DNA of 33,593 nucleotides from Candidatus Nomurabacteria bacterium. Lineage in GTDB: Bacteria; Patescibacteriota; Minisyncoccia; Phycocordibacterales; UBA9973. The stretch lies in the NCBI GenBank assembly GCA_027347985.1, contig DAIEQH010000003.1, positions 1-33,593 on the forward strand. Direction: 5' to 3'. Positions within the stretch are counted from its first letter, which is position 1. Each line of letters begins with the position of its first letter. Both the position numbers and the translations under genes were made by a program. Under the pieces are notes generated by a model. That model was not told the origin of the DNA, did no database searches, and saw only the letters and a list, made by a program, of their open reading frames with translations. Below are positions 1-33,593 of the stretch, one piece after another.

Positions 1-15
1 TGGTGTTGTAAAATT

Positions 16-1860
16 TTATTTTCCGTATAGCATATGCCCAGCAAGCATAAGATTATCTTTACCGATTAAATCGTCGACCAAAAGTGGCAATTCTACAATC
101 GGAGCGGTAAAACGTCTATCCATTTCCACTAGATATTTTTCTTGCATTGCTTTTCTCTTCCTTAGATAATCATTCGTAATAATTGATTTTGGCAGAATGA
201 AATTTGCCACAACAAGACTGGTAGGGACACCGATAGTTAGAAGTTCATCCATAGCCCGAGCCGCTTCTTCAATCGGAGTGGATTCAGGATACATCACGAA
301 ACTGAAAGTCGTTTGATTGATATCCTGTATCATATCAATGACTTCTTTGAAACGAGACTTGGTAATTTTATCAATTTCTGTTTCACCAGTTGAAGAAAAA
401 GTTTTGATTTCTATTTGCTTGCTCCAATCAACTGGCAATTCTAAAAGCCTCAATGTGTGTCCAGTCGGGGCGGTATCAAAGACGATAACTTCAAAATCTT
501 TTCGGGTGGCAAAATCAATAAACTTCTCGAAAGTAGCCATTTCTTCCGTGCAGGGCGAATTCAATTCTTCTTCAATAGCAATCACTCTTTGTTTGTCATA
601 TTTTTGTCTGGCCTCAACTAAAATTTTTTCTTTATATTCGGCAACCGCCTTAACTGGATCGATTCGACAAGCCCATAAACTTTTTTCACCATTGATTAAA
701 GTGGGCTGATCACTCACATCCTGCTCAAATATCTGGCTTAAGTGAGAAGCTGGGTCAGTTGTTAAAAGCAGAGTTTTATAACCTTGTTCGGCAATCCACA
801 AACCCGTTGCCGCCGCTACTGAAGTTTTTCCCACTCCTCCCTTGCCAGCAAAAAAGATTGTTCGTCTTTTATTGTTTTGAGGAATGAGTAATTGTTTTAT
901 TTTCTCATCAATTTTAGGAATATCGTCCAATGCAAATTTACTTTTATCTATAGTTATTTTTACTGGCTGATAATCTTTTAATTTAAGAGCTTGCTCGTGA
1001 AGTTTTTTGCCCATTTTTATTAATGATTTTTCACCCTTAATTTCGCCTGGTTCAAGCTCTATTAAAGTAATAGGGATAGAAAATTTGTTCTTTATAATTT
1101 CCAAAAACTCCTGCTGTTTGGCAAAACGCGCCAACATAAATGGATTATTGCAAACATCCTGAGGGTAAATGCCATTGATAATGAGTTCTTGTGAAGTAAT
1201 TTTAAGTTTAAGAAGTTCTGCTATTGAGCGTTCGGCTTCATAAATAGGGGTTACTTCAGGTCGTAGGACAAAAACGAATGTAGTTCTGGAAGTATCCCTC
1301 ATGGCTGCGATAGCTTGATCAAATTTAGCCTTTGACTCAGCCAGAGCAGCGGCTGGACCAATACAGGTTTCTCCACCGCCTTCTTTAGCGGCCTTTTCAA
1401 TAACACCACTCCATTCTACTGGCAACTCCAGAAGTCGCAGCGTATGTCCAGTCGGGGCAGTATCAAAAATCACTATTTCATATTCGGGTTTTTGTAAAAA
1501 GTCGGTAAAACGATCGAAGGCGGCCATTTCTGCCGTGCAAGGTGAATTCAATTGTTCTTCCAAAACCATAAAACTTTCTTCAGGAATCAAACCACGAAGC
1601 GGAGATAGCGTTCTTTCTTTATATTCAGCCGTAGCAACATCTGGGTCAAGTTCCATTGCAAAAAGATTTTCAGTTGTTTTAATTTTCGTAATCTTGTGAC
1701 CAATTTCTTGCTCAAAAACATCCGCTAAATTTGAAGCTGGGTCAGTGGTAACAATGAGAGTTTTTTTGCCAAGACCCGCGAAATATATCGCACTTGAAGC
1801 GGCCATTGTTGTTTTACCTACGCCGCCCTTACCTGAAAAGAAATAAAATTTCGTATTCAT
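16..1860 (-). CDS. arsA: Arsenite-stimulated ATPase ArsA (two nucleotide-binding domains)
   Basis: Two GKGGVGKT P-loops, two DTAPTGH signatures, and three Cys at metalloid-site-like positions (SPCTAE, ETCIGP, SPCTEE). ATG at 1860 is preferred because it lies just after the arsD stop. Confidence 0.95.
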   Translation of the reverse strand: MNTKFYFFSGKGGVGKTTMAASSAIYFAGLGKKTLIVTTDPASNLADVFEQEIGHKITKIKTTENLFAMELDPDVATAEYKERTLSPLRGLIPEESFMVLEEQLNSPCTAEMAAFDRFTDFLQKPEYEIVIFDTAPTGHTLRLLELPVEWSGVIEKAAKEGGGETCIGPAAALAESKAKFDQAIAAMRDTSRTTFVFVLRPEVTPIYEAERSIAELLKLKITSQELIINGIYPQDVCNNPFMLARFAKQQEFLEIIKNKFSIPITLIELEPGEIKGEKSLIKMGKKLHEQALKLKDYQPVKITIDKSKFALDDIPKIDEKIKQLLIPQNNKRRTIFFAGKGGVGKTSVAAATGLWIAEQGYKTLLLTTDPASHLSQIFEQDVSDQPTLINGEKSLWACRIDPVKAVAEYKEKILVEARQKYDKQRVIAIEEELNSPCTEEMATFEKFIDFATRKDFEVIVFDTAPTGHTLRLLELPVDWSKQIEIKTFSSTGETEIDKITKSRFKEVIDMIQDINQTTFSFVMYPESTPIEEAARAMDELLTIGVPTSLVVANFILPKSIITNDYLRKRKAMQEKYLVEMDRRFTAPIVELPLLVDDLIGKDNLMLAGHMLYGK

Positions 1861-1861
1861 A

Positions 1862-2170
1862 TTATTTTTTATTAATAAACTTTTTAAATTCTTCAAGCGT
1901 TGGATATGCGCTGGTTTTAACGATTTTTCCTTCGTAAGTTGTGATTGGCAATATTTTTAGTTGCTGTTCTTGGATTAGTTTTATAACCTTAGGATTTTCT
2001 TTGAATTTTTGTGGGCTTTGAGTGATAAGATAACGTTCAACCTCTATACCCAACTTTTTAACTTCCGCTAATGTGTCTTGTAAGCTAATAAGCGTTTGGT
2101 CTGGGTTAGGACCGCATACGCCAGTTGAACAACACATTGGTGGATCATAAATGACAATTTTTTTACTCAT
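1862..2170 (-). CDS. arsD: Arsenic metallochaperone ArsD
   Basis: N-terminal YDPPMCCSTGVCGP motif; adjacent to arsA. Confidence 0.95.
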   Translation of the reverse strand: MSKKIVIYDPPMCCSTGVCGPNPDQTLISLQDTLAEVKKLGIEVERYLITQSPQKFKENPKVIKLIQEQQLKILPITTYEGKIVKTSAYPTLEEFKKFINKK

Positions 2171-2191
2171 ATTGTTTGTTTAAATTAATGC

Positions 2192-2494
2192 TTAGCATTT
2201 TAATTTCTTTTCTTTTGTTATAATAATTTTTGTCAATAATTTATTTAATTCTTTTATCCTTTCTCTGTTAAGCGAATAATAAATCCATTTGCCTTCTCTG
2301 CGGTTTACGATCAAACCACCTTGCCGTAAAATTCCCAAATGGTGCGACACTAGATTTTGCGGAAGTTTTAATTCTTCGAATATTTCACAAACACATTTAT
2401 CTCCCGAAGCCAGAAATAGAACAATCCCAAGCCTTGTATTGTCGCTCAAGGCTTTTAACGGTTCCAGGAAAGTTTTTTGTTTCTTATTGTTCAT
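2192..2494 (-). CDS. arsR: ArsR/SmtB family metalloregulator
   Basis: KALSDNTRL, CVCEI metal box, VSHHLGILRQGGLI..RREGKWIYYSL winged helix. Confidence 0.93.
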   Translation of the reverse strand: MNNKKQKTFLEPLKALSDNTRLGIVLFLASGDKCVCEIFEELKLPQNLVSHHLGILRQGGLIVNRREGKWIYYSLNRERIKELNKLLTKIIITKEKKLKC

Positions 2495-2502
2495 AACAAC
2501 AC

Positions 2503-2547
2503 ATCAAATTATATTGATATGATATCATGTGGAAAGTAGATTGTAAA
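2503..2547 (-). promoter_or_regulatory. ars promoter and ArsR-type operator
   Basis: Minus strand TTTACA (2547-2542), 17-nt spacer, TATCAT (2524-2519) with extended TG. The palindrome ATCAA-N6-TTGAT at 2503-2518 covers the expected start site. Confidence 0.75.
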
Positions 2548-2562
2548 GAAGTATTTTAATTT

Positions 2563-3894
2563 TTATGGGTTAAGCGATATTTTCTTATTATTCAACAATA
2601 TTCTACTTTTTAAGCATCCCAATAATTCTCTCTTCTGAATATCTTCTCCCTCCTGTAATACATACTTAGCATAACTCCGTATATCGACACCAGATATATT
2701 CACCTTCTCTTTGGTACCCAGAAAAAATTTCTGCATTTTAGTAAATTTCTCAACATCAGCCTTAATTTTTTGTTTGATTTCAATTTCGTTGATATTAAGA
2801 TTTTCTATTAGATTTTCAAACTGTTTAATTAATTCTTTTTCTTCAATGTAGCCACATTTACAATTACCGTCTTTCGCTTTACTACAACCATAGTAGACAT
2901 AACGATGAGTGTTTCCATTTTTATGCTTCTTAAACTTCTCGCAAGCCGAAATGCCAGAATCACATAAACCACAAGCCATCATTTTGGTAAAGGCAAATTC
3001 TTTTCCTTCGGATCTCAAGATCTGGCTTTTAACTTGTTCTTGTACTAAATCGTAAAGTTCTTTAGTAATGATCGGTTCATGTTTGCCTGTGTACCAATTA
3101 CCACTGTTTCTGGGATATTCAAAAATTCCATAGTAAAAAGTATTACTCAATGTTCTATATAAATTACCCAAGCTAAGATGTTTCTTACCGGCGGCCGTTT
3201 TGAAATTGAGGTCAAATCTTAGCCAGTTGTAAACCTTCCTACCACTCCATTTTTCGTAAGCAACTTTCTCAAAGATTTTTTTGATAATGTGACCTCTCTC
3301 GGGATCTATAATTACCTGACACTTCCTATCCATCATTTTTTGATTTAAATATCCGGTTGGAGCTACGCCAGGCCATAGTCCCATTTCAACTCGGGTGCGT
3401 AATCCTCTTTTTACATTCACGCTTTTATTATCATTTTCTAGTTTAGCTTGCGAACAGAGAATCATCAAAAGAAACTTTTCATTTGGTGAATTTTTAAAGT
3501 GCTGTCCGTAAGTGCGAATCTCCATTAATAACTTTTGATCCATGAGGTCAACAATACTTCCTAAATCGCCAGCGTTTCTACTTAATCTATCGGGTGCCCA
3601 GGTCAGAATTCCATTAAATCTTCCTCGTCGTATATCTTCAAGAATTTCTTTGTAAACAGGTCGTTGCCCTGACTCTTTTGCCGAGTGAGATTCTCGCCTA
3701 ATTTCTACAACTTCCAATCCTTCTCTTTCAGCCATGCTAAGCATTTCTTTGATCTGGGAATCAATAGACAAAACTTGGCGTTCTTCTGATTCAGTACTTT
3801 TTCGTGCATACAAAACGTATTTAATTTTTATAGTTGGAGCAATAGCCATAGTGCCTATCAATCCAACATCTGCTTGTTTTTCCATGCCCGTCAC
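2563..3894 (-). CDS. Large serine recombinase (resolvase, recombinase and zinc-ribbon domains)
   Basis: YARKS catalytic motif, ESHSAK, DRLSRN, PTGY, HEPII, CGLC...YYGC..C. The start may be the ATG at 3885. Confidence 0.93.
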   Translation of the reverse strand: MTGMEKQADVGLIGTMAIAPTIKIKYVLYARKSTESEERQVLSIDSQIKEMLSMAEREGLEVVEIRRESHSAKESGQRPVYKEILEDIRRGRFNGILTWAPDRLSRNAGDLGSIVDLMDQKLLMEIRTYGQHFKNSPNEKFLLMILCSQAKLENDNKSVNVKRGLRTRVEMGLWPGVAPTGYLNQKMMDRKCQVIIDPERGHIIKKIFEKVAYEKWSGRKVYNWLRFDLNFKTAAGKKHLSLGNLYRTLSNTFYYGIFEYPRNSGNWYTGKHEPIITKELYDLVQEQVKSQILRSEGKEFAFTKMMACGLCDSGISACEKFKKHKNGNTHRYVYYGCSKAKDGNCKCGYIEEKELIKQFENLIENLNINEIEIKQKIKADVEKFTKMQKFFLGTKEKVNISGVDIRSYAKYVLQEGEDIQKRELLGCLKSRILLNNKKISLNP

Positions 3895-4078
3895 GATATC
3901 AGACTGGTTGGGTAAGTAAAGCTAGCATCGTTGGCAACGTGTTGGTAACTTTCCTTAACAAAATAGCTAGTCTGCGATAGGGTTGGGTTGGAATAATAGC
4001 TTAAAAAGTGCTATTATTTCTTTACAAATTAATATTATTCAAAAGGCCTAACCCCTTGGAATTTCTGAGGATATGGTC

Positions 4079-4223
4079 TAAAAACTCGCTACAAGATAAA
4101 GAACCCTTCGTCAGGGTACTTGTAGCGAGTCATAATCGGAAACGGTTATGGGTGGGTCGCAAGATCCATCGCCCGGCGGAGGGCTCTTTGTCTATCTGCT
4201 AGGGTATTAAAAACTCGCTACAA
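4079..4223 (+). ncRNA. Candidate structured RNA (cis-regulatory leader or small RNA), family not recognised
   Basis: Long stem 4095-4117/4171-4192 encloses two abutting 8-bp hairpins with GAAA and GCAA tetraloops. Several G-U pairs work only on the + strand. Confidence 0.7.
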
Positions 4224-4226
4224 AAT

Positions 4227-4817
4227 ATGTATAAAAGAATTCCAGTGATAAAACTCACTGGAACTGAACAATTCAAGAATGTAGGAAACAAAAATTTCTC
4301 TGTACTTGAGTTTTGGCGTTATGGATTTTCAAATCTTAATTCAAATGTTCTACGGGGAGCGCTAGCAGAATTTATTGTAGAAAATGCCTTAAGAAAAAAT
4401 AATGAAATTGATATTCGTAACCCATGGGGCGACTCGGATGTAATTTCTCCAAACGGAAAAAAGATTGAAGTGAAATGCTGTTCGTATATTCAGGATTGGG
4501 ATCAAAATGATTTTTCAAAAATTCTTTGGAGTGGTCTTAAAGCTAAGAGTTTATACTGGTCATCAGCAGTTAGTGCTTTTCCAAGAAGTCCTGCTGATTT
4601 TAAATCAGATATTTATGTACTGGCTCTTTTCAAGCACCAAGATCATACGACGCTCGATATACTTGATATGGACCAGTGGTGTTTTTGGGTACTGGCGAAA
4701 GAAAAAATAAAAGAGATAACAAAAAATGGGAACAGTATATCGCTTGTTAAACTTCAAAAATTTAATCTCGAGCCAATATCTTTTAATCTTCTATCAGAGG
4801 CTATATTGAGCATCTAA
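4227..4817 (+). CDS. Hypothetical protein, probable PD-(D/E)XK restriction-endonuclease-like fold
   Basis: RGALAEFIV helix followed by WGDSDV-ISPNGKK-IEVK. Confidence 0.6.
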   Translation: MYKRIPVIKLTGTEQFKNVGNKNFSVLEFWRYGFSNLNSNVLRGALAEFIVENALRKNNEIDIRNPWGDSDVISPNGKKIEVKCCSYIQDWDQNDFSKILWSGLKAKSLYWSSAVSAFPRSPADFKSDIYVLALFKHQDHTTLDILDMDQWCFWVLAKEKIKEITKNGNSISLVKLQKFNLEPISFNLLSEAILSI

Positions 4818-4822
4818 TTATT

Positions 4823-6274
4823 TTATAGTGCGTCAAATCTTGGTCCTTTAAATACAATTCCTCTGGCACCCCTACGACAATCTTTTTCTGCAATCTTTCC
4901 AAGAAGCAAAGAAAAAGCGTCAGCTAGGTCATCATGTTTTTCAATGCCAAAATTAAGTAATTGTTGGATAAGTATTTCCGCTCCTTTTTTGGGAAACAAT
5001 ACTTTTCCAGACTCTACCAGAAAACTAATAGATGTCAGTCGTCCGTACTTGTCATTGATAGATCGTACTCCCTCAGCAAGGTAATTTTGATGTTTAAGGT
5101 GATTTACAAAGGAAATTTGAAAACCGTTATCTTCAATAAAAAGCTTACTTCGACCAAGCGAAGCCGATATGGCTTTTGCTTGTTCAAGTATCTCCTGTGT
5201 TGTAAGTCTTTTGTTAATAATGTTGGGTAGAATATATACTCGTAGGTTCTCTCCGCGACTGCATACCTTAGCTGAAACCATGGCCGTATAATCTGCGTGG
5301 TCTTTAAGAGAAATGGCTAAATCAATACCAGTAGCGTAATAGCTATGAAAGCTATCGGGTGGTAGTAAATCATAATACTGGATCCATTCTCGTTTTATGG
5401 GTTGGTCTTCATTGCTGACGATATTAAGAAGGTATTCGCGTTGCCAAGCAATTTCATTTCCTGCTTTTCGTTTTTCTCTTTCAATATCTTCCATTGTAGG
5501 ATATTTACCGGGCCACAAGATTTGACCGTCTTTGATAAGCGAATACTCCTTAAAAATTCCATCTATCATTTTATTTTCAATATTTTCCTTGATACGCATG
5601 AGTAACGAATCTTCATGTAGGAGATTCCCGGCAATAACAAATCTGGTATTTTTCTGACCGATAGGGATAACTTCTCCGGTCCACCACTCGTAGGTTTTGT
5701 TCCTGCCTTCCCGTGTTCTTGTGGATTCTATATTTTCCAGATCGTCTCCAATCACCAGATCAGGGCGGTGTTGATTGTGTCTCATTCCACGAATACTCTG
5801 CTCGGAAGAAGCGGCGGTAATTCGGGCGTTTAATTTTGAAAACACTAAAGTCGAGGAACCCCATTCGTTAGACACCTCGCGAAATGGTCCAAGGTCATTC
5901 TTAAGAAGCACATTACTTTCAAGTTCGTTACGCAAGCTCATCATGAATTGTTTTGCTTGAGCCTGGGTTTGAGCAAGAATGAGGACGAATTTTTTCTGTT
6001 GTTTCCCGAGGATTGCCCAAATGGGGTAGGAGGTAGTCAGAATAGTAGATTTACTACTGCCACGGAAACTTACAATATAGAAGTTTCCAAGACTTTCGTT
6101 TTGGGTAAGATTGAATATTTCGTTGTGAAATAGAGCTGTCGGAGATGTGACATAATGGGCGAAATAGAAGTGAAAGAAATACCAGTGGCTATCTTTAGTT
6201 ATCGCCGTTCTTACTTTTTTGTCCTTTAGCATTTTTTCCACTAATTTTTGCTGAATCATTTGAATTGTTTTCAT
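4823..6274 (-). CDS. Phage terminase large subunit-like protein
   Basis: Walker A variant SFRGSSKST, Walker B LVIGDDLE, WQREY linker, RNase H-like GIDLA...HDDLADA. ATG 6274 is preferred over the track start at 6331. Confidence 0.88.
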   Translation of the reverse strand: MKTIQMIQQKLVEKMLKDKKVRTAITKDSHWYFFHFYFAHYVTSPTALFHNEIFNLTQNESLGNFYIVSFRGSSKSTILTTSYPIWAILGKQQKKFVLILAQTQAQAKQFMMSLRNELESNVLLKNDLGPFREVSNEWGSSTLVFSKLNARITAASSEQSIRGMRHNQHRPDLVIGDDLENIESTRTREGRNKTYEWWTGEVIPIGQKNTRFVIAGNLLHEDSLLMRIKENIENKMIDGIFKEYSLIKDGQILWPGKYPTMEDIEREKRKAGNEIAWQREYLLNIVSNEDQPIKREWIQYYDLLPPDSFHSYYATGIDLAISLKDHADYTAMVSAKVCSRGENLRVYILPNIINKRLTTQEILEQAKAISASLGRSKLFIEDNGFQISFVNHLKHQNYLAEGVRSINDKYGRLTSISFLVESGKVLFPKKGAEILIQQLLNFGIEKHDDLADAFSLLLGKIAEKDCRRGARGIVFKGPRFDAL

Positions 6275-6665
6275 ATTTATTTTGATTATCGCTAATAATA
6301 GTTGTGCCAAGTCTAAGGGCTTCACGCACAATTTTCTTTTGTTCAGGGGTTAATTCTTCCGTATCTTCCTTGGTGGTAATTTCTATCGTATTTTTGTAAT
6401 TGTCATTTCGATGTTTTAACCAGAAGCTGATGGCGGGGTAATTTTTTTCCTTAATAAGGGTTAATAACTGGCTCTCGCTCATGTCGTTTACCAGAGCGAC
6501 ACCGTCAACCAAAGCCTGATCCATTTCTTTAGAAAATTTAGGATCCTCTTTTTTCCAACGGTAAACACTATTTCTAGATACTCCGGTTTTTTCACAGGCA
6601 ACTTGCACGATTGGAACTTTTCTGAGTTCCGCGAAGAAACCATCTTGTAATTTATTTTTCTTCAT
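6195..6665 (-). CDS. HTH protein, probable terminase small subunit-like
   Basis: ACEKTGVSRNSVYRWKKEDPKF HTH and AISFWLK motif; lies directly upstream of terL. Confidence 0.7.
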   Translation of the reverse strand: MKKNKLQDGFFAELRKVPIVQVACEKTGVSRNSVYRWKKEDPKFSKEMDQALVDGVALVNDMSESQLLTLIKEKNYPAISFWLKHRNDNYKNTIEITTKEDTEELTPEQKKIVREALRLGTTIISDNQNKYENNSNDSAKISGKNAKGQKSKNGDN

Positions 6666-7935
6666 GGATTATTTTTACTTTATTACCAGTAAGCTTCTCG
6701 TACCGACGAATCACGAGATCGCAAAATATTGGCTCAAGTTCTATTCCATACACACGGCGATTAAGTTGTTCTCCGGCAACGAGTGTACTACCGGAACCAA
6801 GAAAACTGTCGAGAATAATTTCGCCAAGCCTGGTACAACGACGAATGGCCTTGTTGTGAAGTTGGGGAGGTTTTGAAGTTGCATGCTGTTCTTGATTTTT
6901 ACCAGATAGGCGTTTTTCCATCCATACACTTAAATGGTCGGATGCTTCATCTAGAAGATTGTTGCCGGTGGTCATTTCTTTATTCATAACCTCGTTCAGA
7001 TTTTGAATATTGGGAGCAATATACGGTCGTCCGCGAATTCCATAGGTGCATGGCTCATAACACTTGTTAAATGCAACCGTAGGAACAGGGTTCTGAGAAT
7101 TTTTTAACCATAAGCACACACGTTTGTTTTCAATACCAAGTTCACGGTAAAGTTCTTGGATTAATCCGATAAAAATTTGATCCGACCAGTAGAATATATG
7201 TGTATCTTTTTTGGCTACCAGAAGAGCGTTCACCATGCTTTTACGTAGAAATTCCTTGTAAGCCTTGTCTGTTCGATTGTCTATAACATTTCCACCGTAC
7301 TGTGCTTTTCCACCGATGCCTCCATTGTAATCGAGTGAAATATTATACGGCGGATCGTTATATATCATGGAAACTTTTTCATTTCCAAGCAGTCTTTTGA
7401 GAGCCAGTGGATCTTCAGCACTACCGCAAATTAATTTATGCGGACCCATAATAATCAGGTCGCCTAGTTTAGTTTTTGGAATCTTGATTTTGGCAAGCTC
7501 GGCTTTTTCGTCAAAATCATCATCTTCCGCTTCCAAATTTTCAGTCCATAATTTTGACAGATCAGCATCAGGAAAACCAACATCGCTTAATAGGTCCATT
7601 TGAAAAGATTTTAATTTCTCAAAGTCCCATTCGCCGTCGTTTAAATTACTTTCTAGAGCAATTTTTTCTCGTTCTTCATTGGAAAGTCTACGGTTAGGGG
7701 TAAGCACATTCACTTCCGTAATTCCGAGTTTAGTGAGAGCGGCCTTGCGTTGATTGCCGGACAAAATAGTATTGTCCTGGTCGACTACAATCACACTGTG
7801 AAAACCACGATCCTTAATTCGTTCCATTAATTGAGATAATTTCGCTTTTCCAATCTTGCGTGGGTTTTCTTTCCATACCTTCAAATCTTTAACTTTTTTA
7901 ACTCCCGAACTCCACACCAATTTTATTTTAGACAT
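6652..7935 (-). CDS. ParB-like N-terminal domain fused to N6-adenine/N4-cytosine DNA methyltransferase
   Basis: NPRK..VDQDNTILSGNQR ParB/Srx-like region; DPPY motif IV precedes DSFLGSGST motif I (beta order); HATSKP. Confidence 0.9.
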   Translation of the reverse strand: MSKIKLVWSSGVKKVKDLKVWKENPRKIGKAKLSQLMERIKDRGFHSVIVVDQDNTILSGNQRKAALTKLGITEVNVLTPNRRLSNEEREKIALESNLNDGEWDFEKLKSFQMDLLSDVGFPDADLSKLWTENLEAEDDDFDEKAELAKIKIPKTKLGDLIIMGPHKLICGSAEDPLALKRLLGNEKVSMIYNDPPYNISLDYNGGIGGKAQYGGNVIDNRTDKAYKEFLRKSMVNALLVAKKDTHIFYWSDQIFIGLIQELYRELGIENKRVCLWLKNSQNPVPTVAFNKCYEPCTYGIRGRPYIAPNIQNLNEVMNKEMTTGNNLLDEASDHLSVWMEKRLSGKNQEQHATSKPPQLHNKAIRRCTRLGEIILDSFLGSGSTLVAGEQLNRRVYGIELEPIFCDLVIRRYEKLTGNKVKIIHEEK

Positions 7936-8345
7936 AATTTTTTGCTGTTAAACTAATAAAAGCACCTCCAATTCTAAAATGGTTTAATGCTTTTAAAAAT
8001 TCAGCAACAAAAAAAAGACTGAATCAAAAAAACATAAAGCCAATTTAGTTAGGTTTACATTTCCTTAATCCAATCTTCTTTCGACACAATAGTATTTTGA
8101 GACAGTGCTCGATCTATTGTGTCGCAGTTGTTTTGATTAGACCTAAATTAATTAACCATTTATACTTTTGAATGAGTATGGTTGCCCAGCACTTTAGATC
8201 AATTAATTTTGGAATATTTTAAGTTAAAAAGGTACTAACCTAATAATATCACGTAGTAAAAAGGAGTCAACCGACTGTGGAATTAATCATATGTGGTTAC
8301 ACAATAAAGAGTGGAAAAATCAAGGGAAAATGATAAAATAATCTT

Positions 8346-11300
8346 ATGTCTAGCAAAGACAACATTAATGAATCAGAAAAACCTCTTGATAACGCAAAAG
8401 GAGTATTGAAATTTTCAAGTGATCGCCAAAAAAAGATATGGCGTGCGTTGGCAAAGTTACATCCAAAATTTGGCAAAAAAATTGCTAGTATTTTCGAGGG
8501 CATAATACTTGCGTTAAACGACAATAACCCTGAAAAAATTTCTATTGTTTCTCACTTAGCAAGAGAACTTACTGAAGTTCTACCTATATACATTTCCGGT
8601 ATTCCAATAAGACAAAAGAGAGCGACTGACGATGAAATCAAAAAAGGTTTGAACAATATATTAAAGATGCTAAAAAGCGGGAAGAAATCTGATGAAAAAA
8701 TAAAAGATGTTGTTGAGAATCTCATAGCACAAATACCAGAACAAAAATCTCAACGTGAACAATTAAGAAAAATTGTTGACTCACATAAGGTTCTCGGATC
8801 TCGCCCATCTTATCTTAACGATGAATTTATAAAGCAATGGATGATAGTAAATAGATATTTTTTAAAATACTGTCATCATAGTGAATTGAAAAACTTACGT
8901 GACGATCCATTTTCTGAGGCAGAACTTAATGCAAATTTGAATACCTTTGAAGTGTTGATCTATAGAATTTTAGTAAAGGAACCGTTTTTTGACACTATGA
9001 AAGAGATAGATAGGCTTATGGGCATAGATAATCCCATAGAAAGAGACGCAGACGAGTTAATGAGACACATAGTAGAACCACAACATCGCAGATATTTTTT
9101 TGAGAGATGCGATAATCCAAATTGGCTAAACCTTTTGAACAAGAGAAATGCCTTTTCTTCCCCACAAGAACCTCTAAAAAAAGACGGATACATACAGTTT
9201 ATTCCATGGCCAGAATCAAAATATTTAGTGAGGGTAGCACATAAAAAACCCTTAGAGGTTTATAAAATAATAGAAAAATTAACATCTGATAACCAGACGG
9301 TATTGTACGACTTTTTAAAAGCCGCATTGGATTCACCTGTAAACATTTCCGCTATGTATGCAAATTTAATTGTAAAAAAGAAATGGCTACAAGGTCCATA
9401 TAATTTAAGTTTGCCAGATCAAGTTGCAGATCTAATGGAAAAACTTGCAAAAGGTAAAAAAGGGAAAGAGGCACTTTATCTTGCCAATGAACTATTTAGG
9501 TTAAGAATAGACAAGCAACGTGCCCCTAAAGATCGAGATGAATTGAGATTTTTCCATCCAGATGCAAAACCTTACTACGACGAATGGCAATTCAAAGAGA
9601 TTGTCGGTAAAAAAACGAAGGAACTTGCTAAAATAAAACCAAAAGAACTATTCAATACATACATTCAAAAACTAAAAGAAGCCATCGAACTTGAAAAACG
9701 AGGGAATAAAGATGGTAATTTCTATGAATACTCACACATTTGGAGACCAAATTTATCTATATCAAGAAACAAAACAGAGGATGCAAAAAATATTTTACTT
9801 GATGGTATTATTCAACTAATAGAACAGTATAAAAATGATCCTGTAATACTAAAACAATTTTCCGTTGTCCTTCGTAAATGTTCTTATGCTCTTTTCAGAA
9901 GAATTGAGATGTTTTTGTATAAGTTTGATTCTAATATTTTTACCAAAGAGTCAGAAAAGATATTAAGAAATAGAAGAATAATAATCGCTTACAATTTGAG
10001 ACGTGAATATCTACCGCTACTTGAAATCATGTACGACAAAATCTCTACCTCTTCAAAGAAATATATTTTAAAAGTCATAGAAGGAGGCCCTGATTTCAAG
10101 AAACCCAAAGATTATACAGACGAACAATTTGAGAGGATGACATCCAATTGGAAATCTCTCTACCTATCTCCCATAAAAGACAAACTTTCAAAGGGGTATT
10201 CAGATAAATATAGTAAAATAATTAAAAAATATGATAAACCAATTGACGATGATGGCGAAATGACAGTTTGGGATGGTGGTAAAAGTCCAATTTCGGCTGA
10301 AGATCTTTCGAAATTAGACGCTGATGAAACCCTGAAATACTTAGCCGATTACAAAATGCCAGATGATCCTTTTGGAAGGCACTCCTCTTCTGGTTTGGGC
10401 ATGATATTTTCCGGCCTTGTTGCAGAAAATCCAGAAAAATATGTTCCAACAGCGAAAAACTTTTTTGAAAGAAAAACTCGTCCAATATATTTTTATCATT
10501 TAATACATGGATTAAGAGAATCATTGGTAAAGAAAAAGTGTTTCAGTTGGAAACCAATTATAGAACTATGTTATAGAATCGTAGTAAAAAAAGAATATAA
10601 TTCAGAGCCTGTAAATAACGACGAACAAGACTGGAATTCTGTAAGACTTGCCATTGCCGATTTCTTAGGAAGAGCATTGGGGGATGATACTTGCGAAATC
10701 CCTACCATATTTAGAAAAGAAATATGGGATATAGTATCAAATCTAGCGGAAGATCAGGACCCCACCCCTGAGTATGAACATAAAGATAGCGAAGGCGGCT
10801 TAGATCCTATGACTCTAGCAATAAATACAGTGCGTGGAGAAGCCATGCATGCAGTTGTAAATTATGGTCTTTGGATTGCTCGAAATCTTCCAGATAAATC
10901 TATTGAGGTAAAGATGCCAGAAGAGATGGAAGAATTACTCAATAAGCATTTAGATATTAAACAAGATCCCTCATTGGCCATCCGTTCAGTGTATGGATGG
11001 AGATTACCCAATTTACACTATTTAAATAAACCTTGGATAGAAAAAAATAAAGAAAAGATTTTTGCAAAAGACTCGCCGGATTATCTACTGGCAGCATGGG
11101 AAGGATATTTAGCCAATAATATTCTTAAGGAAGTATTTTCTATACTTAAGCAACAATATTATGACTTTATTCCATATCTAGGGACTCTTGAAAAGAAAGG
11201 GTATCGTGCGGCAGATATAGATCAACGGTTTCCACAACATGTGGCAGTTATTTATGCAAATGAACCAGAGCATGAAGATTTTGTAGATTATTTTTTTAAA

Positions 11301-11816
11301 ACAGCTCCTGTAAAAACTCGCGCAGAAGCAATAAATTTTATCGGCCGAGTAATATTAAGACAACTTGAAGCATTCCCAAACAAAGAAGAAGTTAAAAAAA
11401 GGTTGGGCAATTTATGGGATAAAAGAATTTCTCTTTCTGAAGAACAAACTGAAACGGAAGAACTAAAAGAATTTGGTTGGTGGTTTAAAGTAAGCCCATT
11501 CTCTAAAAAAGAGACTTTGGAACGAACTATAAAAACCCTCAAACTCATTAAAGGTGTTATTAACGTACCCTACGAAATTGCAGAAGAACTCAAAATATAT
11601 GCTAAGGAATTGCCAGTTGAAACTATCACCTTGCTTGATTTAATTGTTAGAGCAGAGAGAGAGAATTACGAGCATCTTTATAAAAAGGAAGAGTATAGAG
11701 AAGTTATAAAGATAGTAAAAGCTACCGGGAACAAAACAGCAAACAAGATTGTTAAAGATCTTATTAATTATTTAGGGTCAATCGGGTTGATTGATGATTT
11801 CAGAGACCTTCTCTAA
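8346..11816 (+). CDS. Large helical hypothetical protein (1156 aa), candidate defence sensor/effector
   Basis: Long intact ORF without P-loop. N-terminal SHLARE...RYFLKYCHH is HEPN-like. Preceded by TGaTAAAAT 6 nt before the ATG. Confidence 0.6.
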   Translation: MSSKDNINESEKPLDNAKGVLKFSSDRQKKIWRALAKLHPKFGKKIASIFEGIILALNDNNPEKISIVSHLARELTEVLPIYISGIPIRQKRATDDEIKKGLNNILKMLKSGKKSDEKIKDVVENLIAQIPEQKSQREQLRKIVDSHKVLGSRPSYLNDEFIKQWMIVNRYFLKYCHHSELKNLRDDPFSEAELNANLNTFEVLIYRILVKEPFFDTMKEIDRLMGIDNPIERDADELMRHIVEPQHRRYFFERCDNPNWLNLLNKRNAFSSPQEPLKKDGYIQFIPWPESKYLVRVAHKKPLEVYKIIEKLTSDNQTVLYDFLKAALDSPVNISAMYANLIVKKKWLQGPYNLSLPDQVADLMEKLAKGKKGKEALYLANELFRLRIDKQRAPKDRDELRFFHPDAKPYYDEWQFKEIVGKKTKELAKIKPKELFNTYIQKLKEAIELEKRGNKDGNFYEYSHIWRPNLSISRNKTEDAKNILLDGIIQLIEQYKNDPVILKQFSVVLRKCSYALFRRIEMFLYKFDSNIFTKESEKILRNRRIIIAYNLRREYLPLLEIMYDKISTSSKKYILKVIEGGPDFKKPKDYTDEQFERMTSNWKSLYLSPIKDKLSKGYSDKYSKIIKKYDKPIDDDGEMTVWDGGKSPISAEDLSKLDADETLKYLADYKMPDDPFGRHSSSGLGMIFSGLVAENPEKYVPTAKNFFERKTRPIYFYHLIHGLRESLVKKKCFSWKPIIELCYRIVVKKEYNSEPVNNDEQDWNSVRLAIADFLGRALGDDTCEIPTIFRKEIWDIVSNLAEDQDPTPEYEHKDSEGGLDPMTLAINTVRGEAMHAVVNYGLWIARNLPDKSIEVKMPEEMEELLNKHLDIKQDPSLAIRSVYGWRLPNLHYLNKPWIEKNKEKIFAKDSPDYLLAAWEGYLANNILKEVFSILKQQYYDFIPYLGTLEKKGYRAADIDQRFPQHVAVIYANEPEHEDFVDYFFKTAPVKTRAEAINFIGRVILRQLEAFPNKEEVKKRLGNLWDKRISLSEEQTETEELKEFGWWFKVSPFSKKETLERTIKTLKLIKGVINVPYEIAEELKIYAKELPVETITLLDLIVRAERENYEHLYKKEEYREVIKIVKATGNKTANKIVKDLINYLGSIGLIDDFRDLL

Positions 11817-11820
11817 TTTT

Positions 11821-13584
11821 ATGGCAATAAATACAAAAATAGTTACACATCTTACTTACAAAGAACTCTTTGATTCTTTTGAAAAAAACGGAACTGTTTT
11901 TCCAATAAGTATCTTGAAGGCAAGCGAAGATATTGAAACACAAATAGAATATCTGCTGACTAACATGAATCCCGTTGAAATGACACAGTTCAGTTCTTTT
12001 CTTAACATGATATGCCAGACAAGAGATACTGATAAAACCATGATTAGAGGCATATCGCTATTGGAAGAAACCGGGATTATTCAAAAAGGAAGAGGCTTCT
12101 CAAATAAGATAGTTTTTCATAGAGAGAACTTATTAAACCTGATCGGGCAAATACTTTCTAAAAAATTAAATGGTAAAGATCAATTAACAGGACCTGGACA
12201 TACGGCGAACCAGAAAAAATACACAGAGGCTATTTTATTAAATAATGATCTGGCGAGCATGGAAGCTGAAGCAAACGGCACGAAAAATGGGATTTTTATC
12301 CGTGATTATTTTATAAGAGAATATCCCCACTATTACCTTCCTGATATTGCTAGGCTTATGTATGGGCATAGGATAGTTCGTTATAGATATTGTTTTGAAC
12401 AATTGCTTCCAAACTTAGACAAAGTAAATATAGACGAAATAAATAAAGGAATTAATGCCTTTGAACAAAATTCAGGAGTAACACTTCAGGAATATATAAA
12501 AGTTCTTAATAGCCTTTATGCTTGGTTTTTTGAGATCCCTTTTCAGAACGAGAAAAATCCACCTGCTCTAGGTACTCAAAAATTTGGTTTCGATTTTCAA
12601 CATTTGAGTTCATTTTACATACAAGCATCTTTGTTTAAGCAAGATCCGTCATTTCTTAAAGCAATTAGTCATTTATCAAAAGATATTAATGCACTAAGGT
12701 CTGCATTGGAACAAGAGGATCAAAGGCCGAGGGATCCAATAACTGGATACAATAAATATATTCGGGTGTTTTTTGATAACCCTGTATTTAAAATATCAGA
12801 AGATTTTTACTGTATCATAGACCTAAAATTTATTATTGAGAACGTATGCGGCGGATTACTTTGGAGAATTAAAAGTGAGGGAAATTTGCAGAATTTTAAA
12901 TCAGCTTATGGTCGTCTTTTAGAAAAGTATTTCCAATTTATAATTCAGAATATTTTTAAGAATACTAAGGTCAGCTTTGGGGAAACTGCTGGAGCTGACG
13001 CCGTAATCGAAACCGATGATTGCATCTTCGTTATGGAATTTACTACGGAATATTATAGACTGTCTTCTTTGTATAACCCAACGGCTGATGGTTTTCTAGA
13101 TGACGCTTATCGTATTTTGTTCAACACAGGTAAGGATGATCCTAGAGCAAGAAATAAAGATGATAAAGGAAAATTAATTAAGCTTAATCAATACATTGAA
13201 GATAATAAAAGTAAGGGTAAAAAAATTATCCCAGTTATCGTTACCGAAAACTTTTTAGGTAATCATGATTTATTTAATGAATTTGATAATTTCTGCAATT
13301 CAGAAATAGCAACAAAAAATCTTACAAACTTAGAAGGGATACCCCCAATGTTTCTATGTTTAGATGATCTTGAGACTTTTTGGGGTCTGTTTGATCCAAA
13401 GGACGCGGTTAAGGGATTTGTGGGCTTTAATGACTACTGGGTATCAAAAGAAAAGGAGTCCTTATTCCATAATCCTTCCTCTGGAATGTGTAAATTTATT
13501 GAGGAAATAAATAATAAAGAACCTAGAATAAATAATCATGAATTTGCTGATTTTTTCTCACCCAAGCAAACATTTAAGGAATAA
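11821..13584 (+). CDS. Hypothetical protein with C-terminal degenerate PD-(D/E)XK/NERD-like domain
   Basis: AYGRLLEKY...GADAVIETDDCIFVMEFTT. The ATG at 11821 lies 4 nt after the upstream stop. Confidence 0.55.
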   Translation: MAINTKIVTHLTYKELFDSFEKNGTVFPISILKASEDIETQIEYLLTNMNPVEMTQFSSFLNMICQTRDTDKTMIRGISLLEETGIIQKGRGFSNKIVFHRENLLNLIGQILSKKLNGKDQLTGPGHTANQKKYTEAILLNNDLASMEAEANGTKNGIFIRDYFIREYPHYYLPDIARLMYGHRIVRYRYCFEQLLPNLDKVNIDEINKGINAFEQNSGVTLQEYIKVLNSLYAWFFEIPFQNEKNPPALGTQKFGFDFQHLSSFYIQASLFKQDPSFLKAISHLSKDINALRSALEQEDQRPRDPITGYNKYIRVFFDNPVFKISEDFYCIIDLKFIIENVCGGLLWRIKSEGNLQNFKSAYGRLLEKYFQFIIQNIFKNTKVSFGETAGADAVIETDDCIFVMEFTTEYYRLSSLYNPTADGFLDDAYRILFNTGKDDPRARNKDDKGKLIKLNQYIEDNKSKGKKIIPVIVTENFLGNHDLFNEFDNFCNSEIATKNLTNLEGIPPMFLCLDDLETFWGLFDPKDAVKGFVGFNDYWVSKEKESLFHNPSSGMCKFIEEINNKEPRINNHEFADFFSPKQTFKE

Positions 13585-13617
13585 TAGGGTAAGCCTGGGC
13601 AAAAGGTTTAATAAAAA

Positions 13618-14067
13618 ATGTTGGAACTTATAGATAGAAATTTAAAAATGATTAACATAGAACACGCAAGAGATTTTATACAAAAGCATCAAGATCAAGT
13701 TACTGATCTTTTTATTACCTATCAAATGATAGAAATGATGTTTTTTCTTAAACTTCACTTACCTGGGATATCAGAGATAGAAAACAGAGAAGATTATTTA
13801 GAGGGAGTAAATAAACAAATTAATTCAAAAACTTTTGGGAAATTAAAAAAAGTTTATTTAGAAAAATATCCCAATGACAAATATCAGTTGATTTTTGATA
13901 TGGAAGTTGTCGCAATACAAAGAAATAGTTTTATGCATTCTTTTTGCATGATTTTAGTCTTATGGGAAAATCAAGAAGAGATGAATACATGGGGAAAATT
14001 TCTTTTAGATGACTTTACAAAACAAGCTCATAATTTACTGGAAAAAGTATATGAATTACCAAATTAG
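13618..14067 (+). CDS. Small HEPN-like protein
   Basis: QMIE helix, KTFGKL and RNSFMH (Rx4H). Alternative start at 13648. Confidence 0.5.
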   Translation: MLELIDRNLKMINIEHARDFIQKHQDQVTDLFITYQMIEMMFFLKLHLPGISEIENREDYLEGVNKQINSKTFGKLKKVYLEKYPNDKYQLIFDMEVVAIQRNSFMHSFCMILVLWENQEEMNTWGKFLLDDFTKQAHNLLEKVYELPN

Positions 14068-14108
14068 GTAATATAATCATCTTCGTTTCTTTGTGTTATA
14101 ATAAAAAT

Positions 14109-15248
14109 ATGGAAAACAATATCTTAAATTTATTTAATGAATTTCTAAAAAATTATGATGTGGAATCTAAGGATGCATTGTGGTCAGAACAGAGCTTAAA
14201 ATTTAGAAATTTTTGGCAAGATAAAATTTTCTCTCATTCCAAAGATGAGCTTAATGATACAGAGACTGATGAAATTATTAGGATATTAGATAGGAACGGT
14301 AGAGGTAATACAAAAGAGAGTGAGGCAGTGGCAAAAGCCATGATTGCTCAAGGTGCTTGGAGAAGAATGTTTAATGAACTAAAAAACAAACAACCATTAC
14401 ACGAATGTCTAGACAGAATATTTAAAAGCTCTGGGGATGAAAGAGAGAAGTTAATTAATCAACTATATAAATTAAATGAAGGAAATCGCAATAATTTAAC
14501 TGGACCAAGTGGCAACGCAATCAATGATATGATTTTTGCCTGGGACCCATCTTCTAATCTCAGCATTATATCCTTAAACGATCGCAAGAAAGTTCTTGAA
14601 TATTTTGGATTTGAAAATCGTACAGTTTTTGAAAAAGATTCAATTGGAGAAAAAATTGTTAAATCAAATGAAGATATTATTAAAGGTTTTAAGTCTTTAA
14701 GTATATATGGATCACCAAGAACAGTAAGCACATTTTTGTATTCAATCAATGTACAATCTCTTTGGAAAACTGAATCTGAAAAAGAGTTTACAAGCGTAAG
14801 TGAAGAAAAACCATCTCAAATAATAGGTGAAAATGAATCTTCGGATCAGACTTTGTTTTATATGGAAAAAGAACTTGAAAATTTTTTAATCAAAAACTGG
14901 GAAAAAACTGAATTGGGTAAAAAATATGATTTGATTGAAGAAGATGGAAAATTCAGCCAGCAATACCCAACTGGAGTTGGCCCAATAGATATTTTAGTAA
15001 AAGACAAAAAAGATGGAACATATATCGTGATTGAATTAAAGAGAAATCAAACAAGTGACGATACTATAGGTCAATTAGCTAGATATATGGGGTGGCTTAA
15101 AGAAAATAAAACAAACGGAAAAACAGTAAAAGGAATAATTATTACAGGAGGATATGATGAAAGACTTTATTATGCATCCCAAATGCTAATTGGTTGTGAA
15201 ATATACATATATCAGGTTGATTTCAAATTAAAAGAATTTAAAGAATAG
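14109..15248 (+). CDS. Endonuclease with C-terminal NucS/DUF91-like PD-(D/E)XK domain and an unknown N-terminal domain
   Basis: EKELENFL...GPIDILVKD...VIELKR...DDTIGQLARYMGW. ATG 14109 follows TGtTATAAT. Confidence 0.8.
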   Translation: MENNILNLFNEFLKNYDVESKDALWSEQSLKFRNFWQDKIFSHSKDELNDTETDEIIRILDRNGRGNTKESEAVAKAMIAQGAWRRMFNELKNKQPLHECLDRIFKSSGDEREKLINQLYKLNEGNRNNLTGPSGNAINDMIFAWDPSSNLSIISLNDRKKVLEYFGFENRTVFEKDSIGEKIVKSNEDIIKGFKSLSIYGSPRTVSTFLYSINVQSLWKTESEKEFTSVSEEKPSQIIGENESSDQTLFYMEKELENFLIKNWEKTELGKKYDLIEEDGKFSQQYPTGVGPIDILVKDKKDGTYIVIELKRNQTSDDTIGQLARYMGWLKENKTNGKTVKGIIITGGYDERLYYASQMLIGCEIYIYQVDFKLKEFKE

Positions 15249-15407
15249 TGACAATCAACTGCAACTTTTGTATCTGATTTTATGTCACTTTTGTCACTTT
15301 CTAGGGTGCTCGAGACGCGTCGTTTTGGTATAATAAAATTATTAGAAATAACATTACTGGGCAAGGAACTAAAAGGTTCTAGCTCGAGAACGCCCGCAGA
15401 GATATTT

Positions 15408-16373
15408 TTATTCCAAAATTAGTTTTTTGAATTCCTCTACCATGGGGACTTGTTCTGGTTCTAGACCATATTCTAGGGCTAGATAATAGGCAGTCCAGTC
15501 GGCCAAGAGAAGGGAAGAGAAAATTTTATGCCAGACATTTTCGTTTTTTATTTCTATCGTTTCAACTTTTAAATTGCGGTCTTTATATAATTTTTCCAAG
15601 ACTTGCATCCTTTTTAGTATTTTTGGATTGTCTCCCATATCTTTCAAAATAATAAAATAGAATTTATTACTTAATTCTTTGGTTGAATCTACCACATCAA
15701 AACCCGTCATCTCATTGTGATTTAATTCAGGTAAGACATTATGAAAAGCGGGGATTTTTCCTGTTTCATTAAATTTTATTTTCCAAATTTCTGCCAAAGA
15801 GGAATTATGATTTGAAGCATAGATAACAGGAACATAATTTTTCAATTTCTTTGCGAAACTTTTTCCAGCCTCCTCATAATCAAGTGGATTTAAAGTTGCT
15901 TCTAGGCCACTTGTTTCTTTTAATGCACTTTCTTCACCCATTACTTTCAAGAGTGCTTTAATAGAAAGGCCTAAAGCCATACGAGGTTGAAGCCTCACAT
16001 TTGGCATTTCTATATACGGAGTATTATTTTCCTTAGCTAGAGATAATAATTTACCACCAGCGACAACTACAACTATGTCTAGGTTTTTTTCTTTCGCCTC
16101 TAAGTAAGCATTAATTACTTCTTCTGTATTTCCAGAATAAGAACTTAAAATGACAAGTTTATTTTTTAATGCCTCATCTCCTAGTGGCAAACAATAATCA
16201 TGACGAATAATGATATCAATTTTGGGATTCCAAGTTTTTAGAATTTGAGCTGCCAAAGCAGAGCCACCCATACCAACCAAGATAAACTCTTTTTTGGCAA
16301 CAAATTTGTCGAGATTTTTAATCTCTGGTTCATATGAAAACTGTTTATTGAAGTTTTTTATTGATTCGTACAT
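15408..16373 (-). CDS. Bifunctional phosphoglucose/phosphomannose isomerase (SIS domains)
   Basis: GMGGS, SYSGNTEE, QPR, NETGK and PELNHNE motifs. Confidence 0.9.
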   Translation of the reverse strand: MYESIKNFNKQFSYEPEIKNLDKFVAKKEFILVGMGGSALAAQILKTWNPKIDIIIRHDYCLPLGDEALKNKLVILSSYSGNTEEVINAYLEAKEKNLDIVVVVAGGKLLSLAKENNTPYIEMPNVRLQPRMALGLSIKALLKVMGEESALKETSGLEATLNPLDYEEAGKSFAKKLKNYVPVIYASNHNSSLAEIWKIKFNETGKIPAFHNVLPELNHNEMTGFDVVDSTKELSNKFYFIILKDMGDNPKILKRMQVLEKLYKDRNLKVETIEIKNENVWHKIFSSLLLADWTAYYLALEYGLEPEQVPMVEEFKKLILE

Positions 16374-16377
16374 TACT

Positions 16378-16998
16378 TTATTTTAGCATGTTTTTATTTT
16401 TTAATTTATTGTAGAGAAAGGAAACAATTGTTGGCAAGAATGAAATAAACACTATGCCCAATAATATTGGTAGTAAATATGTATCAATATTTGGAATCTG
16501 TTGCCCTAGAAAATATCCAAGTAAAGTAATACCCGTGGCCCAAATCAATCCACCGAGAATATTGTATGAGATGAAAGTTTTGTAATGCATTTTGCCGACG
16601 CCAGCGAGTATTGGTATAAAAGTACGTACGACAGGGATAAAACGTGCTAAGACGATAGCTTTTTTGCCATGCTCTCTATAAAAATCCTCAGCTTCAGCAA
16701 TGTGTTTTCTTTTAAAGAAAAAAGAATCATCGTGCGAAAATATTTTTGGTCCAACTTTAAAACCAAATAAATATCCGATTTGGTCGCCCAAAACGGCGGC
16801 GAAAGTAACGACTAAAACCAGTAAAGCAATATTGAAATAACCTTGAGAAGCAAGCAACCCTGCAGAAAAGAGGAGAGTATCTCCCGGAAGAAAAAAACCA
16901 AAGAATAAGCCAGATTCAGCAAATATAATAAAGAAAATGCCGAAATAACCTATTGCTCTAATCAATATTGGTAAATCAATATTTAATATAGATTCCAT
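16378..16998 (-). CDS. dedA: DedA family membrane protein
   Basis: FAESGLFFGFFLPGDTLL, GDQIGY and ARFIPVVRTF motifs. Confidence 0.93.
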   Translation of the reverse strand: MESILNIDLPILIRAIGYFGIFFIIFAESGLFFGFFLPGDTLLFSAGLLASQGYFNIALLVLVVTFAAVLGDQIGYLFGFKVGPKIFSHDDSFFFKRKHIAEAEDFYREHGKKAIVLARFIPVVRTFIPILAGVGKMHYKTFISYNILGGLIWATGITLLGYFLGQQIPNIDTYLLPILLGIVFISFLPTIVSFLYNKLKNKNMLK

Positions 16999-17066
16999 CC
17001 CATTAGAAATTTTTAATTAATAATTTTTGTCTCGTTTGCGAAATTTCTAACGGGACAAGTAATTTA
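16996..17066 (-). repeat. Stop-to-start inverted-repeat element, copy 1 (dsbA-dedA)
   Basis: Sense strand reads TAA attacttg TCCCGTTAGAAATTT ...N28... AAATTTCTAATGGGA TG. Confidence 0.9.
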
Positions 17067-17822
17067 TTTTAATGCAGCGTCAATTTTTGGCTTTACACTA
17101 GAAAGTGGCTCTGCTCCATCAATAGTACTGACAACTTTTCCATCTTTCAAAATATATCCTTTTGGTGTGCCTGTCACTCCTGCTCCAGTGCCTTCAGTTT
17201 TAGAATCAGCAATAGCTTTTTCGTATTTATTGCTATCTAAGCATTGGTCAAAAGTTGTAGAATCTAAACCGAGATTTTTAGCAAAAGATTTTAAGTTTGG
17301 ATCAGAAAAAGCTCCTTGGTTTTCTCCATTTTGGTGTGAGTAAAGATAATCGTGGAATTCCCAAAACTTACCTTGATCTCCAGCGCATCTTGCTGCCTCA
17401 GCAGACCTGATTGATTCTGGTCCCAAAAATGCCCAATCACGATAGACAAATAAAACTTTTCCGTCCTTTACATAATTCATAACTTCAGGCAAAAATGGAG
17501 TCCAATTTGGGTCGTTCTTTTTCAGATATTGTATTACAGCTGAATCAGCTTTTAAAGAGCCGAAGATTGCTCCACAGAAAGGACATTGAAAATCTTCGTA
17601 TAAAATAATTGTAACTTTTGCTTTTGGATTTCCGAGCGCCATGTCTTCTTTTGTTACGGGAGCTGGTGTTCCTGTCACAGCTACATTGCCATTTGCTGGC
17701 ACATTTGTAGAAGGCGGTGTACTTCCTTTTAATAAAATTGCTCCGGCTATTAAAACTCCAGCGACGACGATAGCCATAGGGATTGAAAAATTGTTTGGTT
17801 TTGTGTTTACTTCTATTTCCAT
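17064..17822 (-). CDS. DsbA-family thiol-disulfide oxidoreductase with N-terminal membrane anchor
   Basis: EDFQCPFC, AARCAGDQGKFWEFHD and GVTGTP motifs. Confidence 0.9.
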   Translation of the reverse strand: MEIEVNTKPNNFSIPMAIVVAGVLIAGAILLKGSTPPSTNVPANGNVAVTGTPAPVTKEDMALGNPKAKVTIILYEDFQCPFCGAIFGSLKADSAVIQYLKKNDPNWTPFLPEVMNYVKDGKVLFVYRDWAFLGPESIRSAEAARCAGDQGKFWEFHDYLYSHQNGENQGAFSDPNLKSFAKNLGLDSTTFDQCLDSNKYEKAIADSKTEGTGAGVTGTPKGYILKDGKVVSTIDGAEPLSSVKPKIDAALK

Positions 17823-17961
17823 AAAAATTTATTGTATAAGTTTGTAATGCTTAAGTATAACCTGTAGTGAAATTTTTAGCAAAAATTCTGCTATAAAAAT
17901 GTTAAAAGCCAAGCCTTTAACATTTTTTAAAGTTCGATTTTGTTGTGCTATAATAGCCCTT

Positions 17962-18459
17962 ATGACACCTTTCGAGAAAATAAAGCAAAAAATATGGGAT
18001 TTTATATATAGCTTCTTTCTGCCTGTTCGCACCTTCCTTTTAAAATTAGGCATTATTTGGCATAAAAAGGGAAGACAAAAATACCATATCGGCTGGCTTG
18101 CTCCTCATAAAACCCTAGAAGGTCTTAAAAAACATCTTTTTGACAAGTGGGGATTTGGCAATCACTTTATCGCTTGGATAGATGAAGACCAAGTGCTTTC
18201 TTGGAGGAAACTAACAGATTTTGAAGACCAGTATCATTTACGAGTTTACAAAGATGGAGAAATTTGTGGACATTTTGAATACACTCCCGAAGCACACCCT
18301 CTTGAACATTTGGAAGAGAAGGGAGAAATAAATAAAAAAGGAGACTTCTTAAAATTCTTGGGAGACTTTGTAGTTCAAAAGAAACATATTTCACATCTCA
18401 AAATGGACCCAAATGCTTTTGATCCGAAGTCAGAAATTACGATAGAAAAAGAAAAATAA
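17962..18459 (+). CDS. Hypothetical protein
   Basis: Open frame with QYHLRVY..GHFEYTPEAHPLEH. ATG 17962 follows TGcTATAAT by 7 nt. Confidence 0.7.
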   Translation: MTPFEKIKQKIWDFIYSFFLPVRTFLLKLGIIWHKKGRQKYHIGWLAPHKTLEGLKKHLFDKWGFGNHFIAWIDEDQVLSWRKLTDFEDQYHLRVYKDGEICGHFEYTPEAHPLEHLEEKGEINKKGDFLKFLGDFVVQKKHISHLKMDPNAFDPKSEITIEKEK

Positions 18460-18460
18460 A

Positions 18461-19483
18461 ATGAACGATTTTTTTGAAAATTTTAATCAAACTCATGGAC
18501 TGGAAAAAAAATTTATATCTGTTCAATCAGAATTAGAAGATGTAAATGGTAATAAAAAAGATATAAAGATTGAACTTATGGAAGACGGTAATCCGCGAGC
18601 CGTAGCTTTTTTTGATATAGATGGTACACTGGCGCACCTTGATAGTATTCATGGCAAAGCTATTGCAAAACTTTTTCCTGAAGAGAAGCCAAAAGAGCTG
18701 GAGAAAACATATTATGGAGGTTTTAAATTAGGAAATTCTTTTCGGGAATTTGATAGAATGCGAGGAATTTATATTGATAAAAATCATCCGGAATGGAGAG
18801 ACCCAGAAATTTATTTAAAAGAACGCTTTGCTAAACATAGTAAAGAAATAGATGAACCGGGGAACGAGGCACATGAAATAGCAGCAGAGATTTTAAAAGC
18901 TTATGGAGAGATGGCAGGGAATGTCGCTGATGAAATTTATAAAGAGAATAGAGAGGAATTTAAGCAATCGAATATTGAACCGATTTTTCATTTAGCTAAA
19001 ATATATCAGAAGCTCGGCATACCAATGGTCGGCTTTACCGCTAATGCAAAAATATTTGTAGATAAACTAGCGAAATACTTAGGACTTTCAGATTTATTTA
19101 TAGATATTGCGACAGATGAAACAATGTCTGGAGGAGGAAAAGAAAATGCAATTCATTATTTAATAAATGAATTAGAAGAGAAAGGAATCAAAGTCCCTAA
19201 GGACAGATTAATATTTGTAGGTGATTCTATACGAGGAGATATAGGTAGTAGTATCACTGCACGATTAAAAGACAAAGAAATCCATGGGCAAGGAGTTTTG
19301 GTCTTGAAAGATAAAGACGCTCTCATTCAAATCAAAAAACAGATTAATGAAGACTCGGATTTAAAATCTATAGTTGACTCTATTGATATACATGGATTGG
19401 TAGTAAGCGATGTTCCGTTGGACGAAAAGGGCAACCCAATGTTGCTTTCTCGCTTTAGAAATAAATTTTTAGAGAAACTATAA
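18461..19483 (+). CDS. HAD superfamily hydrolase
   Basis: FFDIDGTL motif I, FTAN motif II, VGDSIRGD motif IV. Confidence 0.8.
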   Translation: MNDFFENFNQTHGLEKKFISVQSELEDVNGNKKDIKIELMEDGNPRAVAFFDIDGTLAHLDSIHGKAIAKLFPEEKPKELEKTYYGGFKLGNSFREFDRMRGIYIDKNHPEWRDPEIYLKERFAKHSKEIDEPGNEAHEIAAEILKAYGEMAGNVADEIYKENREEFKQSNIEPIFHLAKIYQKLGIPMVGFTANAKIFVDKLAKYLGLSDLFIDIATDETMSGGGKENAIHYLINELEEKGIKVPKDRLIFVGDSIRGDIGSSITARLKDKEIHGQGVLVLKDKDALIQIKKQINEDSDLKSIVDSIDIHGLVVSDVPLDEKGNPMLLSRFRNKFLEKL

Positions 19484-19484
19484 T

Positions 19485-19529
19485 CTGTCAAACATCTCTG
19501 TCAAACACCCGATGTTTGACATTTGACAG
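19485..19529. repeat. Nested TGTCAAAC palindrome between convergent genes (REP-like or bidirectional terminator)
   Basis: tgtcaaaca-cccga-tgtttgaca (19499-19521) is flanked by ctgtcaaa (19485-19492) and tttgacag (19522-19529). Confidence 0.6.
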
Positions 19530-19531
19530 GC

Positions 19532-20725
19532 TTATTTCATTTTAGACTCTGGCATTGCGTAATCCCAAAGTTTGCCCGCAACATTGTTTGACTTTCCAAA
19601 AAGAGGGTAGTGATGCAGATCTATGAAAGGTAAACTATTGCATTCAATTATTCCGCAATGTTGCTCGGTATACCATGGTTCTTCTATTTTTTCTATAATG
19701 AGGTCAACACCGACGAGTGGGTCTTTCAAATATGCTCCCAATTTTTCTAACATTTTTACATTTTCCGGATGGATTATTTCTGTCACTTCTGTCGTCGTGC
19801 CACCTATACCACGGCTAGTTTTTTGAGAAAAAGTAATGACTTTGCCGACGGCTGGGATATCTTCCATTTTTATTCCTTCACGTTTCAACTCAACTTCTGC
19901 ATCTGGGTCAATAACTATTTTGTGGAAGATTGGCCCTTTTCTTTCAGGTCTATCATTTTCTTTATCCATCAATTCTTTTAGAGTGTGAATTCCATCTCCT
20001 GTCACTTCTGGCTGGTCTCTTCTTACCACGCCGACTAATTTACCATTTACTAAAGTTGCTCTAAAAAGATAGCCTCGTAGTTCTTCTTCTATCACCACGA
20101 GTGGGGAAAGTTTTTTTGCTTTTTTAAATCCATAAATTAATTTTTCAGGAGTATCGATATGTATAAGAGTATGACGAGAACGCGAACCTAAATTTGGTTT
20201 AGTAATGACTGGTTTAGTTATTTCATTAAATATTTTTAATGCTTTTCTTTTTGTAAAAGCTGTTCCGCCTCTTGCTACTGGCAAACCTTCTTTTAAAAAT
20301 TTCTTTTTCATTATCCCTTTGTTGTCCATCCAATTTATGGCATCTCCGCTTTCAGTATCATTGTCTCCACGAGGTAGTCCATCAAAATTTATTACTTTAC
20401 CTTTGTATTCTGCGATGAAAGAATCTTTTATAGGACCCATATGAAATTCCTTCATTTTTATTCCACGTCTTATAGCTTCATCCCAAAAACATTTTGTACG
20501 CAAAGAATCCTGACTATCTGGCCTTTCTGAAAAATGAGCAAACCCTAAAAAGACCATTGTTTTTAAAAAGGGGATAGAAGCTTTACTTGATATAGCCTCA
20601 GCGGTGCTTTTAAAAAGCATTTCCATAATATTAAAAAAAGGTTGACCAATGTAGCTCATTACGACAGACATATAAGCTATAGCATGACTCTCTTGCGCTG
20701 GTTCGCAATCTTTACAATATTTCAT
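19532..20725 (-). CDS. ATP-grasp ligase, cyanophycin synthetase N-half / GshF C-terminal-like
   Basis: DNKGIMK, VITKPNLGSRSR, VTGDGIHTLKEL, GVDLI and IIECNSLP motifs; no Mur-ligase half. Confidence 0.75.
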   Translation of the reverse strand: MKYCKDCEPAQESHAIAYMSVVMSYIGQPFFNIMEMLFKSTAEAISSKASIPFLKTMVFLGFAHFSERPDSQDSLRTKCFWDEAIRRGIKMKEFHMGPIKDSFIAEYKGKVINFDGLPRGDNDTESGDAINWMDNKGIMKKKFLKEGLPVARGGTAFTKRKALKIFNEITKPVITKPNLGSRSRHTLIHIDTPEKLIYGFKKAKKLSPLVVIEEELRGYLFRATLVNGKLVGVVRRDQPEVTGDGIHTLKELMDKENDRPERKGPIFHKIVIDPDAEVELKREGIKMEDIPAVGKVITFSQKTSRGIGGTTTEVTEIIHPENVKMLEKLGAYLKDPLVGVDLIIEKIEEPWYTEQHCGIIECNSLPFIDLHHYPLFGKSNNVAGKLWDYAMPESKMK

Positions 20726-20733
20726 ATCTCATA

Positions 20734-21990
20734 TTATACACGAACATTATATTTCCCGGAAACTATCCATTTATAAGTCGTCATTTCTTTTGGCCCCATT
20801 GGACCACGAGCGTGGATTTTTTGAGTAGAGATTCCTATTTCAGAGCCAAGACCGAAAACAGCACCATCTGAAAACCTAGTAGAAGCATTTACATAAACAA
20901 CAGCAGCGTCTATCTCTTGCAAAAACTTTTCAGCATTCTTTTTATTTTCTGTCAGTATTGCTTCTGAATGTTTTGATGAATATTTGTTAATAAATTTTAT
21001 CGCCTCGTCAGTATTTGAAACTATTTTGATAGACATTTTTTGACTTAAGAATTCTCGTCCAAAATCTGTTGCTTTTGCAATTTTTAAAAGATTTTTTTGA
21101 TAAACATTTTCTAAAATTTTATAACTTTCGGTATCTGCAAATAGTTCAACATTTTTCTTTATAAGAAGTTTAGCTACTTTTGGCAAAAATTCTTTCGCAA
21201 TATTTTTGTTTACTAGAAGCGTATCTAACGCATTACATACACTTGGACGTTGTGTTTTTGCATTGAAAATAATTTCAGCAGATTTTTCCAACGATGCACT
21301 TTCGTCTACATACGTATGACAAACTCCAGCGCCAGTTTCTATGACAGGCACCGTAGCGTTTTTCCTGACGAAATCTATAAGGCTCTTACCTCCACGTGGG
21401 ATAATGATATCTACTAAACCATTAGCAGAGATTATATCTAAAACAGCGTCTTTTATTTTTGGGTCGATAAATTGGACTATTTCAGAGTTAATATTACTTT
21501 TTACTAAAGCATTTTTTATAAGTTTATGAAGGATGATATAACTCTCTCTTGCCTCCTTACCACCTTTTAATATGATTCCATTAGCAGACTTTAAACATAT
21601 AGCAGCGACATCTGTCGTTACATTTGGACGTGATTCATATATAACACCAATGACACCGATAGGGACTCTTTTTTTACATATTTTTAAACCAGATAGTTCT
21701 TTACAGTCAAAAATTTCTCCTATAGGGTCTTTCATTTTTATTAAGTTCTCGATTTCTTTTGCCATTCCTTCTATACGTTTCTCATTTAATAGAAGACGAT
21801 CATACATTTCATTATTTTTTGAGAGTTTTTTTAAATCTTTTGTATTAGCTGTAATAATTAGTTTTTTATTTTTGAGTAATTCTGCACTTAGATTTTTTAG
21901 GATTAAAATTCTTTTAGTATGTGGTAAAAGGCCGAATGATTCTGAAGCGACCCTTACATTATTTAGTTGTTTTAGTATTTTTTTATTCAT
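20734..21990 (-). CDS. proA: Gamma-glutamyl phosphate reductase
   Basis: VPIGVIGVIYESRPNVT, RPSVCNALDTLL and GISTQKIHARGPMG motifs. Confidence 0.96.
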   Translation of the reverse strand: MNKKILKQLNNVRVASESFGLLPHTKRILILKNLSAELLKNKKLIITANTKDLKKLSKNNEMYDRLLLNEKRIEGMAKEIENLIKMKDPIGEIFDCKELSGLKICKKRVPIGVIGVIYESRPNVTTDVAAICLKSANGIILKGGKEARESYIILHKLIKNALVKSNINSEIVQFIDPKIKDAVLDIISANGLVDIIIPRGGKSLIDFVRKNATVPVIETGAGVCHTYVDESASLEKSAEIIFNAKTQRPSVCNALDTLLVNKNIAKEFLPKVAKLLIKKNVELFADTESYKILENVYQKNLLKIAKATDFGREFLSQKMSIKIVSNTDEAIKFINKYSSKHSEAILTENKKNAEKFLQEIDAAVVYVNASTRFSDGAVFGLGSEIGISTQKIHARGPMGPKEMTTYKWIVSGKYNVRV

Positions 21991-22001
21991 TATTATGTTT
22001 T

Positions 22002-22745
22002 TTATTTACTTAATTCTTTAGCTCTTTTATATGCAGAATTCACCGCTTCTAATATAGTTTTATCAAAATTCTTCTTTTTGAAAACTTTTAAGGCTGCTTC
22101 CGTTGTTCCGCCTTTTGAAGTTATTTTATTTATAAGCATAGAATAATCAGATTCTTTACTGAGTAGGGCAGAAGCCAAAAAAGTTTTTTCTACTAAAATT
22201 TTACTTTCTTTTAGAGTTAGTCCGAGATTTTTTGATGCCTTAAATAAATAATCTGCCAGAAGAATAAAATAAGCAGGACCACTTCCAGATATGGCTGTAA
22301 CTTTATTTATTACATCTTCGTCTTTTACTTCGAAGTTTTCTGTTATTTTATTTATGAAACCTTTTACTTTTTTAGTTTCAAGTGAAGATAAACCTTCTTT
22401 TTTCCAAGCGGCGATACCAAGGCCCATAGAAAGTCCTAGGTTGGGCATCATCCTGACTATTTTTTTATGACCAGAAAGACTGAAAAGTTTTTTAATAGGG
22501 AAACCAGCCATAATTGAGAGCAATATTGTTTTTTTATTAATTCCATATTTTTTAAGTTCTGATATGGCATTAATTGCATCTTGAGGTTTTACAGCCAAAA
22601 TTATGAAATCAGATTTTTTAATACCGCTTAAATCCTTTTTATCTATATCAACAGTAAAAATCTTGATTGAAGAATCTTTTGAAAGAGTTTTTGCTATTGC
22701 TTTACCCATTGTGCCGTAGCCTATAATTGTTACGTTTATTTTCAT
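22002..22745 (-). CDS. proC: Pyrroline-5-carboxylate reductase
   Basis: IIGYGTMG, LAVKPQ, RMMPN, TAISGSGPAY and TSKGGTT motifs. Confidence 0.95.
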   Translation of the reverse strand: MKINVTIIGYGTMGKAIAKTLSKDSSIKIFTVDIDKKDLSGIKKSDFIILAVKPQDAINAISELKKYGINKKTILLSIMAGFPIKKLFSLSGHKKIVRMMPNLGLSMGLGIAAWKKEGLSSLETKKVKGFINKITENFEVKDEDVINKVTAISGSGPAYFILLADYLFKASKNLGLTLKESKILVEKTFLASALLSKESDYSMLINKITSKGGTTEAALKVFKKKNFDKTILEAVNSAYKRAKELSK

Positions 22746-22817
22746 CCCATTAGAAATTTTAATTAATAAACTTCATCATTATAACATGTCCGTTAAATTT
22801 CTAACGGGACAAGTTTA
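22743..22817 (-). repeat. Stop-to-start inverted-repeat element, copy 2 (proB-proC)
   Basis: Sense strand reads TAA acttg TCCCGTTAGAAATTT aacggacaTGTTATAATgatgaagtttattaatta AAATTTCTAATGGGA TG. Confidence 0.9.
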
Positions 22818-23567
22818 TTTTTTAGCTGTGAATATTGTGCCAGAAAAATTTTTCCCCAAAGCTTTAATAAGTATATCTTTTTCTTTTCCATTACCTACTA
22901 ATGTTTCTACTCCATGGCCTGTCGCATATTTAGCTGCCTCTACTTTTGAAATCATTCCCCCTAACCCTAAGTCAGACTTATTAGGGGAGCAAAGCTTTTT
23001 GATTTTTGAATCGATAGTAGTTACTTTCTTTATAAGAAGCGCATTTTTGTTGTGGTCTGGATTACAAGTGAAGAGACCATCTTGATTGGTTAATATGATT
23101 AATTTATTTGCCTTGAGCCCGGCTGCTATTTTTGCTCCTAGGTTGTCGTTGTCTCCTATTGTCAAATCTTCGGTCTTCATCACATCATTCTCATTTATAA
23201 TAGGTAAGATTTTATGAGAAAGCATAGCTTCAATATTATGGACGAAATTTTTAAAACGTTCATGGTTTGTCAAATCATCGCTCAAAATTAAAATTTGTCC
23301 GATTGAAATGTTATGTTTTTGTGCTTCGCGATAATAATCGTGTATTAAGATTGGCTGTCCTATAGCAGCAGCGATTTTTTTTCTATGTGGATTGGTGAAG
23401 GGGACACTTGGAAGTCCTGCTCCGACAGCGCCTGAAGATACGAGTACGACTTCTATCTGTCGTTTTAATAAAACAGATATTTCCTTAACAAGCTTACTTA
23501 TTTTCTTTTGATCAAGGCCATTTTTGCCCGCAATGACTTGAGTTCCAACCTTTATAACTATTCTCAT
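22815..23567 (-). CDS. proB: Glutamate 5-kinase (short form without PUA domain)
   Basis: IVIKVGT, VSSGAV, AAIGQ, PIINEND, GDND and GGMISKVEAA motifs. Confidence 0.95.
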   Translation of the reverse strand: MRIVIKVGTQVIAGKNGLDQKKISKLVKEISVLLKRQIEVVLVSSGAVGAGLPSVPFTNPHRKKIAAAIGQPILIHDYYREAQKHNISIGQILILSDDLTNHERFKNFVHNIEAMLSHKILPIINENDVMKTEDLTIGDNDNLGAKIAAGLKANKLIILTNQDGLFTCNPDHNKNALLIKKVTTIDSKIKKLCSPNKSDLGLGGMISKVEAAKYATGHGVETLVGNGKEKDILIKALGKNFSGTIFTAKK

Positions 23568-23603
23568 CTTTCAATCTTATATTACTTTGGGGAGATTGTA
23601 ATG

Positions 23604-23632
23604 TTGACAAGAATAATATTGCGTGATACTAT
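23604..23632 (+). promoter_or_regulatory. Sigma70-type promoter
   Basis: TTGACA (23604-23609), 17-nt spacer ending in TGa, TACTAT (23627-23632). Confidence 0.75.
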
Positions 23633-23672
23633 TTATATAGACGAAATAATAAAGCACATTTAAAAATTTATT

Positions 23673-24196
23673 GTGGAGAAAAAAATGTTAACAGACTTAG
23701 TAGTTGGAACGATAGGTTCTATCATAGGCCTAAAATTAGGCTTTGGTTGGAATTCTATTATAATTTTTCTTGCTGCTATCGCCATAGATGGAGATATTGT
23801 AATAAATGAGTTATATAGAATATTTATTAAGAAAGAAAAAAGTTTGGTATTAAAAACTTTCTTGATGAAAATTCTTACACTCATAAGTTCATACTTCATT
23901 TGCCACTTTTGACGACACCTATAGTTTTTATTGTCGGGTTGCTATATAGTGGGTCCTCTTTGTTTGCTCTACTAGTATCTTTTGTTCTTTTGTTCCATTT
24001 TATACACGATACTTTGGATGATAATTTTGATGGAGTAAGTTGGCTCTATCCGTTCAAAAAAGATGTGTATAAAATAAAGCACAGACATTTAGAAAAAAAG
24101 AGCAGAGAAGAATTAAAAGAAGAGGCAAAAAAATTAGCAGAAAGGCCTAGGAGTTCAAAAAAGATTTTTAAGGATAATACTTTCTACACATTTTAA
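23673..24196 (+). pseudogene. Frameshifted membrane-bound metal-dependent hydrolase (YdjM/DUF457-like)
   Basis: The first frame has AIDGD. The second frame is open from 23831 and carries THKFILH, HFIHD and WLYPF. One extra A in the A6 run at 23836-23841 would join them. Confidence 0.65.
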
Positions 24197-24199
24197 AAG

Positions 24200-24238
24200 A
24201 GCCCAGTAAAATTAATTTTACTGGGCTTTCTGCTTTTT
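24200..24238 (+). terminator. Intrinsic terminator
   Basis: Perfect 28-bp palindrome agcccagtaaaatt/aattttactgggct directly after the stop codon, followed by T-rich sequence. Confidence 0.75.
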
Positions 24239-24328
24239 GGGAGATTGACAGGGCCAGGGGATAGTAGTACTACTATAGATAGTTGATAGATATTTGACAA
24301 AAAAAGAAAATAAATAAAAGGTGACAAA

Positions 24329-24718
24329 ATGAAAAAGGATTTTAAAAATCCTCAATTAGAAGAGGATTTGAAAAAATTTATGAGTCATTGGGAGACTCAA
24401 AAAGACCCAAAATTTCAGTCAGACTCTCTGGACATAGAGGTCTCAGAGTATGTTGACGAAGAAACATTGATTGTTATTTTTCGTAGAGAAATAATAACAA
24501 AAGAAGAGGGTCTTTGTTTATATTCAGTGATTTGCATCTTTAGACCAAAAGATGTCGAAGTTTTAAGTAACAAAAAGTATTACCAAAAAGCGCCGGTGTA
24601 TTATAATGCTGGTGACAAAATTTTTGATTTGTTTCACGTGGAAAAAACAGGAACAAAAATTTTAATAACGGCTATTAGTTTTGATGGTCGAGACAAAGTT
24701 TTTTCATATCAATTTTAA
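24329..24718 (+). CDS. Hypothetical protein
   Basis: 129-aa ORF with upstream TTGACA and its own terminator; no recognised motif. Confidence 0.6.
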   Translation: MKKDFKNPQLEEDLKKFMSHWETQKDPKFQSDSLDIEVSEYVDEETLIVIFRREIITKEEGLCLYSVICIFRPKDVEVLSNKKYYQKAPVYYNAGDKIFDLFHVEKTGTKILITAISFDGRDKVFSYQF

Positions 24719-24723
24719 ATTCT

Positions 24724-24753
24724 GCCCAGCAAAACAAGCTGGGCTTTCTTCTT
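24724..24753 (+). terminator. Intrinsic terminator
   Basis: gcccagc-aaaacaa-gctgggc followed by tttcttctt. Confidence 0.7.
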
Positions 24754-24817
24754 GTCTACTAACTTTCCATATGAAAAGATAGTAGACACTTAACCGAACG
24801 CCTGGCGTTTGGCTATT

Positions 24818-25477
24818 TTAATGCGCCACGGTGAAAGCGATTATTTTTCTGGCGCCGTTTTGTTTTAATATTTTTTTTGCTTCAGTTAAGGTCGCACCAG
24901 TAGTGAGCACGTCATCTATTAGGATTATGTTTTTGTTTTTTATAAGTTCAGGATTCTTTACAGCAAAAGAATCTGAAAGATTTTTCAACCTATCTCGTCT
25001 TTCTTTAATATTGGCCTGATGTTCTGTCTCTTTTATTTTTATCAAAATGTCTTTCTCTAATTTCCAATCTACGCCATGGCGTAGATTATTTATTTCTATT
25101 AATTTTTTACAAATTAATTCTGCTTGATTATAACTACGCTCCCGATATCTTTTTTTAGAAAGGGGAATGGGTATCAAAATTGGTTCACGAAAATTGCTCA
25201 TCACACTTAATTCCGAAAGTTCTTCTAATATCTTGTCATAAATAATCTCCGCGAAAACACTGGCTAATCTTTTTTTGCCTTTATATTTCAAAAGCCAAAT
25301 AGATTTTTTGATAGGTGGATGGCGATAGTCAAATAATGGAAATATCCAATTAGCACTTTCTCTTTCTGCTGAAGGAGAATCCGAAAGGCATTTTAGACAC
25401 AAGTCTGAATCTTTTTTTCCACAAGAAATACAATTCACAGGGAAAATGATGTTTAGTATGGTGTCTAATATAAGCAT
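24818..25477 (-). CDS. comF: ComF family competence protein (zinc ribbon plus PRTase-like domain)
   Basis: FPVNCISC..LCLKC, RSYNQA and ILIDDVLTTGATL motifs. The start is set at MLILD (25477) because the longer track ORF overlaps pilM. Confidence 0.9.
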   Translation of the reverse strand: MLILDTILNIIFPVNCISCGKKDSDLCLKCLSDSPSAERESANWIFPLFDYRHPPIKKSIWLLKYKGKKRLASVFAEIIYDKILEELSELSVMSNFREPILIPIPLSKKRYRERSYNQAELICKKLIEINNLRHGVDWKLEKDILIKIKETEHQANIKERRDRLKNLSDSFAVKNPELIKNKNIILIDDVLTTGATLTEAKKILKQNGARKIIAFTVAH

Positions 25478-25508
25478 TGTGCTATAATTATATGCATAAT
25501 TTAAGAAA

Positions 25509-26636
25509 ATGGATAATCCAATTAAAAACTTTTTTTCAGGTTTGAATCTTTTTAAGGCTGGCGAGAGCGACAGTGCCATAGGTGTGGATATAGGTTCTTC
25601 TGCCATTAAAGTTGTTGAAATAAAAAAGAGAGGAGGCAAAGCTATACTTGAAACTTATGGAGCTATTTCACTTGGTTCTTATGCTGAGACGGAAGGAGAA
25701 CGAGTCACCAACTTGCCAGTTGAAAAAATTACGGAAGCCCTAAAAGAGGTTTTAAAACAATCTGGGGTAGCGACAAAATCTTCTGCTTTTTCCATTCCAG
25801 TACGATCAAGTTTAATTTTTACTATTTCATTGCCTGCCCAAGTCAAGAAAGAGGAAATTCCAATGATAATACCGACGGAAGCTCGCAAATATATTCCTGT
25901 ACCCATCACTGAAGTTTCTTTAGATTATTTTATTTTACCTAAAAAAGAGCCTTCTTATGAAGAAGCTAATAGTGGAAAGTTGTCGACAGAATTAGGAGAA
26001 AATACAGAAGTTTTAGTCGTTGCGATTCAAAATGATGCAATTTCTAAATACCGTTCTATTGTTTCAGAATGTAATTTGGAAGCTGGATTTTTTGAAATTG
26101 AAACCTTTGCTTCTATCCGAGCAAATTTTGAACATGAACTTTCTCTGGTGCTCTTGATGGATTTTGGGGCTTCGAGTACCAAGCTTTCTCTGGTTGAATT
26201 TGGTATGGTGAAAAGTCATCACATAATAAACAGGGGAGGAGCGGATATCACGGCTTCAATTGCGGGGTCTTTAGGTATTTCATTTGGAAAAGCTGAAGAA
26301 ATGAAAAAAGAATATGGCCTTTTTGAAAATGAAGCTGAAAAAGAATTAGCAGACATAATCAAAACGCATATAGACTATATCTTTTCAGAAACTAATAATG
26401 TATTATTAGGACATGAGAAAAAATATGACAGAACTATTAGTAAAGTCATATTCACAGGTGGCGGATCACTCTTAAAAGGACTTAAAGAAGTAGCTTCAAA
26501 TAGTTTTCGAGCAGAGATAGAAATAGGGCATCCTTTTTCTAAAGTTGGTGCCCCAGAATTTTTACAGAAAGTTCTTGAGACGACAGGTCCAGAATTTGCA
26601 GTTGCATTAGGTTTAGCCTTGCGAAAGTTACAATAA
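25509..26636 (+). CDS. pilM: Type IV pilus assembly protein PilM
   Basis: GVDIGSSAIK, EARKYIP, MDFGAS, TGGGS and AVALGLALR; actin-like fold. Confidence 0.92.
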   Translation: MDNPIKNFFSGLNLFKAGESDSAIGVDIGSSAIKVVEIKKRGGKAILETYGAISLGSYAETEGERVTNLPVEKITEALKEVLKQSGVATKSSAFSIPVRSSLIFTISLPAQVKKEEIPMIIPTEARKYIPVPITEVSLDYFILPKKEPSYEEANSGKLSTELGENTEVLVVAIQNDAISKYRSIVSECNLEAGFFEIETFASIRANFEHELSLVLLMDFGASSTKLSLVEFGMVKSHHIINRGGADITASIAGSLGISFGKAEEMKKEYGLFENEAEKELADIIKTHIDYIFSETNNVLLGHEKKYDRTISKVIFTGGGSLLKGLKEVASNSFRAEIEIGHPFSKVGAPEFLQKVLETTGPEFAVALGLALRKLQ

Positions 26637-26664
26637 GTGAGATAATAAGTAGGTAAATAAAATC

Positions 26665-27264
26665 ATGGAGCAAAATTTTCAAACATCTTTTATACCGAAG
26701 AAGCCAATGATAGAAGAACGAGTGAAAGTGTCACGACCAGTTGGTCTCGTCACTATTATTTCTATTTTTATTTTCTTTACTGTGGTCATTGCTTCAGGAG
26801 GTCTTTATTTTTATGACGGTATTTTAAAGAAAAATATTGTCCAAATGGAAAATGATTTAAATTTGGCAAAAAATCGTTTTGAACCTTCAAAAATAATTCA
26901 ACTTCAAGTTTTGGACAAACGTCTCAATGCCTCAGAAGAAATTTTGTCTAAACACGTTGCTATCTCTCCTATATTTGAAGCGTTGCAGGCTTTGACAATG
27001 AAGACAGTCAGCTATACCAGTTTTAGTTACAGTTTTGATGACACTAAAAAGAAAGGAAATATTAAAGTAGATATGAAAGGTATAGCTATAGGATACAAAT
27101 CTGTAGCTTTACAGTCGGACCTCTTTGCAAAAAATAAATATTTGATTGATCCAGTTTTTTCCAATCTTTCTTTAGATGACAAAGGCAACGTGATGTTTGA
27201 TTTGGAGTTTTCGGTCGATCCGAATTTTATTGATTATAAGAAGATACAAGAAGCTACAAATTAA
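26665..27264 (+). CDS. PilN-like protein
   Basis: FQTSFIPK N-terminus, one TM segment, coiled coil; follows pilM. Confidence 0.65.
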   Translation: MEQNFQTSFIPKKPMIEERVKVSRPVGLVTIISIFIFFTVVIASGGLYFYDGILKKNIVQMENDLNLAKNRFEPSKIIQLQVLDKRLNASEEILSKHVAISPIFEALQALTMKTVSYTSFSYSFDDTKKKGNIKVDMKGIAIGYKSVALQSDLFAKNKYLIDPVFSNLSLDDKGNVMFDLEFSVDPNFIDYKKIQEATN

Positions 27265-27266
27265 TC

Positions 27267-27854
27267 ATGTTTAAATTTATTTTACCAGCTAGTTTAATAG
27301 GAGTTGCCATTGCAGGATTTTTCATTTTTGCTGATCCGCTTTATCAAAGCATTTCAGGAGAGAGAGCCCAAATAGCATCTTATGACGAAGCCTTAAGTAA
27401 TTCTAAGGCCCTTGAAGCGGAGAGAGATAAATTAACTCAAAAATATAATTCTTTCGATCCTGATAATTTGGCCAAACTTCAAAAACTTCTTCCAGATAAT
27501 GTAGACAATATTCGTTTGATTTTAGAAATAGAAAAAATAGCATTGCCGTATGGTATGGCTCTTAAAGATGTGAAATACGACACAACAAGTAGTAGTACGG
27601 TAAATTCACAAATAGGTGGGATGCAAACTGAGACAGGATTAAACAAAAATTATGGCACTTGGAATTTAGAATTCTCCACTCAAGGTACATATAATAATTT
27701 TATTAGTTTTCTAAAAGATTTAGAGAGTAACCTTAGAATTGTAGATGTGTCTTCTGTCCAGTTTTCTTCAAGTGGTAATTTAGGTCTTAATCCGAGCGTT
27801 CCAGAGGCTTATAAATATAGTTTTAAAATTAAGACTTATTGGTTAAAAAATTAA
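27267..27854 (+). CDS. pilO: PilO-like protein
   Basis: TM segment, coiled coil, KLLPD and GTYNNFISFLKDLESNLRIVDV. Confidence 0.8.
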   Translation: MFKFILPASLIGVAIAGFFIFADPLYQSISGERAQIASYDEALSNSKALEAERDKLTQKYNSFDPDNLAKLQKLLPDNVDNIRLILEIEKIALPYGMALKDVKYDTTSSSTVNSQIGGMQTETGLNKNYGTWNLEFSTQGTYNNFISFLKDLESNLRIVDVSSVQFSSSGNLGLNPSVPEAYKYSFKIKTYWLKN

Positions 27855-27863
27855 AACAAAAAT

Positions 27864-28313
27864 ATGGCAAAAATAAAAAACATTATAATATTTGGAGTGA
27901 TTGCGATAGCTTTGATTTTGGTCTATATTTTTTTTATTAAACCATCTCCTGATACCGCTAATTTAGTTTCTTCCACTTCTTCTGCCACTACTCCAGACAC
28001 AAATGTTGTAAGCCAAAACTCCGCAGTTGCTCAGGATCTCTTGTCTTTGTTGTTGAGTGTAAAAAGTATCAGGTTAGACGATTCTATTTTTTCTGATAAA
28101 GCATTTACTAGTTTACATGACTCTAGTATTTTACTTACTTCTCCGGGGAATGAAGGAAGACCCAATCCTTTTGCTCCAATTGGTTTTGATGCTCTTCCTG
28201 TTTCTCAGATTCCTCCTCCTTCTACAACTCCAGAAGTTTCTACGCCTTCTGCCACGGTTCCTATAGCCCCTTCAGTGCCTGTTGTACCAAAAACAACTAC
28301 CAAAAAGTTATAG
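27864..28313 (+). CDS. Membrane-anchored pilus accessory protein (PilP position)
   Basis: N-terminal TM segment, GRPNPF motif, Pro/Thr-rich tail. Confidence 0.55.
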   Translation: MAKIKNIIIFGVIAIALILVYIFFIKPSPDTANLVSSTSSATTPDTNVVSQNSAVAQDLLSLLLSVKSIRLDDSIFSDKAFTSLHDSSILLTSPGNEGRPNPFAPIGFDALPVSQIPPPSTTPEVSTPSATVPIAPSVPVVPKTTTKKL

Positions 28314-28395
28314 ATAAATTACTTGTCCCGTTAGAAATTCTGTGGGCATGTTATAATGATAATATGATTATTAATTTAAAATTTCTAATGAGATG
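28311..28395 (+). repeat. Stop-to-start inverted-repeat element, copy 3 (before pilB)
   Basis: TAG ataaattacttg TCCCGTTAGAAATT ctgtgggcaTGTTATAATgat... AATTTCTAATGAGA TG. Confidence 0.9.
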
Positions 28396-30144
28396 AGTTT
28401 TTTAGAAGAATTAGTAAAAAAGGGCTTAATCAATAAAGGCCAAATAAGTGAAGCTAAAAATCTTGCGAAAGAGAAATATAATGGTGATATTGACGAAGCC
28501 TTAGATGAACTTGGAGTTCCAGAAGAAAAAATCCTTGAAACAAAAGGAGAGTATTTAAAAATACCGATAAAAAAAATTGATATAAAAAAAGTATCTTTTG
28601 ATGTTCTAAAATATATTCCAGAAGATGCAGCTATCTATTATCATTTTGTTCCTCTTCTCTTTAAAGATGGAATATTAGAAGTTGGTATTTTAGACGGAGA
28701 AAATCCACAAGTGATAGATGCTTTGCAATTTATTTCGGCTAAGTCGGGTATCCCTTTTAAGGTTTTTCTCATTTCTAACTCTGACTATAAAAGCTTAATG
28801 GAAAGTTATAAAAGTATGTCTATAGAAGTGGGGGAAGCACTAAATGAAATTAATAAAGATAAAGAGGATAATGATACCAAGAGTCTAAGTGAAGCAAGTT
28901 CTCTAGATAAAGAAATAAAAGAGATAAAAGGAGACGAAACAAAGATAGTAGAAGATGCCCCGGTTATAAAAATTGTCGCTGTCATGTTGCGTAATGCTAT
29001 TGAAGGAAATGCTTCTGATATACACATAGAAAATACAGGAGAAAAAGTAAAAATACGTTTTCGTGTAGATGGTAGCCTGCATACGACAATAGTATTACCC
29101 ATGAATATTTATAACGGCATAATCGCACGTATAAAAATTTTAGCTAAGTTGCGTTTGGATGAAAAAAGAAAACCTCAAGATGGATCTTTCAGTACGACTC
29201 TAGATGGACACAAAATAGATTTTCGTGTTTCTACCATGCCTGCCTATTATGGTGAAAAAGTCGTTATTCGTATTTTGGATGCAGAAAAGGGGGTAAAACC
29301 TTTAGACCAATTAGGATTATCAAAAAGAAACTTAGAAATGTTGAGGGATGCGATCAAAAAACCGTATGGCCTTATTTTGATTACTGGGCCTACAGGTTCT
29401 GGAAAATCCACCACTCTTTATTCAATGATGAATGAATTGGACAAAGAGACGAGCAATATTGTTTCCTTGGAAGATCCGGTGGAATATCATATGCCAGATA
29501 TCAACCAGTCACAAATGATGCCTGAAATAGGATATACTTTTGCTTCTGGGCTTCGTTCTATTCTTCGTCAAGACCCAGATGTTATAATGGTTGGAGAGAT
29601 ACGTGATAAAGAAACAGCTCAACTTGCCATTCAAGCAGCTTTGACAGGTCACCTCGTTTTGTCTACTCTTCACACTAATAGCGCCATCGGTGCAATACCT
29701 AGATTGGTAGACATGGGTGTCGATCCTTATCTTATAGCACCAACTCTTATTTTGTCTGTTGCTCAACGTTTGGCTAAAATGACATGTCCTTCTTCTCGTA
29801 AACTTGTTCCAATGGAGGAGAGCGTTAAATTGCAAATAGAAAGCGAATTAAAGGATTTACCAGAAAAATTTAGAAAAGAGATAGAAATCAAAAATGAAAT
29901 GTATGATGTTGTGCCATCTCCAGATTGTCCTTCTGGCACTCGTGGTCGTATTGCTATTTTTGAAATGTTTAAAATAGGTAAAGAAATGCAACAAGTAATA
30001 CTGAAAAATCCAGTTGATGATGAAATATACAAAGTAGCCCGCAACGATGGAATGCTAATGATGAGAGAAGATGCTATGCTAAAAGCAATAAATGGTATTA
30101 TTCCTTATAAAGAGGTTTTTGGATTTATTAATGAGAATGAATAA
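28393..30144 (+). CDS. pilB: Type IV pilus extension ATPase PilB/GspE
   Basis: ASDIH, PQDG, GPTGSGKST, EDPVE, LRQDPDVIMVGEIRD and TGHLVLSTLHTN motifs. Confidence 0.95.
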   Translation: MSFLEELVKKGLINKGQISEAKNLAKEKYNGDIDEALDELGVPEEKILETKGEYLKIPIKKIDIKKVSFDVLKYIPEDAAIYYHFVPLLFKDGILEVGILDGENPQVIDALQFISAKSGIPFKVFLISNSDYKSLMESYKSMSIEVGEALNEINKDKEDNDTKSLSEASSLDKEIKEIKGDETKIVEDAPVIKIVAVMLRNAIEGNASDIHIENTGEKVKIRFRVDGSLHTTIVLPMNIYNGIIARIKILAKLRLDEKRKPQDGSFSTTLDGHKIDFRVSTMPAYYGEKVVIRILDAEKGVKPLDQLGLSKRNLEMLRDAIKKPYGLILITGPTGSGKSTTLYSMMNELDKETSNIVSLEDPVEYHMPDINQSQMMPEIGYTFASGLRSILRQDPDVIMVGEIRDKETAQLAIQAALTGHLVLSTLHTNSAIGAIPRLVDMGVDPYLIAPTLILSVAQRLAKMTCPSSRKLVPMEESVKLQIESELKDLPEKFRKEIEIKNEMYDVVPSPDCPSGTRGRIAIFEMFKIGKEMQQVILKNPVDDEIYKVARNDGMLMMREDAMLKAINGIIPYKEVFGFINENE

Positions 30145-30195
30145 GTTGTTTATATGTGCTATCATTAAAAGTATATTTATAATATAATAATATAT

Positions 30196-30603
30196 ATGGA
30201 GGGAGAAAAGAAAAAAATTTTAATAGTAGACGACGATACATTTCTTTTAGATATGTATGCATTTAAGTTTAGTCAAAATAATTTCGAGGTTCATACTGCC
30301 CCTGGCGGGTTGCAGGCGATCGAAAAACTAAAAGATAATCTTAACCCAGATATTATTATGATGGACATAATAATGCCAGAAATGGATGGTTTTGAAATGT
30401 TGGAAAAAATAAATAAAGAAAATTTATCTCCCAGTTCTATAAAAATAATTTTGTCTAATAAAAGCCAACAAGCCGATATCGAAAGAGGTAATAGTTTAGG
30501 AGCTTCAGGATACATTGTAAAAGCAAATTCCACGCCTCAAGAGGTCATAGAACAGGTAGTGGATATTTTATCAAAAAAAACTGTTAAAACAATTACGAAT
30601 TAA
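30196..30603 (+). CDS. Single-domain (CheY-like) response regulator
   Basis: ILIVDDD, DIIMMDIIMPEMDG, LSN and YIVK motifs. Confidence 0.9.
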   Translation: MEGEKKKILIVDDDTFLLDMYAFKFSQNNFEVHTAPGGLQAIEKLKDNLNPDIIMMDIIMPEMDGFEMLEKINKENLSPSSIKIILSNKSQQADIERGNSLGASGYIVKANSTPQEVIEQVVDILSKKTVKTITN

Positions 30604-30615
30604 CAATTACGAATT
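30588..30615 (+). repeat. 14-bp perfect tandem duplication
   Basis: aacaattacgaatt x2, spanning the regulator stop codon. Confidence 0.8.
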
Positions 30616-30627
30616 ACAAATTAAAAA

Positions 30628-31686
30628 ATGGATTATAAAAAAGAACTAGAAGAACTTATTTTGACAGTCGTTCATGAGAACGGATCTGATTTGCATTTAG
30701 GCGTAGGAAAAGTTCCTGCCATTCGTGTCGCAGGAGAACTCTTTTTTCTTTTGAAGCATGCAGTTTTAACAGAAAAAGATGTTGTCGGAATTTTGGGTGA
30801 AATTTTAGATAAAACGAAATTAGATAAATTTATGGAAGAGCAAGAAATAGATTTCTCTTATGATTTTCGTGGAGAAGTTCGTCTTCGTGGTAATGCTTTT
30901 TTCCAAAAAGGTTTGATAAGTGTTGCTTTGAGGTTAGTCCCGCAAGTAAAATCTCTTTCCGATTTGCATTTGCCCCCAGTTATTGCTGATTTAGCTCGTA
31001 AGAAACAGGGGTTTTTTTTAGTAGTTGGTCCTGTAGGGCAGGGTAAGTCAACTACACTTTCAGCCATGGTTAATTTGATAAACAATGAACAAGCACGACA
31101 TATCATAACAATTGAAGATCCGATTGAATATATGTTTACTCCCAATAAATCAATTATTAATCAAAGAGAAGTCGGTATTGATACTAAAGATTTTCACACA
31201 GCACTTAAATCAGTTTTTCGTGAAGATGTGAATGTTATAATGATAGGTGAAATGCGTACTCCGGAAACGATTTCTACTGCTGTCTCTGCTGCAGAAACAG
31301 GACATTTGGTCCTTTCCACTCTTCATACTAATAATGCTTCACAGACAATAGACAGAATTATTGATTCTTTCCCAGGGAATCAACAAGATCAGATTCGTGT
31401 TGAACTCGCTTCTAGTCTAATTGGTATTTTTTCTCAAAGACTCATTCCTAGAATCACTGGTGGTCTCATTCCTGCTTATGAATTGTTATTAAACAATAAT
31501 GCTGTTTCTAATTTAATTCGCGAGAAACGCACCAAAGAGATAGATGTAGTTATAGAAACAGGGATGGAATCCGGAATGATAGATTTAAACCACTCTCTCC
31601 TCGAACTTGTCCGTGCTGGAGAAATTACCATAGAAAATGCTTATCAATTTTCACTTAATCCAAAAGGCCTAGAGCGTATTTTGTAA
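30628..31686 (+). CDS. pilT: Type IV pilus retraction ATPase PilT
   Basis: GSDLHL, GPVGQGKST, EDPIE, AAETGHLVLSTLHT and AVSNLIRE (AIRNLIRE-like). Confidence 0.94.
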   Translation: MDYKKELEELILTVVHENGSDLHLGVGKVPAIRVAGELFFLLKHAVLTEKDVVGILGEILDKTKLDKFMEEQEIDFSYDFRGEVRLRGNAFFQKGLISVALRLVPQVKSLSDLHLPPVIADLARKKQGFFLVVGPVGQGKSTTLSAMVNLINNEQARHIITIEDPIEYMFTPNKSIINQREVGIDTKDFHTALKSVFREDVNVIMIGEMRTPETISTAVSAAETGHLVLSTLHTNNASQTIDRIIDSFPGNQQDQIRVELASSLIGIFSQRLIPRITGGLIPAYELLLNNNAVSNLIREKRTKEIDVVIETGMESGMIDLNHSLLELVRAGEITIENAYQFSLNPKGLERIL

Positions 31687-31765
31687 ATTACTTGTCCCGT
31701 ACTAAATTTTTGATTACGGGAATATAATGATAAATATTAATAATTAAAATTTTAGTACCGGGATG
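31684..31765 (+). repeat. Stop-to-start inverted-repeat element, copy 4 (pilT-pilC), covariant arms
   Basis: TAA attacttg TCCCGTACTAAATTTT ...TATAAT... AAAATTTTAGTACCGGGA TG. Confidence 0.85.
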
Positions 31766-32968
31766 TTATTCAAATATAAAGCAGTAGACGACAAAGGAAT
31801 ACAAAAATTAGGGGAGATTGATGCTCAAAATCGTGATATTGCTATAACCGGACTTCAACATAGAGGGCTCATTGTTATTTCTATTGAAGAAGAAGGCAAA
31901 AAATCTTTTTTGAAATTTGCATTTTTTGAAAAAGTACCGATGAAAAGTGTTGTTATTCTTTCTCGTCAGATTTCAACTTTATTCGGAGCACAGGTTTCTG
32001 CTTTAAAAGCTTTTACGATGTTGGCTGCTAGTACAGAAAATAAACCATTAGCAAAAAAACTTACAGAGATAGGGGATGACTTACAAGCAGGTATTTCTAT
32101 TTCTGGTGCCTTAGCAAAACACCCAGATGTTTTTTCTGATTTTTATGTGAACATGGTGAAAGTAGGAGAAGAAACTGGAAAATTAAATGAAACTTTTGAT
32201 CATTTGGCAAATTATTTAAATCGTCAATATGAACTTACTTCAAAAACGAGAAATGCTCTAATCTATCCTATATTCGTTGTCTGTACATTTTTTGTAGTGA
32301 TGGGGCTTATGTTTGTCGTAGTTATTCCAAAACTCTCTGCTATCATTCTTGATTCTGGACAAGATCCTCCGATTTATACAAAAATTGTTATTGCGCTTTC
32401 AAACTTCTTTGTAAGTTATGGTTTTCTAGTTCTTATTTTTTTAGTACTTGCAGGTGTGTGGCTCTGGAGACTTTCTAAAACAGAAAAAGGTAAAATTTAT
32501 ATTGATAAAATGCGTCTTTCTATCCCAGCAGTAGGAAATCTTTACAGGAGGCTTTATCTTTCTAGAATTGCAGACAACATGGACACTATGCTTACTTCTG
32601 GTATCCCTATAGTTAGAGCTATTGATATTACCTCAGATGTCGTTGGTAGTAGGGTTTATAAAGAAATTTTAAAAGAAGTGGCAGATGGAGTGAAGTCTGG
32701 TCTTGCTTTTTCTGTTGCTTTTGAAAAACATGCAGAAGAGGTCCCAGGGATTATGATTCAAATGATAAAAGTGGGGGAGGAAACGGGTTCTTTAGGACAG
32801 ATTTTGAAAACTTTGTCAGATTTTTATAAAAAAGAAGTTGATGATGCTATTGATACTTTGGTTGGTTTGATCGAACCAGTCATGATTGTCGTTTTAGGCT
32901 TGGGAGTAGGTATACTCTTGGTCTCTGTTTTGATGCCGATTTATAATCTTGCTGGGGGGATACAGTAA
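31763..32968 (+). CDS. pilC: Type IV pilus platform protein PilC/GspF
   Basis: Two T2SSF repeats (VGEETGKL, VGEETGSL), ALIYP and LIEP..MPIY. Confidence 0.95.
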   Translation: MLFKYKAVDDKGIQKLGEIDAQNRDIAITGLQHRGLIVISIEEEGKKSFLKFAFFEKVPMKSVVILSRQISTLFGAQVSALKAFTMLAASTENKPLAKKLTEIGDDLQAGISISGALAKHPDVFSDFYVNMVKVGEETGKLNETFDHLANYLNRQYELTSKTRNALIYPIFVVCTFFVVMGLMFVVVIPKLSAIILDSGQDPPIYTKIVIALSNFFVSYGFLVLIFLVLAGVWLWRLSKTEKGKIYIDKMRLSIPAVGNLYRRLYLSRIADNMDTMLTSGIPIVRAIDITSDVVGSRVYKEILKEVADGVKSGLAFSVAFEKHAEEVPGIMIQMIKVGEETGSLGQILKTLSDFYKKEVDDAIDTLVGLIEPVMIVVLGLGVGILLVSVLMPIYNLAGGIQ

Positions 32969-32975
32969 AAAAGAC

Positions 32976-32984
32976 TGTGGATAA
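32976..32984 (-). promoter_or_regulatory. Perfect DnaA-box sequence upstream of the pilin gene
   Basis: TGTGGATAA, the reverse complement of TTATCCACA; single copy. Confidence 0.4.
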
Positions 32985-33057
32985 CTATCTTGCACTTATG
33001 TTATATAATTAAATTATTAGAGTGAGTCGAAATTTATTATTAAATAAGATTATAACT

Positions 33058-33540
33058 ATGAAAAGAATTAATTATAAAAAAGGTTTTACATTGATTGAAC
33101 TTTTGGTTGTTGTTGCTATCATCGGTATCTTAGCTTCAGTTGTTTTAGCATCTTTAAATAGCGCTAGAACAAAAGGTTCTGATGCTGCTATAAAGGCTGC
33201 TATGAGTAATGCTCGTGCACAAGCTGAGCTTTCTTATGATACAGCTCAATCATACACAGGCACTTGTGCTGCTATCAGGCCTATGGTTTTGAATGCTTTG
33301 CAAAAACTAAATTCGGCCGCAACAGCTGCTAACATAAACGAAGTTCTTACCACAGCTTATGCGTATAGTAATGTGGGAACATCACCTGCTGCAACTTGCC
33401 ATGAGACTTCAACTGCTTGGGCAGCAATAGTTTCGTTGAAAGCTCCAGTAAATGCTGGTGCTGGTGGTTGGTGTGTTGATAGTACTGGTGCTTCAAAAGA
33501 ATCAACAGCTCTTGCTGGAAGTGCAACTTCTTGTCCATAA
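33058..33540 (+). CDS. Type IV pilin (class III signal peptide)
   Basis: [23 protein letters not shown] prepilin motif and four Cys. ATG 33058 is preferred to GTG 33022. Confidence 0.93.
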
Positions 33541-33593
33541 TTTATTGGAAATTTCTTAAAAACAAAGGCCATTCTGACTTAAAGTTAGGGTGG

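Follow-up and report, generated by a model that had tools for sequence, protein, structure and literature searches.

Integrative islands joining a phage packaging operon to a large serine recombinase in Patescibacteria

PICIs borrow the large terminase subunit (TerL) of their helper phage, while cfPICIs encode both their own large and small (TerS) terminase subunits together with capsid, portal, protease and head-tail connector, and steal only tails. Here, we analyzed a stretch of 33,593 nucleotides (“the window”, nearly an entire contig) from an ultra-small bacterium of the Patescibacteria/CPR, in which a 12.8 kb mobile island occupies positions 2563–15397. This island is one copy of a widespread integrative island family of these bacteria. 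Like PICIs and SaPIs, it is small and integrative, has no virion genes, encodes its own TerS for redirecting packaging, presumably needs a helper phage and carries defence or accessory cargo. It differs from them in its full TerL, its large serine recombinase as integrase, the ParB-methyltransferase (ParB-MTase) that starts its packaging operon and its Patescibacteria host, and neither a pri-rep replication module nor an Stl/AlpA-type regulator was found in the window copy. In contrast to both PICIs and P4, the island also has no detected replication initiator or primase. It resembles cfPICIs in encoding both terminase subunits, but capsid, portal, protease and connector genes are absent from the window and from all annotated loci. 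Finally, SCC cassettes, which use Ccr recombinases, likewise sit in the chromosome and carry resistance or defence genes, and CcrB is the best NCBIfam model for the island recombinase (6e-33); its 114 bits nonetheless fall far below the cut-off of 900, so that it is not a Ccr equivalog, and SCC elements are not known to have a terminase.

The limits of the island were set by comparison with a locus in another genome (L171), which carries the same island and cargo in a different flank, a sign of mobility. Homology between the two spans window positions 2579 to 15397, ending within ~15 nt of the recombinase stop codon, in agreement with the extent originally predicted. Within these limits lie the recombinase, a LOOT leader RNA, a nuclease-like gene, TerL, TerS, the ParB-MTase, four defence-like cargo genes and a terminal DNA element. 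The core is read on the minus strand from 7935 to 2563 in the order ParB-MTase, TerS, TerL and then recombinase, all co-directional, with variable cargo in between; it is a phage packaging-initiation operon that ends exactly where the portal gene would come and is joined instead to a large serine recombinase. Downstream of the recombinase, an arsR-arsD-arsA operon (16–2494, minus strand, Pfam) is not shared with the L171 island, yet its linkage to the recombinase is kept in a second copy from the same assembly (C51, DNA 85% identical). This operon may be either extra island cargo or chromosomal flank, and the left island limit depends on which. No tRNA gene was found in the window, whose contig stops 15 nt beyond arsA, so that a tRNA may lie further out. 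In relatives, a tRNA has its 3′ end towards the recombinase at a distance of 90–1600 nt, and one related island is flanked by a 21-nt repeat of the 3′ end of tRNA-Trp. Public contigs of four runs yielded no clean example of a circular junction or an empty site.

The packaging operon had been predicted as an intact MTase-terS-terL unit, with its motifs present, pointing towards a serine recombinase, and its genes were indeed found intact at the expected positions. Its first gene (6652–7935, minus strand) encodes a fusion of a ParB domain and an N6-N4 DNA methyltransferase, matching phrog_498 (2e-78), the ParB-like phrog_620 (7.7e-21, residues 13–144) and N6_N4_Mtase (2e-24). Directly upstream of TerL, a small protein with an N-terminal HTH (6195–6665, minus strand) matches seven PHROG terS families (best 1.6e-8). 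The top structural match of its predicted model (mean pLDDT 69.9) is Sf6 TerS, with Z 8.4 and an rmsd of 7.8 over 98 aligned residues (next row, Z 5.3), while Foldseek returned no significant match and a sequence search of the PDB was empty. From these weak sequence matches and one high-rmsd structural match, we assign it as TerS with moderate confidence.

TerL itself (4823–6331, minus strand) matches phrog_38 (9.5e-79) and no Pfam family at 0.01; its start codon is tentative, and the alignments of its relatives begin near residue 20. A profile of 32 island TerLs matches the T7 maturase/terminase ATPase in the PDB (1.4e-8). As judged from sequence, the protein combines an N-terminal Walker A/B ATPase (Walker A, F89-R90-G-x-x-K94-S95-T; Walker B, D196-D197-x-E199) with a C-terminal RNase-H-like nuclease bearing an acidic triad (D337, E400, D467/D468/D471). 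Each of these motif residues is kept in ≥95% of 56 island copies, and all ATPase and nuclease motifs are among the 48 residues conserved at this level. Nearly all copies have an uninterrupted reading frame (one internal stop at 6 of 58 places, and a few fragments). Relaxed selection, which would have spoken against the original prediction, was not seen: dN/dS was 0.03–0.09 in 7 of 12 pairs, i.e., those with an estimable dS. TerL is thus under purifying selection, with its catalytic residues intact.

At the proximal island end, the large serine recombinase (2563–3894, minus strand) was identified by Pfam and PHROGs. Its Resolvase (8e-20), Recombinase (1e-11) and Zn_ribbon_recom (9e-7) domains are all above cut-offs, and it matches the phrog_95 integrase family (2.6e-60). 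The translation contains the motif YARKSTESEERQ, and a YARKST motif is seen in it. Between recombinase and TerL, on the opposite strand, a LOOT RNA (Rfam RF03000; 4045–4170, plus strand) forms the 5′ leader of a 196-aa cargo gene. The match is full length (model positions 1–121) and reaches 83 bits (E 1e-14), where the gathering score is 46.4; a model of our own, R1, scored it at 88 bits. Downstream (4208–4229, plus strand), the 5′ arm of hairpin 2 of this RNA recurs, with an exact 16-nt identity (4079–4094 = 4208–4223) of a length reached in 0 of 200 shuffles, and this repeat ends 3 nt before the ATG (4227). Such an arm repeat precedes an ATG in 10 of 13 LOOT copies, even as the sequence of the arm varies among them. 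The 196-aa protein (4227–4817, plus strand) is nuclease-like, with T4 endonuclease IV and restriction endonucleases as look-alikes. It has no match in Pfam, PHROGs or PADLOC, its atlas look-alikes score 0.97, and PF26887 occurs on 46–51% of the top-cluster members, which we treat as a lead only; identity to its L171 counterpart is 75%.

Divergently from the packaging operon, and separated from it by an intergenic region (7936–8345) that shares 82% identity with L171 across 419 nt and holds no complete ORF of ≥40 aa, runs a four-gene defence-like cargo block (8346–15248, plus strand; products of 1156, 597, 149 and 385 aa). The first product (8346–11816) matches PADLOC Dsr1 at 8e-49 over profile positions 292–1205 of 1227 only, and Pfam detects no SIR2 domain in it, although Dsr1 carries one at its N-terminus; we therefore label it “Dsr1-like (C-terminal region only)”. 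The 597-aa and 149-aa proteins could not be matched to any family, and the 385-aa protein is a NucS_C/PD-(D/E)XK protein (PADLOC PDC-S02, 1.9e-44). The block keeps its order beside the core in L171, at identities of 74, 82, 97 and 91%. The distal island end is formed by a conserved terminal DNA element (15283–15397), which 27 other island loci also have at their MTase-distal end. It contains two GTGACA units in tandem and a GTTACA-N6-TGTAAC palindrome. No covariation in favour of an RNA fold was found, and similarity begins ~10 nt past the stop codon of the flanking gene in both the window and L171.

Next, we evaluated how widely this architecture recurs. A TerL homologue was present in 51 of 401 sampled genomes of the phylum, about one sampled species in eight. 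Across 41 loci (the window and 40 fetched), the MTase protein cluster was represented in 40 and the recombinase in 37, in the same direction, with 0–13 variable genes between TerL and recombinase. At least 538 relatives were found in a species collection; among the best 80 of these, the ParB-MTase fusion was upstream in 74, 76 had TerS between MTase and TerL, and in 54 the recombinase followed downstream, directly adjacent in 26. The closest TerL homologues (44–63% identity) all belong to capsid-less islands, and the window TerL falls within the island radiation, where it groups with three other loci (L021, L023 and L027; SH-aLRT 96–99). Consistent with mobility, TerL similarity does not track the relatedness of the hosts: identity reaches 63% with a relative from the same phylum only and 53% with a genome of the same order. 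Between the window and L171, TerL has been swapped, being 52% identical as opposed to 94% for the recombinase. Cargo slots are also swappable, and cargo across islands includes restriction-modification, superinfection exclusion (Sie/Ltp-like), nucleases, retroelements, metal resistance and defence genes. Many relatives carry LexA/S24-like genes upstream, while no repressor gene was found in the window copy. Our literature searches retrieved no description of a capsid-less terminase island family.

Searches of the island ORFs (2563–15300) with Pfam, PHROGs, NCBIfam and PADLOC gave no family of a portal, capsid, tail, primase or relaxase, as originally predicted, and no portal, capsid or tail family occurred among 105 (Pfam), 43 (PHROGs) and 132 (PHROGs) proteins of relatives’ loci. 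Likewise, Pfam, PHROGs and NCBIfam revealed no replication initiator, primase, helicase-initiator or Rep among the island ORFs, three of which had no family, and no capsid-size remodelling gene was recognized in the island. The same approach does detect structural genes: three TerLs from the same phylum (21–27% identity) have portal and major head genes after them, and in GenBank phages the portal comes after TerL, whereas no portal or major capsid gene stands beside the island terminase, which sets it apart from a Caudoviricetes prophage.

The nearest IMG/VR contigs were the same islands. Beyond these, a clade of temperate phages (L183–L198) with TerLs 35–41% identical to that of the island shares its gene order up to TerL and then continues with portal (phrog_2662/12), protease and major head (phrog_10) genes, where the islands have cargo and the serine recombinase. 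Among 11 contigs at this identity, portal families follow TerL in 10 and phrog_10 in 3; these IMG/VR records are metagenome predictions rather than particle evidence. In these control loci, portal genes are seen after terL, in line with the arrangement that the original prediction took as normal for prophages. Some of the 11 also have a ParB-MTase upstream of TerL, including a true phage (L191), in which the MTase matches phrog_498 (1e-125) and ParB families. TerLs from these phages and from the islands form one group that excludes other phage TerLs (SH-aLRT 100). The near-phage clade is the likely source of the packaging module and a candidate helper lineage, although no helper phage as such was found.

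On balance, we consider it somewhat probable that the islands are mobilized by the recombinase, package themselves into helper capsids with their own terminase, and carry cargo that benefits the host. Specifically, the recombinase would excise and integrate the island, and joining of the recombinase end to the conserved terminal element would create the attachment site of a circle. Upon infection by a helper of the related clade (candidate gene order ParB-MTase, small gene, TerL, portal, protease, capsid), island TerS would bind a pac site on the island and recruit its own TerL, which we infer would cut the island DNA and pump it into the helper’s empty capsids, allowing the island to spread at the helper’s expense. 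The host may in turn gain from the LOOT-led nuclease-like gene, the Dsr1-like four-gene block and perhaps arsenic resistance.

Other readings of the same locus were weighed against this one. The terminase pair and ParB-MTase might instead be a defence that sabotages phage packaging, by cutting concatemers or occupying procapsids, with the recombinase only moving the module and transfer in capsids incidental or absent. The mostly defence and superinfection-exclusion cargo (Sie/Ltp-like, restriction-modification, nucleases, Dsr1-like and PDC-S02), the lack of a replication module, and a TerL allele swap that would fit a phage arms race are consistent with such interference. However, TerS and the ATPase and nuclease of TerL are conserved jointly, an intact translocating ATPase would be superfluous for interference alone, and no PADLOC model matches TerL or TerS, so we regard it as unlikely. 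It is in any case compatible with a satellite, since known satellites combine packaging and interference. A decayed prophage, i.e., a leftover left arm that has lost its structural genes, would account for a module that shares homology and synteny with the first genes of the morphogenesis operon in real phages. Yet the same truncation point and recombinase partner recur in >100 loci of many families, and the mostly intact TerL frames, low dN/dS and conserved catalytic residues refute decay as a general explanation, while the 35–63% divergence among copies excludes recent copies of a single decaying prophage. The original prediction is thereby partly supported: the recurrence of a recombinase-terL-terS-MTase core that lacks structural genes and is under purifying selection, which it proposed as its test, is seen, and decay, which it opposed, is barely tenable, whereas its two alternatives, a satellite with its own packaging motor and a repurposed terminase, would both fit.

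A virus split in two, in which capsid and tail genes elsewhere in the genome serve the island terminase as in a gene-transfer agent, appears very improbable. The source genome is 87% complete in 133 contigs, and such genes could be absent from the assembly; no structural gene was found elsewhere on the contig, and the portal and HK97 capsid families searched for in the genome (PF04860, PF05133 and PF05065, all with working controls, and phrog_12) were all blank, although these are few and divergent families could escape them; phrog_332 matched nothing either, here or in its control, and is given no weight. Furthermore, the phrog_12 portal occurred in just 1 of 45 island-bearing genomes, mostly 95–100% complete, and there on a separate contig. 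Alternatively, the island might work in place, with no need for excision or replication, by headful packaging from its pac site into the DNA past the recombinase, moving resistance genes as in lateral transduction, which has been reported for PICIs (PMC12829572). The missing replication module and the orientation of all core genes towards the recombinase end would fit, as would the arsRDA operon, linked to the recombinase in two copies. Metal-resistance genes (P-type ATPase, CsoR-like) also follow the recombinase within six genes in 11 of 61 loci but lie upstream of the MTase in only 1 of 102, a difference overstated by the interrelatedness of the loci. Because pac site and packaging direction are both putative, and the resistance genes might be no more than cargo that lies between the recombinase and a remoter attachment site (recombinase and tRNA are 1–1.6 kb apart in some relatives), we judge this decidedly improbable.

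Returning to self-packaging satellites, a bolder version, distinctly unlikely in our estimate, would make the islands replication-less hyperparasites with a complete terminase, packaging themselves from the integrated pac site, plus resistance genes beyond the recombinase, into capsids of related phages, and exchanging TerL alleles to fit the portals of circulating helpers. If so, they would be a main route by which genes are exchanged among bacteria that have almost no prophages or plasmids. More generally, a satellite with both terminase subunits and no capsid gene would bridge PICIs, which have TerS only, and cfPICIs, which have the whole head, and would make testable which part of the motor selects the DNA entering a capsid. 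The near-phage clade offers a concrete candidate helper, and the TerL swap between near-identical islands a concrete hypothesis of motor-portal matching. Much of bacterial diversity belongs to the Patescibacteria, and to our knowledge their gene exchange and anti-phage defence are little understood; an island family at its observed frequency in sampled genomes would rank among the major vehicles of their accessory genome.

The packaging genes of the window form a minus-strand operon, i.e., a ParB-domain/N6-N4 DNA methyltransferase (6652-7935), a small HTH protein matching seven PHROG small-terminase families (TerS, 6195-6665) and a large terminase (TerL, 4823-6331; phrog_38, 9.5e-79). Beyond TerL lie a 196-aa gene on the opposite, plus strand (4227-4817) with a LOOT RNA in front of it (4045-4170, plus strand), and a large serine recombinase with Resolvase, Recombinase and zinc-ribbon domains (2563-3894, minus strand). 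Divergent from the methyltransferase is a plus-strand block of four cargo genes, which opens with a Dsr1-like protein (PADLOC, 8e-49, profile positions 292-1205 only; no SIR2 domain by Pfam), continues with 597-aa and 149-aa proteins without a family match, and ends with a 385-aa NucS_C/PD-(D/E)XK protein of the candidate defence family PDC-S02 (1.9e-44). These four genes form a fixed block, found at 8346-15248 here and at 1021-7917 in L171, a relative, and may represent an undescribed multi-gene defence system. No ORF of the island matched portal, capsid, tail, primase or relaxase families, and this island copy held no repressor gene and no recognised replication module. The original prediction of a capsid-less integrative element was right on every testable point, both for the genes it named and for the virion, primase and relaxase families it described as missing.

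The island's limits came from L171, a member of the species collection with the same island and the same cargo. DNA similarity between the two runs from 2579 to 15247 and then through a further non-coding stretch up to 15397, while the flanks beyond both ends are unrelated (a LigA-like C-terminus in L171 versus a PGI gene in the window); the resulting segment, 2563-15397, has essentially the coordinates first proposed (2563..15300). Two same-genus genomes gave similarity only from 16489 onward, with scrambled synteny and no ends, and the PGI gene (15408-16373) was not found in them. The window covers nearly all of its contig, C68, in a genome of 0.65 Mb in 133 contigs that is 87% complete.

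The island closes with a terminal element, its last 115 nt (15283-15397), which 27 other islands share at their methyltransferase-distal end. As this element contains GTGACA twice in tandem together with the palindrome GTTACA-N6-TGTAAC, and its RNA fold showed 0 compensatory pairs, it looks more like a DNA site bound by a protein than like an RNA. The window contained no convincing pair of flanking direct repeats and no tRNA gene. When tRNA 3' repeats were checked in 15 relatives, a repeat spanning the island was seen in L055 only (21 nt, copies separated by ~14 kb); a further five short matches, of 13-25 nt, lay near the tRNA or inside other tRNA genes. ARAGORN also predicted a tRNA-Ser bearing the anticodon ACT, placed back to back with a tRNA-Ser(GCT), both on contig C46 of the window's own genome (943-1187) and in the same-genus locus L078 (8799-9101); ACT is an unusual anticodon, and a pseudo-tRNA may lie behind the call. 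In L120, L119 and L127, a second serine recombinase lies upstream of the terminal element or repressor side, and in L120 the terminal element starts about where the second recombinase gene is estimated to end; these islands may stand in tandem.

Four public sequencing runs from a single study, labelled mine drainage metagenome, contain the window's sequence and may be its source; no RNA run is listed as containing it. In the contigs (not reads) of these runs there was no clean circular junction or empty site. A back-joint from 14700 to 2237 had a depth of 2.8 in one run and falls inside genes, and was distrusted; a skip from 14160 to 15320 had only 21 nt on one side. Contigs across 2348-8144 had about half the depth of those across 15970-20000, a difference that cannot be used to rank parts of the region.

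Next, we evaluated how widely this arrangement recurs. Of 401 genomes sampled across the phylum, 51 held a TerL homologue, mostly at 44-63% identity and with an open frame. For 40 of these places, ~9 kb on each side was subjected to crude ORF calling and clustering, with the window as the 41st locus: the methyltransferase cluster was present in 40 of the 41 loci and the recombinase in 37. The order was constant and on a single strand, i.e., methyltransferase, sometimes a second methyltransferase, TerS, TerL, 0-13 variable genes and recombinase, and five more distant TerL places (35-39% identity) had the same architecture. A profile scan of the species collection returned at least 538 relatives. 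Among the best 80, at least 4 of which are, to judge by their length, contigs of the first set, names were mostly Patescibacteria (Paceibacterota, Saccharibacteria, Gracilibacteria, Komeilibacteria, Berkelbacteria and others). Of these 80, 74 had the methyltransferase and 76 had TerS on the upstream side; the recombinase was downstream in 54 and immediately adjacent in 26. Typical islands also occurred under the titles Bdellovibrionales, Gammaproteobacteria, Flavobacteriaceae, Methanoregula or Omnitrophota (L105, L109, L112, L116, L118, L119, L123, L127, L145, L154, L158, L159, L161, L164 and L166), titles that could reflect mistakes of binning or naming instead of a broader host range. Many relatives carry a LexA/S24-type repressor gene divergent from the packaging operon, and the closest IMG/VR records were the same islands.

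The catalytic residues of the terminase are conserved. Across 56 island TerLs, 48 residues were ≥95% conserved, including Walker A (F89-R90-G-x-x-K94-S95-T), Walker B (D196-D197-x-E199), R181-G182, and the acidic nuclease residues D337, E400 and D467/D468/D471; a profile of 32 island TerLs matched the T7 terminase ATPase in the PDB. Nei-Gojobori dN/dS for TerL was 0.03-0.09 in the 7 of 12 pairs with estimable dS, and 0.05 and 0.04 in the two pairs with dS <1; between the window TerL and its nearest relatives, synonymous sites were saturated. For TerS, comparison with PDB sequences gave only noise, and a model built from a 22-sequence alignment (mean pLDDT 69.9) had no Foldseek match in the PDB at E ≤0.001. 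In a structural comparison with 48,161 chains, the top match of this model was the Sf6 small terminase, aligned over 98 residues with Z 8.4 and rmsd 7.8; the second-best row scored three Z units lower.

No virion gene family was matched in the island loci scanned. Neither the 105 proteins scanned with Pfam (52 cluster representatives plus 53 singletons between TerL and recombinase) nor those scanned with PHROGs (43 proteins, plus 132 ORFs downstream of TerL in 80 further loci) included a match to portal, capsid, scaffold or tail families; two island proteins touched endolysin or tape-measure families, by a peptidase domain only. The same tools detect structural genes where these are present: three same-phylum TerLs at 21-27% identity were followed by portal and major head genes, and TerL was followed by portal in two GenBank phages. 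Among eleven IMG/VR contigs with TerLs at 35-41% identity, portal families came after TerL in 10 (phrog_2662/12 in 7), and 3 contained the major head family phrog_10. A ParB-methyltransferase lay upstream of TerL in two of the near-phage contigs (complete in L191, partial in L187), with other methyltransferase genes upstream in several more. From this synteny, the island module is, as judged by sequence, the first three genes of the near-phage head operon, ending where portal would begin. The reading as a decayed prophage, which the original prediction had disfavoured, is rejected.

GenBank phage TerLs, from Mu-like, Mushu-like and some Bacillus phages, reached at most 29% identity. TerLs of the near-phage clade and of the islands grouped against all other phage TerLs (SH-aLRT 100). 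FastTree and a quick IQ-TREE search placed the near-phage clade inside the island radiation; such nesting is unproven, as a tree holding the islands together was better by 12.65 lnL (p-AU 0.76), and both placements, sister to the islands or nested within them, stand. Between the window and L171, protein identity is 94% for the recombinase, 75% for the 196-aa protein, 76% for TerS and 64% for the methyltransferase, and 74%, 82%, 97% and 91% for the Dsr1-like, 597-aa, 149-aa and 385-aa cargo proteins. TerL is only 52% identical, against 74-97% for recombinase and cargo, making its body the least conserved part, and DNA similarity is lost between ~4988 and ~6107, within that body. Taken together, this indicates that the TerL allele was replaced by recombination between island lineages. 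TerL similarity did not track host kinship. Seven loci (L028, L037, L061, L062, L064, L152 and L160) carried two full-length TerL genes in tandem, with each copy in a different subclade of the TerL tree.

The LOOT RNA (RF03000; described in PMC5737381) is full length in the window, at 83 bits, and its family is typed by Rfam as an sRNA gene. Among 80 genomes, LOOT occurred in 18 of the 45 with islands versus 6 of the 35 others, and lay within 13 kb of TerL in 14 of those 18. The following gene was co-directional with the RNA in all 12 island copies examined. Hairpin 2 has its 5' arm repeated 37-56 nt downstream, immediately ahead of an ATG, in 10 of 13 copies; the window's repeat is 16 nt long (4079-4094 and 4208-4223) and precedes the ATG at 4227. 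Since this repeat is kept even though the arm sequence varies by copy, we suggest that LOOT may act in cis as a two-state leader of the 196-aa gene rather than as a trans sRNA; its 3' arm would have two alternative partners, one within LOOT and one across the start region of this nuclease-like gene. On contig C49 of the same genome (L090, 1102-4373), another large serine recombinase (29% identical to that of the window), without a terminase, has a LOOT RNA on the opposite strand, 1.6 kb upstream, so that LOOT accompanies other recombinase elements too.

An arsR-arsD-arsA operon (16-2494, minus strand) adjoins the recombinase end and is absent from L171; the readings that it is part of the island, or not, both stand. 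Another contig of the same genome (C51, L089) repeats arsA-arsD-arsR-recombinase at 4420-8488 with 85% DNA identity to the window and terminates in the first half of a LOOT RNA, at the contig's very end. The stretch past arsA encodes a YlbF-like protein, an M23 peptidase, a P-type ATPase, a zinc-ribbon protein and a DsbA-like protein. This copy may represent another island, or it may come from a co-binned strain.

The gene content around the packaging module bears on rival, less probable readings of the island. It could package in situ, with resistance genes downstream of the recombinase carried along: of 61 loci, 11 (L025, L046, L049, L051, L104, L110, L121, L124, L141, L149 and L158) carried heavy-metal P-type ATPase or CsoR-like repressor genes within 6 genes of the recombinase on its downstream side, versus 1 of 102 with metal-resistance genes upstream of the methyltransferase, and in the window the arsenic operon holds this downstream position. 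The counted loci are mutually related, and the contrast is only suggestive. It could instead serve an interference-only defence role; the variable slots hold restriction-modification systems, helicase-nucleases, Ltp-like and Sie-like superinfection-exclusion genes and staphylococcal-nuclease-like genes, as well as diversity-generating retroelement parts (reverse transcriptase, bAvd), NUDIX, Maf and Ham1 enzymes, glycosyltransferases and metal ATPases. For a split virus, the relevant evidence is from whole genomes: a phrog_12 portal was present in 2 of 80, one being a control and the other the only one of the 45 island-bearing genomes, where it lay on a different contig from the island, and PF04860, PF05133 and PF05065 had no match in the window's own genome.

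Full-text literature searches, outside which the oral TM7 prophage tables lay, returned no description of such islands. An oral TM7 study (10.1101/2020.04.29.069278) lists prophage groups, and a 2017 Curr Biol paper is cited in PMC6509639 for a Saccharibacteria ‘phage’ without identifiable capsid, which, as cited there, could be an excised relative and may count as an earlier description.

Overall, what is established is the architecture, sequence conservation with purifying selection, the lack of virion genes in the loci scanned, homology and synteny with the start of a phage head operon, and mobility of the island between unrelated flanks. On this basis we lean towards a phage satellite that depends on a helper and brings its own TerS and TerL, by a mechanism that we infer from gene content. 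Specifically, the recombinase would excise the island, so that the end carrying its gene becomes linked to the terminal element; TerS would recognise a pac site on the island; and the island TerL would dock on the portal of a helper. The near-phage clade is the obvious candidate for both the source of these islands and their helper.

Follow-up and report, generated by a model that had tools for sequence, protein, structure and literature searches.

LOOT RNA as a candidate two-state leader of accessory genes in Patescibacteria

The locus and its structured RNA

The window analysed here is the whole stretch of 33,593 nt from contig DAIEQH010000003.1 of a Candidatus Nomurabacteria genome (646 kb in 133 contigs). 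At its left end an arsR-arsD-arsA arsenic-resistance operon (16-2494, minus strand), which may be island cargo or flanking host DNA, directly adjoins the gene of a large serine integrase (2563-3894, minus strand; Pfam Resolvase, Recombinase and Zn_ribbon_recom; phrog_95 integrase). Divergent from the integrase runs a gene for a 196-aa protein (4227-4817, plus strand), on which the genes for the large and small terminase subunits converge (4823-6665, minus strand; phrog_38, E 9.5e-79, and phrog_4044, with NCBIfam models below their cut-offs). The stretch that begins with the terminases (4823-7935 on the minus strand and 8346-15248 on the plus strand) continues with a DNA methylase, followed by two uncharacterised ORFs (1156 and 597 aa) and a nuclease of the NucS/YhcG type. 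Apart from the terminases, no phage structural gene could be recognised between 4823 and 15248, and host genes (PGI, HAD, type IV pilus) start past ~15.4 kb. The RNA discussed below and the gene that follows it look like part of a decayed phage-like or defence island, in which they occupy the strand opposite to the integrase and the terminases. Neither tRNA nor tmRNA was found in the window.

The 196-aa protein is plausibly nuclease-like and probably of the PD-(D/E)xK type, as suggested by residues that are invariant in 13 homologues (E52, D69, D71 and E81-V-K83). The strand order of its structure model is compatible with the PD-(D/E)xK core (alpha-beta-beta-beta-alpha-beta); the model has a pLDDT of 66, and a Foldseek search against the PDB returned nothing at E <=0.001. 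Sequence searches in Pfam, NCBIfam, PHROGs and the PDB gave no match, and neighbours in the ESM Atlas point to PF26887, T4 endonuclease IV (score 0.97), as a lead only.

Between the integrase and this gene lies a structured RNA that a preliminary description of the sequence had assigned to no recognised family. That claim to novelty falls with a scan against Rfam (cmscan), in which positions 4045-4170 of the plus strand match RF03000, LOOT RNA, over the whole model (positions 1-121 of 121, E 2e-14) and with 83 bits against a cut-off of 46.4. The RNA is a copy of a catalogued orphan family: the member is new, the family known. The motif comes from the survey of Weinberg et al. (2017; PMC5737381), whose main text gives no description of it, and Rfam types it as 'Gene; sRNA' with no function given. 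In the papers searched it is mentioned only in a figure legend in PMC7779021 and only in a table of R-scape improvements in PMC11701678, and one sentence in PMC7657543 refers to its unusual 'cross-covariations'. No paper on a LOOT function, a 3' extension or a start-site mimic was found in the literature searched, which included the main text of the 2017 survey.

LOOT has been an orphan in Rfam since 2017, filed as a metagenome-derived sRNA, and can now be placed in named Patescibacteria lineages. In a draw of 151 relatives, 60 genomes carry it, each with between 1 and 7 matches, and an even draw of 151 genomes across the phylum contains it in 30 (both draws include the source genome, which has two copies); none of 14 control genomes contained a match. 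A comparative set of 91 LOOT loci with their flanks was assembled.

The Rfam consensus runs from a first hairpin (H1) through an A-rich linker to a long hairpin, which is followed by two tetraloop hairpins, the first of them with a GAAA loop. In its minimum-energy fold, 4045-4170 contains four successive hairpins with GAAA and GCAA loops, and per-locus minimum-energy folding recovers the same four domains in 86 of the 91 relatives; L002, L028, L052, L059 and L076 could not be parsed into four hairpins and are left out of the duplex, start-site and accessibility counts below. Upstream of the RNA, a promoter-like site on the plus strand (3988-4017) comprises a first hexamer, an 18-nt spacer and a TG-extended -10 box (4009-4017), a consensus match only, with 9 of 12 bases plus the TG before the second hexamer. 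A -10-like hexamer is found in 67 of 90 relatives, in most of them ending 12-27 nt before LOOT. The transcript presumably begins with the conserved A/T-rich leader at 4022-4044, where a TTACAA..TTAATA-type word recurs between the -10 box and LOOT.

By the Rfam alignment, H1 occupies 4045-4078 and has an internal loop that resembles the 11-nt receptor of GAAA tetraloops: CCUAAC/UAUGG agrees in 10 of 11 bases with the receptor, named CCUAAG/UAUGG in PMC11381326. Its 5' word reads CCTAAA in 50 of the 91 loci and CCTAAC in 36. After the linker (4079-4083), unpaired in the Rfam consensus, come the 5' strand of the long stem (X, 4084-4095), the apical part of the long hairpin (A, 4095-4117) and the 3' strand of the stem (antiX, 4119-4130). 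The hairpins H3 (4131-4150, GAAA loop) and H4 (4151-4170, GCAA loop) were again placed by the Rfam alignment. The H3 loop is GAAA in 85 of the 86 parsed loci; that of H4 is variable (GAAA in 28, UUCG in 20, GCAA in 16, others in the remainder of the 86). The conserved GAAA loop may dock into the receptor-like loop of H1. Few unpaired bases are conserved, and no obvious ligand pocket is apparent.

All the coordinates in the preliminary description were confirmed in the sequence. The two copies of a 16-nt direct repeat (4079-4094 and 4208-4223) are identical, and the match continues to 20 nt at 95% identity; the 15-nt core of the repeat has two matches in the 33.6 kb at <=2 mismatches, where 0.15 would be expected, and none of 100 shuffles reached two. 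The first copy consists of the linker and, as its core, X. The second copy, X', was found by repeat and complementarity searches and ends at 4223, leaving 3 nt before the ATG at 4227. The central segment, antiX, is 100% complementary to X over 12 nt (4084-4095 with 4119-4130) and to X' over 11 nt (4120-4130 with 4213-4223). The outer stem of the Rfam long hairpin is this same central segment paired with the upstream repeat copy, and the identity between the linker and the bases preceding the downstream copy is mostly compositional. The second helix described, P1, joins 4095-4117 to 4171-4192 by 21 pairs including G-U, read by hand, with one A.C mismatch (4103/4184) and a bulged A at 4113; H3, H4 and the 3' strand of P1 are contiguous, with zero spare bases. 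The fold of the plus strand has a z-score of -5.73, with 0 of 200 shuffles as good, and that of the minus strand a z-score of -1.65.

A conserved tail and competing helices

The Rfam model ends at 4170, and the conserved 3' tail (B, 4171-4192), a hairpin that this tail forms with a following segment C (B:C, 4171-4205) and X' all lie outside it. P1, too, is outside the model or in conflict with its long stem. Why should a tail be conserved beyond the end of a catalogued RNA? The 30 nt past the model end are conserved and, in every parsed locus, complementary to the apex of the long hairpin. The duplex between a locus's own A segment and tail averages -25.0 kcal/mol over the 86 parsed loci (of 91), compared with -13.2 kcal/mol for 508 swapped pairs; by themselves, the two local hairpins have energies of -5.6 and -7.5 kcal/mol. 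In the window, P1 has a duplex energy of -28.8 kcal/mol, or -32.8 with one extra flanking base. The tail is also visible by eye in L002, L028 and L076.

To assess covariation in P1, 76 non-redundant sequences were aligned with MAFFT without regard to structure. In the 16-pair core, 92.6% of cells are paired and 15 of 16 pairs vary on both sides; over all 21 pairs the values are 86.3%, against 44-51% with one strand slid, and 19 of 21, with 0 of 500 shuffles as good. The distal stem of the Rfam hairpin is weak in this clade and carries non-canonical marks; its loop bases covary with the tail instead, and the covarying columns of P1 include these loop bases of the Rfam fold. The A.C opposition (4103/4184; columns 94/193 of alignment A1) is kept in 47 of the 76 relatives and could be a protein contact, a tertiary contact or a pH-sensitive pair.

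The stem formed by X and antiX has an energy of -18.6 kcal/mol in the window and a mean of -16.7 kcal/mol across 86 loci. On the MAFFT alignment, only 52.7% of its cells were paired and a slide by +1 did better (65.4%). This low count was discarded as a register artefact, since variable stems are misaligned in such an alignment and per-locus folding shows the stem in 86 of 91 loci.

The tail has a further partner in C, and the B:C hairpin is part of the minimum-energy fold in the window, where it competes with P1. In the relatives, pairing of the tail to C averages -9.9 kcal/mol for own and -7.1 kcal/mol for swapped partners, and reaches <= -8 kcal/mol in 58 of 84 own against 176 of 502 swapped combinations. 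Seven of the 91 loci carry a canonical terminator before the ATG (6-17 nt from it in six loci, 79 nt in the seventh). C doubles as the 5' strand of this terminator, and its pairing with the tail amounts to -10.7 to -21.1 kcal/mol. At these loci B:C would act as an antiterminator and P1 as an anti-antiterminator, giving the same polarity as proposed below for the loci with X'.

P1 may itself terminate transcription in most relatives, as a T run of >=5 follows its GGG in 67 of 91 loci. Termination at P1 in this window is doubtful: the U run is interrupted and the longest run is 3. P1 also bears a three-way junction where terminators have their loop, and a terminator scan of 3850-4900 found none on the plus strand. 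The 196-aa ORF contains, just within its 5' end, a perfect inverted repeat of 9 nt (4240-4263) that scored as terminator-like on the minus strand.

These T runs, together with the Rfam type 'Gene; sRNA', raise an explanation in which LOOT is a separate small RNA whose own terminator is P1 with its U run. The gene would then be transcribed from a promoter within the A/T-rich spacer, and the exposed antiX of the small RNA would pair in trans with X' at the 5' end of the gene's mRNA. A TAnnAT-like box does recur 20-30 nt before many ATGs (by reading, unscored). However, a transcript starting 7 nt past that box would begin inside X' and lack most of the stretch with which antiX pairs, no -35 element stands at normal distance in the spacer (by reading) and the promoter scan lists no plus-strand site there. 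The position of the RNA also speaks for a leader: a co-directional ORF starts 28-130 nt past the model end in 84 of 91 loci, at 40-70 nt in most, and this tight constraint on the distance counts against a separate small RNA. Furthermore, the seven tail-coupled terminators make sense only if transcription passes P1. We regard a separate sRNA as rather unlikely, and a 5' leader co-transcribed with its gene as the better reading.

Evidence from RNA libraries was limited to assembled contigs, with small shares of the runs covered, and gaps in that cover carry no weight. It consists of a single contig of 243 nt from a relative, with 14 differences and 4 gaps, that spans 4047-4246; the same contig also extends 45 nt upstream past the -10 box, and it may be DNA.

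Mimicry of the start site and the genes that follow LOOT

Does such a leader reach the translation start? The lineage lacks Shine-Dalgarno sites: upstream of 517 ORFs an SD-like core occurs 37 times (7%), against a background of 10% inside ORFs, and of the 84 LOOT-led ORFs only 2 have one. Initiation should therefore depend on an open start region, and an 11-bp helix at -4 to -14, as antiX and X' would form here, should matter.

In about a third of the loci LOOT matches its own start region: 26 of 80 show pairing of antiX with that region (-22 to +4) at <= -9 kcal/mol, compared with 12 of 393 swapped combinations. In 15 of 91 loci LOOT has an exact word of at least 11 nt in common with the 200 nt that follow it, against 2 of 87 for the upstream side and 2 of 270 swapped controls. 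The words shared with the downstream side correspond to X and stop 0-6 nt short of an ATG. By eye, an X' copy can also be seen in L028 and L076. Two other pairings were considered. That of the tail with the start region, in the 'ACGCAAAA' class or loci without X', was not locus-specific (30/80 own, 98/393 swapped). A closing helix formed by the 5' leader and the bases preceding the ATG was rejected, with -3.96 kcal/mol for own and -4.17 kcal/mol for swapped partners.

Homologues of the 196-aa gene allow the three segments to be followed at one gene. In named genomes 8 of 12 homologues have LOOT upstream, and in 7 of these 8 the distance from the end of LOOT to the ATG is 57-66 nt. Of those 7 loci, 6 contain all three of X, antiX and X', two of the homologue loci being letter-identical to loci in the 91-locus set and hence not independent. 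Among the orthologues, the window included, five sequence versions of X/antiX/X' occur, and each is internally matched. The preliminary description had asked whether its central segment co-varies with both repeats, and this is borne out, as X, antiX and X' change together at orthologous genes and P1 covaries as well. The named metagenome-assembled records with this downstream gene are assigned to Parcubacteria, Nomurabacteria, Paceibacterota, Taylorbacteria, Uhrbacteria and Saccharibacteria.

An identical X/antiX/X' word also stands before unrelated genes in L028, L042, L045 and L076 (and L095). The unit of promoter, LOOT and X' thus seems to be exchanged as a module, with a joint within a few bases of the ATG.

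The position of LOOT between an integrase gene and terminase genes invites another explanation, that it belongs to a mobile element, as a guide or bridge-type RNA of the serine recombinase or as an antitoxin of the nuclease, and that the repeat arose by duplication of a target site or forms the core of an attachment site. Many neighbours of LOOT are indeed defence or mobile genes, and in 7 of 87 loci the closest ORF upstream encodes a large serine recombinase. The suggestion that LOOT might be a functional RNA of a recombinase/terminase element keeps loose support from this association; it does not hold as a general rule, as the other 80 of 87 loci have another upstream neighbour, such as restriction, Abi-type or ParB/methylase genes. 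No antisense LOOT copy in the recombinase leader was found among the inverted repeats of 3800-4320. The proposal of an antitoxin or guide RNA for the nuclease is not supported, as the 84 LOOT-led genes span 38 Pfam families and this nuclease accounts for only 4 of the 84. Families represented include superinfection immunity (3), tRNA_anti-like (3), DNA methylase (2), staphylococcal-type nuclease (2) and many surface or unknown proteins. Given this diversity, LOOT appears to be a promoter and leader that accessory genes carry as a portable module, rather than an RNA tied to the nuclease or the recombinase.

The repeat itself also argues against the mobile-element explanation. Its first copy is a covarying stem strand within a conserved RNA and not a flank, and copies differ by compensatory changes, unlike recent transposon copies. 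Outside the stem part, identity between the repeats is 3.46 of 6 bases in own and 3.10 of 6 in swapped loci; with flank identity barely above that of swapped loci, duplication of a target site or of other DNA was rejected, and the repeat is best read as a mimic at the RNA level rather than as a scar. Taken together, a mobile-element role for the RNA appears highly improbable.

Two recurrences in the gene context may be recorded. Several LOOT-led secreted proteins (L003, L015, L020, L039, L074) share an N-terminal '...ASWWNPFSW...' motif right after the signal peptide. In L020, L042, L060, L067, L068, L073 and L089, the nearest upstream ORF has 459-469 aa and lies ~95-122 nt from LOOT; these ORFs may be a recurrent neighbour family.

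A two-state model and its relation to known systems

The reading that we favour, and consider somewhat more probable than all others taken together, is that LOOT is a cis-acting, bistable 5' leader of ~200 nt that gates diverse accessory genes in Patescibacteria. In the first fold, that of Rfam, X would pair with antiX (4084-4095 with 4119-4130) and enclose A in a hairpin. The tail B would then be free to pair with C (4171-4205), leaving X' and the start region single-stranded and open to translation. In the second fold, that of the preliminary description, B would pair with A to form P1 (4095-4117 with 4171-4192). P1 would hold the 3' end of X and the 5' end of antiX ~16-21 bp apart, so that on geometrical grounds the stem between them could not form. 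The antiX strand thus freed would pair with X' (4213-4223), covering -4 to -14 and blocking initiation. From this geometry we infer that P1 and X:antiX are mutually exclusive. The polarity, with the first fold on and the second off, and the occurrence of both folds on one transcript are likewise inferred. The idea that the preliminary description placed first, translational switching by a central segment that pairs with either the upstream copy or the copy at the start codon, finds support in the comparison of loci.

Folding calculations suggest that the two states are closely balanced. As the window transcript grows, its predicted minimum-energy fold flips to P1 at position 4195 and back at 4207, and the forced states differ by ~4 kcal/mol, being nearly isoenergetic; the energies for the second fold with antiX:X' are sums, as this pseudoknot lies beyond the scoring of the folding program. 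In the 23 loci with X', predicted accessibility of the start region is higher in the first fold in 16 and lower in 1. In 57 loci without X', it is unchanged in 40, higher in the second fold in 14 and higher in the first in 3. The absence of a change in most loci without X' means that the model fits only about one third of the copies, plus the seven terminator loci.

What could tip the balance? The GAAA loop and the receptor-like loop are the only conserved tertiary motif, so the first fold is probably stabilised by Mg-dependent docking, and some factor might tip the RNA out of this docked state. Alternatively, the first fold may form first during transcription and decay to the second.

It could be argued that no switch is needed, and that LOOT is a constitutive structural leader, protecting the 5' end or aiding folding, whose helices are steps of a folding pathway. 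The 38 Pfam families among the 84 downstream proteins suggest no single metabolite signal, and the scarcity of conserved unpaired bases would suit a passive role. However, the two exclusive helices are both kept by compensatory change, and both states thus appear selected. The start-site mimic is kept in register with antiX, and a coupling between terminator and antiterminator is present. All three would be costly for a passive leader, and we judge such a leader improbable, less likely even than a separate sRNA and still well above a mobile-element RNA.

The bistable leader, the preferred reading, suggests how organisms with few regulators and without Shine-Dalgarno sites might gate accessory genes. 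A bolder interpretation, which we put forward tentatively as a possibility well short of even chances, is that LOOT represents a class of cis-acting RNA sensor in Patescibacteria that has so far gone unrecognised, with a compact sensor domain built on the tetraloop and its receptor and with interchangeable expression platforms. If so, the platforms would be the exact pair of decoy and start-site mimic, the tail-coupled terminator, or P1 itself as a terminator, and many unrelated defence, surface and prophage genes would come under one cellular signal. Of the traits by which riboswitches and other cis-acting leaders are recognised, a fixed co-directional position and alternative pairings to a start site or terminator were both found.

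In attenuators of the trp-leader type and in riboswitch platforms, four segments follow a logic of 1:2, 2:3 and 3:4 pairing. LOOT resembles them in its chain of exclusive helices A:B, B:C and C:terminator at seven loci and in the choice between X:antiX and antiX:X' at the start site in about one third of loci. It differs from them in having neither a leader peptide nor an identified ligand, in coupling two competitions (X/antiX/X' and A/B/C) that would be switched together, and in that its sequestering strand has an exact internal decoy.

Messenger RNAs of the hok/sok type refold from metastable 5' structures and are subject to fold-back inhibition. In LOOT, too, long-range alternative pairings would set access to the start region, and an early fold may decay to a closed one. 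Differently from hok/sok, LOOT has no antisense RNA gene and no sequence relation to that system, and the genes downstream are mostly not toxins.

The c-di-GMP-I riboswitches (GEMM-I) occur in several copies per genome before diverse surface and phage-related genes, and their main tertiary element is a GAAA tetraloop with its receptor. LOOT shares with them the multiple copies before diverse genes and the GAAA tetraloop with a receptor-like loop. Unlike GEMM-I, LOOT has no conserved pocket or known ligand, and the two are set apart by their architecture and by the absence of a match in Rfam.

What the first reader, a model, noticed from the sequence alone, without database searches (positions are those of the whole stretch)
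16996..31765. Four-copy stop-to-start element that ends exactly on the ATG of dedA, proC, pilB and pilC
Seen: copies at 16996-17066 (-), 22743-22817 (-), 28311-28395 (+) and 31684-31765 (+). The sense-strand consensus is stop-(att)ACTTGTCCCGTTAGAAATT-variable core-TTATTAATTAAAATTTCTAATGGG-ATG. Each fills the whole gap between co-directional genes in the same orientation, and the right arm includes the A of the start codon. The arm mismatch is a G-U pair on the mRNA strand. Copy 4 changes three adjacent bases in both arms (TAG/CTA to ACT/AGT) while keeping pairing, which indicates selection on structure rather than sequence. Inference: a dispersed regulatory RNA element or domesticated MITE/REP that hides the initiation region until a ribosome terminating 5-12 nt upstream melts the left arm. 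This would give translational coupling in a host without Shine-Dalgarno signals.
Basis: partly seen in the sequence, partly recalled or inferred. Interest (0 to 1): 0.85.

Follow-up and report, generated by a model that had tools for sequence, protein, structure and literature searches.

The report
Start-codon-hugging hairpin mobile element copies
The four hairpins in front of dedA, proC, pilB and pilC are gene-less copies of a tiny mobile DNA element of ultra-small (Patescibacteria) bacteria that lands exactly on start codons and leaves the gene intact, rather than a purpose-built switch for these four genes.

Summary
All four copies exist, and each runs from just after a stop codon to the ATG. 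The family is much larger than four. This genome has 8 such "type 1" copies, 10 "type 2" copies and 4 short hairpins. At least 119 type 1 stretches occur in Nomurabacteria-type genomes. Most congeners lack the element at the same pilB and pilC junctions (33 of 41 pilB spacers are 1-18 nt).

Copy number per congener ranges from 0 to about 40. Type 2 copies carry a 4-nt target duplication (33 of 40). The element's last base, A, plus duplicated TG rebuilds the ATG. Long forms (276-291 bp) with the same ends encode only an 84-86 aa GIY-YIG nuclease.

Type 1 has a fixed ACNTG where the duplication would be, and no duplication; this is unexplained. Its A sits where the old ATG's A was: just after a stop, or at +1 of a leaderless promoter. 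The host is almost free of Shine-Dalgarno sites.

Arms covary and fold better on the sense strand, so hairpin structure is maintained. A role in translational coupling is untested.

Verdict: a MITE-like element, Ssn/NTS-like. This scan has flagged the same phenomenon on other genomes.

The parts
16999..17060 (-). Type 1 element, copy 1: ACTTGT, left arm CCCGTTAGAAATTT, loop, right arm AAATTTCTAATGGG. This copy has no -10-like box in the loop.
   Evidence: 71.2 bits
16996..16998 (-). ATG of the VTT/DedA-family gene; in the predicted fold it pairs with the UGU of the left end.
17064..17066 (-). TAA stop of the upstream DsbA-like thioredoxin gene, 3 nt before the element.
22746..22814 (-). Type 1 element, copy 2 (subtype 1A), directly abutting the upstream stop.
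   Evidence: 87.7 bits
22743..22745 (-). ATG of proC (P5C reductase).
22815..22817 (-). TAA stop of the upstream amino-acid-kinase gene.
22778..22783 (-). TATAAT with TG two bases upstream (extended -10-like) in the loop of copy 2.
   Evidence: read from sequence, function inferred
28321..28392 (+). Type 1 element, copy 3 (subtype 1A; right arm ends GAG).
   Evidence: (78.7 bits)
28393..28395 (+). ATG of the pilB-like T2SSE ATPase gene.
28311..28313 (+). TAG stop of the upstream 149-aa ORF, 7 nt before the element.
28352..28357 (+). TATAAT (TGnTATAAT) in the loop of copy 3.
   Evidence: function inferred
31690..31762 (+). Type 1 element, copy 4 (subtype 1B: arms CCCGTACTAAATTTT / AAAATTTTAGTACCGGG with a one-base bulge).
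   Evidence: (76.3 bits)
31763..31765 (+). ATG of the pilC-like T2SSF gene.
31684..31686 (+). TAA stop of the upstream pilT-like ATPase gene, 3 nt before the element.
31723..31728 (+). TATAAT in the loop of copy 4.
   Evidence: function inferred

Best explanation
The four hairpins are non-coding, MITE-like copies ("type 1") of a family of miniature palindromic mobile elements of Nomurabacteria-type Patescibacteria.

**The family.** Its ends are T-CCCGT...ACGGG-A. Full-length members (276-291 bp between the ends) carry one gene, an 84-86 aa stand-alone GIY-YIG nuclease.

**Canonical ("type 2") insertion.** These copies duplicate 4 nt of target. When the target is the TGNN of ATGNN, the element's last base A plus the duplicated TG rebuilds the start codon, so the gene survives. 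In these very compact genomes, copies that land elsewhere are mostly lost. That is why survivors appear to end exactly on the ATG.

**Type 1.** It is a short derivative with a fixed ACNTG in place of the left duplication. Its first A occupies the position of the old start codon's A: 0-9 nt after the upstream stop, or exactly at +1 of a leaderless-type promoter.

**Inferred, not shown:**
- The hairpin is kept because the nuclease recognises it as single-stranded DNA, as Ssn nucleases recognise NTS hairpins.
- As RNA, the hairpin loops out the about 70-nt insert and puts the AUG back beside the upstream stop codon or the 5' end. This would keep the insertion harmless in a host that initiates without Shine-Dalgarno sites.
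- The loop's TATAAT is a leftover promoter that may add transcription.
For: **Copies in this genome**
- Genome-wide copies all abut start codons. 15 of 15 long copies of G000 whose downstream frame was measured open ORFs.
- In relatives, 27 of 30 model hits open frames of 60 or more codons.
- In the public-genome scan, 81 of 84 type 1 copies do so.

**Insertion polymorphism**
- The pilB junction is 1-18 nt in 33 of 41 congeners and occupied in 6, by three different subfamilies.
- The pilC junction is occupied in 4 of 41.
- On a PilB tree each site needs 4 changes, at least 3 of them forced by well-supported branches.

**Patchy copy number**
- 15 of 24 congeners have model hits, 0-26 each.
- Arm 9-mer counts range from 42/40 in G010 to 0/0 in G024, with reversed-pattern controls of 0-8.

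**Target duplication**
- 33 of 40 type 2 loci have an exact 4-nt direct repeat around T-CCCG..CGGG-A. Shuffled partners give a mean of 2.7 and a maximum of 9.
- L105 and L114 show that the right-hand A belongs to the element.

**Autonomous forms**
- L089 and L090 hold a GIY-YIG ORF (PF01541, E 1.4e-16 and 5.1e-16) between the same arms.
- 10 of 29 inspected GIY-YIG loci have CCCGT-type arms on both sides.
- In 7 of the 29 the nuclease stop TAA lies in the right arm, 4 nt before the host ATG.

**Hairpin maintained**
- Covariation score 0.074 against 0.040 +/- 0.003 in shuffles (0 of 500 reach it).
- 45 cells changed on both sides against 14.4 expected; slid controls give 0.017 or less.
- Orthologous copies keep arms at 0.79-1.00 identity while third codon positions next door are 0.42-0.54.

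**Position of the left end**
- 75 of 145 type 1 copies start 12 nt or less after a co-directional stop.
- 27 start 5-9 nt after a TATAAT-like box, with a peak of 22 at spacer 6.
- That is the same spacer as the ATG of leaderless-type genes genome-wide: 66 at spacer 6, and 110 of 508 ORFs overall.
Against: - Type 1 itself has no target duplication. No nuclease-carrying copy with the ACNTGT end was seen among 29 GIY-YIG loci. Its mobilisation by the GIY-YIG nuclease is therefore inferred from shared arms only.
- G000 holds no arm-flanked nuclease gene. Its three small GIY-YIG ORFs are only 37-39% identical to the L089 protein.
- G057 has 28/26 arms but no nuclease hit at E 1e-6.
- No enzyme activity, excision or integration has been shown. 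A GIY-YIG nuclease alone is not known to carry out transposition.
- Arms and even loops are more conserved than neighbouring synonymous sites, and the fold is sense-strand-biased. Host-level selection on an RNA would predict the same.
- All copies of each subfamily face the same way relative to the gene although the ends are symmetric. A purely selfish model does not explain this by itself.
- Copies are related by descent, so counts across them overstate independence.
Confidence: 0.75

Rival explanations
1. Host-selected regulatory RNA. The hairpin hides the AUG, and a ribosome terminating just upstream melts the left arm. This gives translational coupling in a Shine-Dalgarno-free host; the mobile origin is only history (a domesticated element).
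For: - The AUG is inside the stem in 105-106 of 106 distinct copies, but the search pattern fixed TGT and ATG.
- The stop lies 0-9 nt before the element in 40 of 84 copies.
- The sense strand is more stable in 136 of 145 copies.
- Arms are conserved above synonymous sites at orthologous sites, for example ftsA 1.00 and 0.93 against 0.54.
- Compensatory pairs exist: GC 19, AU 12, UA 7, GU 8 at one position.
- The host lacks SD sites.
Against: - 33 of 41 congeners have no element at pilB, and most have none at pilC.
- 9 of 24 congeners have no model hit at all.
- 27 of 145 copies begin at a predicted transcription start with no upstream ORF.
- Unrelated hairpin repeats fill the same junctions in other species.
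- Sister copies sit in frame inside ORFs.
- There is no expression data.
Confidence: 0.12
2. REP/REPIN-like repeat mobilised by the genome's Y1 (RAYT-like) transposases rather than by a GIY-YIG nuclease. This would fit the duplication-free, strand-specific type 1 insertions.
For: - G000 has 8 PF01797 hits, 7 over the cut-off; G008 and G014 have 8 and 11.
- Type 1 has no target duplication.
- Type 1 has an oriented, conserved 5' flank.
Against: - Each of the 8 Y1 ORFs in G000 is flanked by its own different short GC hairpin. None has CCCGT arms or ACNTGT.
- Type 1 shares arms and loop blocks with type 2 and with nuclease-carrying copies.
Confidence: 0.06
3. Portable promoter-plus-leader cassette. 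The main effect is the loop's extended -10 box, which gives each downstream gene its own transcript; the inverted repeat is incidental.
For: - TATAAT or TGnTATAAT lies at a fixed place in the loop of copies 2-4 and of many relatives.
- It is conserved in 4 of 5 orthologous ftsA copies while the rest of the loop drifts.
Against: - Copy 1 and a large 1B sub-variant (loop AAATGACCAC) lack the box.
- Arms are better conserved than the loop.
- A consensus promoter scan of the region is at chance level, 64 against 58 +/- 8.
- There is no transcript data.
Confidence: 0.05

Closest known systems
Ssn nucleases with NTS/SRM hairpin repeats (Chenal et al., Nat Commun 2025, PMC11893778; sections 6, 7, 8, 10, 12 read)
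   Same: - A single-domain GIY-YIG protein of about 85-95 aa whose gene is flanked on both sides by hairpin-forming inverted repeats.
- The repeats are also scattered through the genome in many gene-less copies.
- The repeats are oriented by a conserved, non-palindromic upstream flank.
- The hairpin matters on one strand.
- The authors themselves note that the repeat-gene-repeat layout looks like an insertion sequence.
   Different: - Here the repeat pair forms one long hairpin with a 30-45 nt loop.
- It is inserted at start codons, rebuilds the ATG and makes a 4-nt duplication.
- Empty sites show insertion directly.
- NTS is described as a modulator of transformation, not as a start-codon insert.
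- Membership of the nuclease in cd10448 could not be tested. The nearest solved structures by sequence are UPF0213 proteins 1zg2 and 1ywl.
Correia elements (CREE/NEMIS) of Neisseria and other bacterial MITEs (recalled, no paper read here)
   Same: - Short gene-less elements with terminal inverted repeats.
- Many dispersed copies, co-transcribed with neighbouring genes.
- Able to form RNA hairpins and to bring promoter-like boxes.
   Different: - Correia elements duplicate TA and are linked to no known dedicated small nuclease (recalled).
- This family has a 4-nt duplication (type 2) or none (type 1).
- It sits on start codons and has tiny GIY-YIG-carrying full forms.
REP/REPIN elements with RAYT (Y1) transposases; IS200/IS605 single-strand transposition (recalled; mentioned in PMC11893778 discussion)
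   Same: - Hairpin repeats recognised as single-stranded DNA.
- Strand-specific.
- No target duplication, as in type 1.
- The enzyme gene is flanked by its repeats.
   Different: - The Y1 genes of this genome are flanked by other hairpins.
- The enzyme linked to these arms is GIY-YIG, not HUH/Y1.

Membership tests
Bacterial MITE (non-autonomous inverted-repeat element) | Terminal inverted repeats bounding a short non-coding body | tested here: met
   Arms of 14-17 nt; elements of 62-76 nt.
Bacterial MITE (non-autonomous inverted-repeat element) | Target-site duplication | tested here: inconclusive
   Type 2: 33 of 40 exact 4-nt repeats against 2.7 expected. Type 1, which is the finding's four copies: none; a fixed ACNTG sits there instead.
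Bacterial MITE (non-autonomous inverted-repeat element) | Presence/absence polymorphism at orthologous sites | tested here: met
   pilB site occupied in 6 of 41 genomes and pilC site in 4 of 41; at least 3 forced changes each on the PilB tree.
Bacterial MITE (non-autonomous inverted-repeat element) | A coding relative with the same ends | tested here: met
   L089 and L090, and 10 of 29 GIY-YIG loci, have CCCGT-type arms. None has the ACNTGT end of type 1.
Ssn/SRM system (cd10448 GIY-YIG) | Single-domain GIY-YIG protein of about 90 aa | tested here: met
   84 and 86 aa; PF01541 E 1.4e-16 and 5.1e-16; no other domain over cut-off.
Ssn/SRM system (cd10448 GIY-YIG) | Assignment to CDD family cd10448 | not testable with these tools
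   No CDD here. NCBIfam gives nothing over cut-off. The PDB neighbours by sequence are UPF0213 proteins.
Ssn/SRM system (cd10448 GIY-YIG) | Gene flanked on both sides by its hairpin repeat | tested here: met
Ssn/SRM system (cd10448 GIY-YIG) | Strand-specific binding and cutting of the hairpin as single-stranded DNA | not testable with these tools
   Indirect only: the sense strand folds better in 136 of 145 type 1 copies.
REP/REPIN-RAYT | Y1 transposase gene flanked by the repeat | tested here: not met
   8 Y1 hits in G000, each with other private hairpins.
Any Rfam RNA family | Match to a curated covariance model | tested here: not met
   No match on the copies at gathering threshold, nor at E up to 1 over window 16900-31900, nor at E up to 0.1 on 11 other copies and 2 long forms.
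Correia element (CREE) | TA target duplication (feature recalled) | tested here: not met
   Duplications are 4 nt, such as TGAA, TGGA, TAAA.

The most novel reading that the evidence does not exclude
Type 1 is more than a tolerated insert. Its hairpin would act as a bacterial ribosome shunt, carried on mobile DNA.

- By pairing UGUCCCG with CGGGAUG, it places the AUG directly beside the 5' end of a formerly leaderless mRNA, or beside the upstream stop codon.
- 70S ribosomes that normally start on 5'-terminal AUGs, or re-start after termination, would then initiate across the base of a roughly 70-nt hairpin.
- The full-length relatives would be among the smallest autonomous mobile elements known to me, at about 280 bp with one 84-aa nuclease.
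- They would be expressed from the captured start codon and hand ribosomes on to the host gene through UAA-CGGG-AUG.
Probability: 0.18. Interest if true: 0.85.

Novelty: new variant of a known kind. Interest (0 to 1): 0.62.

Why it matters
**For annotation.** These elements mimic conserved leaders or operators in front of unrelated genes, here dedA, proC, pilB and pilC. They should not be read as a regulon signal.

**For biology.**
- They show a mobile-element strategy fitted to tiny, gene-dense, Shine-Dalgarno-poor and largely leaderless genomes: land on the start codon, rebuild it, and fold away.
- Essential genes carry a 70-nt hairpin that encloses their AUG, and yet must be translated. Examples are infB, metG, alaS, rplU, rplD and gatC here, and ftsA, secY and rpmB in relatives. 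This makes the family a natural test bed for how such bacteria start translation.
- The 84-86 aa nucleases with their co-varying hairpins extend the recently described Ssn/NTS theme towards true mobility. They could add new hairpin/nuclease specificities.

Four literature searches found no description of start-codon-targeting hairpin elements in Patescibacteria.

Tried and rejected
- **Rfam.** Nothing matched the elements. The only hits were LOOT RNA elsewhere in the window, a group I intron on another contig and a chance miRNA-like hit.
- **Expression data.** No RNA holder was listed for window 27800-32300.
- **Sigma-70 and terminator consensus scans** of 16900-31900 were at chance level: 64 against 58 +/- 8 for promoters, 13 against 7.9 +/- 2.6 for terminators, none at the elements.
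- **Terminator reading rejected.** The stem is AT-rich, has a 30-45 nt loop and no T-run.
- **Y1/RAYT transposases as the mobilising enzyme.** They are flanked by other hairpins.
- **NCBIfam naming of the nuclease.** Nothing over cut-off.
- **A nuclease-carrying copy with the ACNTGT end.** None among 29 loci and none in G000.
- **In-frame N-terminal extension.** I considered that the left ATG of type 2 extends the host protein in frame. Rejected, because stops follow within 6-21 codons (read from sequence).
- **ACNTGT as a decayed duplication at each site.** Rejected, because the same hexamer recurs at more than 100 different genes.
- **MAFFT/R1 alignment limitation.** It puts subtype 1B out of register at 4 stem pairs, so 60-64 cells per pair are counted as unpaired. 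The covariation numbers are therefore conservative for 1B. They also lean on an alignment fitted to the model.
- **First script pass** with ACTTGTCCCGT and up to 2 mismatches gave mostly chance hits (85).

Full report
**1. The observation**

All four copies are present at the stated places. Each runs from 0-7 nt after the stop codon of a co-directional gene to the G of GGG (GAG in copy 3), which touches the ATG of the next gene.

The downstream genes are a VTT/DedA-family protein, P5C reductase, a PilB-like T2SSE ATPase and a PilC-like T2SSF protein. The upstream genes are a DsbA-like thioredoxin, an amino-acid kinase, an unnamed 149-aa ORF and a PilT-like ATPase.

The predicted stem pairs UGUCCCG... 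with ...CGGGAUG, so the whole AUG is inside it: U-A, G.U and U.G. The one internal mismatch is G.U on the sense strand. Copy 4 has TACT/AGTA where the others have TTAG/CTAA. No Rfam family matches.

**2. The family in this genome**

The window is part of a 646-kb, 34.7% GC, 133-contig assembly. Motif scripts and a covariance model built from nine copies (A1, R1) give three groups:

- Eight "type 1" copies. Their left end is AC[T/C]TGT. They precede dedA, proC, pilB, pilC, fpg, map, rnpA (directly after rpmH) and an rpe-like gene.
- Ten "type 2" copies. Their left end is ATGRRT-like and their arms are perfect, CCCGTTAGA.../...TCTAACGGG. They precede alaS, infB, metG, gatC, rplU, rplD and four other genes.
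- Four short hairpins with the same ends.

All 15 long copies whose downstream frame I measured open an ORF. Three further copies (C43b, C79b, C28) were only read by eye.

**3. It is inserted DNA**

I fetched the pilB region of 40 congeners.

At the pilB junction:
- The spacer is 1-18 nt in 33 of 41 genomes, for example "taa TTAATT atgagt...".
- Six genomes are occupied. G000 has type 1. G057 and G024 have type 2 with left ATGAGT matching the gene's own ATGAGT. G010 has type 2 with the left copy mutated to ATTAGT. G072 has a GC-rich subfamily. G068 has only a right half.
- One genome has an unrelated 53-nt spacer, and one could not be scored.

At the pilC junction:
- Type 1 is present in G000, G063 and G049.
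- Another subfamily is present in G007.
- The other genomes have tiny spacers or unrelated hairpin or heptamer repeats.

On a PilB tree each site needs four changes of state, at least three of them forced by well-supported branches. This is a single-gene tree, and its root is for drawing only.

Copy number is patchy. 15 of 24 congeners have R1 hits, 0-26 each, and 2 of 16 genomes from other families of the order have hits. Arm 9-mers number 42/40 in G010, 28/26 in G057, 16/15 in G058, 2/4 in G072 and 0/0 in G024, against reversed-pattern controls of 0-8.

**4. How canonical copies insert**

I examined 40 arm-pair loci from G010, G057 and G058.

- 38 have T before CCCG and A after CGGG.
- 33 of 40 have an exact 4-nt direct repeat outside these bases. 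Shuffled partners give a mean of 2.7 and a maximum of 9 in 2000 trials.
- The repeats are TGAA, TGGA, TGTA, TGAG, TGCA, TGGG (or their complements) and TAAA, TAAG, TAGA.
- In L105 and L114 the base before the left repeat is not A, while the right side reads A + repeat. The A therefore belongs to the element, and "ATG" is rebuilt from element A + target TG.
- 28 of 40 copies abut an ATG opening 66 or more codons.
- 10 abut ATA. Several of these are in-frame inserts inside ORFs, 54 or 69 nt including the duplication.
- 2 are other cases.

The start-codon position thus follows from a loose T[G/A]NN target, the terminal A, and loss of harmful insertions. The last step is inference.

**5. Coding relatives**

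Two arm pairs lie 276 and 291 bp apart and enclose a GIY-YIG ORF of 84 and 86 aa (L089, L090). Pfam PF01541 gives E 1.4e-16 and 5.1e-16. NCBIfam gives nothing over cut-off. The nearest solved chains are UPF0213 proteins 1zg2 and 1ywl.

A genus-wide search found such small proteins in 50 of 61 genomes; this tally includes one unpublished genome that I did not read. Of the 29 loci inspected:

- 10 have CCCGT-type arms on both sides.
- 7 are inserted at a host start codon, co-directional with the gene. Their stop TAA lies inside the right arm, giving TAA-CGGG-ATG.
- In one (L250) the left, duplicated ATG reads in frame into the nuclease.

G000 itself has only distant small GIY-YIG ORFs (37-39% identity) without these arms.

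The closest published system is Ssn/NTS. There a 94-aa single-domain GIY-YIG nuclease binds its hairpin repeat only as single-stranded DNA, on one strand. It cuts a few nt upstream, and a conserved upstream flank orients the repeat. The authors remark that repeat-gene-repeat looks like an insertion sequence (PMC11893778, sections 6, 7, 8, 10, 12).

**6. What is special about type 1, the finding's copies**

Nearly all are in records titled Candidatus Nomurabacteria, Paceibacterota or Patescibacteria.

Among 84 copies from the first 80 loci:
- 81 open ORFs.
- The left hexamer is ACTTGT in 52, ACCTGT in 25, ACGTGT in 3, ACATGT in 2, and other in 2. Only TGT was fixed by the pattern.
- There is no target duplication, and no host base is lost.

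Among 145 copies pooled from all sources:
- 75 start 12 nt or less after a co-directional stop.
- 27 start 5-9 nt after a box matching TATAAT at 5 of 6 positions or better, with a sharp peak of 22 at spacer 6. Of these, 18 have TG for an extended -10.
- 43 are unclassified. Many of these have weaker boxes or short upstream genes.

Genome-wide in G000, first ATGs of 508 ORFs show the same peak: 66 at spacer 6, and 110 with a box 5-8 nt upstream. GGAG/GAGG occurs at -18..-4 in only 21.

The host is therefore largely leaderless and SD-poor, and the A of ACNTGT sits exactly where the A of the old start codon sat. How a duplication-free copy with a constant 5-nt left extension is generated is unexplained. 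One GC-rich copy (L104) also has ACCTGT, so the hexamer is not tied to one body.

Body comparison suggests that type 1A is a deletion derivative of a type 2 subfamily. This was read from sequences and is an inference.

**7. Is the hairpin under selection?**

On 107 copies aligned to R1 (106 distinct rows):
- 83.9% of cells pair.
- The covariation score is 0.074 against 0.040 +/- 0.003 in shuffles (0 of 500 reach it).
- 45 cells changed on both sides against 14.4 +/- 2.6 expected.
- Slid controls give 0.017 or less.
- One stem position shows GC 19, AU 12, UA 7 and GU 8.

Caveats: the alignment is fitted to the model, subtype 1B is out of register at four pairs, and copies share descent.

At six orthologous sites, arms are 0.79-1.00 identical and loops 0.60-0.88. 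Third codon positions of the adjacent gene are 0.42-0.54 in the five groups without an N-terminal indel.

The sense strand folds better than the antisense in 136 of 145 type 1 copies, by a mean of 4.5 kcal/mol. For type 2 the figure is 19 of 27.

These results say that structure on one strand matters. They do not tell RNA from single-stranded DNA, nor host benefit from the element's own needs.

**8. Reading**

Shown:
- a dispersed, structured family;
- insertion polymorphism;
- 4-nt duplication and ATG rebuilding in type 2;
- nuclease-carrying relatives;
- a leaderless, SD-poor host;
- the left end of type 1 at the former position of the ATG.

Inferred:
- mobilisation by the GIY-YIG nuclease on single-stranded hairpins;
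- tolerance because the RNA hairpin loops the insert out and returns the AUG to the stop codon or 5' end;
- the loop TATAAT as a relic promoter.

It is not needed, and it cannot apply to promoter-proximal ones.

**9. Prior notes and literature**

Earlier notes of this scan describe the same phenomenon in many other Patescibacteria windows, including the nuclease lead and the Ssn paper. I tested those claims here on this genus.

Four literature searches found no description: GIY-YIG with inverted repeat, start codon and mobile element; Patescibacteria with miniature inverted-repeat; GIY-YIG with hairpin, repeats and Ssn; CPR with leaderless and Shine-Dalgarno. Supplements of the Ssn paper were closed and might list such genomes.

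Noticed in passing
window 4045-4170 (+): LOOT RNA (RF03000), 83 bits against a gathering score of 46.4, full-length match.
   Followed up: no
G000 contigs C33, C46 (two), C79 (two), C100, C122 (two): Eight Y1_Tnp (PF01797) hits, 7 over the cut-off, in ORFs of 208-249 aa. Each ORF is flanked upstream and downstream by its own private short GC-rich hairpin, a REP/RAYT-like layout. That is many such genes for a 0.65-Mb genome.
   Followed up: partly
L086 (G000 contig C128) 204-427: A tRNA gene next to a partial small GIY-YIG ORF is split by a group I intron (RF00028, 70 bits). On contig C28 a GIY-YIG ORF, a tRNA and a type 2 element lie in a row.
   Followed up: partly
whole G000 genome: Leaderless-type promoters dominate: a TATAAT-like box 5-8 nt before the first ATG in 110 of 508 ORFs, with a peak of 66 at spacer 6. 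GGAG/GAGG occurs upstream of only 21 of 508 ORFs.
   Followed up: yes
window 30145-30195 and the same spacer in congeners (loci L044-L083): Many congeners carry a conserved GTTGTCCACA (DnaA-box-like, name recalled) 27-32 nt upstream of the -10 box of the 131-135 aa gene that follows pilB. It is degenerate in G000.
   Followed up: no
L095, L107, L115, L103, L124 (G010, G057): Short forms of the element (54 or 69 nt including the duplication) sit in frame inside ORFs and would add 18 or 23 residues (PVR...SNG).
   Followed up: partly
pilT-pilC junction in G075, G059, G022, G055, G050, G020, G054 (loci L044-L083): Unrelated hairpin or heptamer-built repeats fill the same stop-to-start gap in other congeners.
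   Followed up: no
L257 (G022:C8): A GIY-YIG ORF with the family's arms is fused in frame, through its right arm, to a 400-residue downstream ORF (497 aa in all).
   Followed up: no
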